Shown here: piece after piece, positions 1 through 64,000 of the stretch
How the letters are laid out: the number at the start of each line of letters is the position of its first letter
How positions within the stretch are numbered: the first letter of the stretch is position 1
Origin: an uncultured Gammaproteobacteria bacterium
GTDB taxonomy: Bacteria > Patescibacteriota > Patescibacteriia > Magasanikbacterales > UBA922
DNA length: 64,000 nt
Reading direction: 5' to 3'
Assembly (NCBI GenBank): GCA_964522435.1
Contig: CAZFUL010000004.1
Coordinates: 54,360-118,359, forward strand
Notes under the pieces: model-generated
The model's input: only the letters and a program-made list of their open reading frames with translations
Told to the model about the DNA's origin: nothing
Database searches by the model: none
Made by a program: the position numbers and the translations under genes

Positions 1-303
1 GATGCGTATACAGAATGGCAGGTAGAAACAAGATATCTCCATTATACCTTGTTGAAGGTGCGTATCCATACAGGGAGAACGCATCAAATTCGCGTGCATA
101 TGTATGCAAATGCGCATCCTGTTGTGGGAGACACCTTATATATGCAACGATCGTTTCTTCGCTATAACAACTTGCCACGGTTATTTTTACATGCGGCACG
201 CTTATCTTTTGCAGATAAAGAGGGAACTATTGTATCATACGAGCATCCTCTTCCAGAGGAACTCATTTCTTTTTTAGCGCATGCACGTCCGTATGTCTCA
301 TAA
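1..303 (+). CDS. RluA-family pseudouridine synthase, C-terminal fragment (5' end lies outside the window)
   Basis: The frame is open from base 1 and the window likely starts inside the gene. The translation ends with HTGRTHQIRVHM...LHAARLSF, the conserved C-terminal region of RluA/RluD-type pseudouridine synthases. Confidence 0.7.
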   Translation, partial: DAYTEWQVETRYLHYTLLKVRIHTGRTHQIRVHMYANAHPVVGDTLYMQRSFLRYNNLPRLFLHAARLSFADKEGTIVSYEHPLPEELISFLAHARPYVS

Positions 304-862
304 AAAATCTTTGATCATTATTTCTGGTCCTTCTGGGGCAGGAGAAGATTCTATTATTGATGGGATAGCTCATATACTTCCGATTGAACGGGTGATAACC
401 ACGACGACACGAGAGATGCGTCCGGGAGAATCACAAGCGAATCCGTATTATTTTATTTCTCAAAAAGAATTTGAACAAAAGATTGCAGAAGAAGGGCTCT
501 TTGAATATGCAAAACAATATAATGATAATTATTACGGGGTAACCAAAGAAGAAATACAACGGGTAGAAGAATCAGGGCGTATTGGAATTTGGAAGATTGA
601 TTATCAAGGGGTGATGAAAGCAAAAAAAGAGATTCCTGGTATTATTGCTATATTTATCTATGCGCCCTTGGCTATTTTAGAAGATCGTATTCGTCGTCGT
701 AGTCAGGTGTCCGAAGCCTATATTGCCGAGCGTATGGCCTATACCAAAGAGTGGATGCTCCATAGGGATATCTATGACTATGAAGTAGAGAATAAAGAGG
801 GAAAACTGGCTGAAACTATTGAGCAAGTGGTGGCTATTGTAAAAAAACATACGCTATCTTGA
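293..862 (+). CDS. gmk: Guanylate-kinase homolog with a non-canonical P-loop
   Basis: IISGPSGAGEDSII, then TTTREMRPGE...NPYYFIS..EF, and overall colinearity with Gmk. The internal ATG at 293 (MSHKKSL) is preferred over 281, which overlaps the upstream gene. The P-loop lysine is replaced (GAGEDS rather than GxGK[ST]). Confidence 0.7.
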   Translation: MSHKKSLIIISGPSGAGEDSIIDGIAHILPIERVITTTTREMRPGESQANPYYFISQKEFEQKIAEEGLFEYAKQYNDNYYGVTKEEIQRVEESGRIGIWKIDYQGVMKAKKEIPGIIAIFIYAPLAILEDRIRRRSQVSEAYIAERMAYTKEWMLHRDIYDYEVENKEGKLAETIEQVVAIVKKHTLS

Positions 863-987
863 CAAATATCCCTTTGTATATTACACTACGACCACATAAA
901 AATTATTACTTATCTATTAGTGATGTTGCGTGTTCCTGACAGCCTCAGGGGAAAAACAACCCAACCTCTCCCTCTATCATTTTCCCT

Positions 988-1365
988 ATGGAAGATATTC
1001 GCCACGCACTTAAACCTGGCATGATTGTCAAAGTGCACCAAAAGATTAAAGACGTAAATAGCAAAGGAGAAGAAAAAGAACGTATTCAGATTTTTGAAGG
1101 AATTATCCTTGCTATCAAACACGGAAAAGAACATGGAGCAACATTTACTGTGCGCAAAGACGCAAAAGGGTATGGGGTAGAAAAAATCTTCCCAATCAAC
1201 TCTCCGGTAGTTGCAGCAGTAGAATTGGTTCGCCAAATGAAAGTAATTCAAGCGCGTCCATACTTTATCCGAGACTATAAGAAAAAATTAAAAGAAATCA
1301 AACCAGAAAAAAAAGCAGCTACTCCAACAAAAGTAACTGAAACGGTTGAAGAAGCCTCTGTCTAA
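988..1365 (+). CDS. rplS: 50S ribosomal protein L19
   Basis: MIVKVHQKIKD...IQIFEGIILAIKHG...FTVRK...GVEKIFPINSP matches the L19 family over the whole length. Confidence 0.93.
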   Translation: MEDIRHALKPGMIVKVHQKIKDVNSKGEEKERIQIFEGIILAIKHGKEHGATFTVRKDAKGYGVEKIFPINSPVVAAVELVRQMKVIQARPYFIRDYKKKLKEIKPEKKAATPTKVTETVEEASV

Positions 1366-1381
1366 TACCGAACTGTATATA

Positions 1382-1417
1382 TAAAAACCCCGCACCATAC
1401 TGGTGCGGGGTTTTTTG
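1382..1417. terminator. Bidirectional rho-independent terminator between rplS (+) and uvrA (-)
   Basis: aaaaaCCCCGCACCatacTGGTGCGGGGtttttt: a 10-bp GC-rich stem flanked by an A-run and a T-run. Confidence 0.8.
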
Positions 1418-1436
1418 TATCGAGACTGTCTGGCGA

Positions 1437-4262
1437 TTAAAGCCCCATTTCTTTTAAGTAAACACCGGTGACACTGGTTTTAGATTTTATAATATCTTTG
1501 GGTGTACCTGTGGCTACAATGTCTCCACCTTTATTTCCTCCTTCTGGACCAAGGTCAATAATCCAGTCAGCACTTTTAATAATATCCAGGTTATGTTCAA
1601 TAGTAATAACCGTATTTCCTTTATCCACCAGTTTTTGAAGTACCTCTAATAAGCGAGTAATATCTTCAAAATGTAAACCGGTTGTTGGCTCGTCTAAAAT
1701 ATATAAGGTATTTCCCGTAGAGCGACGAGACAGTTCGGTTGCAAGTTTAATACGTTGCGCTTCTCCCCCAGAAACAGTGGTTGCTGGCTGCCCTAAGTGA
1801 ATATAGCCCAAGCCAACATCTCGCAGAATTTTTAATTTTTCTGAGATAGCTGGGATATCGTTAAAAAATTTATGTGCTTCTTCTACGGTCATTTCTAACA
1901 CGTCAGCAATGTTTCTTCCACGATAATGAACATCGCGTGCTTCTTTATTGTATCGTTTTCCTTCACATTCATTACACTCAACAAAGACATCACTCAAAAA
2001 TTGCATAGGGATACGTCGGTAGCCTTCACCTCCACAGGCTTCACAGCGCCCACCACCTTTTACATTAAAGCTAAACATACCAGCATCAAAGCCACGCATT
2101 TTTGCTTCTGGTTGTTCTGCAAACACATCACGAATGGTCGTAAATAATCCGGTATAGGTCGCCGGATTACTGCGAGGCGTACGGCCAATGGCACTTTGAT
2201 CAATAGAAATAACTTTATCAATATGATCAATACCCGTAATTTTTTTGTGAGGACCTGGTTCTGCTTTTGCGCGATAGAATTTTTTTGCTAAGGCACGTGC
2301 AAGGGTATCAATAACCAGACTAGATTTTCCTGAACCAGACACCCCGGTGACACAAATAAAGGTTCCCAAAGGAAAGGTTGCATCAACATTTTTTAAATTA
2401 AATGCGGTCGCTCCTGTAATAGTAATATTTTTTTTATTTCCCGTTCTATATTTTTTTGGTGCTTCAATATGTTTTTTTCCAATTAAATATTGCCCGGTTA
2501 ATGATTTTGGTGATTTTTTAATTTGGGCCGCAGTTCCTGTAGCAATGATTTCTCCTCCATATAATCCTGCACCAGGGCCAACGTCAATGACATAATCAGC
2601 AGATTCTATTGTTGCTTGATCATGCTCAACCACAATAACCGTGTTTCCCAAATCACGAAGCATTTTAAGGGTGTCAATTAACTTCAAATTATCTTTTGGA
2701 TGAAGCCCAATAGAGGGTTCATCTAAAATATAAATAACATCGGTTAACCCGGTAGAGAGTTGTGTTGATAAGCGAATACGCTGTGCTTCTCCTCCAGAGA
2801 GTGTTGTGACAGAACGATTTAAGGTTAAATAGGGTAAGCCAACCGCACAAAGATTATCTAGGCGAGCATAAATTTCTTTGGCAATAGGTTTAGCAATCTC
2901 TAATTGTTCTTTGGTAAGAAGGGCTAAAAATCCTTTTTTGTTGGTAGTTGAAAAAAATTCATAGGTATCTTCAATACTCATTTCTACAATATCGGCAATA
3001 CTTAAATCATGAATTTTTACAAAAAGAGATTCTTTCTTTAATCGTTTGCCATTACAAATAGGACAATCTTTTTCACGCATGTATTGCTCTATTTCTTTAC
3101 GGATATATTCTGAATCTGTTTCTGCATGGCGATGAATCAAATTGGGGACAATACCATCAAATGTCATTTTTTTACTGCCCACTTGGTAGCTTTGATCTTC
3201 TGTCCCATAATACAAGATATCCATGACTTTTTGGGGTAACTCTTTTACTGGCGTATGAACAGAAAAGTCATGTTCTTTTGCAACGGTTTCTAACAGTTGT
3301 TGATAATGCGATTGATTTCCTACAATACGTGTCCATGGTTGAATAGCGCCTTCTGCGAGAGTTAAGCGAGGATTGGGAATCACTAAGTCTGGTTCTACAT
3401 CTAACGTATAGCCAAGTCCGGTACAACGAGGACAAGCACCGTAGGGACTATTAAAGCTAAAACTGCGTGGTTCGATGGGGTCAAAAATACGGTTGGTATG
3501 AGAAGAATAGGGAAGCGTAGAATAACGAGTTTCATCTCCCTCGCTGGTTTCTACAATAAGAAATCCGTTGGATAATTCCAACCCTTTTTCAACTGCGCCT
3601 GGAATATTTAATTTTTTTCCTGAATCAATGCGTGCAATAAGCACATCAATATCATAGCTTTTTTCTGGATCAAAACGATATTTTTTTACGTCTTTCAAAC
3701 GCATAAGCACGCCGTTGACGCGAACCGTTTCAAATCCAGATTGTTCTACATTTGCAATAAGTGCTTTTGGTTTTACGCGTTGCTGTTGATTTAAGGGAGA
3801 AAAAATAAGCAATTCTCCTTCATATGTTCTTGCTTGATTTCTAATGATTTCAATAATTTCTCCAGCACTTTGGTGCGTCACGAGCGTATTTGTATCCGGA
3901 TCATACTGCACCCCTAAGCGAGCAAATAATAAACGAAGATAATCGTAAATTTCTGTTGTGGTACCCACCGTTGAACGAGGGTTTTGTGACACGTTTTTTT
4001 GGTCAATCGCAATGGTCGGGGATAAGCCTTTAATTTCATCAACATCTGGTTTATCTTGGATATCCATGAATTGGCGTGCATAGGCAGATAAACTTTCTGC
4101 ATAGCGACGTTGTCCTTCTGCGTAAATGGTATCAAAGGCAAGGGATGATTTTCCTGATCCAGATAGTCCGGTGATAACCGTGAGTTTGTTTTTTGGGATA
4201 GTAACCGAAACATTTTTTAGGTTATGCACCCGGGCGTTTTTAATACTGATTTCATTCTTCAT
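1437..4262 (-). CDS. uvrA: Excinuclease ABC subunit A
   Basis: [23 protein letters not shown]; two ABC ATPase modules (LSGGEAQR appears twice); zinc-finger cysteines; 941 aa. Confidence 0.97.
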
Positions 4263-4268
4263 AGATGG

Positions 4269-5657
4269 TTATTTAAATCCAACGTCGGCATAAATTTTTC
4301 TTCTGAGGTCATCATCGCTCAGGCCTCCGAAAATAGGGTTATTATTATCAATGTCGGTAATGGCACTTACGTCAATTTGCTCTCCGCTCAACTTACCCGT
4401 AGTTACTTCTTCTAAGGTGTAAAGGTATTTTTTTATGTCTGGATTAAATTTTATTACTTCAAATGCGGCATCATCACCCAGATCTTTTCCTCCTCGTCCG
4501 ATAAAATGATTTTCATCATCTGGATCATTGTTTTCATCCATTTCAAATCGCCAGACAAAACCACGGAAAAATTCTTTTTGCAAACACGTGCTTTCTACTA
4601 ATGAGGGTATCCCTTGTTTATCATCGAATGTCAGGGTGACGATATAATTATTTCCTACGGTTTGTGTATTGTCTCGTGAGGGAATAGGAAAGAGCGTTCC
4701 ATTAATACAGAGCCCGTATAATTCTGTTTCCCCTTCATCGATGGGTGGCGTATCCCAGGCTTCTGTTAATAAATCAGGAAAGAGTGTGAGGCCATTATTA
4801 ACGACTTTAGCCACCATATCGCCTCGATAACATTTATCTTTGGTAGAGTCTCGTTCTTGTGGGGCACATATATGGTTTGGCTCACAACTTACCCCGCGGC
4901 AGGTAAGGTTACCAGATCCTTCGGGAATATAGATACTGCCACAGGCAGAGGGACGTTTTTCTTGAGAAAGAAAGGTTGGGTTTTTGATGCGTTTATCGGT
5001 TTCTTTTGGATCAAGTTGCTCTTGTTGTTCTTTAAAAAACGCTAAGTCTACCGTGGTTTGATTACAATATTTTGGTGTTAATTCCGCAGGGTTAATTAAC
5101 CAAATTTGGGGTAAACGTAAATTAACGGTGCGGGGATTAATGGTTTGCAGAATGGTGTAGGATAACGCGAGGATAATGAGTCCAATAATAGCTCCTTTTA
5201 TGCGTGTTTTGGCAGATTCAATAGTCGCACTATTTCCTCCAGAAACTGTCCACTGAAGTCCGGCAATAATAATAATGATGACGGCAATAATGGATGCAAT
5301 AATAAATCCGTATTGATATATATATTGTAAAAATTCTCCGATGTTTGAAAATTCATTTTTTCCGCCAAAACTTATAGCGGTAAGACTTTGTCCTGCGGGG
5401 AGACAAAATCCTAAATCTTCTCCTGTGCTATTTTCTGCGGCACCAGTTTTTTTTAATCCACCACAGGCTGCTACTGTTTCGCTTGATTGATAAAATCCTT
5501 TAGTAACCTCTGTTTCCGTAAGACCATATTTACTTCGGGTGTCATGGCATTCTGTTCTGGTAAAGCAACGGTTGTCTACGGCATGACCCGCTGTGGGAAT
5601 AAGAAAGAATACAACACAGGATAATGCGACAGCGATTCGAAGGGATAACGGATACAT
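4269..5657 (-). CDS. Cysteine-rich secreted/membrane protein of unknown function
   Basis: N-terminal signal peptide [26 protein letters not shown]. Many Cys residues. Two central hydrophobic segments ([19 protein letters not shown] and [15 protein letters not shown]). Sits 6 nt downstream of the dsbA-like gene on the same strand. Confidence 0.55.
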
Positions 5658-5663
5658 AGAGAA

Positions 5664-6431
5664 TTATTTATTCAACGAAGATAAAATAAGAGATTCCCAA
5701 TCTTGAAGAGAAATAACGCCTTCTACTTTGGTTTGGTTGATAATATAGGTTGGTGTGCCGCGTACACCAACGGTAATACCGTCTTGAATGTCTGTTTGCA
5801 CTTGAGTATATGTTTCTGTGTTTTCAATACAGTATGCAAAACTGGTGGTAGGAAGATTGAGATTTTTTGCATAAGATAAGAGTGCGCCATCCGTAAGAAC
5901 CTTTGTACTAAAGAGTTGTTGATAATAGGGCCAAAACGCTTGTTGGTTATGGGCACACTGCGCCGCGCGAGCGGCAATGTTTGCTTGCGGATGAATTTGC
6001 TCAATCGGGAAATGCTTAAAGACAATTTGTACGGCAGGGCCAAATCGGTCACGGATTGTTTCAAAAGTTGGGTATGCTTCTTGGCAAAACGGGCATTCAA
6101 AATCAATAAACGCAATAATAGTTACCGTTGCATCAGGATTACCATATTGTGGGTTGTGAGGACGAATGATGGTTTTTGCATCGATGGATACGGTATCTGA
6201 TTGGTCAACCGCGTTAGGTGCCACGGTAAATTGAGAAGAAAATTGTTTATTTAAGGCTTGTTTGGCAGCTTGGTCACCATATTTTTGCACCCACAAATAG
6301 TACCCAAACAAGATAATAAACACGATAACACTTATGGTAATGATCCCCAAAAACACAAAGAGCAGCATCTTTCCAACCGTAGGTGGTTTGGCAGAGGGGG
6401 GTGTCGAGATTGATCTCTTGGGTCCTTCCAT
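5664..6431 (-). CDS. DsbA-family thiol:disulfide oxidoreductase, membrane-anchored
   Basis: N-terminal TM segment (LLFVFLGIITISVIVFIILFG). Thioredoxin-fold active site FECPFCQ (CxxC). Length and motif spacing fit the DsbA/BdbD family. Confidence 0.75.
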   Translation of the reverse strand: MEGPKRSISTPPSAKPPTVGKMLLFVFLGIITISVIVFIILFGYYLWVQKYGDQAAKQALNKQFSSQFTVAPNAVDQSDTVSIDAKTIIRPHNPQYGNPDATVTIIAFIDFECPFCQEAYPTFETIRDRFGPAVQIVFKHFPIEQIHPQANIAARAAQCAHNQQAFWPYYQQLFSTKVLTDGALLSYAKNLNLPTTSFAYCIENTETYTQVQTDIQDGITVGVRGTPTYIINQTKVEGVISLQDWESLILSSLNK

Positions 6432-6521
6432 AGAATATATTGAGAATGCGTATAGTATAGCATAGTTTGGTAAAAGTCAACATAATCGTGGTCTTGGGTG
6501 CTCTATATTCATAATACAGCC

Positions 6522-6550
6522 TTGACTTTTTCTCTCTTTTTTTCTATACT
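6522..6550 (+). promoter_or_regulatory. Sigma70-type promoter for the rpsB-tsf operon
   Basis: TTGACT (6522-6527), a 17-nt T-rich spacer, then TATACT (6545-6550). This is an exact consensus-like -35/-10 pair. Confidence 0.65.
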
Positions 6551-6556
6551 ACGCCC

Positions 6557-6736
6557 ACTTTATATTTATTTCTCACCCACCTACGCCTCGCAAGCTCGGC
6601 TTTGGTGGGCAAGCCCGTCTTGTTCATTAAGATGATGAACATGGGCAAGCCCAGCATAAACGATCTCAAAAAGGCAAAATATTCCTCTATCTGACCACTC
6701 AGATAGCATGGGCGGGGAGGCAAAAGGAATTATTCT
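6557..6736 (+). promoter_or_regulatory. Long structured 5' leader of rpsB (candidate autoregulatory element)
   Basis: A roughly 180-nt untranslated leader with a duplicated GGGCAAGCCC motif. It contains CCCACC...GGTGGG pairing and the hairpin GTTCATtaagatgATGAAC. GGGAGG lies 14 nt upstream of the ATG. Confidence 0.4.
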
Positions 6737-7486
6737 ATGAAAAAAGCAGATATTTTATCACTGCTTAAAGCAGGAGCTCACTTTGGGCACCAAACATCTC
6801 GATGGCATCCAAAAATGAAGCCATTTATCTTTACCGAACGTCAAGGCGTTCATATTATTGATCTTGAAAAAACAATTGATCAATTAGAAGAGGTACTTGC
6901 ACAAGTAACAAAAATGGCAGCAGAAGGCAAAGTTATTTTGTTTGCGACCACAAAACCACAAGCAAAAGATATTGTAAAAGCAGCAGCAGAACGTTGTGGC
7001 ATGCCATACTTAATTGATCGTTGGTTAGGTGGTATGTTGACCAACTTTCCTGAAATGAAAAAATTAATTGCAAAATATAACTCGTTAAAAGAACAACAAG
7101 CAACGGGTGAATTAGAAAAATATACCAAAAAAGAACAATTAGATATTTCAAAAAAATTAGAAAAAATGGATACCTATCTTAGCGGGTTAGTATCTATACA
7201 AAAAATGCCAGACGTTATCTTTACTCCTTCAGTACAACGAGAAAAGACCGCAATGTTAGAAGCAAATCGTATGGGAGTAACGGTTGTGGGTGTTTGCGAT
7301 ACCAATGCAAATCCTGATCGCGTAGATTATGTAATCGCTGCAAACGATGACGCGGTTCGTTCTATTGAACTTATGGTGAATTTAGTTGCAGATGCTATTG
7401 TGGAAGGAAAAAAAGAATTAGAAAAAAATAAAGATATCTCTAAAAAAGACATGAGTGCTGTTCCTTCAAAAGAACAAGCAGCGTAG
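6737..7486 (+). CDS. rpsB: 30S ribosomal protein S2
   Basis: MKKADILSLLKAGAHFGHQTSRWHPKM...VHIIDLEKT is the canonical S2 N-terminus. Confidence 0.95.
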   Translation: MKKADILSLLKAGAHFGHQTSRWHPKMKPFIFTERQGVHIIDLEKTIDQLEEVLAQVTKMAAEGKVILFATTKPQAKDIVKAAAERCGMPYLIDRWLGGMLTNFPEMKKLIAKYNSLKEQQATGELEKYTKKEQLDISKKLEKMDTYLSGLVSIQKMPDVIFTPSVQREKTAMLEANRMGVTVVGVCDTNANPDRVDYVIAANDDAVRSIELMVNLVADAIVEGKKELEKNKDISKKDMSAVPSKEQAA

Positions 7487-7574
7487 GTTGTTTTCTTCTC
7501 GTACACTTAATTTGTCACAGGTGATATAGGCTAGGCCTGTATCATACTATCCTGTGTCTGATACGTGATACTAC

Positions 7575-8246
7575 GTGTCAGTAAGTATTCTTAATACTAT
7601 GTCTATTTCTGCTCAAGATGTCGCAACCCTTCGTTCTCAAACAGGCGCAGGGATGCTTGATTGTAAAAAAGCGCTTGATGAAGCGGGTGGAAACATGGAA
7701 AAAGCCACAGATATTTTACGCAGTAAAGGAGTCGCAAAAGCGGCAAAACGTGCAGGTAAAATTACTGCAGAAGGTATGGTAACCAGTTATATTCACGGCG
7801 GACGCGTTGGTGTCTTGGTGGAAGTAAATTGTGAAACTGACTTTGTGGCAAAAAATGATTCATTTAAAACGCTTGTTGGTGATATTGCCATGCATATTGC
7901 TGCTGTTTCTCCACGCTACGTCTCTCGCGATGAAGTTCCTGCTGATGTGGTTGAACGAGAAAAAGGAGTATATGCAGAACAATTAAAACAAGAAGGCAAG
8001 CCAGCTGAGATGGTTGAAAAAATTGTTCAAGGAAAATTAAATAAATTCTTTAGCGATATTTGTTTGTTAGAACAAGCATTTATTAAAGATGAAGAAAAAA
8101 CCGTTGAACAATTATTGGTAGAAAAAACTGGTGAAATTGGAGAAAAAATTACGGTTCGTCGCTTTGCTCGCTATGAAGTGGGTGAAGGAATTGAAAAACA
8201 AGTGAGTGATTTAGCAAAAGATGTTGCAGAACAACTTGGTGCCTAA
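7575..8246 (+). CDS. tsf: Elongation factor Ts
   Basis: VATLRSQTGAGMLDCKKALDEAGGNMEKATDILRSKG is the EF-Ts N-terminal UBA-like motif. It sits immediately downstream of rpsB, as in the classic operon. Confidence 0.95.
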   Translation: MSVSILNTMSISAQDVATLRSQTGAGMLDCKKALDEAGGNMEKATDILRSKGVAKAAKRAGKITAEGMVTSYIHGGRVGVLVEVNCETDFVAKNDSFKTLVGDIAMHIAAVSPRYVSRDEVPADVVEREKGVYAEQLKQEGKPAEMVEKIVQGKLNKFFSDICLLEQAFIKDEEKTVEQLLVEKTGEIGEKITVRRFARYEVGEGIEKQVSDLAKDVAEQLGA

Positions 8247-8260
8247 CCAGTATCTCTCAA

Positions 8261-8298
8261 AAAAAATAAAAACCCTCGATTATATCGAGGGTTTTTTT
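8261..8298. terminator. Bidirectional intrinsic terminator between tsf (+) and the DHH phosphoesterase (-)
   Basis: aaaaaaaataaaaaCCCTCGATtatATCGAGGGttttttt: an 8-bp stem flanked by an A-run and a T-run. Confidence 0.8.
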
Positions 8299-9448
8299 AT
8301 GCATGAATGTTTGTATTCAACAGCGCTGTTACATGATTTTCTGCGTCAATAAGAGACATGTTTTCAAGGATAAATGATACGCGTTTTTCATCACCTTGTT
8401 TGTTGGGAATATCTGCAAGCAGAGCAAGGGCATTCAATCCTTTTTCTGCGTGTAAGACGCCATGAATATCTTTTCCGTCCCCATTATCATGGTGTTCATG
8501 CAAAAGGAGAATCATTTTTTCTTCCGGAGAGTTCACAATAAGTTCATCAATAATATCATAGAGCTCATGCTCGCTGGCGCCGGAGCGGATAAAGTCTTCT
8601 CGGGTAATGGTACTTTTTACCAAGCCAATACTTTTGTCATAATTCATGTGCGCGAGCGCTTGTCCCCATAAGCGGAGCATGGCCAAGCTTTTTGTTTGGT
8701 ACAGGCGTTTAATAATCGCTTCTCGGTCTGCTCCCATATCAACGAGTTTGCTTGCGGTAGAGAGGGTATGTGGTCGAATATTATTCGATTTAAAACTCTG
8801 TGTTTTGGCAATCATGCCAGTGAGTAATGCGGTTGACATAGAGATATTTACACTGGGTGCATCAATATGTAACAAAAGATCCGTAAGCAATTCTGCGGTG
8901 GAACTCGCGGTAATATCTATAAGGGGAACATGACCAAAGTGGTCATTATTTGCATGATGGTCAATATTGATAACTGGCACAGTAAAAAAGAGTTCGGTGT
9001 TTTTTGTATATACCGTACCGAGAGAAGAGAGATCTGGTGTATCAAGAACTATAATAAGATCATGACGAAAGGCTGATTGCGCAGTTTGAATATGCTCCCG
9101 AGTTAAAAAGCCACTTTCTGGGGTGATAAAAATGTGCAGCTGTTTATCTCGGATGTCATAATTTAATTCCTCTACACCCGCATCCATCACATCAATCGTG
9201 ATCATGAATTTTTGTAAGTGGGGTACTTTTGGGAGTATGTGATCAGTACCTTCTAAAAAGCTAAATTTTTTCGGAAGAACAAAACCATCTGACACCACAT
9301 CCACTTGTTTTCCTTTGTGACGCAAAAAAAGAGCCAAGGCTGCGGCACTTGCAATAGCGTCTCCTTTCGTATCCCGTCCAAAGGTAATAAGAATATGACG
9401 GGCGTCTTGTATCAGTGTTTCTATTTGTTCATGACGGCTTTTTGCCAT
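8297..9448 (-). CDS. DHH-family phosphoesterase (NrnA-like oligoribonuclease/pAp phosphatase)
   Basis: DHH motif region (NIDHHANN). DHHA1-like C-terminal part. About 380 aa, typical of NrnA. Confidence 0.75.
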   Translation of the reverse strand: MAKSRHEQIETLIQDARHILITFGRDTKGDAIASAAALALFLRHKGKQVDVVSDGFVLPKKFSFLEGTDHILPKVPHLQKFMITIDVMDAGVEELNYDIRDKQLHIFITPESGFLTREHIQTAQSAFRHDLIIVLDTPDLSSLGTVYTKNTELFFTVPVINIDHHANNDHFGHVPLIDITASSTAELLTDLLLHIDAPSVNISMSTALLTGMIAKTQSFKSNNIRPHTLSTASKLVDMGADREAIIKRLYQTKSLAMLRLWGQALAHMNYDKSIGLVKSTITREDFIRSGASEHELYDIIDELIVNSPEEKMILLLHEHHDNGDGKDIHGVLHAEKGLNALALLADIPNKQGDEKRVSFILENMSLIDAENHVTALLNTNIHA

Positions 9449-9574
9449 AGTAATAGCGTATATTCAAAGCGATAGAGGATCCTATCATGGCACTTTTCCT
9501 CTGTCAAGGGATGTTTTAGCTTGAATTTTATATGGTATTACGATAGGATGGTGAGGTATAACATATGTTTTATG

Positions 9575-12301
9575 AAAGATTTGCCAAAGGCCTACGAGCC
9601 AAAACTCTACGAAGATGATATTTATAAACAATGGGAAGAAAGTGGATTATTTAATCCAGATGTTTGTGTTGAAAAAGGTGTCACGAAACAAGATGCGAAG
9701 GCCTTTAGTATTGTCTTACCACCGCCCAATGTGACGGGAACCCTGCATATGGGCCATGCGGCGATGCTTGCGATTGAAGACGTTATGATTCGCTACCACC
9801 GGATGAAAGGGGATAAAACCTTGTGGTTGCCAGGGACAGATCATGCAGCGATTGCGACAGAATCAAAAGTAGAAAAATTGCTTATTGATGCGGGAACAGA
9901 AAAACCAAAAGAAATTCTTGGGCGTGTTGAGTTTTTGAAAAAAGTCGATGTCTTTGCGCAAGAATCTCACGACACCATTGTTGGGCAGGCAAAAAAAATG
10001 GGTGCTTCGCTCGATTGGACCAGAGAAGCGTTTACCTTAGACGAGGTGCGCAATAAAGCGGTACGAAGCGTCTTTAAAAAAATGTACGATGATGGACTTA
10101 TTTATCGTGGGGATCGCATTGTCAATTGGGATCCAAAAATGCAATCAAATGTTGCGGATGATGAAATTGAATATAAAGAAGAACAAAGTGAATTTTACTA
10201 TTTTCAGTATGGGCCGTTTGTTATTGGGACGGCTCGCCCAGAAACAAAATTTGGTGATAAATATGTCATCATGCATCCAAGTGATGAACGCTACGCGAAA
10301 TACAACCATGGCGACATCTTTACTTGTGAGTGGATTAATGGACCAATTACGGCAACAATTATTAAAGATGAGGCGGTAGACCCTACCTTTGGTACGGGAG
10401 TTATGACTATTACGCCTTGGCACTCCGTGGTGGATTTTGAATTAGCAGAAAAATACAAGCTTGATAAAGAGCAAATTATTGATATGGATGGACGATTGCT
10501 CCCTATTGCGGGTGCCTTTGCTGGCATACCAATAGCCGAGGCACGAAAAAAGATTGTTGAACATTTAGACAAAAAAGGATTAGTCGTAAACATAGAAAAA
10601 AATTACGTTCATAATGTTGCCGTAAATTATCGTGGTGGGGGAGTAGTAGAACCGCAAGTTCGCAAACAATGGTTTATTGATGTGAACAAAAAATTTGTTC
10701 TACCACACTCACAGATTACAGGCATTCACCATGGTCAAGAAGTAACGCTAAAAGAATTGATGCAAACGGTTGTTCATAATAAACAGGTTAGCATTCTTCC
10801 AGAGCGATTTGAAAAAACCTATTTTCATTGGATAGATAATTTGCGTGACTGGTGTATTAGTCGCCAAATTTGGTATGGTCATCAAATTCCCGTGTGGTAC
10901 AAAGGAGAAGAGATATTTGTTGGTGATGCTGCACCAGAAGGTGATGGATGGACACAAGATCCGGATACCCTTGATACTTGGTTTTCTGCTGGACTTTGGA
11001 GCTTTTCTACCCTGCTCGATAAAGACATGAAAGAGGGAGAAACATTTGAAGAGTGGGTTGCCCGCTCAACGGACTTGAAAGATTTTCACCCAACATCTGT
11101 CCTTGAAACAGGCTATGATATTCTGTTCTTTTGGGTTGCCCGCATGATTTTAATGACCACCTACACCCTTGGCCAAATACCGTTTGAAACAGTGTATCTA
11201 CATGGCTTAGTGCGAGATGATCAAGGAAGAAAAATGAGTAAGACGCTCGGCAATATCATCAACCCCCTCGACATGATTGAAAAATATGGGACAGATGCAA
11301 CCCGTCTTTCTCTGTTGATTGGCTCAACACCAGGAAATGATGTCAAATTGTCTGAAGAAAAAATTGCAGGATTTAGAAATTTTACGAATAAATTGTGGAA
11401 TATCAGTCGGTTTATTTTGTTGAATATTGACCAGCCTAAAAAAGATGTAGAATTGCCAGAAATTAAAACATTAGCTGATGCAGCGATTCTTTCCAACCTA
11501 GGGAATCTTTTGCTTTCAAGTCTTATTGAAACACATAGGTATTCTGCTGCGGGCGAAGAATTAAGAGATTTTACTTGGAATGAACTTGCTGATAAATATT
11601 TAGAAATTGCAAAATTTGAAGAAAATAAATCAGAAGTACTTAACTATGTACTTAATACAATTTTAAAATTGTGGCATCCCTTCATGCCATTTGTTACTGA
11701 GGCAATTTGGAAAGAAATATATGGTGAAGACGAAATGTTGATGGTTGAACAATGGCCAGTTATTAATATACCACATTCTCCTTCTATCTTAGATGCGTAT
11801 AACGAATATATTAGACTTGATTATTATCCTCAGGACGTCCAGAATCTTTGGCAGAATCTTTGGGATGTAATTACCTCTATTCGTTCTCTTCGTTCTGAAA
11901 AAGGAATAGCTCCTTCCGTCAAATTATCTGTATATATTATTACAAAGGAATACCAAACATTATTTGAAAAAAATAAATCAGTTATTGAAAAATTAGCTCG
12001 ATTAGAATCACTTTCGGTCGTATCAGAATTAGAAAAGACAACAAGTATCGCTTCGGTAGTTGTTGGTGCGTCTGAAGTTTGTATTGACTTTAAGGGGGCA
12101 ATTGACCTTTCTGCTGAAAAGATTCGTATCCAAAAAGAAATCGACCACGTTGCTCCGTATGTTACGGCGCAAGAAAAAAAATTGGCAGGAGATTTCGCAA
12201 AGAACGCACCGGAAGCCATTGTCGAAAAAGAACGACAAAAATTACAAGAAGCCCAAGAAAAATTACAGCTTTTACAAACACAACTTGATCAATTGAAATA
12301 A
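9575..12301 (+). CDS. valS: Valyl-tRNA synthetase
   Basis: Class I HIGH motif PPPNVTGTLHMGHA. KMSKTLGN. C-terminal coiled-coil (LQEAQEKLQLLQTQLDQLK). The start is chosen at MKDLPKAYEPK, which matches the usual ValS N-terminus. The longest ORF starts at 9521. Confidence 0.93.
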   Translation, partial: KDLPKAYEPKLYEDDIYKQWEESGLFNPDVCVEKGVTKQDAKAFSIVLPPPNVTGTLHMGHAAMLAIEDVMIRYHRMKGDKTLWLPGTDHAAIATESKVEKLLIDAGTEKPKEILGRVEFLKKVDVFAQESHDTIVGQAKKMGASLDWTREAFTLDEVRNKAVRSVFKKMYDDGLIYRGDRIVNWDPKMQSNVADDEIEYKEEQSEFYYFQYGPFVIGTARPETKFGDKYVIMHPSDERYAKYNHGDIFTCEWINGPITATIIKDEAVDPTFGTGVMTITPWHSVVDFELAEKYKLDKEQIIDMDGRLLPIAGAFAGIPIAEARKKIVEHLDKKGLVVNIEKNYVHNVAVNYRGGGVVEPQVRKQWFIDVNKKFVLPHSQITGIHHGQEVTLKELMQTVVHNKQVSILPERFEKTYFHWIDNLRDWCISRQIWYGHQIPVWYKGEEIFVGDAAPEGDGWTQDPDTLDTWFSAGLWSFSTLLDKDMKEGETFEEWVARSTDLKDFHPTSVLETGYDILFFWVARMILMTTYTLGQIPFETVYLHGLVRDDQGRKMSKTLGNIINPLDMIEKYGTDATRLSLLIGSTPGNDVKLSEEKIAGFRNFTNKLWNISRFILLNIDQPKKDVELPEIKTLADAAILSNLGNLLLSSLIETHRYSAAGEELRDFTWNELADKYLEIAKFEENKSEVLNYVLNTILKLWHPFMPFVTEAIWKEIYGEDEMLMVEQWPVINIPHSPSILDAYNEYIRLDYYPQDVQNLWQNLWDVITSIRSLRSEKGIAPSVKLSVYIITKEYQTLFEKNKSVIEKLARLESLSVVSELEKTTSIASVVVGASEVCIDFKGAIDLSAEKIRIQKEIDHVAPYVTAQEKKLAGDFAKNAPEAIVEKERQKLQEAQEKLQLLQTQLDQLK

Positions 12302-12302
12302 T

Positions 12303-13550
12303 ATGTCTGTATCCACAAACAAAGAACAGATTGCCGCACTTCTTAGCCGGGGAGTAGATGAAATTATTGGCAAAGAAGACTTAGAAAAAAAATTACAGAG
12401 TGGCAAACAACTCCGTATTAAGTTAGGGATAGATCCAACCAGCCCACATTTGCATTTGGGGCGCTCTATTCCCTTATTAAAATTGCGTGACTTTCAAGAA
12501 CTTGGTCACAAGATTGTGTTTATCATTGGCAATTTTACCGGCGTCATTGGCGATACCTCTGATAAAGACAGTGAACGCCCGATGCTTGAAGACAATACGA
12601 TTGCGCATAATATGAAAGAATATGCGGCACAAGCAGGAAAAATTATTGATTTAGATCAATGTGAAGTACGCTACAATAGTGAATGGTTATCATCACTCAC
12701 CTACGGAGAAATTGGCCGACAAGCGAATGCCTTTTCTGTTGCAGAATTTATTGCCCGCGATAATATTAAACGTCGGCTTGATGATGGAAAGCGAGTATCA
12801 TTGCGCGAAATGTTGTACCCCTTAATGCAAGGCTATGATTCTGTGGCGGTACAGGCAGATGTAGAATTGGGTGGAACAGATCAACGCTTTAATTTGCTTG
12901 CGGGCAGAGTGTTGCAGCAAGAATACAAACAAGAACCACAAGCCATTATCATGGGGCCACTTGTTGAAGGAACAGACGGGCGTAAGATGAGTTCTAGTTG
13001 GGGGAATACCATCAATGTCACAGAATCTCCCAATGAGATGTTTGGCAAAGTGATGAGCATTCAAGATGAATTAATTATCAAATACTTTAGCCTTATGACG
13101 CGTGTGCCTATGGAATTGGTACAGCAATATGCACAAGACATGAAAGAGGGCGCGAATCCAAAAGAATATAAAATGAAATTAGGATTTGAACTTGTGCGAT
13201 TTTACCATTCAGAAGAAGCCGCACATTTAGCCAATGCCTATTTTATTGACACCTTTGCAAATAAACAAATTCCTACAGAAATGCCTTTGATTAGACCTCA
13301 AAACTATAAGTTGATACCTACTTTGGTTGAGAGTGGTCTTGCAAAAAGTACTTCAGATGCATTACGTTTAATTTCTGGTGGAGGCATTAAGGTTAATGGA
13401 AAAAAAGTGTTTCCTTTTGTTCCTGTTAGTGAATTTAACGAGGATGGATCTGTCCCCGGTTATGATTTAAAACCAGGAGATACTGTTCAAAATTTGGAAC
13501 CAGGGGATATTATCCAAAAAGGAAAACGATTTTTTGTCCGAATCACGTAA
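12303..13550 (+). CDS. tyrS: Tyrosyl-tRNA synthetase
   Basis: GIDPTSPHLHLGRSIPL (HIGH-type), KMSSSWGN (KMSKS), and a C-terminal S4-like domain. About 415 aa. Confidence 0.85.
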   Translation: MSVSTNKEQIAALLSRGVDEIIGKEDLEKKLQSGKQLRIKLGIDPTSPHLHLGRSIPLLKLRDFQELGHKIVFIIGNFTGVIGDTSDKDSERPMLEDNTIAHNMKEYAAQAGKIIDLDQCEVRYNSEWLSSLTYGEIGRQANAFSVAEFIARDNIKRRLDDGKRVSLREMLYPLMQGYDSVAVQADVELGGTDQRFNLLAGRVLQQEYKQEPQAIIMGPLVEGTDGRKMSSSWGNTINVTESPNEMFGKVMSIQDELIIKYFSLMTRVPMELVQQYAQDMKEGANPKEYKMKLGFELVRFYHSEEAAHLANAYFIDTFANKQIPTEMPLIRPQNYKLIPTLVESGLAKSTSDALRLISGGGIKVNGKKVFPFVPVSEFNEDGSVPGYDLKPGDTVQNLEPGDIIQKGKRFFVRIT

Positions 13551-15279
13551 TAGTTTATCTGTAATTATGTTAGAACAACACCTTATTCAGCTTCTCACAT
13601 CCCTCGGTATTCCTGAGCCGTTGCAGTTATCAAAACCTCCCAAACAAGACATGGGCGACTATGCCTTTGCCTGTTTTGATATTGCCAAACAAACAGGAAA
13701 AAACCCTGCGGAGTATGCAAAGGAATTAGTTGAAAAAATACAAGAACAACACAATCCTCTTATTACCAAAGTGCAGGCATTTGGCCCGTATGTGAATTTC
13801 TTTTTGAATATAGAAGAGCTTGCCTTGCAGCTGCTTGCTGACATTCATACGCAAGGAAATAACTACGGAAAGCATTCTATCGGAAAAGGAAAAACATACC
13901 TTATTGAATTTGGTTGCCCGAATCCCTTGAAGGCGTTTCATTTAGGACATTTAAAAAATCTTATTACTGGTGAATCAGTGGCACGATTATTTGAACAGGG
14001 AGGCTACACGGTCGTACGGGTAAATTACCAAGGTGATGTCGGGATGCATGTGGCCAAAGCCTTATGGGGAATAGTTGATTGGAAAGAACAATTTGATGTT
14101 ATGGCCGAGATGCCACTCACGCAACGGGTGGAATTTTTAGGCAAAGCCTATGCGCATGGAGCTGCACACTATGAAAAAGATGATGCGTCAAAACAGGAAG
14201 TTGTGGCATATAATGATAAAGTATACGAAGAAGATCCATCAATACAAGAGATATATACAAAAGCGCGTGCATGGAGTTTGGCCTATTTTGATGATATTTA
14301 TACACGCATGGATACCCGTTTTGATCATTTTTATTTTGAATCACAAACAGCAATGCCAGGAATCGCATTGGTAAAAGAATATCAAACAAAACAGGTATTT
14401 GAAGAAGGAGAAGGGGGAGCGATTATTTTTCCTGGATCACGCTACGGCTTGCATGATCGGGTGTTTATTAATGGCAAAGGCTATCCAACCTACGAGGCAA
14501 AAGAAGTTGCCTTGGCGCAAGAACATTTTAAACAACAACCAGATAAAATTATTCACGTTGTTGGAAAAGAACAAACTGAATATTTTAAAGTAGTTATTGC
14601 AGCAATTGAACAAGTATTTCCAGATAAACAGGGAATTGAATATCACCTCCCTGGTGGCTTTTTGCAGTTAAAGGGAGAAGAAAAAATGAGTTCCCGTAAA
14701 GGAAATATTATTACTGGTGATGAGCTCATTGCCTTGGTAGAAGAAAAAATTGCTCGTCTCATGCGTGAGCAAGAAAAAGATACGGTAACACAAATAGATG
14801 ATAGCCAAGTACACACTATTGCGGCAGCCGCGTTAAAATATGCCATGTTAAAAGCAGATATTACGAAAGATATTGCGTTTGATATGGATGAGTCTGTCTC
14901 TACGAGTGGGGATAGTGGCCCATATTTATTATATACGGTTGCCCGCATTAATAGCATGTTAGCAAAAAACACTGCTGATACTGTAGCAATGCCCTTGGTT
15001 GTTCCAGATAGCTTGCATGATGAAGAAAAACAATTAGTCTTTATGTTGGCTGAATATCCGCAAACGGTTAACAAAGCACTCGAACACTATGATCCGTCTT
15101 TTGTTGCCAAATATCTTTTCTCGTTGGCGCAGGCATTTCACCGATTTTATGCTGCTTGTCCCGTATTGACAAGCGACCCTATTGAAAAACGCTTTCGTGT
15201 AGCGCTCGTTGAGAGTATTCAACAAACCATGACCAATGGCTTACATATTTTGGGGATTAAGACGGTATCCTCAATGTAA
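13534..15279 (+). CDS. argS: Arginyl-tRNA synthetase
   Basis: CPNPLKAFHLGHLKN (HIGH) and EKMSSRKGN. Has the N-terminal Arg-tRNA-binding add-on and the DALR-like C-terminus. The start may instead be the internal Met at 13567. Confidence 0.9.
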   Translation: MSESRNSLSVIMLEQHLIQLLTSLGIPEPLQLSKPPKQDMGDYAFACFDIAKQTGKNPAEYAKELVEKIQEQHNPLITKVQAFGPYVNFFLNIEELALQLLADIHTQGNNYGKHSIGKGKTYLIEFGCPNPLKAFHLGHLKNLITGESVARLFEQGGYTVVRVNYQGDVGMHVAKALWGIVDWKEQFDVMAEMPLTQRVEFLGKAYAHGAAHYEKDDASKQEVVAYNDKVYEEDPSIQEIYTKARAWSLAYFDDIYTRMDTRFDHFYFESQTAMPGIALVKEYQTKQVFEEGEGGAIIFPGSRYGLHDRVFINGKGYPTYEAKEVALAQEHFKQQPDKIIHVVGKEQTEYFKVVIAAIEQVFPDKQGIEYHLPGGFLQLKGEEKMSSRKGNIITGDELIALVEEKIARLMREQEKDTVTQIDDSQVHTIAAAALKYAMLKADITKDIAFDMDESVSTSGDSGPYLLYTVARINSMLAKNTADTVAMPLVVPDSLHDEEKQLVFMLAEYPQTVNKALEHYDPSFVAKYLFSLAQAFHRFYAACPVLTSDPIEKRFRVALVESIQQTMTNGLHILGIKTVSSM

Positions 15280-15293
15280 CTAGTACTAAGCTA

Positions 15294-15321
15294 TTGACAT
15301 AGTATTTATTTGTGCTATATC
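15294..15321 (+). promoter_or_regulatory. Candidate promoter upstream of pdaD
   Basis: TTGACA (15294-15299), a 16-nt spacer, then TATATC. Confidence 0.4.
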
Positions 15322-15357
15322 TTGTAGTGAGGGGATTTTTTATTTAACCTGTTTTAT

Positions 15358-15885
15358 ATGGATATTCACGTTGTTACCGGAAAAGGAGAAGGAACGACAT
15401 TGCTTTCTTCTTTTGATGCTGCGCTTAAAGATTCTGGTGTTTATAATTATAATTTAATTTACTTATCTTCGGTTGTCCCGCCACAAGCAAAGATTCAAGA
15501 TATTGGAAAATTGTTTGATCAACCAGGTATTCATGGCGATCGATTGTATGTGGTTATTGCAAGAGAGCAAAGTGATGTGGTTGGCACAGTGATTGGATCA
15601 GCGGTTGGTTGGTATCAGTTTGATAGTAGTGGCGCGGGTGTATTTGTGGAACATCATATACAAGGAACCCACATGGCCGATGTCTCTACGGAGTTAGAAC
15701 GACTTATTACCTATTCTGTTCGTGATCTTTGTCATGGACGCGGTATTCCCTTTGAAAAAGAAAAATGTCATTCAGCATTGTCTGTTATGACGGTGCAAAA
15801 TAGACCGGCAACAGTATGTGTCTTAGCGGTATTTCAACATGAACCTTGGCGACAACAACACAATTCCCACGTTTCCGGTGTTTAA
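15358..15885 (+). CDS. pdaD: Pyruvoyl-dependent arginine decarboxylase (PdaD/AaxB family)
   Basis: HVVTGKGEGTTLLSSFDAALKDSGVYNYNLIYLSSVVPPQAKI aligns with the PdaD N-terminus, including the Ser-Ser self-cleavage site (LSS|VVPP). Confidence 0.8.
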   Translation: MDIHVVTGKGEGTTLLSSFDAALKDSGVYNYNLIYLSSVVPPQAKIQDIGKLFDQPGIHGDRLYVVIAREQSDVVGTVIGSAVGWYQFDSSGAGVFVEHHIQGTHMADVSTELERLITYSVRDLCHGRGIPFEKEKCHSALSVMTVQNRPATVCVLAVFQHEPWRQQHNSHVSGV

Positions 15886-16792
15886 AAAATTATTATTAAG
15901 CGATCGTGAATTTTTTATCGAGTATACTCGTCGCTTTTTGCCATATTCAGATAGTAATTTTACCAGTCTTTGGACCTGGAATATTGAAGAACAAGTGGAA
16001 ATAAGTATATTGAACGGCAATTTGGTTATTCTTTTTCAAGATTATCTTACCAGAGAGCCGTTTTTTTATTTTATGGGGACCGAGCAGGTAGTGGAAACGA
16101 TAACAACCTTATTAGCGGAAGCGGCAAAACGGGGGTATACACCACAATTAAAATTAATTGGGCAAGAAGTAATTACGGCATTGCAACAAGAAATACAAGG
16201 GAACAATTCCCTTTCTTTTATCTATAGCGAAGATGAAGATCAACATGATTATGTGTACGATATGCAGCTGCTGAGTACTATGTCAGGAAAAAAATTACGC
16301 GGAAAAAAGAATTTTATTAATCGTTTTGAAAAAGTATACGCACAAGAAGCAAAGATTATCCGTTTAGATCTATCTGATAAAGCAATTCAAGAAAAAATTA
16401 TTCGTCTCTTTTTACGCTGGGCAAATGAGTCACAACAAGATACAACCGAAACAGCAAATGAACTGCAAGCTATCGGTCGATTATTGCTTCATCAAGATCA
16501 GTTTTCTTTGCATGCCGTGGGTATTTTTATTGATAGTGAATTGATTGCGTTTGCGATTAACGAATTTGTTACAGAAGAGTACGTTATTAATCATTATCAA
16601 AAAGCAATAACCAGCTATGTTGGCGTGTATCCATTTTTAATGCAGGCCATGAATCAGTGTTATGTGCAAAAAGGGTATCGCTACATGAATGCAGAACAAG
16701 ATTTAGGCCTCCCTGGGTTACGAAAATCAAAACAAGCCTATCAACCAATTTTTCAATTAAAAAAATATCGTATTACTTCAGCCACCGAGTAG
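15839..16792 (+). CDS. Hypothetical cytoplasmic protein
   Basis: 317-aa ORF with no family I can name with confidence. The true start is probably the GTG at 15878 (overlapping pdaD by 8 nt) rather than the ATG at 15839, which overlaps by 47 nt. Confidence 0.45.
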   Translation: MNLGDNNTIPTFPVFKKLLLSDREFFIEYTRRFLPYSDSNFTSLWTWNIEEQVEISILNGNLVILFQDYLTREPFFYFMGTEQVVETITTLLAEAAKRGYTPQLKLIGQEVITALQQEIQGNNSLSFIYSEDEDQHDYVYDMQLLSTMSGKKLRGKKNFINRFEKVYAQEAKIIRLDLSDKAIQEKIIRLFLRWANESQQDTTETANELQAIGRLLLHQDQFSLHAVGIFIDSELIAFAINEFVTEEYVINHYQKAITSYVGVYPFLMQAMNQCYVQKGYRYMNAEQDLGLPGLRKSKQAYQPIFQLKKYRITSATE

Positions 16793-16861
16793 GGTTGACA
16801 GAAATGGCATACTTTGCTAGCCTCTCTTCGCCAATCACGGCAACACACAAGGAGAAGCTCA

Positions 16862-17479
16862 ATGAGCTTGGCTGACATTGGATTTATCATGGTGTTGTTG
16901 TTCACCTTGCCCGAAGTTTGGGCAGAGTGGCTGCAAGGCCGGCGCATCCGATCGATGCAAACGGGCACCTCGGTGCCGGTGAGCACCAACTCCATTGACA
17001 TCGCAACCTTTTTTGCGTCGGCGATCTATGGATTGTTGTATCCGGGGTTCAGCTGGGCGTACTTTCTCAACGGTCTGTTGACTGGGCTGGCCTTTTTCTA
17101 CGTCGGTGTTGGACTCCGCAAGTATCGTCGTGCCACGTGGCGAAACTACGTACTGGATCTATTCCTCATCGGAAATTTAATCCTGATGGTCGTCGTGGAC
17201 CAAGGCAATCGCGAACTGCTCATGACGGGGTTTTTGCTCTATACCTTGATTGGCGAGAGCAAACTGCTTCATGAACTCTGGCGCGATGGACGAGGCGCGG
17301 TTGAGTTCAAGAAGGTTATGACCTGGTTGGTGAGCAACATCTCGTTCACCATCTATGGCTATGCAATACAAGACCCAGTGTTTTTGTATTGTTGCGGCGC
17401 CATCTCAGTGGTGCAAGCCATCCAGGTCGTCGTGTATCTTCGCGCACCACCACGCGAAGAAGAATCATCTGCGAGCTAA
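16862..17479 (+). CDS. Seven-TM small membrane protein encoded in a GC-rich island
   Basis: The sequence aaggag, 8 nt, then ATG (MSLADIGF...). About 7 hydrophobic helices in 206 aa. Composition is clearly GC-rich relative to the flanks. Confidence 0.5.
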   Translation: MSLADIGFIMVLLFTLPEVWAEWLQGRRIRSMQTGTSVPVSTNSIDIATFFASAIYGLLYPGFSWAYFLNGLLTGLAFFYVGVGLRKYRRATWRNYVLDLFLIGNLILMVVVDQGNRELLMTGFLLYTLIGESKLLHELWRDGRGAVEFKKVMTWLVSNISFTIYGYAIQDPVFLYCCGAISVVQAIQVVVYLRAPPREEESSAS

Positions 17480-17605
17480 GGCTCGTGTAGGAGTTGAAGC
17501 CATTGTGTTCAGGGTGGGGACACAATGGCTTCCCGAGGTTCCTTGTTTTTTCTCCATGTGCTATACTCTCTTTAGAATAATTATATTTAATTTATTGTAA
17601 GGGGT

Positions 17606-18427
17606 ATGTTGCACATTGCAAAAGACAGATACACCAAATTCATTATAGTTTGGGGAGCGCTCATGACAATATGGTGGTTGGTATTACACGCAGGAACCTT
17701 TAGTGAAAATCAATATTTAATTTTTGGTGCGGTATACGGAACCATTATTACCTTATTTGTTTCTTTGTTTGGTTTTTCTACCGCAAAATATTGGGGAGGC
17801 ATGAAAAGCATCATGGGCAAAGCAATATTTTTTCTTTCTGCCGGGGTATTTGCGCAATTTTTGGGTCAGTTAGTATTTAGCTTTTATAATATTATTTTAG
17901 GGGTCGAAGTACCCTACCCGTCTCTTGCTGATATTGGTTATTTTGGCAACATTCCGCTGTATGTGTTAGGAATTATCTATTTGGCACAGGCATCTGGATT
18001 AAAGTTGTCGTTGAAATCATTTGGATCAAAACTGCAAGCCGTATTTATTCCTATTATCATGATTGCTATTTCATATACGCTCTTTTTGCGCGAGTATGAT
18101 TTTGCGTCAAGTGATTTACTGACCATGGTATTAGATTTTGGCTATCCGATTGGACAGGGATTATATTTATCTATTGCCCTTGTTACCTATAGTTTGTCTG
18201 TAAAAACGCTTGGTGGTATTATGCGCAGCCGCATTGTATTTATTCTGGCTGCCTTTGTTATGCAATATTTAGCTGATTTTAACTTTCTATATCAACATCT
18301 GGTTGGCACCTGGTATAACGGTGGGTATGGTGATTATTTGTATCTTATCGCATATGTGTTTATGGGAATTGGTTTATTCCAATTGAGAGTAACCGCCCAA
18401 GCATTACGTGCTGAAGAAAAAAAATAA
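17606..18427 (+). CDS. Polytopic membrane protein, unknown function
   Basis: At least 7 hydrophobic segments. Preceded by a TATACT -10-like element at about 17558. Confidence 0.5.
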   Translation: MLHIAKDRYTKFIIVWGALMTIWWLVLHAGTFSENQYLIFGAVYGTIITLFVSLFGFSTAKYWGGMKSIMGKAIFFLSAGVFAQFLGQLVFSFYNIILGVEVPYPSLADIGYFGNIPLYVLGIIYLAQASGLKLSLKSFGSKLQAVFIPIIMIAISYTLFLREYDFASSDLLTMVLDFGYPIGQGLYLSIALVTYSLSVKTLGGIMRSRIVFILAAFVMQYLADFNFLYQHLVGTWYNGGYGDYLYLIAYVFMGIGLFQLRVTAQALRAEEKK

Positions 18428-18436
18428 TACTAAGCT

Positions 18437-18715
18437 ATGGATAGCATATACGAAAAAATCATTCGTGAAATCATCAAACAGCAAGAGATGATTGTTGGCT
18501 CATTAGCGTGGACCGAAGCAAAAAAAGTAGATGGGTTAGAAATTGCCGATGGACAGCTGGTGCGGGTTCAAGGAAATGATGAGAAAGTATTAGGCTTATT
18601 AGTCGAACAATATAAGCGTTTGTTTGGTCTTGCCTCTGTTGCGGTCTGTAAGGATGCGGTGAAATCATTATCAAATGAAACAAAGGATGTTCGACTTCCA
18701 GACATCTTAAAATAA
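18437..18715 (+). CDS. Small hypothetical protein
   Basis: 92-aa ORF, tightly spaced after the membrane protein. No recognisable motif. Confidence 0.3.
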   Translation: MDSIYEKIIREIIKQQEMIVGSLAWTEAKKVDGLEIADGQLVRVQGNDEKVLGLLVEQYKRLFGLASVAVCKDAVKSLSNETKDVRLPDILK

Positions 18716-18767
18716 TATCTATCGTGAACATAGTTCCCATTTCTTATAACAGACTGCTATTTTTTCT

Positions 18768-20333
18768 ATGGCAAGTATTGCTTCAAAAAAAACAAAAAGT
18801 GTATTTGCTGGTATTCGAGACAGTTTTGGTGGGAAGAAAAAAAATTTACAACAAGTAAATGAAAAATTATACGAACAAAATTTGGATTTAGCGATTCGTA
18901 ATAAAACACTTTCGTTACTGTATCGTTTATACGAAATCGCGACTGACTCTTTGGAAATAAATATTCTTTCTTCTCGTTTAGTAGATAATACCGCGGACGC
19001 CCTTAGCTTACCTTTTGTAAGTATTTTATTGGTGGACAAAAAAGAAAATTGTTTATCCATTGCAGCTTCAGCAAGCAATAGTGTTCCTAAAACAAATACC
19101 GTGCTTCAGGAGAAAAGAACGAGCTTGTTGCTTTCTACCGTAAAACATAAAAATAATTTATGTTTGCAAGCCTTGTTAAACGGAGAAAAAAAACAAACCC
19201 CGCATTTTTTTCATACCATGCAGCCTTTTTTTAGTACCAAAGCGTTCTCTGCCTTAAAACAACAAATGCATATTGAAACCGCACTTATTTATCCCTTACA
19301 AACAGCAAGAAAAAATATTGGGGTATTAGTTATTGGCTTAGATAAAGCCTATGATGATTTGACCATTTTTGACAAAGATTCTATTACCAACTTGGTGAAT
19401 GTATTTACGGTTGCGCTTGATAAATCTATTGTGTATGAAGATTTAAAACGAGCAAATAGTCGCTTGCAAATTTTGGATAGACAAAAAACAGAATTTCTTT
19501 CTATTGCATCACATCAATTGCGAACGCCTCTTTCTATTATTAAAGGATATATTGAACTTATTTCTGATGGTGCCTATGGACATGTATCTAAAAAATTAGA
19601 CGCGGTCTTAAAAGACATGGCAGATAGCAATGAACGCTTAGTAAAACTTGTCGATGACTTTTTAAATATTAGTCGTATTGAGCAAGGGCGGACAAAATAC
19701 TCGTTTAAAGAGCAGTCGATTGCGCCAATTATTCAAAGTGTAGTAGATGAATTATTACAGCGAGCTGAACAGGCCAATATAAAAATTTCTTGGAAAGGCA
19801 CAAAAAAAGGGAAAAAAGTATATATTGATGATGATAAAATTCGTCATATTATATTTAATTACGTCGATAATGCAATTAAGTATAGTGAAAAAGGGACTAT
19901 TAAAATTTTGGTAGATGAAGAAAATGATGGGATAAATGTTCGTGTGGTAGATGAAGGGTTTGGATTTGGCCCAGAAGATGAAGCAGCCTTTTTTCAAAAA
20001 TTTTATCGAGGAAAAAATGTCGAGGGGACAAACGTGAATGGAACAGGGTTAGGTATTTATGTGTGTCGTCAGTTTGTGGAAGCCCATGGCGGACATGTGT
20101 GGGCGCATAGTCCAGGACTAGGCAAAGGCAGTGAATTTGGCTTTTGGATTCCCATGCAAAAAACAAAAACTCATCAAATGATAGAAAAAATGTCTTCTAC
20201 GGAAAAACAACAAATTGTGAACCAATATGCACCACACGAAGACCTTCCTGTTGTTGCGCAAGGTCTTCTACCGACAGAAAATCCTCTTGTTCAAATAGAT
20301 CCTGCTGTTTCTCCATCTGCCTCTAGTGCCTAG
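18768..20333 (+). CDS. Cytoplasmic sensor histidine kinase (GAF-like N-terminus)
   Basis: H-box FLSIASHQLRTPLSIIKGYIEL. N-box VDNAIKYSEKG. G-boxes VVDEGFGFG and GTGLGIYVCRQFVEAHGG. No TM segment. No response regulator in the window. Confidence 0.85.
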   Translation: MASIASKKTKSVFAGIRDSFGGKKKNLQQVNEKLYEQNLDLAIRNKTLSLLYRLYEIATDSLEINILSSRLVDNTADALSLPFVSILLVDKKENCLSIAASASNSVPKTNTVLQEKRTSLLLSTVKHKNNLCLQALLNGEKKQTPHFFHTMQPFFSTKAFSALKQQMHIETALIYPLQTARKNIGVLVIGLDKAYDDLTIFDKDSITNLVNVFTVALDKSIVYEDLKRANSRLQILDRQKTEFLSIASHQLRTPLSIIKGYIELISDGAYGHVSKKLDAVLKDMADSNERLVKLVDDFLNISRIEQGRTKYSFKEQSIAPIIQSVVDELLQRAEQANIKISWKGTKKGKKVYIDDDKIRHIIFNYVDNAIKYSEKGTIKILVDEENDGINVRVVDEGFGFGPEDEAAFFQKFYRGKNVEGTNVNGTGLGIYVCRQFVEAHGGHVWAHSPGLGKGSEFGFWIPMQKTKTHQMIEKMSSTEKQQIVNQYAPHEDLPVVAQGLLPTENPLVQIDPAVSPSASSA

Positions 20334-20408
20334 GTTTGTTGTGTTTTATTTGATAATTTCGTATACTACCACTATTCTTATTTTTTATTTACTTTTGCCT
20401 ACTTTTGT

Positions 20409-20888
20409 ATGTTTCAAAAAAATTCTGATGAACAATATGTTGCTCCTCAATACGATATGCATGCTGCCGATGAAGTAGAAACCGTTGTTGGGCCTTCTGT
20501 TCAAGTGGAAGGTGATTTTGTTTCAGAAGGGAACATTGTTGTAAAAGGAATTGTTTCTGGAAGCGTAAAAACATCTCGACTCTTGCGTGTTGAAGAAGGT
20601 GCAAAAATTTTAGCACATGTTCGTGCAGGAAATGCGGTGGTCTCTGGGCATATTAAAGGCAATATGCGGGTAGAAGATACCTTAGAACTTACTGCAAGTG
20701 CACAAATTCTTGGAGATATTATTTGTCGAACCTTAGCCGTTGCCCCAGGCGCGTTGATTCACGGAAAAGTGAGTATGAATGGGGTAGAAGATATAGAAGA
20801 AGACAAACAAAAACGATCTCCACGCAAGAAACGATCAGCAGGAGATGATGATATGAAAGAGGGGGACGATGATGACATGGTCATGTAA
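20409..20888 (+). CDS. Bactofilin (polymer-forming cytoskeletal protein)
   Basis: A beta-helical repeat run (VVGPSVQVEGDFVSEGNIVVKGIVSGSVKT...LRVEEGAKILAHVRAGNAVVSGHIKGNMRVEDTLELTASAQILGDIICRTLAVAPGALIHGKVSM) typical of the bactofilin/DUF583 core. Acidic disordered tail. Confidence 0.8.
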   Translation: MFQKNSDEQYVAPQYDMHAADEVETVVGPSVQVEGDFVSEGNIVVKGIVSGSVKTSRLLRVEEGAKILAHVRAGNAVVSGHIKGNMRVEDTLELTASAQILGDIICRTLAVAPGALIHGKVSMNGVEDIEEDKQKRSPRKKRSAGDDDMKEGDDDDMVM

Positions 20889-20921
20889 GGTATTGCGCTT
20901 AGGAAGGCGGGTTCTCATTTT

Positions 20922-21698
20922 TTGTTGATACTTCTTATGTATGTATACTTATACGATACATTTTTGACGCATAAAGCATACGATGAAACGCTTAAAGAAG
21001 TGGAAACACGCCTTACGGATTTTGGTATTGCAGGAAAAATTATTCGTTTACAAAAATTTACCAATTGTGAGTTGGTGATTGAAGAAGAAATTCGTCGTGG
21101 GGCTACCACTATTATTATTGTTGGTGATGATCATACCTTTGGGCGTGTGTTATCACGGGCAGCGACCTGTGATATTTTATTTGGATTTTTACCCATGGGA
21201 AAAGAGAATAGTATTGCCCATGTATTAGGGATTCCTATTGGTGTTGATGCTTGTGATGTATTGGCACGGCGGAGAAAAATTCATTTGGATGTGGGCTGGG
21301 TAAATAATCGGTATTTTATTTCACAGCTACATATTCTTGCCCATGATATTCGCGTTACCTATGATGAACAGTTTTCTGTGTCATCATTAAATAAAAAAAT
21401 GGAATTAGTGGTGTGTAATTTACAACCTTTTGTTTGGAAAGGACGGGGAAAAGAATCATATGTGGTTCATCCACAAGATGGAAAGTTGGAAGCGTTTTTA
21501 CGGCCAGTAGCGAAAAAACGTCTTTTTTCTGATATTTATGAAGAGCCAAGTATTTTTCCCTTTGAAGAAATGGAAGTGGTGAGTGATACTCCCTTTGAAG
21601 TGATTAGTGATGGCTATTCGAGTAAAGAAAAAAAGATTGCTATTCGCTTGGCAAAGAATAAAATCAGTATGGTGGTGGGGAAGGAACGATCGTTTTAA
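20922..21698 (+). CDS. DAGK-catalytic-domain-like lipid kinase (YegS/DgkB-like)
   Basis: TTIIIVGDDHTFGRVL resembles the GGDGT nucleotide-binding motif of the diacylglycerol-kinase catalytic family. Homology is weak. Confidence 0.4.
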   Translation: MLILLMYVYLYDTFLTHKAYDETLKEVETRLTDFGIAGKIIRLQKFTNCELVIEEEIRRGATTIIIVGDDHTFGRVLSRAATCDILFGFLPMGKENSIAHVLGIPIGVDACDVLARRRKIHLDVGWVNNRYFISQLHILAHDIRVTYDEQFSVSSLNKKMELVVCNLQPFVWKGRGKESYVVHPQDGKLEAFLRPVAKKRLFSDIYEEPSIFPFEEMEVVSDTPFEVISDGYSSKEKKIAIRLAKNKISMVVGKERSF

Positions 21699-21758
21699 CC
21701 GTGTAACTCATTCCCTATTTACTTTTTTTTTAAAGTAGGATATCCTTTTTTCTATTAC

Positions 21759-21841
21759 GCTCAGGTGGCGGAATGGTATACGCGCATGCTTGAGGTGCAT
21801 GTGGGAGTAATCCCGTGGAGGTTCAAGTCCTCTCCTGAGCA
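21759..21841 (+). tRNA. tRNA-Leu (anticodon GAG), type II with a long variable arm; no encoded CCA
   Basis: Acceptor GCTCAGG/CCTGAGC. Anticodon stem CATGC/GCATG with loop TTGAGGT (U33, GAG, G37). 15-nt variable arm TGGGAGTAATCCCGT. T-arm GGAGG-TTCAAGT-CCTCT. Discriminator A. Confidence 0.85.
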
Positions 21842-21850
21842 CAACGAAAA

Positions 21851-21880
21851 ACAACCCAATTACTGTAGGGTTGTTTTTGT
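21851..21880 (+). terminator. Intrinsic terminator after tRNA-Leu
   Basis: ACAACCCaattactgtaGGGTTGTttttt. Confidence 0.7.
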
Positions 21881-22015
21881 ATCCCCTTGTATATTGACAG
21901 AAAAGGGGATATATGCTAGGTTTGTTCACCTTTTGCGCCAGGACATATTGCGCAAGGGTGTTCCCACAACTAGGGATAGGCATTGCCATCCCACACTCAA
22001 AGAAGGAGAACGTCG

Positions 22016-22459
22016 ATGAATCGACTGTTCGTTCTCGGAATGGTTCTCTGTCTCGCCGTCGTCGGCTGCTGTGGCAGCCAGCTTCATCCGGCCGAGAAGG
22101 AGAAGTCGGCGGCCACGCTCAAGGCCGAAGCGGCCACCCGCGAGCGTTACGCCAAGGCCCAGGCCGACCGCAAGGCCCAGGCCGAAGCCAACCAGGCAAA
22201 GCAGCAGCGCAAGCAGGAGGAGCAGCTCGCTGCTGCCCGTGCGGCTGAGGACCAGCTCAAGGCCGAGCGCTTGGCCAAGGAGGAGCTGCGTCAGAACCAG
22301 CAGAGCCTCTCTGTCGAGTATATCAAGCGCCACGCGCGGGAACAGAAGGTCTGGGACTGCCAGGCCAAGGCCCGCGAGAAGGGGCAAGACCCCATCAAGA
22401 CCTGCGGCCCGCTCTACCTGCCGAAGAAAAAGAAAGGACGCCTCGCGTCCAGCAACTAG
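22016..22459 (+). CDS. Coiled-coil lipoprotein (Ala/Gln/Lys-rich) encoded in a GC-rich island
   Basis: gaaggag, 7 nt, then ATG. MNRLFVLGMVLCLAVVGCCGS is a lipobox-type signal. The mature part is an AEAATRERYAKAQADRKAQAEANQAKQQRKQEEQLAAARAAEDQLKAERLAKEELRQ coiled coil. Strong GC3 bias, unlike neighbouring genes. Confidence 0.6.
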   Translation: MNRLFVLGMVLCLAVVGCCGSQLHPAEKEKSAATLKAEAATRERYAKAQADRKAQAEANQAKQQRKQEEQLAAARAAEDQLKAERLAKEELRQNQQSLSVEYIKRHAREQKVWDCQAKAREKGQDPIKTCGPLYLPKKKKGRLASSN

Positions 22460-22535
22460 GCTTCTTCGGCGCCATTGTCTCCACCTCGACGTATCGTCGG
22501 GGTGGGGGCATTCAAAAAAATATATGTTATCTGAT

Positions 22536-22558
22536 ACAGCCACGGGCTGTTTTTTTTA
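22536..22558 (+). terminator. Intrinsic terminator after the GC-island lipoprotein gene
   Basis: ACAGCCacgGGCTGTtttttttt. Confidence 0.7.
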
Positions 22559-22587
22559 TAACAAAAAACCCCGATGTCATCGAGGTA

Positions 22588-22994
22588 CTTTGTTGTTCAT
22601 CAGGCGTAAGCCGAATTTTGTCTCCCAATGAAATCATTGGGTGATGATCATTTCTCTTGTTCCACTATTGCTAGGGGAATCTAACGAGCGAACTTTTCCA
22701 ATGCCGATAAATCGGCAAGGGCTGCTCTTTCTCTCCATAGGGTTTACCACCCCCGTTCCTCGCGGATGGGGGAGTATATTTGCTTTTGTCTATAGGGCAA
22801 AAACATATATACACTTTTCACCTTTCTCCCGATGTAATCGAGATAGTATTGTCTCTGTGGCACTGTCCCGAACGTAGCGTTACCGATACGTTGGTGGGTG
22901 TTACCCACTATGTGATTATCTCCCAGAGGGAGATGAGAGTTCGGACTTTCCTCCCCGACCTAAGGGTAGGGGCGATCATCTGCTTGATGAACTG
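22588..22994 (-). ncRNA. rnpB: RNase P RNA (bacterial type, about 405 nt)
   Basis: The reverse complement reads GUUCAUCAAGC...GGGGAGGAAAGUCCGAACUC...GGGUAACACCCACC...CAGUGCCACAGAGACAA...GGUAAACCC...GACAAAAUUCGGCUUACGCCUGAUGAAC. P4 forms as AAG-U(bulge)-CCGAA with UUCGGCUU. A GG/CC to AA/UU compensatory change relative to E. coli supports the pairing. P1 is GUUCAUCA/UGAUGAAC. A terminator hairpin and U-run follow on the minus strand at 22562-22590. A TATAGT -10 and a TTGACC -35 lie upstream at 22999-23027. Confidence 0.88.
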
Positions 22995-22998
22995 GCAT

Positions 22999-23057
22999 AC
23001 TATAGCAAAAAAATGCGTGTTGGTCAAGTTGACCGTTTGCCTGTTTTTTCGTATGAT
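22999..23057. promoter_or_regulatory. Back-to-back divergent promoters for rnpB (-) and wbaP (+) sharing the palindrome GGTCAAGTTGACC
   Basis: Minus strand: TTGACC (+22022-23027 rc), a 17-nt spacer, then TATAGT (+22999-23004 rc). Plus strand: TTGACC (23029-23034), a 17-nt spacer, then TATGAT (23052-23057). Confidence 0.5.
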
Positions 23058-23086
23058 ACGCATAACGCTATTCCTTTTTTCTTGTT

Positions 23087-24505
23087 ATGAAACGATTTGA
23101 ACTCTTGTTTTTGTTTATTCAAATTCCTATTGATTTACTCATGTTATTGTGTGCCGCACTTACTGCGTATGCGCTTCGTTTTTCAGATTGGGCGGTAGGA
23201 TTGCGTCCGGTAATGTTTGATCTCACTATTGCCGAGTATCTGTCACTGCTTGCTATTGTTATTCCGTTGTGGTTGATATTATTTGCGATTGTTGGTTTAT
23301 ACAGCCCAAGCCCGTCCCGTCGTTTTGCAACAGATTTATTGCGCATATTTTTTGCAACCGCTGCGGTGCTTGCAGGGATTGCGTTATATGTGTTGTTTTC
23401 TCAACAATTATTTGATTCTCGCTTTCTTATTGCGGCTGGCTGGATATTGGCATTACTCTATGTAATGATAGGACGCTTTTTGGTTCGAGGGGTAAAAGGG
23501 ATTTGTTACCGAAGAGGAAAAGGATTACGACGTATTGTTATTATTGGACAAGATGCAATTGCCGATGAATTAGCCGAGACCCTCATGAAAAGAAAAGAAC
23601 TTGGCTATACTGTGGTGGCAGTGTTTGCTCATTTTACGGCGCATACCAAAAAAGAGGTAGACCAGCTGTCTCTTGATGAGGTGATTATGACAAATCCTCG
23701 CGCCAATGAAGAAGAAACCCTTTCGTTATTAGATTATCTGCAAGAACGGCATATTGCCTTTAAATATTCTGCAGATTTGTTTGCCACTATTGCAGCCAAT
23801 ACAACGATTCATCCCTTAGCAGGTATTCCTATTGTAGAAATAAAACCGACGAGATTAGAAGGGTGGGGAAGAATTGTAAAACGTATTGCCGACATTGTCA
23901 TTTCTTTACTGATATTGATTATCACGAGTCCGCTATTTCTTATTACGGGGATTATTATTTTGTGTGAAACCGGTCGTCCTATTATTTATAAAAATGAACG
24001 AGTGGGCGTCCGAAAAAAACATTTTTTTGTGTATAAATTTCGTTCGATGTATCAAAAAGATTCAACGGGTGCACAGTTTGGAGCGGATGGACAAAAGGCA
24101 TTGAAACGAGAACAAGAGTTGATTAAAGAAAAAAATAGTCGTTCTGGCCCTATTTATAAAGTACAAAATGATCCTCGGGTCACGCCCTTTGGCCGCTTTA
24201 TTCGTCGCTTTAGTATTGATGAATTTCCTCAATTTTTTAACGTTTTAAAAGGGAACATGAGTATTGTTGGTCCTCGCCCACATCAACCACGAGAAGTATC
24301 TGGATATGAAAAACGACATCGCTTGGCCTTTCATGTAAAGCCAGGGATTACTGGACTCGCACAAATTTCTGGGCGCAGTGATTTAAGCTATGAAGAAGAA
24401 ATGCGACTAGATATTCTGTATATTGAACGGTGGAGTATCTTGCTTGATATCATTATTTTTATTAAAACACCGTTTGTGTTGTTTAAGAGGAGAAAAGTGG
24501 AGTAA
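23087..24505 (+). CDS. Undecaprenyl-phosphate sugar phosphotransferase (WbaP/EpsL-type priming glycosyltransferase)
   Basis: N-terminal TM bundle, a central NAD-binding-like linker, and the C-terminal bacterial sugar-transferase motif DEFPQFFNVLKGNMSIVGPRP. Confidence 0.85.
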   Translation: MKRFELLFLFIQIPIDLLMLLCAALTAYALRFSDWAVGLRPVMFDLTIAEYLSLLAIVIPLWLILFAIVGLYSPSPSRRFATDLLRIFFATAAVLAGIALYVLFSQQLFDSRFLIAAGWILALLYVMIGRFLVRGVKGICYRRGKGLRRIVIIGQDAIADELAETLMKRKELGYTVVAVFAHFTAHTKKEVDQLSLDEVIMTNPRANEEETLSLLDYLQERHIAFKYSADLFATIAANTTIHPLAGIPIVEIKPTRLEGWGRIVKRIADIVISLLILIITSPLFLITGIIILCETGRPIIYKNERVGVRKKHFFVYKFRSMYQKDSTGAQFGADGQKALKREQELIKEKNSRSGPIYKVQNDPRVTPFGRFIRRFSIDEFPQFFNVLKGNMSIVGPRPHQPREVSGYEKRHRLAFHVKPGITGLAQISGRSDLSYEEEMRLDILYIERWSILLDIIIFIKTPFVLFKRRKVE

Positions 24506-24509
24506 GCCT

Positions 24510-25640
24510 ATGAAAGTAGCCCTAGTACATGATTATCTTTCTCAAGACGGTGGTGCCGAGCAAGTATTGCGCGCGTTTCACGAACTATGGCCAGAGGCGC
24601 CTATTTTTGTCTTGTTTCATGATAAAAAAAGTGTGCAAGGGTTTGAACACGCACATATTATTGAATCCTTTATTGCAAAGGTGCCTTTTGCAAAAAAGAA
24701 GTATCGCTGGTTATTACCCTGGATGCCGCTTGCAACAGAACATCATAATCTGCATGAGTTTGATGTGGTTATTTCTTCAACCAGTGCATTTGCAAAAGGC
24801 GTACTTACCAGACCTGAGACACTGCATATTTCGTATTGTCATACCCCAACACGCTATCTTTGGACAGACACACACGAATATTTGAGTGACTTAAAACTCA
24901 ATATTGGCTTAAAAACACTATTGCCTCGTTTAATGCACCGACTGCGGGTATGGGATAAAATGAGCGTTGATCGTGTTGATTATTTTATTGCAAATTCAAA
25001 TACCGTACGGCAACGAATTGCGAAATATTATCGTCGTGAAAGTGATATTATTTATCCACCCGTTGATACGGCGCTATTTTCTATTAGTAAAGAAAAAGAA
25101 CCATATTTTGTTGCTGGGGGTCGTTTAGTTCCCTATAAACGATTTGATCTTATTGTAGAAACGTTTAACCGCTTAGGATTGCCAATAAAAATTTTTGGCG
25201 TCGGACCAGAACTTGCCGCTCTCAAAAAAATGGCAAAACCACATATTGAATTTGTTGGGCGAGTATCCGACACACAAAAAGCGGCATTAATTGCACAGGC
25301 CCAAGCATTTATTCATCCACAGATAGAAGATCTAGGCATCACTCCTATAGAAGCAATGGCAAGTGGGGTTCCGGTAATTGCGTATGGGGTTGGTGGAGTA
25401 ACAGAAACTGTTATTCCCCAAAAAACAGGTATCTTTTTTTATGAACAACAGTGGGAATCGCTCTTTAACGCGGTGCAAGAGTTTCGTAGGTATAGCTGGG
25501 ATGCGCAAGCCATTTATGATCACGCGCAAAAATACAATAAAGAAACGTTTAAAAAAACCGTTAAAACGTATGTGGAAGGACGCTATGCTGCGTTTCAACA
25601 AGGGAGTGCCCGTTGTCAAATTGACATTCGTAGCTCATAG
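24510..25640 (+). CDS. Glycosyltransferase family 4
   Basis: MKVALVHDYLSQDGGAEQV N-terminus and a C-terminal GT-B EX7E-type region (GITPIEAMASGVPVIA). The start is set at the internal Met just after the wbaP stop. Confidence 0.8.
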   Translation: MKVALVHDYLSQDGGAEQVLRAFHELWPEAPIFVLFHDKKSVQGFEHAHIIESFIAKVPFAKKKYRWLLPWMPLATEHHNLHEFDVVISSTSAFAKGVLTRPETLHISYCHTPTRYLWTDTHEYLSDLKLNIGLKTLLPRLMHRLRVWDKMSVDRVDYFIANSNTVRQRIAKYYRRESDIIYPPVDTALFSISKEKEPYFVAGGRLVPYKRFDLIVETFNRLGLPIKIFGVGPELAALKKMAKPHIEFVGRVSDTQKAALIAQAQAFIHPQIEDLGITPIEAMASGVPVIAYGVGGVTETVIPQKTGIFFYEQQWESLFNAVQEFRRYSWDAQAIYDHAQKYNKETFKKTVKTYVEGRYAAFQQGSARCQIDIRSS

Positions 25641-25643
25641 CAT

Positions 25644-26780
25644 ATGAACATTGCTATTGATGGTCGCAGTCTCATGAGCTATCCTCGAACAGGCGTTGGG
25701 ACCTACACCTATGAGTTACTGCGTGCGCTGTTAGAACAACCAGATAGTACGCATACCTATTATATATTTTTTAATGCGTTCAAACCGCTCTCTGATCAGA
25801 TACCGTTGTTTGTAGGAGATCGTGTTCATATCGTGTACACTCGCTGGCCAAACAAATTGTTTCATCTGTTGGTATGGCTACGCATTATTGCCATTGATCG
25901 TCTTATTGAAAAAAAAATGAAGGTTCGGCTTGATTATTTTTTTTGTCCCAACATTCATATTACCCATATTGCGAAAACACCTGTCTTACTCACGATTCAT
26001 GATATATCGTTTGATATCTATAAAGAGTGCTACTCTTGGGGAAGACGAATTTGGCATGCGTTGGTACAGCCACGCGCGCAGGCAACGCGGGCGCATATGG
26101 TTATTACGCCATCCGAACATTCTCGACAGGATATTCTATTTCGTTACCAGCTTGATCCTAAAAACGTACAGGTTATTGTGCCAGGCCTTGCTATTACTGC
26201 TGCCATAAAAACAGAGCAACAACGAACAGCGGTTCTTGATCGTTTGTCTATACACCAACCCTATTTCTTTTTTTTGGGAACAATTGAACCAAGAAAAAAT
26301 ATTGAAATCCTGGTGCGGTCATTTATTAAAACAAATTTAGTGAGTAAGGGGTACCGTCTTGTGCTTGCTGGCTCTCTTGGCTGGAAAGAAAAAAATATAC
26401 TTCATCTTATCCGTACCACTCCTGGGGTTACCTGGATTGGCTATGTTTCTGAAGAAGAAAAAAATGTATTATTACAGCAGGCATCCGTGTTTGTGTATCC
26501 CTCTCTATACGAGGGATTTGGCTTTCCTGTGCTTGAAGCGCGTGCAGCCGGAATCCCTGTGATTACGAGCAATCGTTCATCTCTTCCTGATGTTGCCGGG
26601 GAGCATGCCTTATTGATCCATCCGGATAGTAGTGATGATCTTGCTTGTGCTATGATAGACGCCTGTAGCAGAACCGTTCCTCTGACGGATAGGGAAGTGG
26701 TACAAAAACAGTATTCATGGACAACCGCAGCGACACAACTGTCTTCTTTTTTTAACAGTACCTATGCGAATTGGCATTGA
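25644..26780 (+). CDS. Glycosyltransferase family 4
   Basis: EGFGFPVLEARAAGIPVITS GT4 signature. Confidence 0.8.
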   Translation: MNIAIDGRSLMSYPRTGVGTYTYELLRALLEQPDSTHTYYIFFNAFKPLSDQIPLFVGDRVHIVYTRWPNKLFHLLVWLRIIAIDRLIEKKMKVRLDYFFCPNIHITHIAKTPVLLTIHDISFDIYKECYSWGRRIWHALVQPRAQATRAHMVITPSEHSRQDILFRYQLDPKNVQVIVPGLAITAAIKTEQQRTAVLDRLSIHQPYFFFLGTIEPRKNIEILVRSFIKTNLVSKGYRLVLAGSLGWKEKNILHLIRTTPGVTWIGYVSEEEKNVLLQQASVFVYPSLYEGFGFPVLEARAAGIPVITSNRSSLPDVAGEHALLIHPDSSDDLACAMIDACSRTVPLTDREVVQKQYSWTTAATQLSSFFNSTYANWH

Positions 26781-27891
26781 CGCACGCATGCTTGGCCCTG
26801 GGTTTGGCCTTGCTCGCTATGTGCAACAATTAGTGATTCATTTAGAACAACAGGCAACAACGCATGAGTATGTGTTATTTATGCGCCAAGATAATTGGGA
26901 TGAGTTCATCCCAACCTCTTCTCAATATACAAAAGTGCTTGCAGACATCCCGTGGTATTCGCTGGAAGAACAAGTCGCTTTTAGTTCTATCATAAAACAA
27001 CACCACCTTGATCTCATGCATTTTCCCCATTGGAATGTTCCGTATATGTATACAGATCCGTATATTGTGACCATTCATGATCTGACCATGTTTCACTTTC
27101 CAAGACCTGAGGCTACGACCAAAGGAAAAGTAGAATTTTTTTTAAAAGATCAGGCACATCGAGCGCTGTTAAAAAGAATTGTGAAAAAAGCGCAACATAT
27201 TATTACCGCGAGTGAGTGGACAAAACAGGATATGCATAGGGCTCTTGCTGCCCCGCTTGAGCGTATGACTACCATATATCAAGCGCCGTTTACTGTTTCT
27301 GATCCCCAGATATTTTCTCCGAGGACACATCAGATTACTCAGCCCTATGTGTTATATGTGGGTGCGGCGTACCCGCATAAAAATTTGGATTGTCTTGTTG
27401 CCGCCTGGGCACAGTATGTTGAAAAACATGGGCAAACGCATCAACTCGTATTGGCGGGAAAAAGAAATTATTTTTATGATCGATTACTGGCGCTCTGTGA
27501 GGAGCGCTATGGGGATATTGGGATACGCGCTATTGGTTTTGTTCCCGATAATCAATTAGCGAGTTTGTATAAACAAGCTGCGCTGTTTGTGTATCCATCG
27601 TTATATGAAGGATTTGGTTTACCCCCGCTTGAAGCCATGCAACAAGGAACGCCGGTGATTGCTGCGCAATCCAGCTGCTTACCAGAGGTATTAGGAGAAG
27701 GCGTGTATTATGTCGATCCCTCTTCTTCGACACATATGGCGGATGCAATCAGTCGTGTGTTACAGGATGAAGAATTGCAGTTTCAGCTCAAGCAGCAGGG
27801 GAGAGCAGAAGTAACAAAATATAGCTGGGAGAGCTTGGCTCGGCAAACAGTACAGCTCTATACACGCTATAGCGCTCCCTTGAAAAAATAA
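26764..27891 (+). CDS. Glycosyltransferase family 4
   Basis: EGFGLPPLEAMQQGTPVIAA GT4 signature. Overlaps the previous gene by 17 nt (translational coupling). Confidence 0.8.
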   Translation: MRIGIDARMLGPGFGLARYVQQLVIHLEQQATTHEYVLFMRQDNWDEFIPTSSQYTKVLADIPWYSLEEQVAFSSIIKQHHLDLMHFPHWNVPYMYTDPYIVTIHDLTMFHFPRPEATTKGKVEFFLKDQAHRALLKRIVKKAQHIITASEWTKQDMHRALAAPLERMTTIYQAPFTVSDPQIFSPRTHQITQPYVLYVGAAYPHKNLDCLVAAWAQYVEKHGQTHQLVLAGKRNYFYDRLLALCEERYGDIGIRAIGFVPDNQLASLYKQAALFVYPSLYEGFGLPPLEAMQQGTPVIAAQSSCLPEVLGEGVYYVDPSSSTHMADAISRVLQDEELQFQLKQQGRAEVTKYSWESLARQTVQLYTRYSAPLKK

Positions 27892-27935
27892 GGGATTGTT
27901 GCTATACTATGCGAACTATTCATTGATTTTTTATT

Positions 27936-28685
27936 ATGGCAGCATTTTTTAACGCTATTTTATATCAACCTATTTTTAATCTGTTTGTTGGGCTTTATAC
28001 CGCTATTCCTGATGTGGGTGTGGTTATTGTGATTATTACCTTATTGATTAAGGTGTTATTGTATCCATCAACAAAAAAATCAATTATTGCGCAACGATCG
28101 TTGCAAGAATTACAACCAAAATTAGAAGAATTAAAAAAACAATATAAAGACAATCAACAAACCTTGGCGCAAGAAACCATGAAGATGTACAAGGAACATA
28201 AAGTGAATCCACTTGGTTCTTGTTTACCTATTTTGATTCAATTGCCAATCTTTCTTGCACTATATTGGGTGTTTAGAGACGGGTTAACAAGCGATAATTT
28301 TGAGCAATTATATTCGTTTATTCCGAATCCTGGCCATATTAACTCAATGAGTTTTGGTATTTTTGATTTAAGTAAACCGTCCATTGTTCTTGCGGTTCTT
28401 GCAGGGGGAGCACAATTTTTACAAGCAAAAACGCTTATGCGTCGTCGTCCACCAAGCGCGGCTGGAGATGGTGGTAAAGATGAAAGTATGATGGCGATTA
28501 TGAATAAGCAAATGCTCTATGTGATGCCCGTGATGACCGTGTTGATTGGGACGCAATTGCCAGGTGGCCTTTCGTTATATTGGTTTTTATCTACCTTGTT
28601 TACAGCGATTCAACAATGGTGGTTATTTAAAGATGGGGTAAAACCAGAAGATACCGGCGTGATTGAAGGAAAAATTGTATCATAA
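27936..28685 (+). CDS. yidC: Membrane protein insertase YidC, short Gram-positive/CPR-like form
   Basis: MAAFFNAILYQPIFNLFVGLY; a charged loop with QELQPKLEELKKQYKDNQQ; LPILIQLPIFLALYWV. 249 aa with no large periplasmic domain. Confidence 0.85.
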   Translation: MAAFFNAILYQPIFNLFVGLYTAIPDVGVVIVIITLLIKVLLYPSTKKSIIAQRSLQELQPKLEELKKQYKDNQQTLAQETMKMYKEHKVNPLGSCLPILIQLPIFLALYWVFRDGLTSDNFEQLYSFIPNPGHINSMSFGIFDLSKPSIVLAVLAGGAQFLQAKTLMRRRPPSAAGDGGKDESMMAIMNKQMLYVMPVMTVLIGTQLPGGLSLYWFLSTLFTAIQQWWLFKDGVKPEDTGVIEGKIVS

Positions 28686-28700
28686 TTACTATACCCAGAT

Positions 28701-28997
28701 ATGCGATTTACTATAAAACAGTTAAAAAAAATGACCGTTGAGACATTATCTGGGATTGTCTTAGGAAAAGTAGTAGATGTTGTTATTGATGATGAGGGAC
28801 AGCACATTGTCCAGTATGAAGTAAAAAGAAGTCTAACAACAGTATACCTCATTAGTCGGGATCAAGTGGCTTCGTTTGAGGCAAATAAACTATTTGTCTA
28901 CGATACAGCGCTAGGAAAAGAAGAAAAAAGAAAAATAGCTCCGACCAGTCGCAGAGCAATGGACCCTGCTGCGGCACTCGATACAGACTCTGCCTAG
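28701..28997 (+). CDS. Small hypothetical protein (possibly a PRC-barrel-like fold)
   Basis: 98-aa ORF directly after yidC, ending in a charged tail. Assignment is weak. Confidence 0.3.
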   Translation: MRFTIKQLKKMTVETLSGIVLGKVVDVVIDDEGQHIVQYEVKRSLTTVYLISRDQVASFEANKLFVYDTALGKEEKRKIAPTSRRAMDPAAALDTDSA

Positions 28998-29021
28998 TCG
29001 CCTACCCAGGCGACTTTTTTT
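28996..29021 (+). terminator. Intrinsic terminator
   Basis: AGTCGCCTacccAGGCGACTttttttt. Confidence 0.75.
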
Positions 29022-29023
29022 AT

Positions 29024-29986
29024 TTGTATCGTTGCGCTACACTAGGGGGGTCTATGATCCATCCTCTTGAACAATCTATTATACAAACGCTTGCGTATTT
29101 TTCTCTTTTTTCGTATCCACTGACGAAACGAGAATTGCAGCGCTACTTATTGAACATTGATGCGCAGATGAACGATATTGAGCAGGCGCTTATTTCTTTG
29201 CAGCAGCAACAACAAATTGTTGTAATATCTCAACATATTTGGTTAGCAAAAGAAAAAGATACTCCTCTCCTGGTTCGGCAACAGCGCTTTTGGTACGCAA
29301 AACAACGCCTCGATATTGCCAAACGGGCGGCAAAAAAACTTCGCTATATTCCCTTTATTCAGGCAGTGTTTGTGTGTAATCAATTACACATTACTGCGCA
29401 TAAGGGGAGTGATATTGATGTGTTCATTATTGTGAAGCGCAATCATATATGGATGGCACGTTTGCTTGCAACACTGTGGTTGAGTCTTTTAGGCATGCGT
29501 CGTCATGGCAGTACGATAGATAACCATATTTGTCTGAGTTTTTTTTGTACCGACGATGCGTTAGATATGGCTCGGGTTGCGCTTCCTGATGATATCTATC
29601 TTGCGTATTGGCTTGATATCTTGATTCCGGTGTTTGATCCCGATAGCTATCGAGAAAAAATAATACAAGAAAATGCTTGGGCAAAAAAGATGATACCCAA
29701 ATTAGGCCAGCCCCCACATATTGATACGCAGTGTATTCCTGACACGCGATACGCTGCCGCTATGCGTAGCATAGGAGAAAGGTTTTTGTATAGTTGGATT
29801 GGGAAAAAAATTTCCGCTTATAGTAAATATTTGCAAGTACAAAAAATGAAAAAAAACGTTCATAGCAAGCATGGTCAGACGAGCACCGATGTGGTGATCG
29901 ATGACACCATGTTAAAGTTTCATGAACGAGATCGTCGAGCCTATTATCGTGATGCATGGAAAGCTGTATGTAAGCGCTATGAATAA
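29024..29986 (+). CDS. Nucleotidyltransferase-domain protein (Pol-beta superfamily), hypothetical
   Basis: HKGSDIDVFIIV matches the minimal nucleotidyltransferase [GS]x(n)DxD signature. The rest is unassigned. Confidence 0.4.
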   Translation: MYRCATLGGSMIHPLEQSIIQTLAYFSLFSYPLTKRELQRYLLNIDAQMNDIEQALISLQQQQQIVVISQHIWLAKEKDTPLLVRQQRFWYAKQRLDIAKRAAKKLRYIPFIQAVFVCNQLHITAHKGSDIDVFIIVKRNHIWMARLLATLWLSLLGMRRHGSTIDNHICLSFFCTDDALDMARVALPDDIYLAYWLDILIPVFDPDSYREKIIQENAWAKKMIPKLGQPPHIDTQCIPDTRYAAAMRSIGERFLYSWIGKKISAYSKYLQVQKMKKNVHSKHGQTSTDVVIDDTMLKFHERDRRAYYRDAWKAVCKRYE

Positions 29987-30017
29987 TGAACTTGTTCACA
30001 AAAATATCTATTCTGTT

Positions 30018-31298
30018 ATGGAGCGAATCCTTTTTTATGGATGGCTTCTTTTTTTATTTGTCTTTCCCTGGCAAAGCATTTGGTTATTGCGCGAGGTATA
30101 TAGTGATGGCGTAAAATCGCAATATGCAACGCTCGGCATCTATGCAACCGAAGGAGTGATTGTGCTGTTGTTCATACTTGGCTTGTGTCTTTTTTTTAGC
30201 AAAGCAAACATAATACGATCCAAACGGCTTGGGTACGCTCGCGTTACTATAGTCATGCTCTTTTTCCTCTATGCTGCAATACAGTTAACACGCGCAAGCG
30301 ATCTGTGGCTAAGCGTCCAAACACTGCGGTATATGCTTGAAGCTGCTGCGGTTATATGGATAGGGCTGCATATGCAGCATGAGAAGCAGCAATCGCTTTG
30401 GGCACTCTTCTTTGGAATTCTTTTTTGTGCGATTATCGGTATGGTTCAATTTTTTACTCAAGAACGATTTTCTTCTGTGCTGTTGGGTATGCATGCGGCG
30501 CCTGTTTTTGAGGCAGGAACATCGGTGGTGGTTGATGCGACCGGGCGGTGGTTGCGTGCCTATGGTCTGTTTGCGCACCCAAATATCTTTGGTGGCAGTA
30601 TGGTGCTCGGGCTATTTGTTTGTACGCAGCTGCTCCTCTCCTATACAAAAAAAACAACACAGGGATTCCTCTTATTTGCCGGGGGAATATGTAGTGTTGG
30701 GCTGTACCTGAGTTATAGTCGTAGTGCGTGGCTTGCTGCTATGGTGTTGGGTATTGCTCTCTTGTTGCATATACAGGTACGGGAAAAAATAAAAACGTTG
30801 TTTCTTATCTATTGTGTTGTCTGGGGCATACTGACGGCATTGTTGCCATCCCTTATGCTCACGAGAATGTTTCCTGTGCGTATGCATGAAACAGCGTCAT
30901 TGCACGAACGAATTGCCGGGGGAGAAGAAGCGTTGCACCTCATTGCCCAAGCGCCGGTCTTGGGGGTGGGGATCGGTCACTACACCCAAGCGCTACAACA
31001 ATATATGCCTGATATGCCCATCTGGTATTACCAGCCAGTACATATGGTACCGCTGCTGTTTTTGGCAGAATGGGGGATTGTTGGACTGCTACTTGTTGCG
31101 GCACTGCTTATATATTTCTGTGTTAGTCAAAAAATAACGCAGAAGGTTGCCTGGAGTATGTTGCTTGTGCCTGTTGTTCCTATCATGCTATTTGATCATT
31201 ATTTGTATTCATCTTTTGCAGGGCTATTGCTGCTTTCTTTATGGATATTGCTTGTGCACAGCTATGTCCACAGCTTGTCCCCCTCTAACGCGGAATAG
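30018..31298 (+). CDS. O-antigen ligase/polymerase-like polytopic membrane protein
   Basis: About 10 TM segments with a large external loop (RMHETASLHERIAGGEEALHLIAQAPVLGVGIGHY) near the C-terminus, as in the WaaL/Wzy-like family. The start is uncertain (29922, 29979 or 30018). Confidence 0.5.
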   Translation: MERILFYGWLLFLFVFPWQSIWLLREVYSDGVKSQYATLGIYATEGVIVLLFILGLCLFFSKANIIRSKRLGYARVTIVMLFFLYAAIQLTRASDLWLSVQTLRYMLEAAAVIWIGLHMQHEKQQSLWALFFGILFCAIIGMVQFFTQERFSSVLLGMHAAPVFEAGTSVVVDATGRWLRAYGLFAHPNIFGGSMVLGLFVCTQLLLSYTKKTTQGFLLFAGGICSVGLYLSYSRSAWLAAMVLGIALLLHIQVREKIKTLFLIYCVVWGILTALLPSLMLTRMFPVRMHETASLHERIAGGEEALHLIAQAPVLGVGIGHYTQALQQYMPDMPIWYYQPVHMVPLLFLAEWGIVGLLLVAALLIYFCVSQKITQKVAWSMLLVPVVPIMLFDHYLYSSFAGLLLLSLWILLVHSYVHSLSPSNAE

Positions 31299-31530
31299 CT
31301 TCTTTTTGTTCATTGACAAAGAGCTGTTTCCATGAAAAAATACATACCTACAGAAAAAGCCCAACGGCGGCAGTAAACACATCTGTTTGTCATTTGATAT
31401 CGTGTTTTCGACAGGCATCACGGTATCTTGTAATGAGCGGCATGATGAGTTTACCGCCACCATTGGGCTTTTTTGTTCACAAAAGAAGCACTTGACAAGA
31501 AGACAACAGTTTGCAAAAATAGGGGTGATC

Positions 31531-31555
31531 TATCACTCTCATGTGTAGAGTGATA
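31531..31555 (+). promoter_or_regulatory. CIRCE-like inverted repeat (candidate HrcA-type operator) upstream of groES
   Basis: TATCACTC-N9-GAGTGATA. The arms are perfect 8 bp and the spacer is exactly 9 nt, as in canonical CIRCE (TTAGCACTC-N9-GAGTGCTAA). It lies about 30 nt upstream of the groES ATG and downstream of TTGACA (31492-31497). Confidence 0.5.
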
Positions 31556-31587
31556 CTACATATATTATTCATTAACCTAAGTATTAT

Positions 31588-33560
<1,973 letters not shown>

Positions 33561-33574
33561 TTCTCTTTTGTATA

Positions 33575-33602
33575 AAAAACCCCGACTCAATCGGGGTTTT
33601 TA
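33575..33602 (+). terminator. Intrinsic terminator after groEL
   Basis: aaaaaaCCCCGActcaaTCGGGGttttt. Confidence 0.8.
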
Positions 33603-33641
33603 GTTGCAGGAATTTATTAATTCTGTATACTGATACCTACT

Positions 33642-34754
33642 ATGACCTTTCACGAACTGCGTGATGGAGTTGATCGTATCCTCACCCAAATACAAGAATT
33701 AGAGCGGTTGTTACGTATTGCTCAAAAAAAAGAAACCATAGCGCAGCTTGTTGAACAAAGCGGAATGCCTTCTTTTTGGAATAATCCAGAAGAAGCCAAG
33801 CGTCAGTCACAGGTATTAAATGGACTCCAAACAACCGTACAGCGCTGGGAAACCATGGTAGCGGATGCACAAGATATTGATGGTTTTTTGACACTAGAAG
33901 GCGAGAGTATGTCTGAGGATGTACAAATGCAACTAAGTAAACAATATCAAGATCTTCAACAACGGTATGATGACTTATCGTTTCAAACGCTCTTGTCTGG
34001 AAAATATGATGATCACAATGCCATTGTGAGTATTCATGCAGGTGCGGGGGGAACCGAAGCGCAAGATTGGGCAAGTATGTTGTTGCGGATGATTATGCGC
34101 TATAGTGAATCAAAAGGCTGGCGAGTGACCTTATTAGACGAATCTAAAGGACAAGAAGCAGGAATAAAATCAGTGACGCTTCGTATAGAAGGATCCTATG
34201 CCTACGGCTATATACAGTCTGAACATGGGACGCATCGCCTGGTACGTATTTCTCCGTTTGATGCAGAGTCTATGCGGCACACCTCGTTTGCGAATATTGA
34301 AGTCATTCCAGAAATGGAAGCGCAGGAAGCTGTCACCATTGATCCAAAAGATGTACGTATTGATACCTTTTTAGCCAGTGGAAAAGGGGGACAAAGTGTT
34401 AACACCACCTATTCCGCGGTGCGCGTCGTGCATCTTCCAACCGGTATTGCCGTTTCTTGTCAAAACGAACGCTCGCAGCAACAAAATAAAGAAACCGCAT
34501 TTAAAATTTTGCAATCTAAGTTACAAGTCCTCCAGGATCAAGAAGAAGAAAAACAACGACAACAATTACGTGGCGAAGTAAAAAGTGCTGAATGGGGAAA
34601 CCAAATTCGCTCCTATGTCTTGCATCCCTATAAAATGGTGAAAGATCTTCGCACAAAAAAAGAAAGTACGAATCCGGAAGAGGTATTAAACGGAGAATTA
34701 GATGATTTTATGAGAGCATATTTACGCTGGAAAAAAGAAGGCCAAATAACCTAA
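33642..34754 (+). CDS. prfB: Peptide chain release factor 2 (contiguous, no programmed frameshift)
   Basis: The SPF tripeptide (RISPFDAES) marks RF2. GGQ motif SGKGGQSVNTTYSAVRVVHLPTG. Single uninterrupted 370-aa frame. Confidence 0.9.
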   Translation: MTFHELRDGVDRILTQIQELERLLRIAQKKETIAQLVEQSGMPSFWNNPEEAKRQSQVLNGLQTTVQRWETMVADAQDIDGFLTLEGESMSEDVQMQLSKQYQDLQQRYDDLSFQTLLSGKYDDHNAIVSIHAGAGGTEAQDWASMLLRMIMRYSESKGWRVTLLDESKGQEAGIKSVTLRIEGSYAYGYIQSEHGTHRLVRISPFDAESMRHTSFANIEVIPEMEAQEAVTIDPKDVRIDTFLASGKGGQSVNTTYSAVRVVHLPTGIAVSCQNERSQQQNKETAFKILQSKLQVLQDQEEEKQRQQLRGEVKSAEWGNQIRSYVLHPYKMVKDLRTKKESTNPEEVLNGELDDFMRAYLRWKKEGQIT

Positions 34755-34756
34755 CT

Positions 34757-35368
34757 ATGAACATTATTTCTGAACAAGCATATTCCTTGCCGGCAATTCT
34801 TACGGCAATACAAGAAGGCAAAACCATTGTCTATCCAACAGAAACCTGTTATGGATTAGGTTGTGATGCGACAAATGCGGCAGCCGTACAACAGGTTTTT
34901 GCCATTAAACAACGACAAAAAGAAAAATCGGTTCTTATGCTTATGGAAGATATTGCTATGGCAACAGACTATGTGATGTGGAATGACACCTTACAAAAGT
35001 TTGCTCGCCGTTATTGGCCAGGACCAGTGACCTTTGTTGCGTATAAACGCGAGGACGTGTGGTTGCCAGAAGGGGTTATTGGTGCTGATGATACCTTGGC
35101 ATTTCGAGTATCGAGTCATGGGGTTCCCACGGCGATTGTTAGCGCCCTCAAACGTCCACTTGTATCGACCTCGGCAAATATTGCATCGCACGCGAGTCCG
35201 TATGATGTGGAAACCATTATTCATGACTTTCAAGATCAGACCGCACAGCCGGATATTATTATTGATGCGGGAGCGCTTCCAGAACAAATGCCCTCTACCA
35301 TTGTGCGTGTAGAAGAAAGTGGTGAATGGGAAATTATGCGTCAAGGATCAGTAATTATTACGGAATAA
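34757..35368 (+). CDS. tsaC: L-threonylcarbamoyladenylate synthase (TsaC/YrdC family)
   Basis: IVYPTETCYGLGCDATN...VFAIKQR (YrdC signature). About 200 aa, single-domain form. Confidence 0.8.
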   Translation: MNIISEQAYSLPAILTAIQEGKTIVYPTETCYGLGCDATNAAAVQQVFAIKQRQKEKSVLMLMEDIAMATDYVMWNDTLQKFARRYWPGPVTFVAYKREDVWLPEGVIGADDTLAFRVSSHGVPTAIVSALKRPLVSTSANIASHASPYDVETIIHDFQDQTAQPDIIIDAGALPEQMPSTIVRVEESGEWEIMRQGSVIITE

Positions 35369-35380
35369 CTATTAGCTGCT

Positions 35381-36535
35381 ATGCGTCGTCCTGTTTCATC
35401 TGCGTTTATCTGGAGTATGTGTATTGCGGTAAGCATCACCGCTGCAGGGCTTATTTGTATATGGCAGTACGGAACAGAACAAGCAATAGAAGCAACAACC
35501 ACACAACTGCTGATACAAGAAGAAGCATTTGTACGACAGATAACACAACAAGAATCATTGTTGTGGCATGCGCAAACTCCTCCGGTAATAAAAGGAATCT
35601 ATTTGACAGCATACTCTGCAGGGAGTGCGGCAAAAAGAAAAGAAATGATTGAGTTGATTAGTACGACAGAATTAAATGCCGTGGTGATTGATATAAAAGA
35701 TTATAGTGGTGCGATATTATATGATAGCGACATTGCCCTGGTAGAAGAAATAGGCGCCGAGGATAATAGATTAGGCGACATTGCTAACGTGATTGCTGAA
35801 TTTCATGATGCGGGAATGTATGTGATTGCCAGACAAACCGTGTTTCAAGATCCGTTATTGGCACAAAAAAAACCCGAATGGGCGTTACAACAACTGGGTG
35901 GTGGTCTATGGAGAGATTATAAAGGATTAGCCTGGGTTGATCCCAATGAACAAGCCGTGTGGGAATACAATATGGCCATAGCAACAGAAGCCGCATCTCT
36001 TGGCTTTGATGAAATTAATTTGGATTATGTTCGCTTTCCCTCAGATGGCAATACCAGCCAAATTGTGTACACGCATACAGGGGAGAAACATGATGTGATG
36101 AAGGCATTTTATACCTATGTAGGCGATACCTTTGATTCGTTACAGGCCTGGGTTTCCTTAGATCTTTTTGGTTTTGTGATGGAACGCCATGATGGTATGA
36201 ATATCGGGCAGCGCTTAGAAGATGCGGTTGATACGGTTGATTATATTTCTCCGATGATGTATCCCTCTCATTATCCCTCAGGCCATTTAGGACTAGATAA
36301 TCCTGCTGCCGCACCATTTGTGGTTATTGATAATGGCATGCAAAAAGGGTTGCCCTATTTTGTTGATCGTCGGGCACAAGTGCGACCATGGATTCAAGCC
36401 TTTCATTTAGGGGCTCGGTATGATGCCGCAAATATTCGGGCACAAATTGATGCAATTGAACAGTATGATAATGCGGGTTGGTTGTTGTGGAATGCCTCTA
36501 ATCGCTATAGTAACGCAGGATTATTGCAAGAATAA
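35381..36535 (+). CDS. Hypothetical protein, possible TIM-barrel glycoside-hydrolase-like (GHL/DUF4015-like) with an N-terminal membrane anchor
   Basis: N-terminal hydrophobic segment. ...EINLDYVRFPSDGN... resembles the DY(I/V)RFP motif of DUF4015-type putative glycosidases. Low certainty. Confidence 0.35.
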   Translation: MRRPVSSAFIWSMCIAVSITAAGLICIWQYGTEQAIEATTTQLLIQEEAFVRQITQQESLLWHAQTPPVIKGIYLTAYSAGSAAKRKEMIELISTTELNAVVIDIKDYSGAILYDSDIALVEEIGAEDNRLGDIANVIAEFHDAGMYVIARQTVFQDPLLAQKKPEWALQQLGGGLWRDYKGLAWVDPNEQAVWEYNMAIATEAASLGFDEINLDYVRFPSDGNTSQIVYTHTGEKHDVMKAFYTYVGDTFDSLQAWVSLDLFGFVMERHDGMNIGQRLEDAVDTVDYISPMMYPSHYPSGHLGLDNPAAAPFVVIDNGMQKGLPYFVDRRAQVRPWIQAFHLGARYDAANIRAQIDAIEQYDNAGWLLWNASNRYSNAGLLQE

Positions 36536-36538
36536 CCT

Positions 36539-37369
36539 ATGGTATATACCCCAAGTACATTAAAAGAATTGTGTCAACGCTATGGGTTTTCTCCTTCAAA
36601 AGCCTATGGGCAAAATTATTTAATTTCAGAAAAACCCATAACCGCCATGATTGCCGCGGCCAATATTCAAAAAGAAGATGTTGTTATAGAAATTGGTCCT
36701 GGCTTTGGCATGCTTACGCACGCGCTTGCGCCGGTAGCAAAAAAAGTGATTTGTTTTGAAATAGAAAAACAATTGCAGCCATATTGGGATGAACATGCGC
36801 CAACCAATGTAGACATTATTTGGGGAAATGCTTTGCATCATCTCGCAAGCATAACGAAGGAGCTACAACGCTATAAAGTGGTCGCCAATGTTCCGTACCA
36901 AATTACGTCCCAGTTACTGCGTGTCTTGCTAGAATTAGATAATCCACCAGAAGATATTGTGGTTATGGTGCAAAAAGAAGTGGCAGAGAGAATGTGCGAT
37001 GCCCCTGGGTCTATGAGCATGCTGGCGGTGTCTGTGCAATATTATGGCGCTGTATCGGTAGTGATGAATGTCACCAAAGGAAATTTTTGGCCAATGCCAA
37101 AAGTGCATTCTGCGGTTGTTCATATTAAGATAAAAAAATCTGACTATACCAAAGAGCAAGAAGCGGCATTTTTTCGTCTGGTAAAAGTAGGATTCTCAAA
37201 TAAAAGAAAACAATTGCGCCACAATATTATGCATGCCTATCCTATTGATGATACGACTCTTCGAAAGATCCTTCATGATATTTCTGGATCAGATATGGTT
37301 CGTGCCCAAGAACTATCGATTGATCAATGGAAACAACTAACAAGCGCTCTTCAGCCATATCACCAATAA
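36539..37369 (+). CDS. rsmA: 16S rRNA (adenine1518/1519-N6)-dimethyltransferase
   Basis: YGQNYLI; SAM-binding EIGPGFGMLT; VVANVPYQITSQLL (NxPY-type catalytic motif). Confidence 0.85.
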   Translation: MVYTPSTLKELCQRYGFSPSKAYGQNYLISEKPITAMIAAANIQKEDVVIEIGPGFGMLTHALAPVAKKVICFEIEKQLQPYWDEHAPTNVDIIWGNALHHLASITKELQRYKVVANVPYQITSQLLRVLLELDNPPEDIVVMVQKEVAERMCDAPGSMSMLAVSVQYYGAVSVVMNVTKGNFWPMPKVHSAVVHIKIKKSDYTKEQEAAFFRLVKVGFSNKRKQLRHNIMHAYPIDDTTLRKILHDISGSDMVRAQELSIDQWKQLTSALQPYHQ

Positions 37370-37370
37370 T

Positions 37371-38258
37371 ATGTCTCTACAATATATTTTTTATTACGGC
37401 AGTTATCTGGTTTGGCCATTTCTTCTTTTATTATTGTGGCTTTGGAAAAAAAGATGGCATCGTTTGTTGCTCATCATTGGGTTGTGTTTAAGTATCTTGT
37501 TCATTGATGCGCGTTTTGTTGAGCCTCGCCTCATACAAATCAATGAGCACAGCTATCGTTTTCATGATACGGCAACAACCGCTCTTCGTGTGGCACTTAT
37601 ATCAGATATGCACATAGGGGTATATCGATCTTCGGCTTTTTTACAAAAAGAAATCGAAACAATTCAGGAACTGCAACCAGATATGGTGTTTATTGCAGGG
37701 GATTTTATTTATTATTTATCTGAAAAAGATGTGAGCACTGTTTTTTCTGCCTATCGGGAGTTGGGCATTCCTATATATGCCGTAGCAGGCAATCATGATT
37801 CACAACATCCTGGAGATATTGCGAGTGCTGTTATGCGAGAGCGGTTATCTGCGCAGGGGATTACCTTTATTGATAATACACAACAGACGATTACTCATGA
37901 AGGAAAAGAGCTGAGCATATTTGGTTTAAGTGATTTATGGGAAGGCACGATTGATTTTTCGGCACTCAGCGCAGTGGAAGAATCAGAAAATAGTTTAGTC
38001 CTCATGCATAACCCTGACACCATATATCATTTTCCCACAGAGTCAGCTGACCTCGTGTTTGCTGGCCATACCCATGCGGGACAAGTGCGTATTCCATGGC
38101 TCTATCGTTTTGTTATTCCGAGTCAGTATGGATTTGATAACGGATGGTACGAAGTAAAACATATGGATTTGTTTATTACTGCCGGGACGGGTATGGTTGG
38201 GATACCCCTGAGATTTTTGAATCCGCCACAAATAGAGCTATTTACCTTGTGGTTGTAG
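37371..38258 (+). CDS. Membrane-anchored calcineurin-like metallophosphoesterase
   Basis: N-terminal TM pair. Metal-binding motifs ALISDMHIG, GDFIYY, GNHD, GHTHAGQ. Confidence 0.75.
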   Translation: MSLQYIFYYGSYLVWPFLLLLLWLWKKRWHRLLLIIGLCLSILFIDARFVEPRLIQINEHSYRFHDTATTALRVALISDMHIGVYRSSAFLQKEIETIQELQPDMVFIAGDFIYYLSEKDVSTVFSAYRELGIPIYAVAGNHDSQHPGDIASAVMRERLSAQGITFIDNTQQTITHEGKELSIFGLSDLWEGTIDFSALSAVEESENSLVLMHNPDTIYHFPTESADLVFAGHTHAGQVRIPWLYRFVIPSQYGFDNGWYEVKHMDLFITAGTGMVGIPLRFLNPPQIELFTLWL

Positions 38259-38280
38259 TTGACCTTTTTGTCTATGACTA

Positions 38281-38317
38281 AAAAACCTATGCCGCTACCT
38301 GCGTAGGTTTTTTTATA
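38281..38317 (+). terminator. Intrinsic terminator
   Basis: aaaaACCTatgccgCTACctgcGTAGGTttttttt. Confidence 0.65.
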
Positions 38318-38342
38318 CAAAGTAAATTGTTCACACGTACCA

Positions 38343-38375
38343 TAATTGTTGGTCTGACAAATTTCTGGTATACTA
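38343..38375 (+). promoter_or_regulatory. Candidate promoter with an extended -10 for the 38398 operon (giant-protein locus)
   Basis: TTGTTG, a 17-nt spacer, then TGgTATACT (extended -10), about 25 nt upstream of the ATG at 38398. Confidence 0.45.
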
Positions 38376-38397
38376 CCAAGGATATTATTTTCTCATT

Positions 38398-39105
38398 ATG
38401 GATGAGGTTACGCGTTCGACCACACCACTGAGCACGCATCAAAAAGCAGGCTTTGTGCTCTTGCTTGTTTTTGGTTTATTGGCTGTTGGATTAGGAGCCT
38501 TACAAATGAGAAATACGATTTATAGTCCCTTTGCCTATAAATCACCAACTACGATCGCGCGTACCACAGAGGATTTATTACAAGATGAAACAATTCGATT
38601 ACAATCAATTGATACGGATCAAGATGGTCTGAGTGATTATGAAGAATTGTATTTTTATCAAACCAGTCCGTATATTCCCGATACAGATTCTGATGGCATA
38701 TCAGATAAAGCCGAATTAGATGCCTCAAGTGACCCTACTTGTCCGCAAGGAGCGGTGTGTGATGGCTCGGATCAATTTTTTACCTCACAAGCAAGTAGTA
38801 CCGCAACAACTCCTATGGGGATTCCAAGCGGGTTAGGGGCTGATGGTATTTTGCGCCAAGTAGATACGAGTATTGCGCAAGGTCAAGAAGTAGATTTGGG
38901 TGCGTTGCTTGGCAATGTTGACGCGGTACGAGAAATTATTGCGCAAACAGGAAAAATTCCCAAAGAACAATTAGACCAAATTGATGATCAAACATTATTG
39001 AATTTGGTTATTGAAATAATGGCAGAAGAAGAGACGTCACCGGCTGTCCCATTGCCGACAGAGGAAGCGTCTGCGTCAACAACGTTTGACACAACACTGC
39101 CTTGA
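38398..39105 (+). CDS. Membrane-anchored protein with two canonical EF-hand-type calcium-binding loops
   Basis: TM segment AGFVLLLVFGLLAVGLGALQM. DTDQDGLSDYEE and DTDSDGISDKAE both fit DxDxDGxxxxxE exactly. Acidic C-terminus. Immediately precedes the giant ORF. Confidence 0.55.
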   Translation: MDEVTRSTTPLSTHQKAGFVLLLVFGLLAVGLGALQMRNTIYSPFAYKSPTTIARTTEDLLQDETIRLQSIDTDQDGLSDYEELYFYQTSPYIPDTDSDGISDKAELDASSDPTCPQGAVCDGSDQFFTSQASSTATTPMGIPSGLGADGILRQVDTSIAQGQEVDLGALLGNVDAVREIIAQTGKIPKEQLDQIDDQTLLNLVIEIMAEEETSPAVPLPTEEASASTTFDTTLP

Positions 39106-39122
39106 TATTATCTAGCTACTTT

Positions 39123-42100
39123 ATGAGAAAATTGTTTCCTGTTGCTCTTGTCTGTCTTTTTATCATCATGCAATTGTTTGGGGTATTTTTATTTGCCCAA
39201 CCAGCAAAAGCAGTATTTGGTGCAGGAGATATATCTTTTGATCCTCAAGCCTGGATACAACGAGAGAAGCATTATGCCGGAGATAAAGTAGAAGCAACCG
39301 TTACAGAGAGTGTTTTGTCTGCGGTCATGGGTTCTTTATTACATGCAACATCCTACTTTACGAGAAAATTGGCCTATGACGCAGCACTCTATGTTGCCTA
39401 TGGGGGAAAAGGACAAGGGTCGTTAGCCTACAAAGAGGGGGCGGCTGCGTATTTTGAAAAAGTGTCTAAAGATACGGCGGCAGATGCTATTGGTGAGTTG
39501 GGAAAACCATTTGGTTTAAATTTGTGTCAGATTCCCGATCTTCGCTTAAATATTTTTCTTCAAGTTGGCTTATCTAACCGATTTGCCGTAGAACCCACCC
39601 CCAATTGTCGCTGGCAAGATTTAAAAGAAGGCGGTATTTTTGATGGGGCTGCCTGGGTACAACGTTATGGAACAGAAGAGGGATTAGCAGAAACCTTTAG
39701 TGCGACCTTAAGTGTTGATAATACTGATTTTGGTATTGCCCTAGGCGCCATTGGACAAATTAGTGATTTGCAAGCGGGCGCAGAAGCAGCAGCGCGTCAA
39801 GACAGAACAGAAGGGCAAGGCTTTAAACCGTTGACCAGTCTTATTTCAGGTGATATTAAAACTCCCGCACAAATTGTGCGAGAAGAAACAAATGCGTTGA
39901 CGGCAAAACATCAAGGAGAATTATCTGCTGGGCAAATTGCCGGTATTTATGGCAGTGGGTTAAAGCAAGTTCCTGCCATGGCCGCGTCTGTCTTTTTAAA
40001 TAGTTTAACAGCAACATTATTAAATCGTTTACTCACAGAAGGGTTATTTCCAGAAGGAAGTGATGCGCCGGGCTTTCAATCAGGGGTGTTTTCATATACC
40101 TCGTCGCCATTTACGCAAAATTCACGAGCAAGAAATGCGTTTAGCTTTTTATTAACTATTCGACCAGAACAGTTAACTAACTTTAACATTGTGGCAGAAT
40201 TTGCCGCATGTCCAGAACACCCTGGGTTAAATAATTGTGTTATTGATAGTGACTTACAACAAGCCTTGGTTCAAGCAAAATCTGGGACTCCCATGACAAT
40301 TCAGGAGGCAATAGATATTGGCTATTTAAATAAAGATTGGCCCCTTATTTCACCACGCAATAATCAACATACCATTGAAAATTGCCAAGTGGGAAGATAT
40401 TGCTATTCCAATATTCAAAAAATGAGAAAAGTTCGCATCTTGCCTTTGGGATTTGAAATTGCAGCATTGCGTTCTGATCCAGATAATCCCTGGACATTAG
40501 GTCAAGTGGTACAAGGATTTGAAAAATGTAGACGAGATGACCCAAATAATCCAGATGCAATAACACCTGATCCTGCGTTTCCTTTTTGTCATTTAATTAA
40601 TCCAAATTGGACAATTGCGGTACCGTCAACTCGTTGTGAATTAAATACCTATGGTCCACAATTACATGCAGAAGATTCTCCAAGTCGTCGTCGAGAATGT
40701 ATGGATATCTCTACCTGTTTGGCAAAAGGGCCAAATGGAGAATGTATTGATCATGGCTACTGTACAAAAGAAAAAAATGTTTGGGATTTAAATGCGGATA
40801 CTTGTCCTGCGTATTACAATAGTTGTGATACCTATACAAACACGGAAGATCGTTTTATTGCGTCATATTTAACACGCAGTTTAGATTTTGGTCAATGTAC
40901 TGCTGACACGGTAGGCTGTCGCGCATTTAGTTTAGAACAAATTGCCGAAGATAATTGGGAATCTTCTGCAGCGGACCGTCGATTAGCCTATGTTGCACAA
41001 GGAAGAAACGAACGGATTCACTTTACCGATGCGATTACTGCCATCAGTTCTGTTTGTAGTGCCGCAAGTGATGGTTGTCGTGCGTTTATCCCTGCCGCGC
41101 GTTATATTAATGGTTTGTTTGTTCAAAATGAACAAGGCGCATATCAACAACAAGAGGATACAAGTACGTTATTGCACTTGAAACGGGCACCAGACTATTT
41201 GGGTTGTTATGATACCAATAGAGCAGCGAATTCTCCAGAAATTAATTGGCCAACAACGGTACAAGAAGCACAAAATGTTGTTGCGCAAGATGCTCGATGT
41301 GATGCGTATGCGTCTGTTTGTGTGGAAGAAGAAGTTGGTTGTTCTGCCTATCAACCAACAGAAGGTGGTGTAGAAATACCTGGTGTTATTGGGGCACAAA
41401 ATGTTTGTGATGCAAGTTGTGTTGGGTATGATACCTTTAAACAATTGGGCTATGCTGATGTGGGACAAGGATTTGAAGATCCGGTATTTCCCTTGTACTT
41501 TATTCCTCGTATTGCAGAAGAACAAATGGCAGCACAAGGAACAATTTGTAGCGCAGAATTTGTTGGCTGTGACGAATTTACCAATCTCGATACTGTTGCA
41601 AATGGGGGAGAAGGCTTAGAATATTACACGTCGTTAACCCATTGTGAACAGCCAAGTGCTGATGGGGCAAATAGTCGGGTGTATTATTCTTGGGAAGGGT
41701 CTGTTCGTGAAGGATTCTTATTACAAACACATCGCGTTAAACCGATTGATGAACGAGATTTGAGTTATATTCAAGATACCTTAGAAATAGACGTTGACTT
41801 TAATTATTCTTTGGGTTCACCCATGTATGCGAATGATTCTCGCGATGCGCTTGCTAGTGCGTCTGCGCGTTGTAATGAACAAACCTATAACCTAAAAATA
41901 AATAATCCAGGTGATCTTAATAGTGCTCCAGATAACTGTCATGCGCTGTATGACACCGATGGGAATGTTTTTTATCGATTGGTTGGAGAATTAGTTGTGG
42001 TTTCTGATGCCTGTCATGCACTCCGAAAAACAGAGCCAGAAATTTATGCAGATACCACATTAGAACAACGTAGCTGTAGTGCTGATCGTGGAGAATGGAA

Positions 42101-45100
42101 TGCTGCAGAAAATAGTTGTACCCGTTGTGTGGGTGGTGGTGAATATCGTAATGGTGCTTGTATTTATTGGACTATTTCTGATACAACAACACAGTCACAA
42201 TCTTGTCCTGCACAAGCAAATGAATGTCGCGCGTATGCAGGAAACAATGCAGGAAATAGGGTAAATATTTTATCGCAACTTTTTGAACCAAGTAGTGAAG
42301 ATGCCAATGCCTTAGTGCAAGCCCAAGATGGATGGGAAGGATTAGTGGGCTCTGTGGTACGGGTTGTTTCTGATGCTAGTGATGTAGGGCTGCATTCATT
42401 ATTGTTAGAACAGGGCCGAGCGCGTATGCCATTATCTCCAACGAGCACGCCAGGACTGGTAAGTAATCAACGCTATGAAATAACGTTTTGGGCGCGCGGA
42501 GATGCGGGAACCATTCGTTTAGACGTCGTACAAAATAATAATCGACTTGCTACCTTTGCAGAGCAGGTGAGTATTGGAAATTCTTGGAATCGCTATCGTG
42601 TGGGACCTATTGATATTGGCACTATTGCCTCTGATCAACCGCTGTATTTGGTTATTACACCAAATGATGGAAACAACCGAGTATTTTTAGATACCTTTGT
42701 CTTTACTCGTATTCAAGATGTTGTGTACCTTACCAAGGATTCTTGGAAAACACCCGAAGGCTACAATGCGCCACTGTTGTGTGATGCGGTTCCCCAAGAT
42801 ACGCTTCCTGGCGAAGCATTGGGTTGTCGTTCGTATCAAGAAGTAAACGCAAAAGGGGTAAGCCGGTATGCAACTGGTTTTGAACGACTCTGTCGTGAAA
42901 AAGCGGTTGGTTGTATGCCCGTATGGGACACCTACAATACGGTAAGTGGGGAATCACCAGAGTTACCTCATGTGTATAATGTGTGGTGTGCGGGTAACGA
43001 AGGCGCAAATTGTGAAATTCGGGTAAATAATATTTTGCTTGGCGCTTGTGTTGTTGAACGTGGTTCAGTAAATAACGACGGGCAAAGTGGTTGTTATATT
43101 CGAGATAATGATAGTTTGGATATTGCCTTACCTCAAGGCATCACGATTGCGAATTTGCCTGCGGGATCTGTAAGTGATTCAACGGTGTACATTCCTGCGG
43201 ATACGCCAAGCTCAACACCCCTCTTTTTAGCGAATACAGAAAAACATCGTTGTCAGGAGTCTCAATTAGGTTGTGAACTAACCGGCGCAGAGCAACAATT
43301 ATTACCAGATCCAACGGTTGCTGTTTCTTATGAACACCAAGAAACACGAATAAAAAATGATCCTGCTTCATATAATGAGGTACTATGTAACGATACCTTA
43401 ATTGGTTGTGGAGAATTTGACCATGCGGGAGCACGCTCATTTTTTAGAGATCCCCGCTTTACTGGGAATGCTCTTTGTTCGTATCGAGAACAAAGCGACG
43501 ATGGACAAAATTATGGTTGGTATATTAATGACCAAAGTGTTGGTCGCTGTAGTCAGAGCGATACGCTTTGTCGTGAAGATGGAGACTGTTCTGGCGCAAA
43601 CGATCTTTGTGTGAGTAAGGGCAATGTTGCTTGTTATGACGATTTTGTTCAACGTGGTGGAGAATTTGGATTACGCAGTAATGGCTCTCCCGAGTACGCA
43701 GGCTTTGTTGGTACTTGCCCTGCGCAGTTTAACGAATGTACCCAATTGGTTGATCCAGAAGATACCTCAAATATTAATCCCAAAGGCCAACCGTACTATG
43801 TGGTATTTAACGATAAAATCACCAACAGATTAGGACAATGTAATACCGTCAGTCTAGAAGAGGGCTGTGTGTTATTTGATAAAACCGATGATCCAAATAA
43901 ATTGTATAATGCCTCAGCAACCTACGCATTGAGTACAACACAAGATCCTCCGTATGGCCCTGTTGCGCCAGTAACCACCGCAAGTAATAATGACCCAAGT
44001 AGTATTAATACGAACTTGTTATTAAAGGTAGATAGAGATAGAGCATGTAGTGAGTGGTTAGATTGTAAAAACTATGTTCCGGTTACTAATGCACAAGGAC
44101 AGCAAGAATTTTTGTGTTCACAGTATAAAGCCTGTGAAAAATTGAGCCCAGATGGTCGCTGTATTGGCTGGGTAGATGATTTAGCGACTCCAGAAGATAG
44201 AACACGAGCCACAGATCGCTTGACCTATGAACAATATATACAACGAGGCACGTCTTGGTATGCGGAAGAATTTAGTGGATATTCGTTATACGACAAATAT
44301 CAAATTACCAATTTAGCCCAACTTGCATTTAATTTTGAAGAATTAAACGACGACGTTGCTGCCGCGCTTGTGCCAGTAACAAATGAAACATTTATTGCTC
44401 GTGTGCTCGATGATCGGTTATTCCGTTATAACAATGCGGAAGATTTGGACTGTATTGATGAAACCGTGACCTCAACAGATTGGCTCTCCTGTGGATTTGA
44501 CAATCAAGGGTTATGTTATAGAAAAAAATGTGTGTATCCAATAGATGGTGGCTTTGGTTTGGATGAGGTTGATACCACAAATGTGGCAGATATTCAGCGA
44601 TCACTCAACTTGCTTGAAGCAAACTCATGTAAAGGTTTCCCTGAAGAAGAAAGTCCTTTTTCTCAACGGATTATTCCTCCAGGAGGCATTCTTGATAGAG
44701 TATCTCAGTATGGCCTGAGAAAAGAGTTTGTCAAATACAATCAGGGATATGCGAATATTAATGTTTGCCAAAGTGGTGAATGTTCTTGTGAGTATCAAAA
44801 GGTATCATACAATCATGGCGTTGTTGATTATATTTCGTTTAATGACGCTGCGCAATCAACAATTGTTGGAATTTGTTCCGGAGGAGACGCGACTACTGCG
44901 GGATTACCCTGTACTCGTGATAGTGAATGTATTGGGCGAGGGGCAGCGAATCAGGGTGATGTTGCTCAAACAGGGACCTGTAATTTAGTGCGCGAAACAC
45001 AAAGTGTCTTTGGCTTACGTGGCTTTTGTTTAGAGCGAGACCTTTCTCGTCCATCTCCAGTGGACCCAAGTGGTTATGAATGTCTTACCTGGTTACCAGT

Positions 45101-48100
45101 ACAAACCTCTGTTGGTCGTGCTGATATCTTTAACAGTTCATTAAGTGCGGGATATAACCCGACTCTTGATGCAGAATCTGGATTTGGAAAATTATATTGT
45201 AGTAATGGAAGTACCTACGAACGAGTAAATGCACAAGATAATGAACGTATTGTGGATGCGTTACGAGATATTGCAGGGAATGTGGCAAATAGTGAAACCA
45301 TATTTCCTCCACATAATATCACCACCTGTCAGGTAGACGCAGATGGACAATTTGGTGGCGCTGAACCGCCAACAGCATTTCATAGTTGGAATTGTGGCGC
45401 GGATGATGATAATGGTATGCCTGTATCATTTTTAACCTCTTGGGCGAGAAAATATTTGGATGTTTCTGCACAAGTGTTGCGTATTGAAACACCAATTACC
45501 ACACCAGAAGATGGAAAATTCTATAATGTGCATGGAAATATTCCTAACTATAATCCCTTAAATGGCGGAAATGCTGGTGGTGGTTGTGGTTCCGGAGATG
45601 ACAACGGCAGTCCTGCCTGTACGATTCATAGTTTTGGACCCGTGAGCATTAACAATGTTCTTGATTACGGAACTATTATGCATCCCCCACGCTATTGGGA
45701 TACGCCCCGAGACAGTTTGCTGCAGTGTAGTGGACAAATGTGTATTGATACGACAGCAGCCTGTGATGATAAAAATAATCCAGATTGTTGGATTCGTTGT
45801 GGGAATGAAGTATTACAACCAGGATATAATGGCCCGTTAGAAGAGGTGGGTCCTCGTACTATTCCAGAATGTGGCTACTCATATAAATCATTCTATTACA
45901 CTACCGGAAGCGGTGTTACTGTGGCGTCTCATCCCTTATCACCAGAATTTGCCATGTACCAAAGTAACCGTCCTGCAAATGATCCAGAACTCGATGATTA
46001 TGTGACTGATGCGCGAGGAAATAGTATTTTGAATCGCCAAGACATAGAAAGCGTGATAACAGAAAAAGAATTAAATCGCGTGTATTTCTTGATTACCGGG
46101 TTTCCCCATAATGCAGATGGTCGATTTCCTACGATTATGAGTGATCGGGTGTACCTTGACTTTTTGAAACTACAAGAACAAGGGCATGATATTCGGCCAA
46201 AATCTGTTCCTGTTGCGGATGGGCGAGAACAATATTTTCCATTGCTCAACAATGATTTTGTGGATGGATCTGTTTACAGTTATTTGTTAACCACGGAAAA
46301 CGGCGGTACCTTTACCTATGATGATTATGATGATTTAAATCAATTAAATGGTCATTTAGTTTCGTTAAAAGATCTTGAGCGTAATCGTATACACCATCGC
46401 TATGTCATGATCTATCATAAAGATGCGAATGAAGAGTTAGAAGGAAATTTGGGAGATGCGGGACGCATTCCGGATGTATTTAATGAGCGCAATACCGTAT
46501 GTGCAGAACGAAGTAGTAATTGGTTTGCCATTGGGATGGACTTTAATGAAGATGGTGAATTCTTGGGCTATATTACCCGGTTCTGTAATGGATTTGCGGC
46601 AAGAGTCGATGACGGAAATGGTATTCAATTTGCGGTGGTAGCAACTAAAAATGTGCAATGTCTAGAAATACAAGAAGTACATCGCTCCAGTGGGGTTAAT
46701 CCCTTACAAGATAGTACCAACAAAGCCTGGACAAATCGCTTGTGGGTCGGTGCCTTACAAACCCATCCAAGCAACAATTATCGTGGCATTGGAGCTGGGG
46801 TTCCGTTAAAAGAACAACAAGCAACGCCTTTTGGGTCATTAGCCATTCCATCAGCGGCGTTAGTTGAGGGACAATTATTTCCATTGAAAAATTATTACTT
46901 TGTTGATCCGGCAACTGATGGTATTCCTTATAGTTGTGGAAATGGAAATAGTGATGTGGATTGTTATTTACTGCGTAATGGAAATGAAAAACGCTTTAGT
47001 ACCTATCAATATCCACAAAACGTGGTGAGTATTCTTGATGGAAAAGGAGCAGCAGATGGTATTGCCGCAATTAACCAATTGTTTGCAAAATCATTTACCA
47101 TTTCTCGCTTACTAGAAGGACGGTTACGAACCGTTGCTGTTGGTACGGATATTTCGTATCAAGAAGGAATTGATGGGGGACGATTATTACCACAAGTATA
47201 TTCATTAAATCCGGTAACCTGTGCGCTCGGTCGTGATCATTGTACGCCGGCAGAAGCCAATGCCTTTTCATTAGGCAGACGAAATGGGGTGGCGAATGCG
47301 GATTATGATAATAATGGCATTCCAGACGAAGATAGTGATGGAGATGGACAAGCGGATGCGCTCATTGAAACCTCTGGCAGTTATGTTGCGCAATTACGCT
47401 TCTTCGCCTTTGCAGATGATAATCGCATGCCGCTTCGTCGTATTATGATTGATTGGGGTGATGGAGAAGATATTACCAATGAAAGTATCAAAGGCTTATA
47501 TAAAAATAGAAAACCGGTGTGTGAGGTAAGTAATGATCCAGGCAAGAGTACCGTGGGATTATGTTTAACTGCAAATAATCGTCCAACCGGCATGACTTGT
47601 AGTGATACGCAAGCCTGTATTGTTGGTCAACGCTGTGCTTTACCGGATGAACTCGATCGTTTGGTAGCAGCAGGTACCTTATCTGCGGAGTATGGCAGTA
47701 AACGTTTTGGTAATTTAGAACGCAGTTGTGAACAGGGCAACTTTGATTATTATCACGAATATGTGTGTCAACAAAGTGATATTGAGGCACATGTCGCGTC
47801 TGTCTCTGCTGGTGGCATTGGCTTACCCTATGTCCGACAAGTGGGTGGGTTAGAGGATCAAGAACGCTTAAATGCCTTAGGCTTTACCAATCAAGACTAT
47901 GTTTGTGTGTTTCAACCCAAACTGCAAGTCATGGATAACTGGGGTTGGTGTACAGGCAGCTGTGTGCGGGATTATGATCGTAATGGAAATGAAATAGGTG
48001 CTCCTCAGGTAGGGTGTTATGAAAATTTTAGAGACCCCGAGGCTGCTATAATATTTCAATGTTCATCTGATAATGTGGGTGGTCGTGATAATCCTTGGAT

Positions 48101-48155
48101 ATTATATAAAAATGAAATTATTGTTGCTCCGGCTCTTGAACCAGAAAGAGACTAA
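39123..48155 (+). CDS. Giant (about 3010 aa) cysteine-rich secreted protein, unknown function
   Basis: Uninterrupted 9-kb frame. N-terminal signal MRKLFPVALVCLFIIMQLFGVFLFAQPAKA. Very high Cys content with no low-complexity repeats. An internal beta-sandwich/CBM-like stretch (EITFWARGDAGTIRLDVVQNNNRLATFAEQVSIGNSWNRYRVGPIDIG...LYLVITPNDGNNRVFLDTFVF). A C-terminal acidic Ca-loop-like run (NNGIPDEDSDGDGQAD). The ATG at 39123 is preferred over the TTG at 39102. Confidence 0.85.
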   Translation: MRKLFPVALVCLFIIMQLFGVFLFAQPAKAVFGAGDISFDPQAWIQREKHYAGDKVEATVTESVLSAVMGSLLHATSYFTRKLAYDAALYVAYGGKGQGSLAYKEGAAAYFEKVSKDTAADAIGELGKPFGLNLCQIPDLRLNIFLQVGLSNRFAVEPTPNCRWQDLKEGGIFDGAAWVQRYGTEEGLAETFSATLSVDNTDFGIALGAIGQISDLQAGAEAAARQDRTEGQGFKPLTSLISGDIKTPAQIVREETNALTAKHQGELSAGQIAGIYGSGLKQVPAMAASVFLNSLTATLLNRLLTEGLFPEGSDAPGFQSGVFSYTSSPFTQNSRARNAFSFLLTIRPEQLTNFNIVAEFAACPEHPGLNNCVIDSDLQQALVQAKSGTPMTIQEAIDIGYLNKDWPLISPRNNQHTIENCQVGRYCYSNIQKMRKVRILPLGFEIAALRSDPDNPWTLGQVVQGFEKCRRDDPNNPDAITPDPAFPFCHLINPNWTIAVPSTRCELNTYGPQLHAEDSPSRRRECMDISTCLAKGPNGECIDHGYCTKEKNVWDLNADTCPAYYNSCDTYTNTEDRFIASYLTRSLDFGQCTADTVGCRAFSLEQIAEDNWESSAADRRLAYVAQGRNERIHFTDAITAISSVCSAASDGCRAFIPAARYINGLFVQNEQGAYQQQEDTSTLLHLKRAPDYLGCYDTNRAANSPEINWPTTVQEAQNVVAQDARCDAYASVCVEEEVGCSAYQPTEGGVEIPGVIGAQNVCDASCVGYDTFKQLGYADVGQGFEDPVFPLYFIPRIAEEQMAAQGTICSAEFVGCDEFTNLDTVANGGEGLEYYTSLTHCEQPSADGANSRVYYSWEGSVREGFLLQTHRVKPIDERDLSYIQDTLEIDVDFNYSLGSPMYANDSRDALASASARCNEQTYNLKINNPGDLNSAPDNCHALYDTDGNVFYRLVGELVVVSDACHALRKTEPEIYADTTLEQRSCSADRGEWNAAENSCTRCVGGGEYRNGACIYWTISDTTTQSQSCPAQANECRAYAGNNAGNRVNILSQLFEPSSEDANALVQAQDGWEGLVGSVVRVVSDASDVGLHSLLLEQGRARMPLSPTSTPGLVSNQRYEITFWARGDAGTIRLDVVQNNNRLATFAEQVSIGNSWNRYRVGPIDIGTIASDQPLYLVITPNDGNNRVFLDTFVFTRIQDVVYLTKDSWKTPEGYNAPLLCDAVPQDTLPGEALGCRSYQEVNAKGVSRYATGFERLCREKAVGCMPVWDTYNTVSGESPELPHVYNVWCAGNEGANCEIRVNNILLGACVVERGSVNNDGQSGCYIRDNDSLDIALPQGITIANLPAGSVSDSTVYIPADTPSSTPLFLANTEKHRCQESQLGCELTGAEQQLLPDPTVAVSYEHQETRIKNDPASYNEVLCNDTLIGCGEFDHAGARSFFRDPRFTGNALCSYREQSDDGQNYGWYINDQSVGRCSQSDTLCREDGDCSGANDLCVSKGNVACYDDFVQRGGEFGLRSNGSPEYAGFVGTCPAQFNECTQLVDPEDTSNINPKGQPYYVVFNDKITNRLGQCNTVSLEEGCVLFDKTDDPNKLYNASATYALSTTQDPPYGPVAPVTTASNNDPSSINTNLLLKVDRDRACSEWLDCKNYVPVTNAQGQQEFLCSQYKACEKLSPDGRCIGWVDDLATPEDRTRATDRLTYEQYIQRGTSWYAEEFSGYSLYDKYQITNLAQLAFNFEELNDDVAAALVPVTNETFIARVLDDRLFRYNNAEDLDCIDETVTSTDWLSCGFDNQGLCYRKKCVYPIDGGFGLDEVDTTNVADIQRSLNLLEANSCKGFPEEESPFSQRIIPPGGILDRVSQYGLRKEFVKYNQGYANINVCQSGECSCEYQKVSYNHGVVDYISFNDAAQSTIVGICSGGDATTAGLPCTRDSECIGRGAANQGDVAQTGTCNLVRETQSVFGLRGFCLERDLSRPSPVDPSGYECLTWLPVQTSVGRADIFNSSLSAGYNPTLDAESGFGKLYCSNGSTYERVNAQDNERIVDALRDIAGNVANSETIFPPHNITTCQVDADGQFGGAEPPTAFHSWNCGADDDNGMPVSFLTSWARKYLDVSAQVLRIETPITTPEDGKFYNVHGNIPNYNPLNGGNAGGGCGSGDDNGSPACTIHSFGPVSINNVLDYGTIMHPPRYWDTPRDSLLQCSGQMCIDTTAACDDKNNPDCWIRCGNEVLQPGYNGPLEEVGPRTIPECGYSYKSFYYTTGSGVTVASHPLSPEFAMYQSNRPANDPELDDYVTDARGNSILNRQDIESVITEKELNRVYFLITGFPHNADGRFPTIMSDRVYLDFLKLQEQGHDIRPKSVPVADGREQYFPLLNNDFVDGSVYSYLLTTENGGTFTYDDYDDLNQLNGHLVSLKDLERNRIHHRYVMIYHKDANEELEGNLGDAGRIPDVFNERNTVCAERSSNWFAIGMDFNEDGEFLGYITRFCNGFAARVDDGNGIQFAVVATKNVQCLEIQEVHRSSGVNPLQDSTNKAWTNRLWVGALQTHPSNNYRGIGAGVPLKEQQATPFGSLAIPSAALVEGQLFPLKNYYFVDPATDGIPYSCGNGNSDVDCYLLRNGNEKRFSTYQYPQNVVSILDGKGAADGIAAINQLFAKSFTISRLLEGRLRTVAVGTDISYQEGIDGGRLLPQVYSLNPVTCALGRDHCTPAEANAFSLGRRNGVANADYDNNGIPDEDSDGDGQADALIETSGSYVAQLRFFAFADDNRMPLRRIMIDWGDGEDITNESIKGLYKNRKPVCEVSNDPGKSTVGLCLTANNRPTGMTCSDTQACIVGQRCALPDELDRLVAAGTLSAEYGSKRFGNLERSCEQGNFDYYHEYVCQQSDIEAHVASVSAGGIGLPYVRQVGGLEDQERLNALGFTNQDYVCVFQPKLQVMDNWGWCTGSCVRDYDRNGNEIGAPQVGCYENFRDPEAAIIFQCSSDNVGGRDNPWILYKNEIIVAPALEPERD

Positions 48156-48160
48156 CAAAA

Positions 48161-48191
48161 TAAAAAATCCCGATTCAATCGGGATTTTTTA
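48161..48191. terminator. Bidirectional intrinsic terminator after the giant gene
   Basis: aaaaaaTCCCGAttcaaTCGGGAtttttt. Confidence 0.8.
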
Positions 48192-48269
48192 TAGGACAGA
48201 ACAGAAAATAGCTTTTCTCCTTTGTCCTTTCTCCCGCCACAGTGTTGTGGCGGGGGTTGCAGAAGAGCA

Positions 48270-48842
48270 CTACTCGGACATCGAGCAGGTGGCTTCTGCA
48301 GTCATTGTGGGTCGTTCCGCGAAGATGGGTGGTCCATTGGGGCTATCGCGATGAAAGTCCCAGGTACAGTCCACGTCTTCATTCAACGAGAGCCATCCAT
48401 ATCGAGGCGTGGCTTGAGCAGAGTGGCCACAATACGCCCATCCTTCACGCAAAGTGGTGGTTGGGCACATGCAGGCCTCTCCTTCGCCGTTGTTGTCGCT
48501 GTCGAGCTGGTCGGGGTTCGGCACCTCGGGGCAGTTGTCGCAGGCATCGCCTACGCCATCACCGTCCGTGTCGGTCTGGTCGGGGTCGGGGTCGGCGGGA
48601 CAAATGTCCTCGCCGTCCTCGATCCCATCCGCGTCGTCATCGGGGGGCGGTGGCGGGGGGCAGTCTTCGCTGCACTCCGGGGGAGTGACGAGACAGCCTT
48701 GGGCTTCGTCCGCCTTGCCGTTGCAGTTGTCGACGGGGGGCATGGTGACCCCCCGACGCGGCTCGGAGGGGTCACCCTCGTCGCCGCAGCCACTGATGAC
48801 CGCCCCGAGCAGGGCGGCCAGAACCAGCGCAAAATAGCGCAT
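48270..48842 (-). CDS. Lipoprotein with thrombospondin type-3 calcium-binding repeats, encoded in a GC-rich island
   Basis: AAGGAGG, 5 nt, then [23 protein letters not shown] is a lipobox signal. [13 protein letters not shown] linker. TSP3 consensus [34 protein letters not shown]. Extreme GC3 bias. The longest ORF extends to 48935, but the SD and signal peptide favour 48842. Confidence 0.6.
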
Positions 48843-48915
48843 GGTCGCCTCCTTGCCGTGTCGTACACGGCGTTGCAATGGGCCCGGGGCTTCCGGGCAC
48901 AGGGAAATGAAAGGT

Positions 48916-48963
48916 ATTATAGAAACATCGTCCATGAATTATTCATGCACATGTTTCTATAAT
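48916..48963. repeat. 48-bp nested palindrome at the GC-island/native boundary
   Basis: ATTATAGAAACAT-cgtc-CATGAAT-T-ATTCATG-cac-ATGTTTCTATAAT. The 13-bp outer arms are perfect. The 7-bp inner palindrome is concentric. There is one indel in the connector. Confidence 0.8.
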
Positions 48964-49307
48964 ACGTTCAGTTCTCCTTAGTCGAAGAAGGCAACAACGA
49001 TAGAATTCTTTTATTGAAAAAGAACAAGAGGTAAAATTATTCTGTATAAATTAACTATTTCAGCAAAATTTGGCTTTGTCAAGCGCTTTTTATTGTTTTG
49101 TGGATAACTTGGTTACGAATCTACATCTGCCTGCCGGTAGGCAGGAATGAACACTCATTTACAAATAACTACAAATGTTCTTCGACAATATTCGTAGCCA
49201 TTTGTAGATTGGCATGTATTCGTATATTCGGAAATAGTAGATTCGTAAACTGTCTGTATGTTTATACACTGCATACCTATGCGACCTATTCTGCCCCATT
49301 CGCTTAT

Positions 49308-49316
49308 GTGCTATAC
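49308..49316 (+). promoter_or_regulatory. Extended -10 promoter element for the VirB6-like operon
   Basis: TGcTATACT at 49308-49316, 22 nt upstream of the ATG at 49339. The -35 is weak. Confidence 0.4.
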
Positions 49317-49338
49317 TAGACACAGCTAACTGTTTTCC

Positions 49339-52293
49339 ATGGCTGAACACATAAAACAATTTACTCGCTTATCATATGCACGCATAGTCCGTCTGTTACC
49401 CAGTCGGCGTTTTCGCTTATTTAGTCTTATTTCTCTTGCACTTATTGTTATTTCTACGGTATTTATTTGGGCAGCACCTTCTTTTGCGCAAAATGTCCCG
49501 GTATCCGGAATTGGTGATGCCATTATTCGCTCATTGGTGTGGCTCATGCTGCAGTTGGCAACCGTGTTTATTCAGCTTACCATATTTTTATTGCGCTTTT
49601 TTATTTTAATTGCGGGGTATAATGATTATATTAATGCCCCGGTCGTATTATTGGGTTGGAACATGTTGCGTGATATTGCAAACATGTTTTTTATTGTGAT
49701 TTTAATGGTGATTGCCTTTGGCACCATGCTTGGTTTAGAACAGTATGAATGGAGAAAGTCATTGGTAAAGTTAGTTATTGCTGCCATTTTAGTCAATTTT
49801 AGTAATTTAATTGTGCAAGTCATGATAGACGTGGCACAAGTATTTACCATTACCTTTTTAAACGCGGTGGCTGGGGCAGCAGGGGGCAACCTGATTCAAA
49901 TGTTTAACTTTGATAAATTATTTGAAATTGTCGTTGGCAGTCCAGAAGATGTGAGTGGAGATTTACTCTTGAATTTGTTTGGGGCGGGCGTTATTTCGTT
50001 AGTGTTTGCGGGCATGGCCATGTTTACCATGCTTGCCTATGTGGTGGTGTTGTTAGCGCGTATGGTGGTGTTGTGGATGGGGATTATTTTGTCTCCCCTC
50101 ATGTTTATGTTTAGCGTATTACCGCAAACAAAAAAATATGCAGATGAATATTGGTCTGAAATAATAAATCATATTATTGCCGCGCCAGTGATGGTGTTCT
50201 TTTTGTGGCTATCGTTTGCTACCTTTGGGGGCAACCAAGGCGCTATTGCCCATATAGAAGATAATAATGCCATTAAAACAGCCCAAGGCAGCGGCTATTT
50301 ATCCAGTGCAGAAACCATAGGCGGCAGTAAACCGGCTATTGCGGGAATTAGTCAAGCGGGTACCCCAGAAAATATGGCTAATTTTGCAGTGGCCTTGGCC
50401 TTTTTATGGTTAGGGGTAGAACGGGTGCAAAAATTGGGCGTCAAAGGCGGCAGCTTACTATCAAAAGCAACCAACTTTGCTGGGAATGTTGCCACCATTG
50501 CGACCGGCTACGCTGCTGGCCGTTGGTTAGTTGGCAAAGGCACTGATGCGAGTATTGGATCACTCAAATATGTTGGGAATAGAATTCCTTTGGTTGGGGG
50601 TGCATCACTTAAAAATTATGGCGCAGCAATTTCGAGTACTTTTCAACGCAAAGGTGCGTTGGGCGTGTTAACTGCCGGAAATTTTTCTGGTATTGGTGGG
50701 GCGCAGAGTAAAATTAGAGCATCTGAACGAGCAAAGAACTGGGAAGAAAATGGCTTCTACAAAGGGACCGGTGGTCGTGCGGTTGGTTGGTTGGCCGCGC
50801 GGGTGTGGGAACCGTCTGAGCGAGCAGAAAAGCGGAGTCAAGATTGGGCTGCGGCGGCTGAACGCGTGAAAAAAATCCAAGAAGAATCATACTCAACCAG
50901 TGGCAGTCGTGCGGGGCAAGCAAAATTAGATGCCACTGTTGAGTTGAAAAAAGTAGAAGAAAAAGCAGCAGCAAAAGGAGCGCAAAAAATAACAGAGCGG
51001 CTAAAAGAAGCACGAGAAATTAAAGAAATTTATGACAAGTTAAAAGATCAAAATAATCGTCTTCCTGCGGACACACAACGCTCTGAAAAAGAATTACGTG
51101 AGCAAACACAAGAAGCGTATTTAGAAAAAGTAGCGCGCGAAAAAGGAGCTTCTACCAAAGAAAAAACACAACGCTTATTAGAACGTGATGGAGGGGTCGC
51201 AAGTCGTTTAGAGTTAGCAAATAAAGTCGCGACTGAAATTAAATCGACGGTGGGCTCAAAAGCGGCAAGTGAAGAAGGGGATATGAAAGAGCGTCATTTT
51301 ATTGAAGAAGAACAAGCAAGAGCGCGAGATAAAATTCGTGCAGGACTAAATTTACCAGAAATTCATTTGCCTGCTTTCCGAGATAGATATCAAAAAGAAA
51401 TTGAAGAATCCATGTCTGGGTTAAATTTTCGTGAAATTACGCGTCAAGCAGGTAATTTTATGGCACAAGGGTTACGTTCTCCAGAAATTGCTCGTGCGGC
51501 GGCAGCAACGCTGTCTGTGGCAATGAAACGTGGCTCAGAAACCGGGATGGCTGCCTTTAATGAAATGTTAATAGGCTTAGGCTTTGATGATAATGCCGCA
51601 CAAAATGTTGCCGCAGATGATATGCAAGGAAAACAACGTTTGTTGTTATCTGCATTATTGGGTGAGCGAGTAACTGAAACAGATAATCTTGATCAAAAAA
51701 TGGCAGAATTTGAACAAAAAGTAGGTGGGCCAGAAGCTGCCCAAACTATTTTAAAAAATTTGGATAGTAACCTTAAAGTCGCGGCAGCTGATGGTGCGGT
51801 AAATATGGCTGGGTTGTTTGATGACCGAACCGTCGATGCAAATGGTAAATTAAAAATAAAATTAGAAACAGACACTGCGAAATTTAAAGGAAATCGTATG
51901 TATGCCGCTAATGTAAATAATATTACCAAAGCGACTGGAGTAGAGGATATGATTGGTGAAAAAGGTACCTTACAAAAAACAAAACGTGATGCGCAAGGAA
52001 GAAAAATCTTAGATAGTGCCGGTAACGCGATTATGGAAGACGATATTCAAGCACAAGAACAATTGGCAACATTCTTAAATTCTGCGAAGCAAAATACACG
52101 GTTTAGCTCATTTTTTGTGGAATCAATTGTGAGATTAAATCAAAATGATCAAGCCGGCTTACGAAAAGTATTAGATAAACTGAATCAAGAAGCGAGAGCT
52201 GCAATAGAAAAATTATTAACCGCTCCATCCCCCACAGGTTCCGCTGCAGCTGGAGGTGCACCAATTGGACCTGGTCCTGGTGCCGGACCATAA
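49339..52293 (+). CDS. VirB6/TrbL-like polytopic membrane protein with a long charged coiled-coil C-terminal extension
   Basis: At least 6 TM helices in the first 350 aa, in a TrbL/VirB6-like arrangement. They are followed by about 600 aa of K/E/A-rich predicted coiled coil and a Gly/Pro/Ala tail (GSAAAGGAPIGPGPGAGP). Lies in the VirB4 operon. Confidence 0.45.
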   Translation: MAEHIKQFTRLSYARIVRLLPSRRFRLFSLISLALIVISTVFIWAAPSFAQNVPVSGIGDAIIRSLVWLMLQLATVFIQLTIFLLRFFILIAGYNDYINAPVVLLGWNMLRDIANMFFIVILMVIAFGTMLGLEQYEWRKSLVKLVIAAILVNFSNLIVQVMIDVAQVFTITFLNAVAGAAGGNLIQMFNFDKLFEIVVGSPEDVSGDLLLNLFGAGVISLVFAGMAMFTMLAYVVVLLARMVVLWMGIILSPLMFMFSVLPQTKKYADEYWSEIINHIIAAPVMVFFLWLSFATFGGNQGAIAHIEDNNAIKTAQGSGYLSSAETIGGSKPAIAGISQAGTPENMANFAVALAFLWLGVERVQKLGVKGGSLLSKATNFAGNVATIATGYAAGRWLVGKGTDASIGSLKYVGNRIPLVGGASLKNYGAAISSTFQRKGALGVLTAGNFSGIGGAQSKIRASERAKNWEENGFYKGTGGRAVGWLAARVWEPSERAEKRSQDWAAAAERVKKIQEESYSTSGSRAGQAKLDATVELKKVEEKAAAKGAQKITERLKEAREIKEIYDKLKDQNNRLPADTQRSEKELREQTQEAYLEKVAREKGASTKEKTQRLLERDGGVASRLELANKVATEIKSTVGSKAASEEGDMKERHFIEEEQARARDKIRAGLNLPEIHLPAFRDRYQKEIEESMSGLNFREITRQAGNFMAQGLRSPEIARAAAATLSVAMKRGSETGMAAFNEMLIGLGFDDNAAQNVAADDMQGKQRLLLSALLGERVTETDNLDQKMAEFEQKVGGPEAAQTILKNLDSNLKVAAADGAVNMAGLFDDRTVDANGKLKIKLETDTAKFKGNRMYAANVNNITKATGVEDMIGEKGTLQKTKRDAQGRKILDSAGNAIMEDDIQAQEQLATFLNSAKQNTRFSSFFVESIVRLNQNDQAGLRKVLDKLNQEARAAIEKLLTAPSPTGSAAAGGAPIGPGPGAGP

Positions 52294-52312
52294 GGATCTA
52301 TCGTAGAGAGAT

Positions 52313-53386
52313 ATGTCTATGACCAAAGAAATTTTTTCTCAAATTCAACCACTCTCTTCTAGTCAGCTGCGTGAAGCCGATGATCTTTTTTTTGAGTTAC
52401 GTGGTTCGATAGAAGAAAGCGAAACACTGTGGCAAGCCCTAGACACAGGAATTGCCTCAATGAATGCTGCAACGCTGTATACCTTTCGTCAGAGTTATTT
52501 GCGTTGGTATACCATACTGAGTTGGGATTTGTTATTGAGTAGAAGTAAAGAGGTTCTCCCAAGAATATGCCAAACAACACTGGTGACTGCGGTAAGAGAA
52601 GATATTCCTGTTTGGAAAAAATTTATTGAGTATTTGCATAGTAATAGTTTGGACGAAGATGATATGCAAGCGGTGTATGCAACTGTTCGCGATCTGTTAC
52701 TTCGGTCTGATCAAATTGTTTGTTATCTTAAAGGTGAAGCAGTTACCTTAGAAACCTATATGGTAACCGTGAGTTCTTTTGAACAACGCGAAGATACCTT
52801 AGGGTTATCGCAATACTATAGTGATGTGCAACATGCCTTAGTACAAGATGCTGAGGTGGTACATATAGAGGTGGATGCAAAGCAGATGATGGCATCTATT
52901 CAGGACTTTTTTCATTTTTTGCAAGGGGTATTGCCAGAAAATATTTTTTATATCGTGGATGCGCATATGTATCCACAAAAATATGATGAATCATTCCGCA
53001 ATGCACAACCCGCTGCTCCTATAACCGATATGGTTGATGATATGTTAGAAACAGCAGCAGCTGTTCCTGATTTATTGGATACCTGGGTAGCCCAAGTGTC
53101 AGCGCATAAAAGCGATATCATCGCCTGGTTGGCGAATGATCAAACACAAGAGCAACTTGTGTATGCCTGCCAATCCCTTAAAAATCCCGTACAAGCACGG
53201 CAACGCCTTGCGGCGACCTTTCAACAGGTATTTCCGGATATTCATGAACAAATGGACATTGCGGGGGCTATTGTCGAACTCGACAGCTTTTTGCAAGAAC
53301 AAGGGATAACAGCAACAAATGACTTTTTGTATTTTGATGATACGGATGCAGGATTTCATTGGCATGAAGAGTATAAAACACCATAA
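52313..53386 (+). CDS. Hypothetical acidic protein (T4SS-like locus)
   Basis: 357-aa ORF, 20 nt after the VirB6-like gene. No recognisable motif. Confidence 0.4.
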   Translation: MSMTKEIFSQIQPLSSSQLREADDLFFELRGSIEESETLWQALDTGIASMNAATLYTFRQSYLRWYTILSWDLLLSRSKEVLPRICQTTLVTAVREDIPVWKKFIEYLHSNSLDEDDMQAVYATVRDLLLRSDQIVCYLKGEAVTLETYMVTVSSFEQREDTLGLSQYYSDVQHALVQDAEVVHIEVDAKQMMASIQDFFHFLQGVLPENIFYIVDAHMYPQKYDESFRNAQPAAPITDMVDDMLETAAAVPDLLDTWVAQVSAHKSDIIAWLANDQTQEQLVYACQSLKNPVQARQRLAATFQQVFPDIHEQMDIAGAIVELDSFLQEQGITATNDFLYFDDTDAGFHWHEEYKTP

Positions 53387-53389
53387 TAT

Positions 53390-54445
53390 ATGCCTCAAGA
53401 CATGCACGCCTCACCTGCAACGATACCGGTAAAAAAAGAAGATGGAACAACGGTGCGGATGACCTTAGAACAATTACGCATATACCAAAAGCAACAAAAA
53501 CAACAATCTGTTGGTTCTTTGGCTTCACCAAGTAATCAAGTAAAAACGAATTCGTTACAATCGATTGCACAGCTAACAGAGCGGCTAAAACAAGGGGCAA
53601 TTGCTCGCCCCGTGCCACCCAAAGCACAAAGTACACCAGCAAAAAAAGAAAGCACATTGACCCTGCACGCAGTACAAAAAAAATTATCTCCTATAGCTAT
53701 TGATGCAGGTCAACAAGTAAACGACGTTGCAACCGCAAAACAAGAAGCGCTGGTATCACAAAAAAGTGCGGTTCCTGCGCTGCGCACCAAATCGATGGCA
53801 TTATCAACCACAACACCAGTACCCAATGCATTTATACAAGAAGCCGTAGCCCATATCTGGGATAAAGACGATCATGTATCGTTGTTAGATGAAACACTGC
53901 ATCAAGATTTTCTCGCACCTGCACAACCGTTGATGACAGCAACCGCTGCAGGAGCAACAGCAAAAGCGGGGGGACAATCCGCAGTTCCTGTACAAACTAG
54001 CTCAGCCCAATTTTCTGATACCACCATGCGACAATCGCTTCATACGCGTACAAGTATTCAAGATGTACAACCAAAAAAAATTGGGGTGGTGCCGCGAACG
54101 CTTGATTCCACGTATGAACAGACAAAAACAACAATGGGCCCGCTTGATGAGTTAGCCCAATTTACCGTGATAGATTTTCGCCGTTTATCAAAAACGCCCA
54201 TGGACGCTGCTGCGCAGATATTGAAAAAATTTGATATACTAAAACAAGAGTCGTACTTATTATATTTAGACGCAAGACAGGCATGGTGGAAAAGTCCGTT
54301 GTATACCCAATATATAGCGCTTATGACGAGCGCGTTACTGCAACTGCAACCAATCACCGAACTCTATGGATCGGCAGGGGATACCGAACAGCTGATGCAG
54401 GAAGAATATGAAGCGATTATTGCCATTAACCGTCGACTCAATTAA
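53390..54445 (+). CDS. Hypothetical Ala/Thr/Gln-rich protein (T4SS-like locus)
   Basis: 351-aa ORF, 4 nt after the previous gene. Low-complexity middle region. Confidence 0.4.
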   Translation: MPQDMHASPATIPVKKEDGTTVRMTLEQLRIYQKQQKQQSVGSLASPSNQVKTNSLQSIAQLTERLKQGAIARPVPPKAQSTPAKKESTLTLHAVQKKLSPIAIDAGQQVNDVATAKQEALVSQKSAVPALRTKSMALSTTTPVPNAFIQEAVAHIWDKDDHVSLLDETLHQDFLAPAQPLMTATAAGATAKAGGQSAVPVQTSSAQFSDTTMRQSLHTRTSIQDVQPKKIGVVPRTLDSTYEQTKTTMGPLDELAQFTVIDFRRLSKTPMDAAAQILKKFDILKQESYLLYLDARQAWWKSPLYTQYIALMTSALLQLQPITELYGSAGDTEQLMQEEYEAIIAINRRLN

Positions 54446-54448
54446 GCT

Positions 54449-54883
54449 ATGCAGCAATTTATTGTTCCACAATTTATTGATGTTGAAGATAAAATTTTTG
54501 GACCAATTACTACCAGACAGTTTTTGATTTTGCTCATAGCGGGAGGCATTATTTATTTATCCTTTGAATTATTTGATTTTGCCTTATTTCTTATTATTGC
54601 TATTTTTTTAGGCGGCTTTTCGTTGGTGTTAGCGTTTATAAAAATTAACGGACAAGCATTTCATTATTTTTTATTAAATATTTTTGAAAGTTTTCATAAA
54701 CCTGCTCGGCGTATGTGGCAAAAATCATATTCCAAAAAAGAATTGGATATGCTCCGAAACGCGGTTGTGGAATTTGTTTCAGAAAAAACAGCGGTGACGC
54801 CGGTGCGTCGTGAGCGTATTCGTGATCTATCTTTGCTGGTAAATACGGGCGGCTATTATCGTCCGGATGATGATATTGTGTAA
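54449..54883 (+). CDS. Small two-TM membrane protein, PrgI/VirB3-like
   Basis: 144 aa. Hydrophobic hairpin (FLILLIAGGIIYLSFELFDFALFLIIAIFLGGFSLVLAFI). Positioned just upstream of VirB4, as VirB3/PrgI are in Gram-positive T4SS. Confidence 0.4.
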   Translation: MQQFIVPQFIDVEDKIFGPITTRQFLILLIAGGIIYLSFELFDFALFLIIAIFLGGFSLVLAFIKINGQAFHYFLLNIFESFHKPARRMWQKSYSKKELDMLRNAVVEFVSEKTAVTPVRRERIRDLSLLVNTGGYYRPDDDIV

Positions 54884-54889
54884 AGCACT

Positions 54890-55576
54890 ATGGCAAAAAA
54901 TCAAGCAAAAAAAACAGCAAATAAAAAAGCGTCAACACAAGCTCATCTTCCGATTGCCGAAGTAAAAGACAGTGTGGTGATTATGAAAGACGGAACACTG
55001 CGGGCAGTTATGATGACCTCGAGTATTAATTTTGCCTTAAAATCAGAAGATGAACAAAATGCCTTAATTTCTTCGTATGTGGGATTTTTAAATGGGCTTG
55101 ATTTTCCTTTACAAATCGTCGTGCAATCACGGCAATTACAAATTCAGCCCTACATTGATAAATTGTTGCAACGAGAACAAACGCAAAAAAATGAATTATT
55201 GCGCATTCAAATTGCCGATTATCGTGCCTTTGTGCAAGAGTTGGTAGATATTGGTCAAATTATGACCAAACGCTTTTATGTTGTGGTTCCCTATGATCCC
55301 TTATCAAATAAAAAGAAAAGTTTTTGGACACGCATGAAAGAAGCCTTAAAACCAACCGTGAGTATTCGATTAAAAGAAAAACGATTTTTAGAACGAAAAG
55401 AAAGTTTGCAAGTGCGGGTGCGTCAGGTAATTCAAGGATTAGAAAGTATGGGGCTGCAAGTAGTCCTCCTTGATACGCAAGCCTTAATTGAATTGTACTA
55501 CAGTAGTTATAATCCCGATATTGCCTTTAATCAACCCATGAGACCGCTCGATGAATTACAAATTGAAGAGTTGTAA
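54890..55576 (+). CDS. VirB4/TraC N-terminal domain, split from the ATPase by an in-frame TAA
   Basis: LPIAEVKDSVVIMKDGTLRAVMMTSSINFALKSEDEQNALISSYVGFLNGLDFPLQIVVQSR resembles VirB4 N-terminal regions. Same frame as 55586-57454, separated only by a TAA plus 9 nt. Confidence 0.5.
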   Translation: MAKNQAKKTANKKASTQAHLPIAEVKDSVVIMKDGTLRAVMMTSSINFALKSEDEQNALISSYVGFLNGLDFPLQIVVQSRQLQIQPYIDKLLQREQTQKNELLRIQIADYRAFVQELVDIGQIMTKRFYVVVPYDPLSNKKKSFWTRMKEALKPTVSIRLKEKRFLERKESLQVRVRQVIQGLESMGLQVVLLDTQALIELYYSSYNPDIAFNQPMRPLDELQIEEL

Positions 55577-55585
55577 TATACCTGT

Positions 55586-57454
55586 ATGGCATTTAAACCG
55601 ATTCAACAACATAATAACGAGCAAAAAAAACAACTCAAAGAGAGTGCTTTGCGTCGTTCAAAACAAGTACAGGAAGATGTAATTTCTCTTGAAGAGGAAC
55701 GGGTGTACCGAGAAGGAACCGTCACTATTCGTGATTTGATTGCTCCCTCTGCGCTGCGTATTGATTCTACCTATCTTCAGTTAGGAGAAATTTATGTACG
55801 CACCTTTTTTGTTGTTACGTATCCACGCTATATTGCGGTTGGCTGGAGCGCACCTATCCTCAATTTGAACATCACCATGGATATTAGCATGTTTTTTTAT
55901 CCGGTAACCTCTGGCATTATTTTAAAACAGCTTAAGAAAAAAGTAGGCGCGATTCAAGCACAAATTAGTTCTGATGTAGAAAAAGGAGCGCCCCGCGACC
56001 CCATGAGAGAAACGGCGTTACGAGATATTGAACAACTGCGCGATGATTTGACCCAAGGGGTGGAACATTTTTTTCAATTTGCCTTTTATGTCACGGTGTA
56101 TGGAAAAAATAAAGACGAATTAGACAAAATGTCTGAAACGGTTGAAAATATTTTTGGTTCTCGTTTGATTTACAGTAAACATGTGTTGTATCAAGCAGAA
56201 CAAGGATTTACGTCTACACTGCCACTCGGACTTGATGAACTCATGATTCAGTTTAACATGAATTCGTCTCCTATTGCCTCGTCATTTCCTTTTATTTCTT
56301 CTGAGTTAACGAGTGATGATGGTATTTTGTATGGGATTAATCGTCATAACAATAGTCTTATTTTATTTGATCGCTTTTCACTGCAAAATGCGAATATGGT
56401 GGTATTTGCTACTTCTGGTGCAGGAAAGTCCTATGCCGTAAAACTAGAAGTATTGCGTAGTCTTATGATGGGGATTGATGTTATTATTATCGATCCAGAA
56501 AAAGAATATGAACACTTAACAGAAGCGGTCGGTGGAACTTATGTCAACATTTCGCTTTCTTCAGAAAGCATGGTCAATCCATTTGATTTACCCCGTCCAC
56601 TCGCCGGGCAACAAATTGCGACGGAAGATATTATCCGCAGTGCCGTCATCACCATTAAGGGCTTGATTCGTATTATGTTTGGTCAAATGACCACGGAGCA
56701 AGATTCTATTATGGATCGCGCGCTGTTGGAAACCTATGCCAAAAAAGATATTACGAGTAGTGCAGACTTAAGTCGTGTTGAACCCCCAATCATGCAGGAT
56801 TTGCTCGATGTGTTAGAAGGAATGCAAGGCGCAGAAGAATTAGTCGTAAAATTACAAAAATTTACCACAGGAACATTTTCTGGGTTGTTTAATGCGCCCA
56901 CAAACGTCAACATTAATAATCAATTAGTGGTATTTAGTGTTCGTGATTTAGAAGATGAGCTTCGTCCCATGTCTATTTATTCGTTGATTAATTATATTTG
57001 GAACGTGGTGAGAAGTGAAAGAAAAAAACGTTTGCTTATTATTGACGAAGCCTGGTGGCTCATGACCAATGAAGATAGTGCAAAATTTATTTATGCGCTG
57101 GTAAAACGTTGTCGCAAATATTATTTAGGGGTAACGACTATTACCCAAGACGTGAATGACTTTTTAGGCTCGCCCTATGGCCGCGCTATTGTGACCAATT
57201 CTGCATTGCAATTACTACTTAAGCAATCACCTGCCGCAGTTGAGCTGGTACAAAAAACCTTTATGCTCACAGAAGGGGAGCGCTATCTGTTATTAGAAAG
57301 TGCCGTGGGAGAAGGGATTTTCTTTGCCGGATTAAAGCATGCGGCAATTAAAGTGGTTGCGTCCTATACAGAAGATCAGTTGATAACATCAGATCCAAAA
57401 CAATTATTGGATATTGAACGGGCGAAAAAAGAATTTGAACAAGAAATGAAGTAA
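55586..57454 (+). CDS. Type IV secretion/conjugation ATPase, VirB4/TraC/PrgJ family (C-terminal two-thirds)
   Basis: Walker A VVFATSGAGKSYAVK. Walker B LLIIDEAWWLM. VirB4-type middle domain (TYLQLGEIYVRTFFVVTYPRYIAVGWSAPILN). Lacks about 200 N-terminal residues, which the upstream ORF supplies. Confidence 0.9.
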   Translation: MAFKPIQQHNNEQKKQLKESALRRSKQVQEDVISLEEERVYREGTVTIRDLIAPSALRIDSTYLQLGEIYVRTFFVVTYPRYIAVGWSAPILNLNITMDISMFFYPVTSGIILKQLKKKVGAIQAQISSDVEKGAPRDPMRETALRDIEQLRDDLTQGVEHFFQFAFYVTVYGKNKDELDKMSETVENIFGSRLIYSKHVLYQAEQGFTSTLPLGLDELMIQFNMNSSPIASSFPFISSELTSDDGILYGINRHNNSLILFDRFSLQNANMVVFATSGAGKSYAVKLEVLRSLMMGIDVIIIDPEKEYEHLTEAVGGTYVNISLSSESMVNPFDLPRPLAGQQIATEDIIRSAVITIKGLIRIMFGQMTTEQDSIMDRALLETYAKKDITSSADLSRVEPPIMQDLLDVLEGMQGAEELVVKLQKFTTGTFSGLFNAPTNVNINNQLVVFSVRDLEDELRPMSIYSLINYIWNVVRSERKKRLLIIDEAWWLMTNEDSAKFIYALVKRCRKYYLGVTTITQDVNDFLGSPYGRAIVTNSALQLLLKQSPAAVELVQKTFMLTEGERYLLLESAVGEGIFFAGLKHAAIKVVASYTEDQLITSDPKQLLDIERAKKEFEQEMK

Positions 57455-57475
57455 CTATATTTATACTATATATCT

Positions 57476-58054
57476 ATGGAATTTTCAGAAAAAAAACGAG
57501 TGATTATATTTATCTCCGTTATTGTCGGATTACTTGCCGCACTCGTCCTTATTATATTGGTTGTATTGCGGATGCGTGCAAACAGTCCAACAACTACGAT
57601 CGAAAATACCGATACGGTAACAGCTCCGCTCGGTGATACCTTTACTGGAACAGAAGGGTTATTGCCTCCTCCTGTTGAACCGGTTGTACCAGAAGATGCA
57701 CAAGAACGTTATGTAAAACAGGTATCAGAAATTTTTGTAGAACGTTTTCAAACCTATTCTTCTCATAATGATAATAGTCATATTAATGATGTGCTTGGCT
57801 TAGTTACCACACGTATGGCTGCTTGGGTAGAAAGTCAAACAGCTACCCAACAACGAGATTATCAAGGAGTAACAACACAAGTTATTTCTCGTCGTGTTAC
57901 TTCATACACCGCAAATAGCGCTGCAACCGTAACGATTGGTGTACAACAAGTGGTAGAAGATACGACAGGACAAAAAACAGTGTACAAAAATGGACGAGTG
58001 GAATTATTGTTTACTGATGGAGAGTGGAAAGTAGATGGATTATTTTGGGAGTAA
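57476..58054 (+). CDS. Bitopic membrane protein (VirB8/TcpC-sized), hypothetical
   Basis: N-terminal TM segment (VIIFISVIVGLLAALVLIILVVL) then a roughly 150-aa extracytoplasmic domain. Last gene of the T4SS-like operon. Confidence 0.35.
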   Translation: MEFSEKKRVIIFISVIVGLLAALVLIILVVLRMRANSPTTTIENTDTVTAPLGDTFTGTEGLLPPPVEPVVPEDAQERYVKQVSEIFVERFQTYSSHNDNSHINDVLGLVTTRMAAWVESQTATQQRDYQGVTTQVISRRVTSYTANSAATVTIGVQQVVEDTTGQKTVYKNGRVELLFTDGEWKVDGLFWE

Positions 58055-58143
58055 GTATTTATTATGGGCTCATTGAAGCTATACAGCTGCGATGAGTAAG
58101 GGCCTGCCTATGCCTTTCAGGCTTCGGCAGGTAAAAGGGGCAT

Positions 58144-58863
58144 ATGAAAAAATATATTCAAAAAGTATATGAGGAAGTATGGGCATACCTATTTCCTCTT
58201 TTTTGTGTCGTTTGTAAGCACGAGGGAGGGTTACTCTGTGGTCGTTGTCAAAAAGACATTGATCTTAACGCTGTGTTTGCTTGTCCGTATTGTCATAAAA
58301 CAACCCGAGCAGGAGAAATCTGTCCTGCTTGTATCTCTCATACGACCGGGCTAAGCCAGGTAGTAAGTTTCACAAAGTATCAAGAACATACTGCCATGGA
58401 TAAGCTCTTGCACGCCTATAAGTATGCGTATCAAGAATCCGTACTTCTTTTATATCGTCAATTATTTACGGATTTTTTTGCGCGCTTTCCTGAACTGTAT
58501 GCAGGTGTAGACTATCTTGTCCCAATTCCATTACATCGGCGTCGTTTTGCAGAACGAGGGTTTAATCAATCGGTGGGAATTGCAAAAGAACTCGGAGCCG
58601 TACGCAATATGCCCATGCATGATATGCTTTGCCGAAAGCGCTATACCAATCAGCAAGCGCTGCTTTCTCAACAAGAAAGACAGGAAAATATGCAGGATGC
58701 TTTTGCACTATTACCAAAAAAAGAAGCGCTTATTTACGGAAAGCGCATCCTCTTGGTTGATGATGTGTATACAACTGGCGCCACGATGCAAAGTGCTGCA
58801 GCAGTACTAAAAAGCGCTGGGGCAAAAGAGGTGTGTGGGTTTACGATACTCAGATCCATTTAG
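58144..58863 (+). CDS. comFC: ComF-family competence protein/phosphoribosyltransferase
   Basis: Double CxxC zinc ribbon (CVVCKHEG...CGRCQ...CPYCHK...CPAC) and the PRTase motif ILLVDDVYTTGATM. Confidence 0.8.
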   Translation: MKKYIQKVYEEVWAYLFPLFCVVCKHEGGLLCGRCQKDIDLNAVFACPYCHKTTRAGEICPACISHTTGLSQVVSFTKYQEHTAMDKLLHAYKYAYQESVLLLYRQLFTDFFARFPELYAGVDYLVPIPLHRRRFAERGFNQSVGIAKELGAVRNMPMHDMLCRKRYTNQQALLSQQERQENMQDAFALLPKKEALIYGKRILLVDDVYTTGATMQSAAAVLKSAGAKEVCGFTILRSI

Positions 58864-60689
58864 TGAACCTGTTGTTCTTCATGAAAGGCGAGGATGGTGC
58901 CAACAAAAAGTGCGCCATACTCATCATAGAGTGCTCGGGTCATGCCGGGAACTTGCTGCATGTGTTCTTCGTTAACTGGCATGTGTTTGGCCATGTGTGC
59001 CAGCATGGTATCGTTCATCATGACACAAATGCGTTGTTCATCTTCTGCAATTTCTTTTCGTAGTCGCAAAAGGGTATCAAAAAGTTGCGTATTTTTTTCT
59101 TGTGGGGCCTGCGTAGTATATGATGGATATTGTTGAGAGATACTTTCGTACGCATTCTGAACAAATACGGATAAACTAATTGTTCGTTCTCCACATAAAA
59201 TTTCTTTGCCTTTGTTGGTAAGTTGTACTATAGCGGTATCTTTTTTGTGCGGTTGGATCACCCCTAATTGCTCTAACTCCTGAATATAATATTGCCAGGC
59301 AGATCGAGAGAGTTCTTTTCCACAACCAAATGTTTGTAAGGCGGTATATCCCTGGGTAAGGAGTGTGGGGTGGTACTCACCCAAAAGGATAGCAATAATG
59401 GTTGCTGTATGAGCATCGGTACCCAGCCGAGCAATGGCAGAACAAATTTTTTGGGTAATAATGGTGCCATCTATATAGGCACCAGATTCTTCACAGCGAT
59501 CGCAGGAACCACAACGGTCTTTTGCGCTTTCATCAAAGTATTCAAGTAACAGTTGCCTTCGACAGAGTTTGGTAGAAGCATAGGCATACATGTCAGAAAG
59601 TTTCTTTTTTTGAATAGCACTATTGGCTGTTTGCTCAATCATTGGCTCAATCATTTTAATATCCGCTTTACTATAAAAGAGCAAGGCATCACTCGCTTGC
59701 CCATCTCTGCCTGCACGACCAATTTCTTGATAATAGCCTTCAATATTTTTTGGCATGTTGTAATGAATCACCCAACGAATATCTGGTTTATCTATACCCA
59801 TACCAAAAGCAATCGTCGCGCATAAAACGGGAATTTCTCCGTTCATAAACGCCTGTTGCACTGCAGAGCGTTCTTCTGCGGTAAGACCCGCATGATAATA
59901 CCCAGCCCGAATGCCTTGCTCACGGAGTTTTTGTGCAAGAAACTGGGTTGATTTTCTACTTAAGGTATACACAATGCCATTTTTCCCGGGGCGTTCTTGA
60001 ATAAATGATAACAAGGATTCAAATCGTTTTTGTCCAGGAAGGGCGCGTAAGTAAATATTTGGTCTATCAAAAGAGGTGGTAAACACCACTGGTTGTTTTA
60101 ATGCAAGTTGGGTAACAATATCTTGTTTGGTCGTCGCGTCTGCGGTGGCGGTTAATGCTAAAAAAGGTGTTTGTTGATAGATGGATCGAATAGTTTTAAT
60201 TTTGGTATATTCTTTTCTAAAATCATGCCCCCAGGTAGAAACACAGTGCGCTTCATCAATCGCAACAAGACTGACTTTCAATCGCTCGAGGAGCGACAAC
60301 ATATCTGCAGAAACAAATTTTTCCGGAGACACATAGAGTAATTTTACTTCTTGTCGTAATAATCGGTTAATAACCTCTTGCTGGGCATCACTATCAAGAC
60401 TACTGTTTATGTAGGCTGCGCCAATTTTTTTTTCTGTGAGTGCCTGTACTTGGTCCTTCATGAGAGAAATAAGCGGAGAGATAACAATGGTTATTCCTGG
60501 TAGCATGAGTGCCGGGATTTGGTAACAGAGCGATTTGCCTGCTCCTGTTGGCATAAGCACCAGTGCATCTTTTTGCGCCAAGACGGTATCAATAATATCC
60601 TTTTGTGGAAAACGAAACTCCGGTAAGCGGAAGTATGTTTCTAAGTAATATTGTGGCGTTCGCTCGTACATATGGGCATATTGTATCAT
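58860..60689 (-). CDS. recQ: ATP-dependent DNA helicase RecQ
   Basis: MPTGAGKSLCYQIPAL; DEAH box VAIDEAHCVSTWGHDFR; RecQ zinc-binding cysteines (CRRQ...CGSCDRC); HRDC-like C-terminus. Confidence 0.93.
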   Translation of the reverse strand: MIQYAHMYERTPQYYLETYFRLPEFRFPQKDIIDTVLAQKDALVLMPTGAGKSLCYQIPALMLPGITIVISPLISLMKDQVQALTEKKIGAAYINSSLDSDAQQEVINRLLRQEVKLLYVSPEKFVSADMLSLLERLKVSLVAIDEAHCVSTWGHDFRKEYTKIKTIRSIYQQTPFLALTATADATTKQDIVTQLALKQPVVFTTSFDRPNIYLRALPGQKRFESLLSFIQERPGKNGIVYTLSRKSTQFLAQKLREQGIRAGYYHAGLTAEERSAVQQAFMNGEIPVLCATIAFGMGIDKPDIRWVIHYNMPKNIEGYYQEIGRAGRDGQASDALLFYSKADIKMIEPMIEQTANSAIQKKKLSDMYAYASTKLCRRQLLLEYFDESAKDRCGSCDRCEESGAYIDGTIITQKICSAIARLGTDAHTATIIAILLGEYHPTLLTQGYTALQTFGCGKELSRSAWQYYIQELEQLGVIQPHKKDTAIVQLTNKGKEILCGERTISLSVFVQNAYESISQQYPSYTTQAPQEKNTQLFDTLLRLRKEIAEDEQRICVMMNDTMLAHMAKHMPVNEEHMQQVPGMTRALYDEYGALFVGTILAFHEEQQVH

Positions 60690-60759
60690 GCTTTTGTATT
60701 CGCAAAAAAGGTGAGTTATATGCTATTCTATACACAGAGTTATAGACAGTTTATTCTTA

Positions 60760-61188
60760 ATGGCACCGCCATACTATATGTCATATTCATTAGGACAGTT
60801 GAGTCTTATTTACCTTGGGTCTACGGTTGTTTTTTTCGCAATCGATATGCTCTGGCTAGGCGTTATTGCCAAGTCATTTTATCAAACACAGCTCGCGGCC
60901 TTTATGGGGCCGGTAAATTGGGTTGCTGCGATTATCTTTTATTTGGTGTTTATTATCGGGATTTTATTTTTTGTTTCGTTACCGGCAGCAGAAACTGGCT
61001 TGTGGTATAAAGCGTTACTCTATGGGGCGTTATTTGGCTTTTTTACCTACGCCACCTATGACCTAACCAATTTTGCTACACTCAAAGATTGGCCATTTAT
61101 TGTGGTTGTTGTTGATATGATTTGGGGGATGGTTATTACCTCAACCGTCGGGTTAGTTGGTTATTTCATTGCGCGATGGATTGCGTAA
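60760..61188 (+). CDS. Small four-TM membrane protein (DUF2177-like), hypothetical
   Basis: 142 aa with four hydrophobic helices. Directly upstream of the photolyase and overlapping it. Confidence 0.45.
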   Translation: MAPPYYMSYSLGQLSLIYLGSTVVFFAIDMLWLGVIAKSFYQTQLAAFMGPVNWVAAIIFYLVFIIGILFFVSLPAAETGLWYKALLYGALFGFFTYATYDLTNFATLKDWPFIVVVVDMIWGMVITSTVGLVGYFIARWIA

Positions 61189-61189
61189 T

Positions 61190-62554
61190 ATGATTGAATC
61201 AGAACGGATTCATGTGCTTAATACACAGCCCCGCCAAGAGCAGGGAAGCTATGTTGTGTATGTTATGCAAGCAGCACAACGAGTGGAATATAATCATGCC
61301 CTTGAATATGCCATTCGTATGGCAAATACAAAAAATTTGCCCCTGGTGGTATATAGTGAACTTATCGATACGTATCCTGGTGAAAATTTGCGGCACTACA
61401 CCTTTATGATTGAAGGGTTGCGGGAGGTTGTTGTGTCGCTGAAAAAACAGGGGATTCAAACGGTGGTGCATTATCAAAAAAGTAAACAAAAGACAACAGA
61501 TCTTCTTTTGTTGTCTGCGCAAGCGTATGCTGTTGTTACGGATATTGGCTATACTCGTTTTCAACGAGAGTGGCGAGCACGCTATGCCAAAAAGATTTCT
61601 TGTGAATTCGTGGGGGTAGAAACAAATGTCGTGATTCCTGTAGCGGTTGCCTCACAAAAAGAAGAATATGCGGCAAAAACAATTCGTCCAAAAATACACA
61701 AGCAACTAACAAGATATCTTGTACCACTGCGTCATAGCAAGGTAAAACAGTCAAGTGTATCACTTTCTTTTCACTCCTACGATATATACAGCGAACAGGT
61801 GTTTAGCGATGTTCCTTTTAATAAAGAGGTGACGTCTGTTTCACGATATTTTTCTGGCGGAACAAGTGAGGCAAAAAAATGGTTAACTCTTTTTTTTCAA
61901 AAAAAATTAGCTACCTATGCGGATACCCGCAATGATCCGAGTGAACAAAGCCTGTCCTGCATGAGTCCGTATTTGCATGCTGGGCAAATATCACCCCTCT
62001 ATATTGCCTTGCAAGCGCACAAACAAGCACAGAGCGCGGTGGATGTGTTTTTAGAAGAGCTTATTGTGCGCCGAGAATTGGCAATTAATTTTACCTGGTT
62101 TCAACCGAACTATGATAGCTATGACTGTCTCCCGGACTGGGCAAAAAAAACCTTAGATGCCCATCGTGCTGATACACGGGAATATGTGTATAGTCAAAAA
62201 CAATTTGAACAAGCACAAACCCATGATCCGTATTGGAATGCGGCGCAAAGAGAAATGCTCATAACCGGCAAAATGCATGGCTACATGCGCATGTATTGGG
62301 GGAAAAAAATACTTGAATGGGCAAAAACACCAGAAGAGGCGTTTCGTATTGCGCTGTATCTAAATGATACCTATGAATTAGATGGAAGAGATCCCAATGG
62401 CTATGCCGGGGTTGCCTGGTGTTTTGGAAAGCATGATCGTCCCTGGTTTGAACGGGAGATTTTTGGTCAGGTGCGCTATATGAATGCTGCTGGACTCAAA
62501 CGAAAATTTGCTATTGATGCGTATGTCGCATATGTTCATTCACTAACAGCATAA
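61190..62554 (+). CDS. phr: Deoxyribodipyrimidine photolyase, class II
   Basis: C-terminal FAD-binding block NAAQREMLITGKMHGYMRMYWGKKILEW and the class II layout. The start is set at the Met immediately after the upstream stop. Confidence 0.85.
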   Translation: MIESERIHVLNTQPRQEQGSYVVYVMQAAQRVEYNHALEYAIRMANTKNLPLVVYSELIDTYPGENLRHYTFMIEGLREVVVSLKKQGIQTVVHYQKSKQKTTDLLLLSAQAYAVVTDIGYTRFQREWRARYAKKISCEFVGVETNVVIPVAVASQKEEYAAKTIRPKIHKQLTRYLVPLRHSKVKQSSVSLSFHSYDIYSEQVFSDVPFNKEVTSVSRYFSGGTSEAKKWLTLFFQKKLATYADTRNDPSEQSLSCMSPYLHAGQISPLYIALQAHKQAQSAVDVFLEELIVRRELAINFTWFQPNYDSYDCLPDWAKKTLDAHRADTREYVYSQKQFEQAQTHDPYWNAAQREMLITGKMHGYMRMYWGKKILEWAKTPEEAFRIALYLNDTYELDGRDPNGYAGVAWCFGKHDRPWFEREIFGQVRYMNAAGLKRKFAIDAYVAYVHSLTA

Positions 62555-62557
62555 TAT

Positions 62558-63334
62558 ATGGAAATAGATTCTTTTTTATGGGTATGCGCAAGCATATTCG
62601 TGTACATGACGGTAGGATTTATCATCTCTGTGCTGCGTAAGCGCAATGATATTGCGGATATCTTGTGGGGCATAGGGTTTATTGTTGCCATGCTTGTGGC
62701 AACCCTGTTGCAAGATGTATTTACCACGCGCATGCTCCTGCTTGGTATATTAGTGTCACTGTGGGGAATACGGTTAGCTATTCATATAGGCACCCGCAAC
62801 AAAGGAAAAAAAGAAGACTTTCGTTATGCGCAGTGGCGCAAAGATTGGGGAAAGTGGTTTTTATTGCGCTCATATGCCCAAGTATTTTTATTACAAGGAC
62901 TGTTGTTAGTTGTGGTTGTGTCACCTGTTATCTTGAATGCCATGTATGACGCGGCATGGAAATGGTCGTGGCTCGATAGTCTTGGGCTTGTTATTTGGAT
63001 GATTGGTTTTTTCTTTGAAGCCGTAGGGGATTATCAACTGCGGTCGTTTTTGGCAACAAATAAAAAAGCGGGTACTATTATGCAGAGTGGGTTATGGCGC
63101 TATACCAGACATCCAAATTATTTTGGCGAAGTGACCTTATGGTGGGGAATTGGGATTATTGCTTTTTCTGGAACAGGTATGGTGCTATCATTTGTTGGGC
63201 CGGTCGTGATTAGTTATTTGATCTTGTTTGTTTCTGGGGTGCCGTTACTCGAGAAAAAGTATGCAGGCAATGCGGCGTTTGAAGCATATAAAAAGAAAAC
63301 ATCCGTATTTTTTCCCTTGCCGCCAAAAAAATAA
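62558..63334 (+). CDS. DUF1295/steroid-5-alpha-reductase-like membrane protein (ICMT/PEMT-like fold)
   Basis: YTRHPNYFGE motif with surrounding TM helices. Confidence 0.55.
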   Translation: MEIDSFLWVCASIFVYMTVGFIISVLRKRNDIADILWGIGFIVAMLVATLLQDVFTTRMLLLGILVSLWGIRLAIHIGTRNKGKKEDFRYAQWRKDWGKWFLLRSYAQVFLLQGLLLVVVVSPVILNAMYDAAWKWSWLDSLGLVIWMIGFFFEAVGDYQLRSFLATNKKAGTIMQSGLWRYTRHPNYFGEVTLWWGIGIIAFSGTGMVLSFVGPVVISYLILFVSGVPLLEKKYAGNAAFEAYKKKTSVFFPLPPKK

Positions 63335-63372
63335 CGTACTCGAGTACCGTATTATGTAATTTCTCTCATGCT

Positions 63373-64000
63373 ATGAAAAAACAATCTGTTAGGAGTAATT
63401 TAAAGAAATATAGCCGACCACTCGCTGGTATTGTGGCTATGGTAATACTCTCTGGTTGTACACAGCAAGCACCATCGTATAATAATCTGTCTGAAACAGG
63501 GGTCATAACGAGTGGTCCTGAGGATACAGTCATTGTTCCCTCAGGAGAGGATGTCATTGTTGAAACAACAAATACGAGACCATCTGATGCGGATAGAGAC
63601 ACCTTTGAAATAATTAATCGATATTATTCAAAGGACAACAATCACGGTTTTATGAATGGCCATAAGATTGAAGGCAGTGATGGAAAAACATTTTCGTATA
63701 TTGCAGACTTTTATACAAAAGATAAAAATTTTGTATTTTATGGCAATGCAAAAATTGACGGAGCTGACCCAGATACATTTGAATTTTTAAATTTTCATTA
63801 CGCCAAAGATGCACATCATGGGTATTTTGATGGAAAAAAAATTGAGGGCAGTGATGGCGCTAGTTTTGAGGTAATTGATCTTGATTATGCCAAAGATATC
63901 CATACGGTTTATTATTTTGGAGAAAAAAAGATAGGGCAGAGCAGTAGTTTTATCAAATTAAACGATTCCTACGGAAAAGATAGTGACTATGCTTATTATA
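63373..64000 (+). CDS. Lipoprotein with DKNYY-family repeats (3' end lies outside the window)
   Basis: Signal peptide with lipobox ILSGCT. Tandem roughly 30-aa repeats of the form Y.KD.NH.YF.G.KIEG(A/S)D..TFE (DKNYY-type). The frame is open to the window end. Confidence 0.6.
   Translation, partial: MKKQSVRSNLKKYSRPLAGIVAMVILSGCTQQAPSYNNLSETGVITSGPEDTVIVPSGEDVIVETTNTRPSDADRDTFEIINRYYSKDNNHGFMNGHKIEGSDGKTFSYIADFYTKDKNFVFYGNAKIDGADPDTFEFLNFHYAKDAHHGYFDGKKIEGSDGASFEVIDLDYAKDIHTVYYFGEKKIGQSSSFIKLNDSYGKDSDYAYY

Follow-up and report, generated by a model that had tools for sequence, protein, structure and literature searches.

A GC-rich gene for a predicted SWEET-fold membrane protein at an LPG_synthase_C-linked locus of a probable Patescibacteria contig

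The window (the whole stretch of DNA analysed, 64,000 nucleotides) contains a short segment, island 1 (16795-17550), which is richer in G+C than its surroundings and carries one gene, for a small membrane protein. Does this segment represent an assembly error, a gene newly acquired from an unrelated organism, or a gene type that already belonged to the locus? The initial annotation, made from the letters alone, listed two further segments of this kind and suggested either a common source or mechanism for all three, or contamination of the assembly by a co-occurring high-GC organism.

Composition and anatomy of the GC-rich unit

Only three regions of the 64-kb window lie above the mean GC plus 2.5 standard deviations. 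Island 1, one of the three, has a GC of 0.519 against a mean of 0.410 (s.d. 0.037, 700-bp windows; z = 2.9). The maximal GC-rich segment runs from 16903 to 17542 with a score of 23.3, the highest score after shuffling being 14.5. The gene itself (overall GC 0.523) has a GC3 of 0.655, compared with 0.322±0.050 and a maximum of 0.468 for 41 host genes (z = 6.6), and its codon usage gives an LLR of +0.19 per codon, the host-gene maximum being -0.15. Both composition and codon usage of island 1 are outside the host range, which bears out the higher G+C originally read from the letters. The enrichment sits mainly at third codon positions, with GC1+2 raised slightly, and the non-coding 3' hairpin of the island is likewise GC-rich. 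A fourth, mildly GC-rich stretch (30475-30993, inside a Wzy_C gene) was dropped, its score being within the shuffle range.

The other two islands each carry a lipoprotein gene, with codon LLRs of +0.67 (island 2) and +0.43 (island 3) per codon, and the earlier description of three foreign-looking single-gene islands, all encoding envelope proteins, was upheld. The features of island 1 and its flanks, and the genes of the other islands, are as follows.

15839-16792, plus strand: stand-alone LPG_synthase_C gene (DUF2156, MprF C-terminal-like; Pfam PF09924, E=3.3e-31)
16795-16800, plus strand: -35 hexamer TTGACA, directly after the LPG_synthase_C stop; ancestral, with the same TAG-TTGACA in relatives L018 and L024
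16815-16823, plus strand: extended -10-like element TGCTAGCCT, 17 nt past the -35, resembling the host consensus
16815-16828, plus strand: left copy of a 14-bp direct repeat, TGCTAGCCTCTCTT (repeat family D7)
16849-16854, plus strand: Shine-Dalgarno sequence AAGGAG, 7 nt ahead of the ATG at 16862
16862-17479, plus strand: gene for a 7-TM protein of predicted SWEET fold (3+1+3), 205 codons plus stop, intact
17496-17532, plus strand: GC-rich hairpin, 15-bp stem and 7-nt loop (-30 kcal/mol, z=-3.4)
17546-17551, plus strand: T-run, beginning 14 nt past the hairpin stem
17559-17572, plus strand: right-hand repeat copy, TGCTATACTCTCTT; ancestral, forming the extended -10 of the 273-aa gene downstream
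17606-18427, plus strand: multi-pass membrane protein gene, 273 aa, with no Pfam family
22016-22459, plus strand: island 2 gene, 147-aa lipoprotein, GC3 0.83
48270-48842, minus strand: island 3 gene, 190-aa TSP3-repeat lipoprotein, GC3 0.73

Island 1 belongs to the small-genome chromosome of the host, which is probably a member of the Patescibacteria/CPR, and is a self-contained transcription unit, consisting of a host-type promoter, a Shine-Dalgarno sequence, a 205-codon ORF and a GC-rich hairpin. Start codon and ribosome binding site were as first annotated, and the ORF length of 206 aa is corrected to 205. The TTGACA reported just after the upstream stop (TAG, 16790-16792) was also found. 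The inverted repeat and T-run noted at the right edge are both present; the repeat had been given as 9 bp and is longer, with a perfect core of 13 nt (17496-17508 and 17520-17532) in the 15-bp stem. Since the T-run lies 14 nt beyond the stem, the hairpin is not a textbook intrinsic terminator, and a terminator scan made no call at this hairpin and T-run. It is probably a terminator or stabiliser of the unit.

The host promoter consensus, TTGAnn-N14-TGCTATAcT, has instances at the RNase P promoter and at 27880, 17559 and 49309. The instance at 17559, TGCTATACT, is the -10 sequence upstream of the 273-aa gene, and it is ancestral, as TGnTATACT(C/T)TC is found upstream of the orthologues in L021, L018 and L024. 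The repeat copies at 16815 and 17559 are identical at 12 of 14 positions (p≈0.026 in a boundary-versus-boundary alignment), and they overlap this recurrent promoter consensus. No integrase, transposase or recombinase was found among the 36 window ORFs scanned against Pfam, which include all genes from 9521 to 24505. An integron cassette was considered and rejected: the perfect 13-15-bp stem has no GTTRRRY core by eye, and an integrase is absent from the scanned neighbours.

Gene order in relatives and the origin of island 1

Metagenomic contigs syntenic with the window served as relatives. Of these, L021/22/23 have the gene order ValRS-TyrRS-ArgRS-pdaD-LPGsynC-[homologue]-276aa-HK-bactofilin-DAGK, which is that of the window, with a homologue of the window gene in the same slot; the L021 copy is native in composition. 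In L025 the homologue follows the C-terminus of an LPGsynC, again in the same slot. In L018 and L024 it lies on the opposite side of LPGsynC, one gene upstream, and the slot downstream of LPGsynC is empty (70 bp). The 273-aa gene keeps its place in all relatives, following either LPG_synthase_C or the SWEET-like gene. Relatives thus carry a homologue either in the slot or one gene upstream, and an empty site of the kind expected for a simple insertion was not found for island 1. Of the six known members of this subclade, five adjoin LPG_synthase_C, so that a gene of this type is resident in the lineage. On contig P0002 the upstream ORF is not LPG_synthase_C. The subclade seems, from the sequences recovered, to be confined to this syntenic lineage. 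Genome and metagenome scans with the neighbours LPGsynC and ArgRS found no relatives, and the exact left-junction 25-mer of island 1 was absent from JGI metagenomes.

The homologues differ strongly in GC3 (0.417 in L021, 0.787 in L018, 0.808 in L024, 0.441 in L025 and 0.357 in L001) and diverge fast. The SWEET-like gene is 33-36% identical to its relatives at the amino acid level, its neighbours 37-73%; the L018 and L024 copies share 42% identity, their neighbours 71-94%. The flanks of the variable gene in this pair are unusually conserved (91-96%). Synonymous sites of the pair are saturated in all genes; dS therefore cannot separate replacement from divergence in situ, and a neutral GC3 excess that predated the L018/L024 split would be expected to have decayed to ~0.43-0.52.

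On balance, it is probable that a resident, LPG-synthase-linked SWEET-like gene was recently replaced, horizontally, by a version from a GC-richer pool. The homologue in the L021 slot and the CPR-typical nature of the family make the history look like turnover of a lineage-resident gene, not the arrival of a new one. The mechanism and donor that we infer are these. An incoming unit from a GC-richer gene pool, most plausibly that of related Patescibacteria, would have displaced the resident copy and been placed in the spacer between LPGsynC and the 273-aa gene, splitting the downstream promoter there between its -35 and its -10, both ancestral. This placement would have duplicated 14 bp of the -10 region, and the SWEET-like gene would now be transcribed from a promoter made of the ancestral -35 and the new copy of the -10. 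A like replacement appears to have happened independently in the L018 and L024 lineages. Patescibacteria receive most of their single-gene transfers from other members of the group (PMC12455944). Several observations sit less easily with replacement. No close homologue or donor was found, and three independent GC-rich copies having no near relatives fit poorly with a recent transfer; the postulated GC-rich pool lies outside present sampling, and the subclade is seemingly lineage-confined. The 14-bp repeat is marginally significant (p≈0.03), no recombinase or transposase lies nearby, and the third-position bias would also fit a force acting in situ on synonymous sites.

A possible, though rather unlikely, explanation along these last lines is that the gene has been inherited vertically at the locus, with its high GC3 and fast protein evolution made and kept in place and no foreign donor involved. 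Intense local recombination accompanied by GC-biased gene conversion could be the force, as could selection at synonymous sites or a different mutational process specific to the locus. The limitation of the subclade to the syntenic lineage and the lack of a donor-like close homologue among 1.84 billion representatives agree with such a history, as does the largely third-position enrichment. GC3 is high in three genomes despite saturated synonymous sites, so something must maintain it, and the 91-96% conservation of the L018 and L024 flanks is as expected of recombination anchored there. However, the reported effects of GC-biased gene conversion amount to a few percentage points of bacterial GC3, as against +0.3 to +0.45. 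In addition, the L021, L025 and L001 copies are native in composition, the GC-rich 3' hairpin is non-coding, the duplicated downstream -10 that flanks the window gene resembles an insertion scar, and other GC-rich islands are demonstrably inserted (island 2, and a tRNA-end duplication in L018).

Island 2 is a true insertion: its site is empty in relatives, and an independent Logan contig (SRR12762285) spans tRNA-Leu, island 2, RNase P and both island 2 junctions. This absence from relatives, together with the foreign composition of island 1, would be in keeping with the earlier proposal of a one-off insertion, in which a gene new to the lineage came from an unrelated, co-occurring high-GC organism, the donor being common to all three islands. 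The three islands are also closer to each other than to the host in codon usage, and a promoter-like module, TTGACAGAAA...TGCTAG, is common to islands 1 and 2 (p≈0.001). For island 1 this proposal is nevertheless improbable, being largely refuted by synteny, as relatives have members of this subclade at the corresponding locus (the L021 slot is filled) and the wider family is CPR-typical. The suggested codon-usage comparison of the three genes did not establish a single donor. Their better mutual fit mostly reflects common GC-richness, GC3 is unequal (0.66, 0.83 and 0.73 for islands 1, 2 and 3), and the shared module also matches the host's own promoter consensus.

The remaining suggestion, an assembly chimera or contamination by reads of a high-GC organism, is scarcely credible: the compositional boundaries are sharp, the contig is metagenome-derived, the host proteins are all singletons known from a single contig and no independent contig covers the island 1 junctions, but the island falls exactly within an intergenic spacer, truncates no gene, uses a host-type promoter with the ancestral -35 and encodes a rare, lineage-specific subclade expected at this syntenic position, as a random contaminant would not, and the junctions of island 2 have been assembled independently.

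Fold, family and predicted role of the 7-TM protein

The roughly seven TM helices first read from the letters were confirmed by an alignment-based AF2 model, which has seven helices at pLDDT 95.4. Foldseek with this model gave 5xpd and 5ctg as top matches (TM 0.69-0.71 over ~206 columns). The family profile aligned with SemiSWEET structures in both halves (4rng, E=3.5e-9, positions 21-97; 4qnc, E=7.8e-7, positions 126-204) and also matched AtSWEET13 (5xpd) by sequence at E=1e-3. Loops 1, 3 and 5 and the C-tail contain 3, 5, 3 and 2 K+R residues, respectively, and loops 2, 4 and 6 contain none, which by the positive-inside rule gives an N-out/C-in topology. The modelled protein is accordingly of the SWEET fold, with two SemiSWEET-like triple-helix bundles joined by the linker TM4, and it is predicted, most likely, to be a facilitator that works as a monomer by alternating access and carries a small solute.

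The window protein scores 20.9 bits against Pfam MtN3_slv (PF03083), below the cut-off of 23.7 and in the C-terminal repeat only; the same model matches 28 of 38 family members at E<0.01 (best 7.5e-9), and Pfam PQ-loop touches three of the 38. NCBIfam gave no match, a single-sequence PDB search nothing meaningful, and a word-indexed protein search returned only the query itself, and a search with the nearest homologue likewise only that homologue. The best homologue, found among 1.84 billion representatives, is 42% identical. Scans of viral contigs with the proteins of all three islands found no relatives. Relatives in the broader SWEET-like family were found in nine CPR MAGs, and this family is typical of CPR/Patescibacteria genomes.

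The Pro-Gln PQ-loop motif is absent from the starts of TM1 and TM5: in TM1, Q25 is present (Q in 37/38 of the family) but is preceded by Leu, with P17 8 residues upstream, and in repeat 2 the family Q-P is replaced by L135-L136. In the pocket, N70-G71 of repeat 1 is conserved in 28-29 of the 38 members, and in repeat 2 the family Trp (30/38) is F162, the aligned Asn position not being conserved. TM1 and TM5 carry the conserved acidic residues E18, E22 and E138. These acidic pore-helix residues presumably recall the proton- or cation-handling members of the MtN3/PQ-loop clan, which we take as a lead only.

Gene neighbours in the broad family (ThyA, EF-P, POR, FtsZ, a methyltransferase) offer no functional clue, and no link to sugar metabolism was found in the neighbourhoods of either the broad family or the subclade. 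Judged by adjacency, the SWEET-like protein probably works together with LPG_synthase_C, and so tight a tie between the subclade and a soluble synthase of the MprF type suggests that here the SWEET fold serves a purpose other than sugar handling. A more speculative and unlikely proposal is that, in a clade of Patescibacteria, it would be a dedicated membrane partner of LPG_synthase_C in a split MprF-like system, handling the aminoacylated lipid or the cationic amino acid used as its substrate rather than a sugar, and that its gene would be a hypervariable cassette, exchanged repeatedly or held at high GC3 by a process specific to the locus, since it lies at the symbiont-host interface. Since CPR/Patescibacteria need to import metabolites, a SWEET-like facilitator is also a candidate for the uptake of host-derived nutrients.

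Whichever the history, some genomes have a GC3-rich homologue at this locus and others one of native composition, and the homologues evolve several-fold faster than their neighbours, which makes the locus a natural test case for recurrent xenologous replacement versus locus-specific compositional forces in reduced genomes. For practical work the case is a caution that a sharp GC island in a CPR MAG is not necessarily an error of binning or assembly.

Comparison with known systems

Island 1 resembles phage morons, and genes transferred individually into Patescibacteria (PMC12455944), in having its own promoter, one ORF, a terminator-like hairpin and a deviant composition. It differs from these in that it lies outside any prophage or mobile element, has no viral relatives in the scans, and replaces or duplicates a resident function.

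Among proteins with the 3+1+3 superfold, cystinosin, the PQLC2/Ypq cationic amino-acid exporters and the KDEL receptor are lower-ranked structural matches (TM 0.43-0.58). These are eukaryotic organelle proteins, and they match the window protein more weakly than SWEETs do, in both structure and sequence. The eukaryotic SWEETs OsSWEET2b (5CTG) and AtSWEET13 (5XPD) are the best structural matches and, like the window protein, are single chains of ~205-230 aa with seven TM helices in a 3+1+3 arrangement and N-out/C-in topology, yet identity is only 12-15% and the window protein is bacterial. It differs from them also in that neither PQ motif has its Pro at the canonical position, in having Phe for the repeat-2 pocket Trp, and in the acidic residues E18, E22 and E138.

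Each half of the family aligns to a protomer of the bacterial SemiSWEETs (TySemiSWEET 4RNG, LbSemiSWEET 4QNC, EcSemiSWEET 4X5M, and 9KAX; E=3.5e-9 to 2.7e-6). SemiSWEETs and most family members have in common the Q of the PQ motif, the YG motif, the pocket Asn (repeat 1) and the Trp (repeat 2). SemiSWEETs, however, are 3-TM obligate dimers, whereas the window protein corresponds to two such units joined in a single 7-TM chain by an additional, fourth helix. Prokaryotic SWEETs made of one chain are relevant to the origin of the eukaryotic 7-TM SWEET by SemiSWEET fusion. In a full-text literature search no paper linking SemiSWEET with CPR was found, nor, in the literature searched, a 7-TM SWEET-like family centred in CPR/Patescibacteria.

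The same concept applies to the 7-TMH MtN3-like proteins that Jia et al. (PMC5742349, PMC5972207) reported from bacteria, such as PaSWEET of Pseudoalteromonas, which are interpreted as products of SemiSWEET duplication and fusion. Compared by description, both these and the window protein are rare prokaryotic proteins of seven TM helices in which one MtN3_slv repeat can be detected. The proteins of Jia et al. are from Alteromonadales, Pseudoalteromonas and Legionella, whereas the present family is found mainly in CPR MAGs and includes a subclade linked to LPG_synthase_C.

Composition and anatomy of island 1

The window covers core chromosome of a bacterium with a small genome. Its genes include those for ribosomal proteins L19 and S2, EF-Ts, UvrA, ValRS, TyrRS, ArgRS, GroEL, a release factor, YidC, KsgA and Sua5, and no integrase or transposase was found among the 36 window ORFs scanned against Pfam. 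A 3017-aa Cys-rich giant protein (39102-48155), a 984-aa TrbL/VirB6-like membrane protein (49339-52293) and a T4SS-pilin-domain protein (4269-5657) were also noted, a surface or conjugation-like apparatus typical of ultra-small symbiotic bacteria; judged by gene content of this sort, the host probably belongs to Patescibacteria/CPR. Island 1, a GC-rich unit, follows ValRS-TyrRS-ArgRS-pdaD-LPG_synthase_C, the last being a stand-alone gene resembling the C-terminal part of MprF (15839-16792, plus strand). It precedes a multi-pass 273-aa membrane protein gene (17606-18427, plus strand), a 92-aa ORF, histidine kinase, bactofilin, DAGK, tRNA-Leu, island 2 and RNase P RNA. With the annotated starts, pdaD (15358-15885) and the LPG_synthase_C ORF overlap by 47 nt (15839-15885), and LPG_synthase_C may in fact start further downstream. 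The elements of island 1 read from the sequence are as follows.

16790-16792, plus strand, stop codon of LPG_synthase_C
16795-16800, plus strand, TTGACA
16849-16854, plus strand, AAGGAG
16862-17479, plus strand, island 1 gene, 205 aa (ATG 16862, TAA 17477-17479)
17496-17508 and 17520-17532, perfect 13-nt inverted repeat

The initial annotation had placed the TTGACA after the upstream stop and the AAGGAG with its ATG correctly, but gave the ORF as 206 aa and the inverted repeat as 9 bp. Folded, the repeat forms a 15-bp stem (-30 kcal/mol, z=-3.4), and the T-run reported beyond it begins 14 nt after the hairpin. The compositional anomaly, proposed by eye, is real. GC is 0.519 for 16795-17550 versus 0.410±0.037 in 700-bp windows, and island 1 is among only three regions in the 64 kb exceeding the mean by more than 2.5 sd. 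The maximal GC-rich segment (16903-17542) scored 23.3 versus a shuffle maximum of 14.5, and GC3 of the gene is 0.655 versus 0.322±0.050 in 41 host genes (host maximum 0.468; z=6.6).

The encoded protein and its family

The Pfam MtN3_slv match of the island 1 protein was sub-threshold (20.9 versus 23.7 bits), and a word-indexed search of 5.8 billion proteins retrieved only the query itself. HMMER, run exhaustively against 1.84 billion representatives, recovered 39 proteins; almost all measure 190-260 aa, and the nearest is 42% identical. Of these, 38 formed alignment A1, which was used as a profile and for AF2. Both halves of the profile matched SemiSWEET structures, positions 21-97 those of 4rng (3.5e-9) and 4x5m and positions 126-204 those of 4qnc (7.8e-7) and 9kax, and the profile also matched the 7-TM AtSWEET13. 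AF2 predicted seven helices (pLDDT 95.4), in agreement with the about seven proposed initially. Foldseek ranked AtSWEET13 and OsSWEET2b first over the full length (TM 0.69-0.71), followed by the KDEL receptor and cystinosin, and loop charges gave an N-out/C-in topology. Together, these data identify it as a single-chain 3+1+3 SWEET-fold protein.

Residues conserved across the family are Q25 (the Q of 'PQ'), Y56-G57, N70-G71, Q135-P136, E138, G145, W162, Y165 and D171. The island 1 protein carries L135-L136 and F162 at the positions of Q135-P136 and W162, and its subclade, a small group of 7-TM SWEET-like proteins, has E18 and E22 in TM1 as additional invariant acidic residues; sugar specificity is therefore not assured.

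Species-representative genomes scanned with sub-alignment A4 yielded 11 loci, nine in CPR/Patescibacteria MAGs (Saccharibacteria, Parcubacteria, Giovannonibacteria, Kerfeldbacteria, Paceibacterota, Wolfebacteria and unclassified) and two labelled Gammaproteobacteria. At most of these loci the gene shares the composition of its own genome (genome GC 0.32-0.62), the exceptions being L007 and L015, where it lies about 0.05-0.07 GC above the rest of the locus. No gene neighbourhood was shared across the broad-family loci. Bacterial 7-TMH MtN3-like proteins have been described as rare fusions (PMC5742349, PMC5972207), and a literature search found no paper tying them to CPR.

The locus in relatives and the proposed arrival of the window copy

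Lookup of the encoding contigs showed that subclade homologues in relatives occupy the window's own locus. The gene order around P0004 (contigs L021/L022/L023) is exactly that of the window: DHH-ValRS-TyrRS-ArgRS-pdaD-LPG_synthase_C-homologue-276 aa-9x aa-HK-bactofilin-DAGK-tRNA-RNase P-Bac_transf. For P0005 (L018) and P0003 (L024) the order is EamA-homologue-LPG_synthase_C-278 aa-93 aa-HK-bactofilin-DAGK. The ORF preceding P0006 (L025) ends in ...GLRKAKKAYRPVDLLKKY, alignable to the window LPG_synthase_C C-terminus ...GLRKSKQAYQPIFQLKKY. A stand-alone, TM-less LPG_synthase_C gene thus adjoins the subclade gene in five of six members, and the SWEET-like gene type is resident in the window's lineage.

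In the window, L018 and L024 alike, 'TAG-TTGACA' is found at the end of LPG_synthase_C, immediately after its stop, and an extended -10, TGnTATACT(C/T)TC, lies upstream of the 273/276/278-aa gene in all four lineages. Both motifs sit inside a 70-bp spacer in L018 and L024, whereas in the window a GC-rich unit of about 740 bp separates them. Direct repeats bracket this unit, TGCTAGCCTCTCTT (16815) and TGCTATACTCTCTT (17559), with 12/14 positions identical (p≈0.026), although 14 bp is short and the repeat overlaps a promoter motif recurring in the host. A GC-rich unit would have been inserted into the spacer between LPG_synthase_C and the 273-aa gene, duplicating the -10 region, and the island 1 gene would then be read from the ancestral -35 and the duplicated -10. 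This promoter fits the host pattern TTGAnn-N14-TGCTATAcT, found at 6462 (minus strand), 17559, 23027 (minus strand), 27880, 49309 and 60721 for several genes and RNase P RNA; the recurrent architecture should be useful for annotating transcription units of this genome. L021 carries a native-composition homologue in the same spacer without the window's promoter and repeat architecture, which argues that the window copy is a later replacement rather than an insertion shared with L021.

GC3 of the SWEET-like gene in the window and relatives (all neighbouring genes 0.30-0.46)
Window: 0.655
L021: 0.417
L025: 0.441
L001: 0.357
L018: 0.787
L024: 0.808

The window protein is 33-36% identical to those of relatives (neighbours 37-73%). 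Between L018 and L024 the identity is 42% (neighbours 71-94%), with dN/dS of about 0.5 versus 0.02-0.13 for neighbours. Within the locus as a whole, LPG_synthase_C ranks second in divergence. Every gene of this pair is saturated at synonymous sites (pS 0.57-0.83), and a simple model of two-state relaxation predicts that any neutral excess of GC3 predating the split would by now be down to about 0.43-0.52. Hence the high GC3 either arose recently in each lineage or is being actively kept up. The flanks of the gene are unusually conserved in the same pair: identity is 91% over the final 32 nt of EamA and 96% over a 47-nt element directly 3' of the SWEET-like stop (L018 6706-6752, L024 883-929). 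This element folds into a stable hairpin followed by a terminator, and might act as a recombination anchor or as a 5' regulatory element for LPG_synthase_C.

GC-rich patches were also seen elsewhere in relatives (L024 7009-7884; L021 235-600 and 1800-2260; L018 508-1109). One is an EamA transporter gene (GC3 0.69); the other short patches (GC 0.54-0.66) gave no convincing ORF and no Rfam match. Small islands of high GC seem to occur generally in this clade.

Islands 2 and 3, origin and function

The other two GC-rich units encode lipoproteins.

21759-21842, tRNA-Leu(GAG)
21983-22560, island 2, between the tRNA and RNase P RNA; gene 22016-22459, plus strand, 147-aa coiled lipoprotein, lipobox LAVVGC, GC3 0.83
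22592-22991, minus strand, RNase P RNA
48231-48990, island 3; gene 48270-48842, minus strand, 190-aa lipoprotein with thrombospondin type-3 repeats, GC3 0.73

Both terminate in strong GC-rich hairpins without a U-tract. In island 3, a 14-bp palindrome (TATTATAGAAACAT...ATGTTTCTATAATA) was seen in the AT-rich upstream region (about 48905-48960), and a 12-bp direct repeat, TTCTCCTT(T/A)GTC, at 48215 and 48972 (p≈0.024). A Logan contig, an independent assembly of run SRR12762285, covers tRNA-Leu, island 2 and RNase P RNA with both junctions and is identical to the window save 4 nt inside RNase P. Island 2 is absent from syntenic relatives, where the tRNA-RNase P gap is 34 bp (L021) or 224 bp (L018); both the insertion and the genome that carries it are therefore genuine. 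In L018 (12075-12282), the tRNA 3' end downstream of DAGK is duplicated: two 19-nt copies, matching at 18/19 positions and lying 189 bp apart, flank a GC-rich insert of about 170 bp at the place of the window's island 2, the scar classically left by site-specific integration at tRNA genes.

For the composition of island 1, recurrent replacement of the SWEET-like gene from a GC-richer, probably patescibacterial, gene pool is favoured, and would fit reports that single-gene transfers into Patescibacteria come mostly from other Patescibacteria (PMC12455944). An in-situ, locus-specific process raising GC3 at this gene is a less probable rival, favoured by the failure to find any close donor-like sequence. 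The common source suggested initially for three single-gene envelope islands fared less well. The three units exist as described, and their codon usage fits one another better than the host, but a single donor is not demonstrated, since their GC3 values differ (0.66, 0.83, 0.73) and the module common to islands 1 and 2, TTGACAGAAA...TGCTAG (p≈0.001), is the host's own promoter type; no viral relatives were found for any of the three proteins. Assembly contamination from a high-GC organism is disfavoured, since a contaminant would not carry a subclade gene at the syntenic position and the Logan contig spans island 2.

The best-supported reading of the island 1 protein is a SWEET-type monomeric alternating-access facilitator, expressed on its own and probably linked in function to the LPG_synthase_C next to it. 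By analogy with the family, sugar is a candidate substrate. More speculatively, the protein could reasonably instead handle a cationic amino acid or have a role related to aminoacyl-lipids, given the acidic residues of the pore helices, the missing PQ/Trp features and a neighbourhood with ArgRS, arginine decarboxylase and an aminoacyl-tRNA-dependent lipid aminoacylase domain.

The earlier observation holds and its interpretation stands in part: the anomaly and the single unit are upheld, now with syntenic homologues in relatives. Unexpectedly, a synteny with LPG_synthase_C that the lineage conserves goes together with repeated turnover of composition. Island 1 is neither an artefact nor a categorically new system; the known kinds behind it are bacterial 7-TM SWEET-like proteins and single-gene horizontal units.

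Follow-up and report, generated by a model that had tools for sequence, protein, structure and literature searches.

How did a short block of GC-rich DNA carrying a single gene come to lie between a tRNA gene and the gene for RNase P RNA in a low-GC bacterial genome? The mean GC of the window (the whole stretch of DNA that was analysed, 64 kb) is 0.41 (41%), and the best matches of the genes flanking the block come from metagenome-assembled genomes of Candidatus Magasanikbacteria or, more broadly, Patescibacteria (CPR). The left neighbour is a native and intact tRNA-Leu gene with the anticodon GAG (21759-21842, plus strand), which was recognized by ARAGORN and produced an Rfam tRNA match of 55 bits. 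On the right, the block adjoins a native, full-length rnpB gene for a class A bacterial RNase P RNA (22592-22991, minus strand; Rfam RF00010, 155 bits, model positions 1-367). The spacer between the two genes is 749 bp long. The original prediction for this locus described a GC-rich block with its own Shine-Dalgarno sequence, ATG and terminator within this spacer, and the GC profile, an AAGGAG motif and a terminator at 22536-22558 all bear out that description.

An empty site in related genomes

The corresponding loci of relatives were found in a genome collection through the sugar-transferase gene downstream of rnpB, and further ones in a metagenome collection by way of the DAGK-like gene that precedes the tRNA gene. 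In L082, L086, L003 and L005, the DAGK-like gene is followed by tRNA-Leu(GAG), one hairpin and the 3' end of rnpB, the two RNA genes being arranged tail to tail. The tRNA-Leu(GAG)/rnpB spacer is ~32-39 bp long in 4/4 of these relatives, compared with 749 bp in the window, and its contents are one bidirectional terminator hairpin of the A-run/stem/T-run type. A native terminator hairpin with arms of 11 bp each, AAAAACAACCC and GGGTTGTTTTT, was identified in the window by repeat search and RNA folding (21847-21878) and occupies the same position as this single bidirectional terminator of the four relatives. Synteny between the window and L082 encompasses a membrane protein, a histidine kinase, a bactofilin, the DAGK-like gene, rnpB and the sugar transferase, with 60-72% identity between the neighbouring genes; the flanking protein of the window is 72% identical to that of L082 and 66% identical to that of L086.

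When the junctions were aligned by eye, the segment GGGTTGTTTTTGT, which ends at 21880 in the window, and the segment CTTTGTTGTTCATC...TAAGCCGAATT, which begins at 22588, together matched the contiguous ...GTTGTTTTTGTTGTCC...TAAGCCGAATT of the relatives. Because the spacers of the relatives hold only ~32-39 bp, ~708 bp (21881-22588) are extra in the window, and the comparison clearly indicates that the block is an insertion relative to these genomes. A comparison of tRNA-Leu/rnpB regions from related genomes had been proposed together with the original prediction, a low-GC relative with the same gene at this locus being named as the observation that would speak against insertion; the block is missing from all four loci, and no such relative was found among the related genomes compared. 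The nearest relatives available for this comparison are distant (the flanking protein is 64-72% identical). Two other relatives, L083 and L084, carry a different, AT-rich gene 3' of the tRNA, so that the tRNA/rnpB junction is evolutionarily fluid.

Composition and coding content of the block

Three modules make up the inserted block (21881-22588, plus strand), which was delimited by the spacer lengths, the GC profile and the reading of the junctions. The promoter module (21881-21925) and the terminator module (22511-22588) are AT-rich; between them, the GC-rich core (~21925-22510) holds an 87-nt leader, the coding sequence and a GC-rich hairpin of 16 bp. When averaged over 50 bp, the GC content climbs from ~0.36-0.42 at 21850-21900 to 0.60-0.74 across 22025-22400 and falls back to 0.32-0.38 by 22525-22550. 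The GC content of the core reaches 65-70%, against 41% for the genome, and the stretch with at least 55% GC, averaged over 150 bp, extends from 21951 to 22530. Along with the region at 48331-48950, the block is one of the two strongest GC spikes in the 64-kb window. The AT-rich ends of the block, which comprise the promoter and two terminators, are unlike DNA of a high-GC donor.

The core contains a coding sequence for a protein of 147 aa (22016-22459, plus strand), delineated from the list of ORFs, the GC content of the three codon positions and structure prediction. The Shine-Dalgarno sequence AAGGAG (22003-22008) is located 7 nt 5' of the ATG codon (22016). The GC1/GC2/GC3 values of this coding sequence are 0.69/0.42/0.83, whereas the native GC3 is 0.324±0.050 (41 ORFs of the window, maximum 0.47), which places the gene at z=10 and agrees with the strong GC3 bias reported for it initially. 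The preferences for Lys, Gln, Glu and Leu codons are inverted with respect to the native genes: AAG accounts for 16 of the 18 Lys codons (11% in native ORFs), CAG for 14 of the 15 Gln codons (19%) and CTC for 9 of the 14 Leu codons (9%). Values of this kind are typical of a real gene of high-GC origin. Among the overlapping frames, the order GC3>GC1>GC2 is confined to that of the 147-aa ORF, with the antisense and shifted ORFs lacking this pattern. Codon usage and GC3, the compositional check suggested in the original prediction, mark the lipoprotein gene as foreign, and its GC3 of 0.83 reflects almost no amelioration.

Expression signals

An extended -10 promoter (21894-21922, plus strand) consists of TTGACA (21894-21899), 14 nt, TG (21914-21915) and TAGGTT (21917-21922). 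The pattern TTGACA-N14-TGnTAnnnT is present at 3 sites in 64 kb, compared with 0.09 expected, and all 3 sites read TTGACAGA...TG[A/C]TAG. Of the other two, one (9479-9507, minus strand) precedes a native gene of the DHH family and one (16795-16823) the first GC-rich gene of the window, discussed below as island 1. Because the same architecture is found in front of a native gene, the promoter of the block appears to be a strong one of the recipient type and not a piece of donor DNA. The predicted start of transcription, near 21929, coincides with the edge of the GC-rich DNA.

The TTGACA hexamer lies within the 14-nt loop of a perfect inverted repeat (21880-21911), formed by TATCCCCTT (21880-21888) and AAGGGGATA (21903-21911); the repeat had been described previously with arms of 7 bp, which in fact extend over 9 bp. 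In block-shuffled sequence, 9-bp inverted repeats arise by chance at ~5.7 per 64 kb, so that one at exactly this spot is unlikely, although the spot was picked post hoc. This repeat is a candidate operator.

The predicted 5' leader (21929-22015, plus strand) is ~87 nt long, with a GC content of ~0.5 and an RNA fold at z=-3.06. In the structure of minimum free energy, GUUCACCUU at the 5' end of the leader is base-paired with AAGGAGAAC of the Shine-Dalgarno region. Beyond terminator-like noise, no Rfam family matched the leader at E<=1, and the possibility of a structured RNA or riboswitch was dropped for want of such a match.

Directly after the stop codon there is a GC-rich 16-bp hairpin that is not followed by a T tract (22476-22510, plus strand) and that is presumably a 3' structure brought by the foreign DNA; the RNA fold of the region 22457-22560 has a free energy of -39.5 kcal/mol (z=-5.6). 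The intrinsic terminator of the inserted gene, detected by terminator scan and folding, is located further downstream in AT-rich DNA and consists of ACAGCCACGGGCTGT followed by T8 (22536-22558, plus strand). Back to back with it, on the minus strand, lies a second intrinsic terminator, that of rnpB, made up of ACCTCGATGACATCGGGGT and a subsequent TTTTTTG (22562-22586; terminator scan, fold z=-4.1). In the relatives, rnpB terminates at the tRNA-side hairpin that it shares with tRNA-Leu. The insertion has split rnpB from this shared hairpin, and rnpB here possesses a new terminator of its own inside the block, which would replace the shared one.

With its promoter, one gene and terminator, the block appears to constitute an autonomous transcription unit. 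The description of its content as a single-gene cargo beside rnpB holds true, as the block encompasses one ORF and is followed by the full-length class A rnpB.

The predicted lipoprotein

The N-terminus of the 147-aa protein, MNRLFVLGMVLCLAVVGC, fits the lipobox pattern [LVI][ASTVI][GAS]C in a rule-based scan (VVGC, with Cys18), in line with the original prediction of a lipobox protein. The signal peptide is laid out as MNR-LFVLGMVLCLAV-VGC18, that is, a positively charged n-region, a hydrophobic h-region and a lipobox within ~35 residues, and we predict that the protein is a lipoprotein with a textbook signal peptide. The same scan revealed a lipobox candidate in a native AT-rich ORF at 63373, which suggests that the recipient makes lipoproteins.

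The mature part of the protein, 129 residues in length, is dominated by A24, K18, Q15, E14 and R11. An AlphaFold2 model produced from the single sequence, without an alignment (mean pLDDT 82), comprises a signal-peptide helix, a linker, an uninterrupted helix of 92 residues (30-121; block pLDDT 89-98), a short helix (126-133) and a disordered basic tail. The C-terminal part contains two cysteines, C115 and C130, and the polybasic sequence PKKKKGR, and the protein ends in ...KKKKGRLASSN.

The mature protein had been described as one long Ala/Gln/Lys/Glu coiled coil; the composition and the long helix are confirmed, but the coiled coil is not. Within the helix 30-121, 39% of the residues are charged and only 12/92 are L/I/V/M/F/Y/W; the hydrophobic moment at 102.9 degrees is 0.10, compared with 0.28±0.14 in shuffles (z=-1.25), so that no heptad (3.5-residue) hydrophobic periodicity was detected in this helix and a coiled coil is not established. 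Opposite-charge i/i+4 pairs number 12, against 6.5±2.1. The modelled helix thus looks more like a single alpha-helix, or a charged stalk of the TolA-domain-II type, than a canonical coiled coil, and it may alternatively form an oligomeric coiled coil through Ala-rich seams.

Two protein libraries drawn from ~15 billion public proteins were searched for homologues: the word-indexed search of 5.8 billion clusters matched the identical Logan sequence alone, and the full HMMER search of 1.84 billion representatives likewise matched only the identical sequence. No relatives were detected in viral contigs or in plasmid and phage collections (the latter two by tblastn), and no family of Pfam, NCBIfam, PHROGs or PADLOC came near threshold. 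The PDB yielded no sequence relative, and the best hit of a Foldseek fold search had E=1.3. The best PHROG match, to superinfection exclusion (E=0.0023, 18.9 bits), is at noise level and covers the signal peptide and the low-complexity helix. The search in high-GC taxa that had been recommended to trace the lipoprotein thus produced no match: the protein is an orphan, and none of these searches points to a donor. Because no homologue or donor was found, the case for a foreign origin is built on composition and phyletic absence.

Mobility signals and route of insertion

The 3' flanks of tRNA genes are classic integration sites, a circumstance to which the original prediction alluded, while also stating that no integrase, repeats or att-like duplication were visible. 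The latter statement agrees with our results. Pfam analysis of the 18 large ORFs in the region 12.3-31.3 kb revealed housekeeping and envelope genes only, and no integrase, transposase or recombinase; the single ORF of the block leaves no integrase at its edge, no att-like direct repeat copying the tRNA 3' end was found at the junctions, and repeat searches around the block detected no significant flanking repeats. The allusion to tRNA-targeted integration fared less well. The break, at ~21881, is located past the end of the tRNA gene (21842) and past the intact native hairpin (21847-21878), and given this position, the lack of an att duplication and the lack of an integrase, integrase-mediated integration at the tRNA site is unsupported.

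The pentanucleotide TTTGT occurs at both outer junctions (21876-21880 and 22589-22593), and the GC core is bracketed by ATATATG[C/T]TA (9/10 match; chance probability ~0.2 by our estimate). Both were rejected as target-site duplications, being too short and AT-rich for significance.

The explanation that we favour, with a probability of about 0.8, is a recent horizontal acquisition of ~710 bp into the tRNA-Leu(GAG)/rnpB spacer of a Candidatus Magasanikbacteria (Patescibacteria/CPR) genome. The core would derive from an unsampled organism with a genomic GC of roughly 65%, and the most economical route of entry would be recombination of an illegitimate or microhomology-mediated kind, probably acting on DNA that had been taken up. 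Once in place, the block would be expressed as a moron-like unit, in which one gene is driven by a host-type promoter that abuts the foreign DNA, together with the leader of 87 nt and a consensus Shine-Dalgarno sequence; one terminator would end the new gene, and the second, opposite one would restore the termination of rnpB. In the product, residues 1-17 would be cleaved off and Cys18 lipidated, anchoring the protein in the outer leaflet of the cytoplasmic membrane, and a charged single alpha-helix of ~14 nm would serve as a stalk that presents a small two-cysteine C-terminal element and the polybasic tail at the surface. Tentatively, the protein could be an envelope spacer, a tether or an adhesin-like surface protein, possibly involved in contact with a host cell.

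A transfer from a high-GC organism in one step fails to explain the ends of the block, because the promoter and terminator modules are AT-rich. These modules might stem from a longer ancestral spacer, might have evolved after the insertion or might have accompanied the gene out of an intermediate CPR genome. The last of these possibilities amounts to a transfer in two steps, whereby another Patescibacteria genome, or a mobile element, first domesticated the gene and supplied it with the AT-rich signals before it moved on as a cassette. Such a history is a variant of the favoured acquisition that differs solely in the immediate donor. It would account for the ~45 bp of AT-rich promoter DNA and for the further ~80 bp, likewise AT-rich, that hold the two terminators, neither of which stretches is present in the spacers of the relatives, and for the match of the promoter to the recipient-type extended -10 architecture; furthermore, most of the transfers into Patescibacteria detected so far came from other Patescibacteria (PMC12455944). 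However, neither the gene nor the cassette turned up a second time in any collection searched, the almost unameliorated GC3 of 0.83 speaks against a long stay in low-GC genomes, and the AT-rich modules could equally be ancestral or have evolved in place, so that we consider an intermediate genome a serious but rather unlikely possibility. A considerably smaller chance is assigned to the block being the remnant of a tRNA-targeted integrative island or prophage that has since lost its integrase and att sites and retained one moron-like cargo gene. The adjoining tRNA gene, the moron-like build (own promoter, own terminator and deviant composition) and the weak superinfection-exclusion match fit such a remnant, but the break past the tRNA terminator instead of within the tRNA 3' end, the lack of a tRNA duplication, of flanking repeats and of any integrase within ~±9 kb, and the lack of relatives in viral, phage and plasmid collections, where the PHROG match does not rise above noise, make it distinctly improbable.

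The two remaining explanations question the insertion or the gene itself. That high-GC reads were misjoined into a CPR contig, by chimeric assembly or contamination, might be suspected from the abrupt change in GC and from the absence of the gene from the NCBI protein set of the contig, the gene being called as a protein on a Logan contig alone. That contig (L001, 1205 bp, from run SRR12762285), however, represents an independent assembly with the same order of tRNA, block and rnpB, and it is identical to the window at both junctions; the 4 base differences between the two all fall in rnpB (22834, 22837, 22840 and 22841). Moreover, both flanks continue one syntenic CPR locus, as expected of a clean insertion and not of a join at contig ends, and the foreign ORF is furnished with a recipient-type promoter and AT-rich terminators. 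Given this neat fit between syntenic neighbours, the second assembly and the recipient-type expression signals, a chimera, which the original prediction had singled out as the other way in which it might fail, is very unlikely. We give just as little credence to the idea that native sequence became GC-rich locally, or that the block is a GC-rich non-coding element with a spurious ORF. It could draw on the fact that long ORFs arise in more than one frame of high-GC DNA (the alternatives here are 205, 186 and 111 aa), on the lack of homologues of the protein and on the GC-enriched gene of island 1, which has a positional homologue of native GC. Against it, the relatives lack any sequence at this position, no Rfam family was matched, and the frame-specific order GC3>GC1>GC2, the Shine-Dalgarno sequence at 7 nt, the lipobox signal peptide and the confidently predicted helix favour a real gene.

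The acquisition favoured here is a recent and well-bounded gain of a gene across phyla by a streamlined CPR genome; the empty site is kept in relatives, and the junctions are nearly resolved to the base. The inserted unit carries all of its expression signals along with a repaired terminator for its essential neighbour rnpB, which would mean that a minimal genome can gain a surface protein without the machinery of mobile elements. The type of event is already known: this is ordinary single-gene horizontal transfer with an orphan product, not a new mechanism.

Relation to known systems

Phage morons are autonomous units of promoter, gene and terminator that deviate in composition from their surroundings and often encode lipoproteins. 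The block resembles them in its own promoter, single ORF, own terminator, sharp compositional contrast and predicted lipoprotein product, but it is not located in a prophage, and it has no nearby phage genes, no phage relatives and only a noise-level match to a phage family. With tRNA-associated integrative islands, it shares the position next to a tRNA gene and the foreign composition. Unlike these, it has neither an integrase nor a tRNA-derived att repeat, lies past the tRNA terminator and is only ~0.7 kb long.

With respect to the protein, Braun's lipoprotein Lpp and domain II of TolA are helical spacers of the envelope. Like both, the 147-aa protein has an anchor (lipid or membrane), then a long alpha-helix rich in Ala, Lys, Glu and Gln and finally a basic C-terminus; a role as a distance-setting stalk is plausible. 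In contrast to them, it shows no sequence or profile similarity to any family and has no Lpp-type heptad seam; its mature length is 129 aa, compared with 58 aa for Lpp, and its C-terminus, ...KKKKGRLASSN, does not end in the terminal Lys through which Lpp is linked to peptidoglycan.

According to published surveys, genes that were transferred individually are frequent in Patescibacteria, and most of them originate from other Patescibacteria (PMC12455944). The block is comparable to the transferred genes and small islands catalogued there, being a single deviant gene in a syntenic, streamlined CPR genome without mobility genes. It departs from that catalogue, in which most transfers took place within Patescibacteria, in having a high-GC donor, which should be a non-CPR organism because its DNA is so clearly GC-rich. 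In further contrast to the catalogued cases, the gene encodes an orphan envelope protein and not a metabolic or regulatory one, and it is essentially unameliorated.

Other GC-rich units in the window

The window contains two other GC-rich units. Island 1 (16862-17479), with a GC3 of 0.66, encodes a multi-pass membrane protein of 205 aa that has a weak match to MtN3/PQ-loop. The third unit (48270-48842, minus strand), with a GC3 of 0.73, encodes a lipobox protein of 190 aa that contains thrombospondin type-3 repeats; the only homology of this protein is to a repeat common to MYXO-CTERM/MtsC-like and many other proteins. All three units, with the block as island 2, are thus single genes for envelope proteins, namely two lipoproteins and one multi-pass membrane protein. 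At the position of island 1, L082 has a homologue of normal GC that is 31% identical, whereas the neighbouring genes are 60-72% identical. Island 1 is not a simple insertion; the disparity suggests that a foreign homologue replaced the resident gene.

We make no claim of a common donor for the three units: their GC3 values (0.66, 0.83 and 0.73 for islands 1 and 2 and the third unit) and their preferences for Leu and Pro codons differ, and the codon tables are too small for a verdict. The idea of a repeated cassette or MITE was likewise rejected, since the flanks of the islands have no common sequence; BLAST of the flanks of the three units against the window detected nothing shared except promoter hexamers.

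A more speculative possibility, which we regard as doubtful, is that the three islands record repeated capture of envelope genes from the symbiont's own high-GC host, with DNA taken up during episymbiosis and the genes then re-promoted and used as surface mimics or adhesins. Were this so, unameliorated islands of this kind would provide a genomic tracer for the hosts of uncultured CPR bacteria. More generally, the block and the two nearby GC-rich envelope genes hint that neighbours of high GC content are a source from which Magasanikbacteria sample envelope proteins; this could be of use in guessing the hosts of these bacteria. Finally, islands 1 and 2, the two upstream units, have the same rare promoter type, TTGACAGA...TG[A/C]TAG.

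Promoters and gene content of the GC-rich units

A perfect TTGACA-N14-TGnTAnnnT sequence was found at only three sites in 64 kb, against 0.09 expected, and all three sites share the sequence TTGACAGA...TG[A/C]TAG[G/C]. Two of the three precede GC-rich, apparently foreign genes on the plus strand, namely the first GC-rich gene of the window (site at 16795-16823) and the lipoprotein gene of the GC-rich island inserted between tRNA-Leu(GAG) and rnpB (21894-21922); the remaining site (9479-9507, minus strand) lies ahead of a native DHH-family gene. These sites may represent a strong-promoter class of the source organism.

The first GC-rich unit (16795-17540) carries a gene (16862-17479, GC3 0.66) that is preceded by the promoter TTGACAGA...TGCTAG and encodes a 205-aa multi-pass membrane protein with a weak match to MtN3/PQ-loop proteins. 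A homologue with normal GC content occupies the same syntenic position in the related locus L082 (68-514); the two proteins are only 31 % identical, against 60-72 % for the neighbouring genes. This unit is a candidate for replacement of a native gene by a foreign homologue rather than for insertion.

The third GC-rich unit (48160-48990) contains a single gene on the minus strand (48270-48842, GC3 0.73). Its 190-aa product has a lipobox and thrombospondin type-3 repeats, and matches its homologues (MYXO-CTERM/MtsC-like proteins and others) through the repeat only. Upstream of this gene is a 53-nt near-palindrome (48914-48965) with TATAAT at its end. The unit is directly preceded by a giant gene of native composition (39102-48155), whose Cys-rich product of 3017 aa is a secreted or surface protein; the two genes are convergent and share one bidirectional terminator.

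Surroundings of the island

In the related loci L083 (3915-4111) and L084 (4936-5199), tRNA-Leu(GAG) is followed not by rnpB but by a promoter and an AT-rich gene for a secreted protein, so that the region downstream of this tRNA has undergone repeated rearrangement within the clade. In two other Magasanikbacteria/Patescibacteria loci (L002, 5421-5700; L004, 2361-2620), the GC content reaches 69-71 % in short stretches between genes; these stretches yielded no convincing ORF and no Rfam match, and they may be either relics of similar foreign insertions or structured elements of an uncharacterised kind.

In the island gene (22016-22459), CTC accounts for 9 of the 14 Leu codons, compared with 9 % in native genes. 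The adjoining tRNA-Leu(GAG) (21759-21842) reads CTC; this juxtaposition is probably a coincidence. Two strings in the left flank of the island, one of 16 nt (TATCCC[C/T]TTGTATATT, 15/16 matches) and an exact one of 14 nt (GAAAAACAACCCAA), recur in the rplS promoter and leader region (867-882 and 951-964). The two strings occur in opposite order in the two regions and are not colinear; the resemblance is possibly due to chance.

Variation in rnpB

The window and L001, an independent Logan contig (SRR12762285), are identical, including the whole island, except for four clustered base differences inside rnpB (window 22834-22841, GATGTAATCGAG; L001 1076-1083, GATATACTCAGG), which probably reflect strain microdiversity in a peripheral hairpin. 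The Rfam matches to rnpB range from approximately 365 to 543 nt in length among the relatives L082 (5013-5555), L006 (5245-5713) and L009 (5439-5906), compared here with the window (22592-22991), a spread that points to variable expansion segments in the RNase P RNA of Magasanikbacteria.

What the first reader, a model, noticed from the sequence alone, without database searches (positions are those of the whole stretch)
38398..58054. Minimal T4SS-like module coupled to a 3017-aa cysteine-rich secreted giant protein
One co-directional gene string carries a VirB4-family ATPase with Walker A/B motifs and the VirB4 middle domain. It also carries a VirB6/TrbL-like 6-TM protein with a 600-aa coiled-coil tail, a PrgI/VirB3-like two-TM protein and a VirB8-sized bitopic protein. 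These are preceded by a membrane-anchored EF-hand protein and a 9-kb gene for a disulfide-rich secreted giant protein. ComFC (DNA uptake) follows directly. No relaxase, coupling protein (VirD4) or VirB11 lies in the window, so this does not look like a conventional conjugative element. The composition is the native AT-rich one, so the locus looks resident rather than recently acquired. Two mid-sized unknowns (52313-54445) are candidate novel structural components. This would fit a contact-dependent attachment, secretion or DNA-uptake apparatus of an epibiotic or small-genome bacterium.
Basis: partly seen in the sequence, partly recalled or inferred. Interest (0 to 1): 0.85.

Follow-up and report, generated by a model that had tools for sequence, protein, structure and literature searches.

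The report
Known CPR secretion system beside giant protein
This is the chromosomal type IV secretion system already described for ultra-small Patescibacteria (here a Magasanikbacteria relative), lying next to a separately transcribed gene for an undescribed 3,000-residue cysteine-rich secreted protein whose link to the secretion system is plausible but not shown.

Summary
[quoted passage not shown] An extended VirB6/TrbL, two unknown proteins, PrgI/VirB3, a split VirB4 (TrsD-like fragment plus ATPase), a VirB8-fold protein and ComF form one tight operon.

This operon is conserved in order across about 55 Magasanikbacteria loci. It matches the published Patescibacteria T4SS (Wang 2023; Quiñonero-Coronel 2025), including the missing relaxase and coupling protein, the TrsD split and the comF linkage in class ABY1. 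That part is already known.

The giant protein belongs to a lineage-wide family of 2,500-3,300 residues, with about 90 invariant cysteines and a weak carbohydrate-binding domain. It has its own module: an upstream membrane-anchored protein with calcium-binding repeats, and a downstream convergent lipoprotein gene of anomalous 64% GC.

In this window a bidirectional terminator and that opposite-strand gene separate the giant gene from the T4SS operon. The two are adjacent in 22 of 55 informative loci. Elsewhere they lie 13 kb or about 380 kb apart, and the shared block also holds unrelated housekeeping genes.

Functional coupling is therefore possible, perhaps as the missing adhesin, but unproven. 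Structure prediction gave no fold match for the giant protein.

The parts
38398..39105 (+). Small protein with an N-terminal membrane anchor and two bacterial thrombospondin type-3 (calcium-binding) repeats. It is the conserved upstream partner of the giant gene.
   Evidence: Pfam TSP3_bac 3.9e-7, 30.2 bits against a gathering score of 25. One hydrophobic segment at residues 14-39; sequence. A 200-240 aa ORF sits directly upstream of the giant gene in L081, L083, L084, L086 and L088; in L085 a PMT_2 gene intervenes. It shows TSP3_bac hits in L083, L084, L086 and L088, but none in L081 or L085.
39102..48155 (+). Giant secreted cysteine-rich protein (3,017 aa). It has an N-terminal signal peptide ending in an AXA motif (AKA, then VF), a conserved Cys-poor domain predicted as helical with low confidence (about residues 40-340), Cys-rich modules, a CBM_4_9-like domain (about 1075-1165), a variable region (about 2050-2300) and a conserved C-terminal region containing a DWGDG motif.
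48160..48192 (.). Palindromic hairpin flanked by A and T runs. It looks like a bidirectional intrinsic terminator between the convergent giant and lipoprotein genes.
   Evidence: Terminator scan: 15-pair stem, 3-nt loop, T-tail. It lies 5 nt after the giant stop codon.
48270..48842 (-). Small Cys-rich lipoprotein (190 aa, lipobox VISGC) with thrombospondin type-3 repeats. The gene converges on the giant gene and is 64% GC in a 40% GC genome.
   Evidence: Pfam TSP_3 9.3e-8 and NCBIfam MtsC 1.9e-13. GC profile. GC3 is 0.73, against 0.21-0.47 for every other listed gene except 16814-17479 (0.64). A convergent lipoprotein ORF was found in 13 of 18 other giant-bearing loci, mostly with GC3 0.63-0.86.
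49014..49238 (.). AT-rich (30-39% GC) divergent intergenic region with promoter-like sites on both strands.
   Evidence: Seven sigma-70-like sites were found across the whole 47900-49500 scan, against 2.0 expected. Five of them lie at 49014-49238, including TTGACA-17-AATAGT on the minus strand. GC profile.
49339..52293 (+). Extended VirB6/TrbL-like polytopic membrane protein (984 aa). It has about 6-7 TM segments in residues 24-298 and a hydrophilic tail of about 600 aa.
   Evidence: Pfam TrbL E 7.8e-4 in the window protein; 27.4 bits (above the 25.9 gathering score) in homologue P0096. Hydrophobic segments. 336 homologues; all named hits are Magasanikbacteria or Patescibacteria.
52313..53386 (+). 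Conserved unknown 1 (357 aa, no TM segment). It is fast-evolving, with a C-terminal ...Y(F/Y)D..G.F.W motif.
   Evidence: tblastn detects it in 17 loci, and ORFs of similar size occupy the same position elsewhere. No Pfam or PDB relative. It also lies between the VirB6-like and giant-like genes in L069-L073 and L079.
53390..54445 (+). Conserved unknown 2 (351 aa, no TM segment). It has a conserved N-terminal KK.DG motif and a C-terminal domain of about 100 aa.
   Evidence: Present directly upstream of PrgI in 55 of 80 loci, which is every locus where PrgI is seen. Alignment A3. No Pfam or PDB relative.
54449..54883 (+). PrgI/VirB3-like small membrane protein.
   Evidence: Pfam PrgI 1.8e-8, 35.2 bits against a gathering score of 27. 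Hydrophobic stretch at residues 24-68.
54890..55576 (+). TrsD-like protein, equivalent to a free-standing VirB4 N-terminal domain.
   Evidence: NCBIfam TrsD/TraD 1.9e-7; VirB4_plasma residues 92-233 at 9.6e-10; Pfam TraC_F_IV 4.9e-4. An in-frame TAA precedes the next ORF. The split is present in 54 loci. The database labels the orthologue PF26593 TraC-like.
55586..57454 (+). VirB4-family ATPase (C-terminal two-thirds of a canonical VirB4).
   Evidence: NCBIfam conju_CD1110 1.5e-103, 347.5 bits against a cutoff of 325. Pfam P-loop_TraG 8.7e-26, AAA_10 and DUF87.
57476..58054 (+). VirB8-like bitopic protein: an N-terminal TM helix, a Pro-rich linker and an NTF2-like domain.
58144..58863 (+). ComF-family phosphoribosyltransferase-like protein; last gene of the string.
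   Evidence: TIGR00201 comF 6.4e-30; Pfam Pribosyltran and DZR_2. It follows the VirB8-like gene in 29 loci.
4269..5657 (-). Distant possible accessory: a 462-aa protein with a T4SS pilin (VirB2-like) domain.
   Evidence: Pfam T4SS_pilin 1.6e-7, 31.7 bits against a gathering score of 26.6. Its link to this locus is inferred only.
5664..6431 (-). DsbA-like thiol-disulfide oxidoreductase. It is a candidate for oxidising the Cys-rich secreted proteins.
   Evidence: Pfam Thioredoxin_4 4.6e-24 and DSBA 2.2e-15. The functional link is inferred.

Best explanation
The region holds two neighbouring but separately transcribed modules on the chromosome of a Magasanikbacteria-like (Patescibacteria, class ABY1) organism.

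Module 1 (49339-58863) is the Patescibacteria-type T4SS, derived from the monoderm MPF_FATA conjugation machinery.
- Extended VirB6, PrgI/VirB3 and the VirB8-like protein form the membrane translocon.
- The TrsD-like fragment plus VirB4 form the ATPase.
- Two conserved cytoplasmic unknowns are lineage-specific accessory subunits.
- ComF ends the operon.
- There is no relaxase or coupling protein, so it is not a conjugation system. By analogy with the essential T4SS of Saccharibacteria, it moves macromolecules between epibiont and host. This step is inferred.

Module 2 (38398-48842) has three parts:
- a Sec-exported giant protein, disulfide-rich and with a carbohydrate-binding-like domain;
- an upstream membrane-anchored calcium-binding repeat protein;
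- a downstream convergent Cys-rich lipoprotein.
The most likely reading is a surface complex tethered by the two small membrane-bound partners, acting in envelope structure or host adhesion. This is also inferred.

The adjacency of the two modules is an old syntenic arrangement in this lineage that has been broken in many genomes. Cooperation between them (adhesin plus channel) is possible but not demonstrated.
For: T4SS identity: family hits for VirB4, TrsD, PrgI and TrbL and a VirB8-type fold.

Operon order VirB6-unk1-unk2-PrgI-TrsD-VirB4-VirB8like-ComF is conserved across Magasanikbacteria loci. Counts of 80 loci: 55 unk2, 55 PrgI, 54 TrsD, 52 VirB4, 35 VirB8-like and 29 ComF; the loci that lack them mostly end within or shortly after the VirB6 gene.

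The literature describes the same system. It reports a monophyletic Patescibacteria VirB4 clade within MPF_FATA, TrsD next to VirB4, VirB8 homologues almost only in ABY1, comF near the T4SS in ABY1, ksgA nearby, and almost no relaxases (PMC12102498). The system is essential in Southlakia (PMC10633639; PMC12857230).

The window has no relaxase, VirD4 or VirB11 and has housekeeping flanks.

Separate transcription: a terminator hairpin at 48160-48192, an opposite-strand gene and promoter-like sites.

Giant module: family size and invariant cysteines; CBM_4_9 in 4 of 16 members; signal peptide as the only hydrophobic segment. The flanking partners recur. A small ORF lies just upstream of the giant gene in every such locus, with TSP3_bac hits in L083, L084, L086 and L088 but none in L081 or L085. 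A small convergent ORF lies downstream where that flank is visible; it is a scored lipoprotein in L081-L084 and 9 other loci. This holds even where the T4SS is about 380 kb away. A DsbA-like gene is present in the window.
Against: - No experiment or expression data exist for this lineage, so the direction and cargo of transport are unknown.
- The VirB8 call rests on a 4-sequence AF2 model (pLDDT 64) whose fold also matches non-T4SS NTF2 proteins.
- The giant protein's role is inferred from composition, one weak CBM hit and its neighbours. AF2 on residues 1-1150 was mostly low-confidence and matched nothing.
- Some loci put the giant gene directly inside the T4SS string: a gap of about 50-100 bp to virB6 in L046 and L060, PrgI then giant in L039, and VirB6-unk1-giant in L069-L079. 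This argues for a tighter link than 'mere neighbours'.
Confidence: 0.6

Rival explanations
1. The giant protein is a dedicated part of the T4SS: its adhesin or mating-pair-formation factor (a functional analogue of PrgB), a surface conduit, or a substrate. The small TSP3 protein and the lipoprotein anchor it beside the VirB6 channel.
For: - The giant gene is adjacent to virB6 in 22 of 55 informative loci, in at least four different gene orders. These are giant-lipoprotein-VirB6; giant directly followed by VirB6 (gaps of 77-336 bp); VirB6-unk1-giant; and PrgI-giant.
- The published survey found no PrgB-like adhesin in Patescibacteria, so that role is unfilled.
- The protein is secreted, disulfide-rich and has a carbohydrate-binding-like domain.
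- The VirB6 here has a long extra domain that could dock partners.
Against: - In this window a terminator and an opposite-strand gene separate the two.
- In genome CAYMVY01 the giant module lies about 380 kb from the T4SS, and in CAZMHV01 about 13 kb away with other large genes between.
- The conserved block also carries RF1, Sua5, DUF4015 and KsgA, so conserved order in these small genomes need not mean shared function.
- The giant protein has a Sec signal peptide, so it does not need the T4SS for export.
Confidence: 0.25
2. The T4SS module is a DNA-import (competence) machine, working like the archaeal Ced system or the Helicobacter ComB system and feeding DNA to ComF and the recombination proteins.
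For: - ComF is the last gene of the string in 29 loci, and RecQ lies next to it.
- The paper notes comF, recG and radA near the T4SS in ABY1.
- VirB4 has a weak match to CedB (2.7e-15).
- There is no relaxase or coupling protein.
Against: - The best VirB4 matches are conjugative Gram-positive types (CD1110 at 1.5e-103) rather than CedB.
- In Saccharibacteria, deleting comEC abolishes competence but not viability, while the T4SS is essential. There its essential role is therefore not DNA uptake through ComEC.
- Competence in that group depends on type IV pili.
Confidence: 0.12
3. The locus is a decayed integrative conjugative element whose relaxase and coupling protein lie outside the window or were lost recently.
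For: The components are homologous to those of monoderm conjugation systems.
Against: - Both flanks are housekeeping genes for at least 38 kb upstream and 5 kb downstream.
- Composition is native, with GC3 0.24-0.35 across all T4SS genes.
- The same operon sits in the same chromosomal context in distant relatives.
- The published phylogeny shows vertical inheritance within classes.
Confidence: 0.03

Closest known systems
Patescibacteria (CPR) chromosomal T4SS clade (Wang et al. 2023, Cell, PMC10633639; Quiñonero-Coronel et al. 2025, Microb Genom, PMC12102498)
   Same: It shares VirB4 with a separate TrsD-like N-terminal protein, PrgI/VirB3, VirB6 and a VirB8-like protein (the last reported mainly in ABY1). 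It also shares the lack of a relaxase or nearby coupling protein, the chromosomal location near ksgA, and comF in the neighbourhood in ABY1.
   Different: There is no VirB2-like pilin array inside this locus; one T4SS_pilin-domain gene lies 44 kb away. Two conserved unknown cytoplasmic proteins sit between VirB6 and PrgI. The neighbouring giant-protein module is not mentioned in those papers: a search of the paper for 'giant' and 'large protein' gave 0 hits.
MPF_FATA conjugative T4SS of Gram-positive plasmids (pGO1/pSK41 TrsC-TrsD-TrsE; pCF10 PrgH-PrgI-PrgJ-PrgL; C. difficile CTn2 CD1110)
   Same: It has the best VirB4 match (CD1110 family, 347.5 bits), the TrsD-type split, PrgI, and a monoderm architecture with no outer-membrane core.
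   Different: It has no relaxase, coupling protein, cell-wall hydrolase or LPXTG adhesin in the locus. It is chromosomal and vertically inherited.
PrgB-type surface adhesins of Gram-positive conjugation systems
   Same: The giant protein is a large secreted surface protein encoded beside T4SS genes, and it is a candidate for cell-cell contact.
   Different: No sequence or fold similarity was detected. It has no LPXTG signal, is about 2.3 times larger and is heavily disulfide-bonded. The linkage is facultative. The resemblance is functional speculation only.
Extended VirB6 proteins (for example Rickettsiales VirB6 paralogues)
   Same: It has a polytopic TrbL/VirB6 core followed by a large hydrophilic C-terminal extension; family members range from about 950 to 2,160 aa.
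   Different: The tail sequence is unrelated. The host is a monoderm, and there is a single copy per locus.
Archaeal Ced and Helicobacter ComB DNA-import systems
   Same: These are VirB4-based machines without a relaxase and are associated with DNA-uptake genes.
   Different: There is only a weak CedB match (2.7e-15), and no CedA or ComB-specific components were found.

Membership tests
Type IV secretion system (general) | VirB4-family ATPase with Walker A and B motifs | tested here: met
   NCBIfam conju_CD1110 scores 347.5 bits against a cutoff of 325, and Pfam P-loop_TraG gives 8.7e-26. SGAGKS and LLIIDEAW are present in the sequence.
Type IV secretion system (general) | VirB6/TrbL polytopic channel subunit | tested here: met
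   The window protein scores 19.7 bits against TrbL, below the gathering score of 25.9. Homologue P0096 scores 27.4 bits (29% identity in alignment A1). There are 6-7 hydrophobic segments. Membership is met at family level and is marginal for this sequence alone.
Type IV secretion system (general) | VirB3/PrgI small membrane subunit next to VirB4 | tested here: met
   Pfam PrgI scores 35.2 bits against a gathering score of 27. The gene lies immediately upstream of the TrsD and VirB4 genes.
Type IV secretion system (general) | VirB8-like bitopic protein with an NTF2-like domain | tested here: met
Conjugative T4SS / integrative conjugative element | Relaxase and type IV coupling protein (VirD4/TcpA) | tested here: not met
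   None was found among the ORFs of at least 100 aa in the 64-kb window. Genes outside the window could not be tested.
Conjugative T4SS / integrative conjugative element | Foreign composition, integrase, patchy distribution | tested here: not met
   GC3 of the T4SS genes is 0.24-0.35, like the genome. The same locus and context occur in distant relatives.
Patescibacteria T4SS clade (MPF_FATA-derived) | VirB4 clusters in the monophyletic Patescibacteria clade | not tested
   No phylogeny was built. Indirect support: the best NCBIfam matches are MPF_FATA types, and all close locus relatives are Patescibacteria.
Patescibacteria T4SS clade (MPF_FATA-derived) | Separate TrsD-like protein adjacent to VirB4, and no relaxase | tested here: met
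.
Patescibacteria T4SS clade (MPF_FATA-derived) | VirB2-like pilin gene or genes near virB4 (common but not universal) | tested here: not met
   There is none between 49339 and 58863. One T4SS_pilin-domain ORF lies at 4269-5657.
Surface adhesin of a T4SS (PrgB-like) | Sequence or fold similarity to known adhesin domains, and cell-wall anchoring | tested here: not met
Surface adhesin of a T4SS (PrgB-like) | Consistent genetic linkage with the T4SS | tested here: inconclusive
   The genes are adjacent in 22 of 55 informative loci and separated in 33. In two genomes the separation was measured at about 13 kb and about 380 kb.

The most novel reading that the evidence does not exclude
The giant cysteine-rich protein, with its membrane-anchored TSP3-repeat partner and its GC-rich lipoprotein partner, is the missing host-contact organelle of the ABY1/Magasanikbacteria T4SS. 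On this reading it is a calcium- and disulfide-stabilised, glycan-binding surface structure that docks the VirB6-based channel onto the host cell. It would take the role that pilin arrays play in Saccharibacteria and that PrgB plays in enterococci.
Probability: 0.22. Interest if true: 0.65.

Novelty: new member of a known kind. Interest (0 to 1): 0.4.

Why it matters
The T4SS is essential for the epibiotic life of the only genetically tractable Patescibacteria, yet its cargo and its way of contacting the host are unknown. This window adds no new kind of machine.

It does give a clean, conserved parts list for the ABY1 version:
- two unknown subunits that are always present;
- a VirB8-fold protein;
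- a split VirB4;
- ComF.

It also flags a lineage-wide family of giant secreted proteins that often sits beside the system. If that protein proves to be the contact factor, it would be a concrete handle on how these uncultivated bacteria attach to hosts.

The repeated finding of small lipoprotein genes with GC content far above the genome average is an unexplained compositional oddity worth a separate look.

Tried and rejected
1. Alternative genetic code as the cause of the VirB4 split. Rejected: the stop is TAA, the 9-kb ORF is intact under table 11, and the split recurs in 54 loci.
2. Assembly chimera or one-off horizontal transfer as the cause of the 65-70% GC patch. Rejected as a sole explanation: the equivalent convergent lipoprotein gene is GC-rich in many other genomes.
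3. Profile searches of the VirB8-like, unk1 and unk2 families against PDB sequences found nothing below E 0.2. Pfam scans of all members gave only 2 of 20 TraE hits for the VirB8-like family and nothing for unk1 or unk2.
The homologue search for the VirB8-like protein returned only 4 sequences, so that model is shallow.
6. A lookup of the window's own VirB6 protein to name the source contig found no record.
7. Literature searches for a described giant or cysteine-rich protein in Magasanikbacteria or near CPR T4SS loci found nothing relevant.
8. Following the VirB6-unk1-giant arrangement downstream was blocked. The one contig recovered (L087) was only 9 kb.

Full report
**What is in the sequence**

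Between 38398 and 58863 the plus strand carries the following ORFs:
- 235 aa (38398-39105)
- 3,017 aa (39102-48155)
- 984 aa (49339-52293)
- 357 aa (52313-53386)
- 351 aa (53390-54445)
- 144 aa (54449-54883)
- 228 aa (54890-55576)
- 622 aa (55586-57454)
- 192 aa (57476-58054)
- 239 aa (58144-58863)

It encodes a 190-aa lipoprotein with lipobox VISGC, 13 Cys and thrombospondin type-3 repeats (Pfam TSP_3 9.3e-8).

**Identity of the T4SS genes**

- The 622-aa protein passes NCBI's curated cutoff for the CD1110 family of VirB4-like conjugal ATPases (347.5 bits against 325). It hits Pfam P-loop_TraG, AAA_10 and DUF87. Walker A (SGAGKS) and Walker B (LLIIDEAW) are readable in the sequence.
- The 228-aa ORF just upstream matches the N-terminal region of VirB4 proteins and the TrsD/TraD family. 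It ends in an in-frame TAA ten bases before the ATPase start. So VirB4 is split, as in staphylococcal pGO1/pSK41.
- The 144-aa protein passes the Pfam PrgI threshold.
- The 984-aa protein has 6-7 hydrophobic segments in its first 300 residues and a weak TrbL/VirB6 hit. A family member passes the TrbL gathering score.
- The 192-aa bitopic protein gave no sequence-level match to solved structures, and only 2 of 20 relatives touched Pfam TraE. A shallow AlphaFold model (4 sequences, pLDDT 64) shows a TM helix, two helices and a four-stranded antiparallel sheet. The sheet is the confident part.
- The last gene is a ComF-family protein.

**Surroundings**

A Pfam survey of every other sizeable ORF in the window found only housekeeping functions:
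- repair and DNA metabolism: UvrA, RecQ, photolyase;
- translation and folding: S2, EF-Ts, three aminoacyl-tRNA synthetases, GroEL, RF, Sua5, KsgA;
- envelope: YidC, glycosyltransferases.

There was no relaxase, coupling protein or VirB11. RNase P RNA and one tRNA are also present. GC3 of the T4SS genes (0.24-0.35) matches the genome. The locus is resident, not a mobile element.

**Who it belongs to, and whether it is known**

Homologues of the VirB6-like and giant proteins that carry a source name come almost entirely from Candidatus Magasanikbacteria or unclassified Patescibacteria; one giant homologue is labelled Candidatus Nomurabacteria. A scan of species-representative genomes returned 80 loci. 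Those with an informative name are again mostly Magasanikbacteria or Patescibacteria, and many records carry only a generic 'uncultured Gammaproteobacteria' label.

In those loci the order VirB6-unk1-unk2-PrgI-TrsD-VirB4-VirB8like-ComF is conserved. Of the 80 loci, unk2 and PrgI are each present in 55, TrsD in 54, VirB4 in 52, the VirB8-like gene in 35 and ComF in 29. Most loci lacking them end within or shortly after the VirB6 gene.

This is the system described by Quiñonero-Coronel et al. 2025. That paper reports:
- a monophyletic Patescibacteria VirB4 clade nested in the monoderm MPF_FATA class;
- TrsD as the most abundant partner next to VirB4;
- PrgI and VirB6;
- VirB8 homologues nearly confined to class ABY1;
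- comF, recG and radA near the T4SS in ABY1, and ksgA nearby;
- relaxases almost absent.

Wang et al. 2023 showed the Saccharibacteria version to be essential for epibiotic growth, and noted the same lack of coupling protein and relaxase. A 2025 review summarises this. The core of the finding is therefore correct but already known. The two unknown proteins between VirB6 and PrgI are truly conserved operon members without any recognisable family.

**The giant protein**

- It has 109 cysteines, and its only hydrophobic segment is the N-terminal signal-like segment; it ends in an AXA motif (AKA, then VF).
- The protein database holds 254 homologues. The 120 listed are 2,535-3,367 aa, and only one carries a Pfam domain.
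- The Cys-poor N-terminal domain (residues 41-340) finds 670 cluster representatives among 1.84 billion. In the 150 listed it is always at the N-terminus; most are 2,500-3,300 aa and the shorter ones are probably fragments.
- The family is collinear over residues 1-2040 and 2300-3010, with a variable stretch between.
- About 90 cysteines are invariant in a 16-sequence alignment, which points to conserved disulfides.
- A CBM_4_9 carbohydrate-binding domain is hit weakly in 4 of 16 members (best 1.7e-5).

**Is the giant protein coupled to the T4SS?**

Evidence for coupling:
- A giant homologue lies next to a VirB6 gene in 22 of 55 informative loci.
- It does so in several gene orders: with the intervening convergent lipoprotein gene; directly abutting VirB6 (gaps of 77-336 bp in L060, L046, L028 and L023); after PrgI (L039); or as VirB6-unk1-giant in a divergent clade.
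- The published survey found no adhesin for these systems.

Evidence against coupling:
- In this window a 15-bp-stem bidirectional terminator sits 5 nt after the giant stop codon.
- The next gene is on the other strand.
- Promoter-like sites on both strands fill the AT-rich spacer before virB6.
- In one genome the giant module lies about 380 kb from the T4SS, and in another about 13 kb away.
- Distant relatives share not only giant-T4SS adjacency but the whole block RF1-Sua5-(DUF4015)-KsgA-small protein-giant-small minus-strand ORF-VirB6...VirB8like. Conserved order here therefore includes plainly unrelated genes.

What travels with the giant gene in every locus examined is a pair of flanking small ORFs:
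- a 200-240 aa ORF just upstream, which carries TSP3_bac repeats in the window, L083, L084, L086 and L088 but shows no Pfam hit in L081 or L085;
- a small convergent ORF downstream, scored as a lipoprotein in the window and 13 of 18 other loci.

I conclude that the giant gene belongs to its own three-gene surface module. Its adjacency to the T4SS is ancestral and frequently lost. Functional cooperation is a reasonable hypothesis, at about one chance in four, and not a result.

**Mechanism, with shown and inferred steps**

Shown by sequence and fold evidence: the components of a monoderm-type T4SS inner-membrane complex and its ATPase, and the absence of DNA-processing partners.

Inferred from relatives: the machine serves host interaction rather than conjugation.

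Inferred from composition and neighbours:
- the giant protein is Sec-exported;
- it is oxidised outside the cell; a DsbA-like gene lies at 5664-6431;
- it is held at the surface by the TM-anchored TSP3 protein and the lipoprotein;
- it binds glycans.

A DNA-import role for the T4SS, suggested by ComF and RecQ next door, cannot be excluded. It is disfavoured by the Saccharibacteria comEC result.

**Unexplained**

The lipoprotein gene after the giant gene is 64% GC (GC3 0.73) in a genome where every other listed gene but one (16814-17479) has GC3 of 0.21-0.47. Its counterparts in other genomes mostly show GC3 0.63-0.86 against locus GC of 0.36-0.48.

A second GC-rich island in this window (21900-22400) also encodes a small lipoprotein. 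No explanation was tested.

**Verdict**

The headline 'coupling' to the giant protein is only partly supported. The giant-protein family and its partners are undescribed and moderately interesting.

Noticed in passing
window 48270-48842 (-); also L004, L013, L021, L042, L045, L058, L059, L081-L084: The small convergent lipoprotein gene after the giant gene is strongly GC-enriched. In the window it is 64% GC with GC3 0.73, against GC3 0.21-0.47 for every other listed gene except 16814-17479. In other genomes GC3 is 0.63-0.86. The enrichment is confined to the ORF. The sequences are too divergent to match each other by BLAST. The cause is unknown.
   Followed up: partly
window 21900-22460 (ORF 21983-22459, +): A second island of 59-67% GC, between tRNA-Leu and RNase P RNA, also encodes a small lipoprotein (MNRLFVLGMVLCLAVVGCCGSQ...). 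Both pronounced GC-rich islands noticed in this window therefore coincide with lipoprotein genes.
   Followed up: partly
window 16814-17479 (+): A 221-aa multi-TM membrane protein with no Pfam hit also has unusually high GC3 (0.64).
   Followed up: no
window 4269-5657 (-) and 5664-6431 (-): A 462-aa protein with a T4SS_pilin (VirB2-like) domain lies next to a DsbA-like thioredoxin, 44 kb from the T4SS operon. The pair may supply a pilin and the disulfide-forming activity needed by the Cys-rich secreted proteins.
   Followed up: no
L083 20686-25377 and 26883-29405; L088 502-6972: In related genomes other very large secreted-type proteins sit between or beside the giant gene and the T4SS. They are a 1,563-aa protein with a weak transglutaminase-core hit, a 1,747-aa protein with CBM_4_9, and a 2,156-aa alpha-2-macroglobulin. 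This suggests a chromosomal neighbourhood enriched in big envelope proteins.
   Followed up: no
L069, L070, L071, L073, L079: A divergent clade has the order VirB6-like, unk1-like, giant-like (26-29% identity to the window giant), with no VirB4 inside the part of the locus that is held. The giant-like gene fills that part up to the locus end, so what follows it could not be seen.
   Followed up: partly
window 54890-57454: The VirB4 split (TrsD-like ORF, TAA stop, then the ATPase ORF in the same frame ten bases later) is conserved in 54 related loci. It is a stable two-gene arrangement and not a pseudogene.
   Followed up: yes

Follow-up and report, generated by a model that had tools for sequence, protein, structure and literature searches.

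How does one small, strongly GC-rich gene come to stand in an otherwise AT-rich chromosome, and how long has it been there? The question is raised by a segment on the minus strand of the 64-kb stretch of DNA analysed here (the window), which lies between a giant gene and a T4SS-like operon. An earlier note had read this segment either as a very recent, un-ameliorated transfer from a high-GC donor or as a chimeric assembly. Our analysis points to a different answer. The island is probably a genuine, resident and self-contained transcription unit for a small, lipid-anchored, fast-evolving envelope protein, and its GC-richness appears to have been maintained for a long time.

Locus and composition of the island

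With its core genes (UvrA, ValRS, ArgRS, GroEL, KsgA and RNase P RNA), the window belongs to the core chromosome of a Magasanikbacteria-like Patescibacterium. Its VirB6-like protein has homologues named Magasanikbacteria or Patescibacteria. On one side of the island, a plus-strand ORF at 39102..48155 encodes a giant Cys-rich secreted protein of 3017 aa and is convergent with the lipoprotein gene of the island. On the other side, the T4SS-like operon starts with a gene for a VirB6/TrbL-like polytopic membrane protein (49339..52293, plus strand). Its Pfam TrbL match is weak; homologues of this protein carry PF19590 (TrbL_3). Pfam further identifies a PrgI/VirB3-like gene at 54449-54883 (PrgI), a TraC/TrsD-like gene at 54890-55576 (TraC_F_IV) and a VirB4-like ATPase gene at 55586-57454 (P-loop_TraG/AAA_10/DUF87). 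Both flanks of the island continue the syntenic locus.

The GC profile places the island at 48226..48905 on the minus strand. Its GC content is 0.61-0.72 in 150-300-bp sliding windows, compared with a window mean of 0.41 and a background standard deviation of 0.053 (200-bp windows over the whole 64 kb). The GC-rich opposite-strand segment that the earlier note had described in an AT-rich locus is thereby confirmed, with 62-72% GC against 41%. The GC and GC3 comparison that it had proposed gives the same picture. The CDS has a GC content of 0.646 and GC1/2/3 values of 0.67/0.54/0.73, whereas GC3 is 0.28-0.33 in the giant gene, the VirB6-like gene and the other neighbours. The codon choices AAG, GAG, CAG and GAC are those of high-GC genomes. 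GC-richness is not confined to the CDS but extends over roughly 65 nt of leader on the 5' side and over the hairpin on the 3' side; the island thus coincides with the complete transcription unit of the lipoprotein. The mean GC profile of 30 members of the family defined below rises at about -80 nt and drops at about +50 nt past the stop codon, and the window island has the same extent. Its dinucleotide signature is atypical only at the borderline (delta* of 150 from the window background; the 95th percentile of random 690-bp chunks is 145). The GC skew at the island is unremarkable.

Only one other comparably strong GC island is found in the 64 kb, at 21926-22550. This second island (21935-22512, plus strand) also encodes a lipoprotein and adjoins tRNA-Leu. 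It is co-directional with its neighbours and equally GC-rich. An independent Logan contig reproduces both of its junctions without a mismatch and is 100% identical across the island.

As for mobility, a Pfam scan of 26 window proteins revealed no integrase, reverse transcriptase or transposase, and no tRNA lies at the first island. No repeat of the island was found in its 1-kb surroundings, and the window showed no paralogous cassettes that could act as donors. An integron cassette and a DGR target were considered and rejected on the lack of an integrase or reverse transcriptase among these 26 proteins and of an island repeat within 1 kb. Imperfect 12-nt direct repeats (11/12 identical) lie on either side of the island, at 48215-48226 and 48972-48983; repeats of this size often arise by chance.

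The island encodes a lipoprotein

The ORF list and the translation give a lipoprotein CDS of 190 aa (MRYF...) at 48273..48842 on the minus strand, with its TAG stop codon at 48270-48272. An alternative upstream ATG at 48935 leads to a form of 221 aa, the one called by NCBI (P0001). The signal peptide and lipobox occupy 48786..48842 (minus strand) in the translation. Judged by pattern, the protein is a lipoprotein with the lipobox I-S-G-C and Cys19 (codon 48786-48788), and its N-terminus is nearly identical in P0248, the homologue discussed below. Residues ~67-124 (48471..48644, minus strand) form an acidic Pro/Asp linker with thrombospondin type-3 (TSP3) Ca-binding repeats, as delimited by Pfam and by the alignment with P0248. 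The Pfam TSP_3 match (PF02412) covers residues 89-112 with an E-value of 7.1e-8 and 32.5 bits against a cut-off of 25. A small Cys/Trp C-terminal domain follows at residues 125-190 (48273..48470, minus strand). The lipobox and the above-threshold TSP_3 match bear out the initial description of a lipoprotein with a Pro/Asp linker and a TSP3 repeat. The predicted protein would be composed of an SPase-II signal with Cys19, then the acidic linker (with TSP3 in this lineage), then the Cys/Trp domain. The AlphaFold2 model, calculated from a two-sequence alignment, has a pLDDT of 35 and is unusable. Of the roughly 26 window proteins compared with Pfam, none is Lgt or LspA.

A structured ncRNA or DNA element with an incidental ORF would also produce a GC-rich island. 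Such islands in AT-rich genomes are often ncRNAs, long ORFs exist on both island strands, and the folding z values are strongly negative with dense hairpin arrays. However, codon periodicity is clear here (GC3 > GC1 > GC2), and a Shine-Dalgarno sequence with ATG, signal and lipobox recurs in about 30 loci despite sequence turnover. The TSP_3 match lies above the Pfam threshold, P0248 keeps the Cys and Trp columns, and Rfam contains no family matching at gathering threshold or at E <=1. A non-coding element is therefore hardly credible.

The same slot is occupied in related genomes

Relatives of the locus were found by an alignment-based scan of GTDB genomes with the VirB6-like protein; a scan of GTDB genomes with the single VirB6-like protein returned no relative. 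We recognised the 3' end of the giant gene, which directly precedes the lipoprotein slot, in 34 related loci of independent assemblies; the C-termini encoded there are homologous. In 30 of the 34 a convergent small lipoprotein gene lies 100-250 bp past this 3' end, and in the other four the slot is empty. Most of the slot lipoprotein genes are equally GC-rich, with GC3 values of 0.6-0.96, and most are head-on to the surrounding operons. A strict automated test, which demands a lipobox and a GC3 at least 0.2 above background, is passed by 24 of 71 loci (23 of the 24 on the minus strand), and about ten more were added by eye. Conversely, about 1 Mb of the relatives' genomes contains 35 GC islands, at least 20 of which pass the strict lipobox test and about ten more of which show lipoprotein signals by eye.

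We define the slot lipoprotein family as convergent genes that lie no more than about 250 bp from where the giant gene ends and that have a signal, an acidic linker, a small Cys-rich C-terminal domain and a GC3 far above background. All five features are present in the window gene. Sequence homology of the window protein to other slot lipoproteins was not detected with an iterated profile of eight members, which scored it not above decoys. The window protein belongs to the family by position, orientation, architecture and composition only. The missing profile match is expected if the evolutionary rate of the family holds, because the VirB6-like protein of the window is at most 49% identical overall to that of any relative. 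Pfam finds almost nothing in nine other slot lipoproteins and P0248, apart from PEGA in L016 and a weak Ig-like or CarboxypepD_reg match in L007.

Where homology is detectable, divergence of the slot lipoproteins follows that of the VirB6-like gene, at roughly four times its rate. Paired identities of lipoprotein and VirB6-like protein are 45% versus 84%, 32-34% versus 75-78% and 48% versus 76%. At fourfold sites, the lipoprotein genes are 0.36-0.38 identical, compared with 0.28-0.31 expected by composition; the VirB6-like genes are 0.39-0.50 identical, compared with 0.25-0.27 expected. Despite these near-saturated fourfold sites, GC3 of the slot genes is 0.72-0.85, against 0.27-0.33 in their flanks. 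Since GC3 stays high through this synonymous turnover, the composition appears to be maintained and not un-ameliorated. Judged by eye, GC3 of the islands does not obviously follow that of the background, a comparison that does not separate in-situ equilibrium from import.

These results speak against both explanations put forward initially, which fail the refutation test set by the earlier note itself. The idea of a very recent, un-ameliorated transfer conflicts with the finding that 30 of the 34 loci have the same kind of GC-rich, convergent lipoprotein gene, and with its co-divergence with the VirB6-like gene. Compared with what is expected of a recent island, the atypical composition is found, but the slot is filled in relatives and a donor homologue of low divergence is missing. 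In a chimeric assembly, a segment of another, high-GC organism would have been joined in. The sharp compositional boundaries, the existence of high-GC organisms with related lipoproteins and the lack of a second copy of the exact gene in the collections searched would agree with it. However, the segment is a complete gene unit between a terminator and an AT-rich promoter region, in the same slot and orientation as in about 30 independently assembled relatives. Both flanks are syntenic, and the second island has both junctions reproduced in the independent Logan contig. We thus regard a chimera as very improbable. With the same slot GC-rich in most of about 30 relatives, the island is best described as a long-kept oddity, neither a fresh import nor an assembly error.

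A single homologue on a high-GC contig

A full-length homology search was swamped by TSP3-only matches. An exhaustive phmmer search with the C-terminal domain gave only two credible full matches, P0001 (the protein itself) and P0248. P0248 is the only detectable homologue among the 1.8-5.8 billion proteins searched. It is 43% identical over 169 aligned residues and collinear from end to end, with a near-identical signal peptide, the same lipoprotein layout and conserved Cys and Trp columns. The TSP3 repeat is absent from P0248, and the TSP3 linker is a lineage-specific insert. A profile of the window protein and P0248 found no third member. P0242-P0247 and P0249-P0251 were rejected as homologues; they are repeat proteins, read as chance or compositional matches (P0243, P0246 and P0247 were inspected). 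Look-ups of the exact proteins (the 190-aa and 221-aa forms, P0001 and the VirB6-like protein of the window) returned nothing on record. No second copy of the window gene was found by the exact-protein look-up or by a 28-mer scan of JGI metagenomes, and no relative was found in viral contigs.

P0248 is encoded on a contig of 5.1 kb with 71% GC (L085), next to genes for pyruvate kinase (GC3 0.92), another TSP3 lipoprotein and a collagen-like protein. The high-GC affinity expected by the earlier note, and the homology search that it proposed, are upheld in this respect, and the link to high-GC bacteria is real, because the sole homologue lies on such a contig. The composition may originally have come from this connection, which runs through one homologue. 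A 37-bp direct repeat without mismatches flanks P0248 and hints at mobility or duplication. Neither this repeat nor the hairpin junction of the window had a match in JGI metagenomes. The lipoprotein genes of L085 are the low-GC part of their contig (0.60-0.66 compared with 0.73-0.79), so a transfer could have gone in either direction. At fourfold sites, the window gene and P0248 are identical in 18 of 39 positions with 13.3 expected, i.e. near saturation. A very recent transfer would therefore require a nearer donor that has escaped sampling. The dinucleotide signatures of the two islands are nearest to the lipoprotein region of L085 (delta* 45-69, with 69 for the first island, against 150-166 to the window background). 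Thus an external gene pool fits as well as in-situ maintenance.

From these data one may consider the main reading of the earlier note without its 'very recent', namely a xenologous acquisition from a high-GC bacterium with a Myxococcota-like lipoprotein repertoire. The window gene, and perhaps many of the slot genes, would then have replaced a former occupant or filled the slot, at a time younger than the amelioration time. The location of P0248 on a 71% GC contig, its near-identical signal, a 3' outer stem in common and the 37-bp repeat around it would fit such an event. So would the best TSP3 matches, which are named MYXO-CTERM, Archangium and Myxococcaceae, the delta* of 69 against 150 to its own genome, the codon choices of high-GC type, the 12-nt repeats that bracket the island and the failure of the window protein to join the slot lipoproteins by profile. 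On the other hand, relatives hold a GC-rich lipoprotein gene in this slot (30 of 34) that co-diverges with its flanks and keeps its GC content. A direct recent transfer between the lineages of the window and P0248 is excluded by the near synonymous saturation, and neither an integrase or transposase, among the 26 window proteins scanned, nor a tRNA was found at the island. The short flanking repeats, of often-chance size, and the low GC of the L085 lipoprotein genes within their contig further weaken the case. We consider such an acquisition less likely than long maintenance of a resident gene.

Signals around the gene

The GC-rich 5' leader (48843..48905, minus strand) was delimited by sequence and MFE structure. 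Its Shine-Dalgarno sequence AAGGAGG at 48848-48854 is located 5 nt before the ATG at 48842. It is preceded by a hairpin, GCCGTGT-acg-ACACGGC, at 48855-48871, and a second hairpin lies at ~48883-48897. A leader hairpin and a strong Shine-Dalgarno sequence (GGAGG) are present in most family members. Upstream of the leader, at the edge of the island, an AT-rich 18-bp inverted repeat (I1, 48911..48968, TATTATAGAAACAT...ATGTTTCTATAATA) is 94% complementary and contains TATAAT. It may act as a promoter or as an operator; sigma-70-like sites with better promoter-scan scores lie at 49082-49036 (minus strand).

On the 3' side, a GC hairpin with a 9-bp stem and a 4-nt loop, CCCGCCACA-gtgt-TGTGGCGGG, is found at 48233..48254 on the minus strand (inverted repeat I12). 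It starts 16 nt past the stop codon and has no T-tract. The 3' UTR of P0248 has the same outer stem, CCCCCGCC...GGCGGGAG, and nearly all family members have a strong GC hairpin 0-50 nt past the stop codon. A consensus fold of five of these 3' hairpins is weak, with three compensatory pairs only. About 40 nt beyond the GC hairpin on the minus strand, the inverted-repeat and terminator scans detect a bidirectional intrinsic terminator at 48160..48192, with perfect 16-nt arms and A/T runs on both sides, which is scored terminator-like on the minus strand. By its sequence it would be common to the convergent giant gene and lipoprotein gene. Hence, the GC hairpin without U-tract that had been noted is indeed there, but it is not the only 3' signal, and its interpretation as a terminator in the style of high-GC genomes is weakened by the canonical terminator just downstream.

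Folding and the cause of the GC-richness

The window transcription unit has a folding z of -6.8, and the CDS alone has -3.9. The mean z of 20 family units is -6.5, compared with -0.66 for VirB6-like controls of the same length. For the CDS alone the family mean is -3.4 against dinucleotide-shuffled controls, and -3.5 when synonymous codons are shuffled so that the protein, the codon usage and GC3 are kept. Within the coding sequences 48 perfect hairpins are observed and 7.8 are expected. In the extreme case, L053, short local hairpins pair 74% of the bases of the transcription unit. The folding is heterogeneous, with z near 0 in L046, L065, L072 and L010. It is also strand-symmetric (antisense z -5.3 versus sense -6.0; the sense strand is more stable in 6 of 22 only), so that RNA-level selection is not distinguished from a DNA-level or mutational cause.

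One such cause would be local: gene conversion biased towards GC at a recombination hotspot on which diversifying selection acts, or mutagenesis by template switching (quasi-palindromes). It could account for the very fast evolution of the slot genes (~45% identity where the VirB6-like protein keeps 84%), for a hairpin signal that is Watson-Crick and strand-symmetric, for the six-fold enrichment of perfect palindromic stems in coding sequence, culminating in L053, and for the mostly head-on orientation to the operons. But the boundaries are sharp (~50 bp) and match the transcription unit; they do not trail off over the length of a conversion tract into the 3' part of the giant gene. The second island is equally GC-rich although co-directional. 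Reported effects of GC-biased gene conversion in bacteria are far smaller than a shift of GC3 from 0.3 to 0.8, and paralogous donor cassettes are missing from the window. These points make a purely local process improbable.

The explanation that we favour, tentatively and at somewhat less than even confidence, is selection for an unusually base-paired, GC-rich transcript. This transcript would combine the leader hairpin, the strong Shine-Dalgarno sequence, the hairpin-rich coding sequence and the 3' GC hairpin, and might give an mRNA that persists for long or is closely regulated. In these genomes, high GC is not a feature of ribosomal genes or of other strongly expressed genes, so a stable mRNA would not by itself explain why this particular gene is affected.

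A broader picture can be drawn, which we offer as a speculation that may well be wrong. Across the Magasanikbacteria (ABY1-class), a lipoprotein gene tied to the giant protein and the T4SS could long have been held GC-rich and hairpin-dense by selection, either as a special transcript or as a DNA hairpin array. Its gene pool would be common with high-GC bacteria, maybe the hosts of these epibionts, and its product would be a host-derived or host-mimicking contact factor. If the gene pool is common with high-GC bacteria, it could point to the hosts of these organisms.

Comparison with known systems

Envelope-protein transcripts offer a first parallel. The lpp and ompA mRNAs of E. coli are very stable, hairpin-rich transcripts of envelope proteins, and the window gene likewise encodes a small lipoprotein of the envelope, with an mRNA that is predicted to pair with itself to an unusual degree and to have stem-loops on its 5' and 3' sides. 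In contrast to the slot genes, lpp does not deviate in composition from its genome, and the signal of the slot genes is strand-symmetric. The vls locus of Borrelia is a GC-rich lipoprotein locus in an AT-rich genome. It resembles the window gene as a fast-evolving surface lipoprotein gene far GC-richer than its genome, but the window is without silent cassettes or conversion repeats and its GC skew is unremarkable. The TSP3-repeat lipoproteins and MYXO-CTERM proteins of high-GC bacteria are 56-64% identical over ~60-70 residues, with the TSP_3 repeat after a signal and an acidic linker. Here the repeat alone is in common (30-37% of the query), while the N- and C-terminal parts match P0248 only.

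Concerning function, the position between the giant gene and the VirB6-like gene supports the view of the earlier note that an accessory envelope protein of a T4SS-like locus would sit here. The position suggests, as the most likely role, that of an accessory partner in the envelope, working with the giant protein or with the T4SS apparatus. The genes around it match the Patescibacteria T4SS locus with VirB4, PrgI/VirB3, TrsD and VirB6 (PMC12102498), a monoderm-type (MPF-FATA) system without the outer-membrane core of VirB7, VirB9 and VirB10. A term search of PMC12102498 found no mention of the slot lipoprotein, the giant neighbouring gene or a compositional anomaly, and a literature search on GC-rich lipoproteins in Patescibacteria or Magasanikbacteria found nothing relevant. 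In the Patescibacteria T4SS locus, the gene of the slot lipoprotein is a nearly universal companion of the giant surface-protein gene that had not been remarked on before. According to a report cited in PMC12102498, T4SS genes are essential for epibiotic growth in a cultured Patescibacterium. By analogy, the role of the slot lipoprotein would be loosely comparable to that of the VirB7-type T4SS lipoproteins of diderms, which are likewise small, encoded within a T4SS cluster and very fast evolving. The resemblance would be one of role only. The window gene is on the opposite strand and linked to a giant surface-protein gene.

Finally, the window gene has the outward appearance of a classical un-ameliorated islet, with atypical GC and GC3, foreign-looking codons and a high-GC homologue. 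It differs from such islets in occurring in the same slot across a deep clade, co-diverging with its surroundings, keeping its GC content and having no mobility gene among the window proteins scanned. Because the anomaly recurs at one slot across this clade and survives synonymous turnover, the composition reads as a trait that this one gene maintains. Genes of atypical GC are commonly taken for recent horizontal transfers or contaminants and removed from metagenome-assembled genomes; the slot gene is a counter-example.

Composition and gene content of the GC-rich islands

The GC content of island 1, a patch at approximately 48226–48905, is 0.61–0.72 in 150–300-bp windows, against a window mean of 0.41 (s.d. 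0.053, 200-bp windows). It holds a complete minus-strand gene (48273–48842, stop codon TAG at 48270–48272) for a 190-residue lipoprotein, with AAGGAGG 5 nt upstream of the ATG. GC at codon positions 1, 2 and 3 is 0.67, 0.54 and 0.73, compared with a GC3 of 0.28–0.33 in the neighbouring genes, which bears out the GC-rich patch described in the earlier note. The protein begins with a lipoprotein signal with Cys19, followed by a Pro/Asp-rich linker that bears a thrombospondin type-3 (TSP3) repeat (Pfam PF02412, E = 7e-8, 32.5 bits against a cut-off of 25 bits), as had been proposed from the sequence. Pfam searches with this and nine other slot lipoproteins (those encoded between the giant-gene 3′ end and the VirB6-like gene) added almost nothing beyond TSP_3, and the AF2 model of the window lipoprotein was unusable. 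Island 1 is almost certainly a real gene; a non-coding reading is very improbable.

A GC hairpin is found 3′ of the gene at 48233–48254, as the same note had reported. Its remark that the 3′ end lacks a U-tract is incomplete, however, since a canonical bidirectional intrinsic terminator lies about 40 nt past the hairpin (48160–48192) and also ends the convergent giant gene (39102–48155, plus strand). About 65 nt of 5′ leader are also GC-rich, and thus island 1 coincides with the transcription unit. Exactly on its upstream edge sits an AT-rich 18-bp inverted repeat (48911–48968, 94% complementary) with a 22-nt spacer that has a nested palindrome; it contains TATAAT and could be an operator or promoter.

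The window holds a second island of equal strength on the plus strand (island 2, 21935–22512; GC 0.65, GC3 0.83). Its coding sequence (22016–22459) specifies a 147-residue, Ala/Lys/Gln-rich, coiled-coil-looking lipoprotein (MNRLFVLGMVLCLAVVGCC...) with no Pfam match, and a GC hairpin (22481–22505) lies at its 3′ end. It is flanked by tRNA-Leu(GAG) (21759–21842) and the RNase P RNA gene (22592–22991, minus strand). An independent Logan contig, L001 (SRR12762285, 1205 bp), covers 21759–22963, from the tRNA through the whole of island 2 into the RNase P RNA gene, and reproduces both island junctions. The GC-rich lipoprotein islands of this organism are therefore real DNA, and a chimeric assembly is given only a very small probability. 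All four mismatches to L001 fall in one 8-nt stretch of the RNase P RNA gene (22834–22841), where a loop that varies between strains or a local misassembly could account for them. Imperfect direct repeats bracket both island 1 (48215–48226 and 48972–48983, 11 of 12 matches) and island 2 (21909–21918 and 22520–22529, 9 of 10 matches); they could be target-site-like or due to chance. A third, milder GC-rich gene (16814–17500, plus strand; GC 0.52, GC3 0.64) encodes a multi-pass membrane protein of about 205 residues, with a weak MtN3/SWEET-like Pfam match under the cut-off (E = 3.6e-4).

Lipoprotein genes in the same slot of related loci

Two loci, L003 and L004, were retrieved via VirB6-like proteins 39–42% identical to that of the window. 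Both have a GC-rich island (0.55–0.65 versus 0.40–0.42) between the giant gene and the VirB6-like gene, each encoding a minus-strand lipoprotein. Scanning the GTDB species genomes with an alignment gave 80 further loci. A homologue of the giant-protein C-terminus, with that of the window as reference, was detectable in 34 loci, and a convergent minus-strand lipoprotein gene follows it within 100–250 bp in 30 of these; this argues against the recent transfer suggested in the earlier note. In the other four (L025, L031, L052 and L074) the slot is empty and the giant gene is followed directly by the VirB6-like gene. Under strict automated criteria, a lipobox plus a GC3 exceeding the locus background by 0.2 or more, 24 of 71 loci qualified; in 23 of these the gene is on the minus strand. 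About 10 further loci were recognized by eye. GC3 of the slot genes is typically 0.7–0.9, reaching 0.96 in L081, against backgrounds of 0.2–0.5. Across about 1 Mb of related genomes, GC islands of 300 bp or more number only 35; at least 20 of these pass a strict lipobox test and about 10 more read by eye as lipoprotein signals. Two loci carry two GC-rich lipoprotein genes in tandem within the slot (L072, 4347–5354; L073, 4522–5745).

The slot lipoproteins share a signal, an acidic disordered linker and a small Cys/Trp-rich C-terminal domain. Sequence divergence among them is extreme, with detectable homology limited to sub-clusters, and the window gene is assigned to the class by position, orientation, architecture and composition. 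We consider it probable that the island 1 gene is resident in this slot of the giant-protein/T4SS locus. Judging from position only, its product may act in the envelope together with the giant protein or the T4SS.

Where homology is detectable, identity of the slot lipoproteins tracks that of the flanking VirB6-like N-terminal region: 45% and 84% for L003/L004, 32% and 78% for L003/L010, 34% and 75% for L004/L010, and 48% and 76% for L023/L038, respectively. The pattern is that of vertical co-inheritance, with the lipoprotein evolving about four-fold faster. At such a rate, any Magasanikbacterial homologues of the window protein should have diverged beyond detection, and none was found among the slot lipoproteins. 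Identity at fourfold-degenerate sites is 0.36–0.38 for the slot genes (0.28–0.31 expected by composition) and 0.39–0.50 for the VirB6-like genes (0.25–0.27 expected), so that both are near saturation. Per lineage, GC3 is nevertheless 0.72–0.85 in the lipoprotein gene versus 0.27–0.33 in adjoining genes. A neutral relic would decay; selection or a gene-specific bias therefore maintains the composition, and an un-ameliorated import is not supported.

A homologue on a high-GC contig

A full-length search with the window lipoprotein gave TSP3-repeat matches only, and an exhaustive phmmer search with its C-terminal 68 residues gave one credible relative, P0248 (194 aa). The two are collinear throughout, Met1 to the terminal TCSM, and 43% of the 169 aligned residues are identical (E = 2e-14 in pairwise BLASTP). 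They have a common N-terminus MRYF...GAV.GCGD; P0248 has a Cys-rich insert in place of the TSP3 repeats. By this alignment we take P0248 to be a true homologue. Among 5.8 billion proteins, a profile of these two matched no further member. The 3′ hairpin outer stem CCCCCGCC...GGCGGGAG is common to both genes.

P0248 is encoded on a 5.1-kb NCBI contig of 71% GC (L085), next to pyruvate kinase (GC3 0.92), another TSP3 lipoprotein and a collagen-like protein. Its gene is flanked by a perfect 37-bp direct repeat (768–804 and 1451–1487), a 22-mer of which had no exact match in JGI metagenomes. The high-GC affinity expected in the earlier note is thus found, but a recent donor–recipient pair is excluded by near-saturated fourfold sites (18 of 39 identical versus 13.3 expected). 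The first 1.45 kb of L085, with the two lipoprotein genes, has a GC content of 0.60–0.66 versus 0.73–0.79 for the rest. The dinucleotide distance δ* between this region and the pooled Magasanikbacterial islands is 45, against 135 and 166 from their respective own genomes. There is a link to high-GC bacteria, and the low-GC lipoprotein part of L085 together with the similar dinucleotide signature makes exchange possible in either direction. Acquisition from a high-GC gene pool, or exchange with one, ranks second among the causes of the GC-richness and is rather unlikely.

Structure of the transcription unit

The mean GC profile climbs about 80 nt upstream of the start codon, is 0.6–0.67 across the coding sequence, stays high for about 50 nt past the stop and then falls to 0.29–0.37. 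Most members have a leader hairpin adjoining GGAGG, and in nearly all a strong GC hairpin (−15 to −31 kcal/mol) lies 0–50 nt past the stop, mostly without a T-tract. The 3′ trailers of L003, L004, L010 and L046 have a common hairpin whose outer stem (CGTCCCCTG...CAGG.G.GACG) is conserved, whereas its inner stems vary; folding five trailer sequences to a consensus gave only three compensatory pairs.

Against shuffled controls, the folding z-score is −6.8 for the window unit and −3.9 for its coding sequence alone, −4.5 for the island 2 unit, −3.1 for the P0248 unit, 0.0 for the pyruvate kinase segment adjoining P0248 and −2.5 for one AT-rich window gene. The mean for 20 family units is −6.5 versus −0.66 for VirB6-like controls of the same length. 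For 22 coding sequences alone, the mean is −3.4 with dinucleotide shuffles and −3.5 with synonymous-codon permutations, which preserve protein, codon usage and GC3. Within coding sequences, 48 perfect hairpins are observed versus 7.8 expected. The signal is heterogeneous among members. The slot unit of L053 (5020–5487, minus strand) is nearly a chain of perfect 8–14-bp GC stem-loops, in which 74% of bases are paired; the coding sequence has 7 perfect hairpins versus 0.4 expected (z approximately −13 to −17; −13 to −28 depending on extent), and the product is still a family-like lipoprotein.

Selection at the RNA level is plausible, and our tentative preference for the cause of the GC-richness is selection that keeps the transcript GC-rich and highly base-paired, serving stability or control. 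The folding is strand-symmetric (antisense z −5.3 versus sense −6.0) and fits a DNA-level or mutational cause too; a local mutational or conversion bias ranks third and is improbable.

Chromosomal setting and comparison with known T4SS loci

The window comes from an ordinary stretch of Patescibacterium chromosome and carries UvrA, ValRS, ArgRS, GroEL, KsgA, a histidine kinase, bactofilin, glycosyltransferases, tRNA-Leu and RNase P RNA. The VirB6-like homologues carry the names Magasanikbacteria or Patescibacteria, the closest being 49% identical. Many records among loci L010–L084 are titled 'uncultured Gammaproteobacteria bacterium', yet in these loci the VirB6-like, giant and lipoprotein genes are arranged as in Patescibacteria; the titles look like mislabels. 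Directly upstream of the giant gene, a 235-residue protein (38398–39105, plus strand) has a bacterial TSP3 repeat (PF18884, E = 3.9e-7). Its gene is of normal AT-rich composition (GC3 0.31), so TSP3 repeats in the locus are not limited to the GC-rich gene.

The locus runs from the giant Cys-rich secreted protein (3017 aa) through island 1, a VirB6/TrbL-like gene and two unknown genes to PrgI (VirB3-like), a TraC/TrsD-like gene, a VirB4-like ATPase, an unknown gene and a ComF-like phosphoribosyltransferase. A survey of Patescibacteria T4SSs makes no mention of a slot lipoprotein or a GC anomaly (PMC12102498); the gene set around island 1 agrees with the monoderm-type T4SS of Patescibacteria described there.
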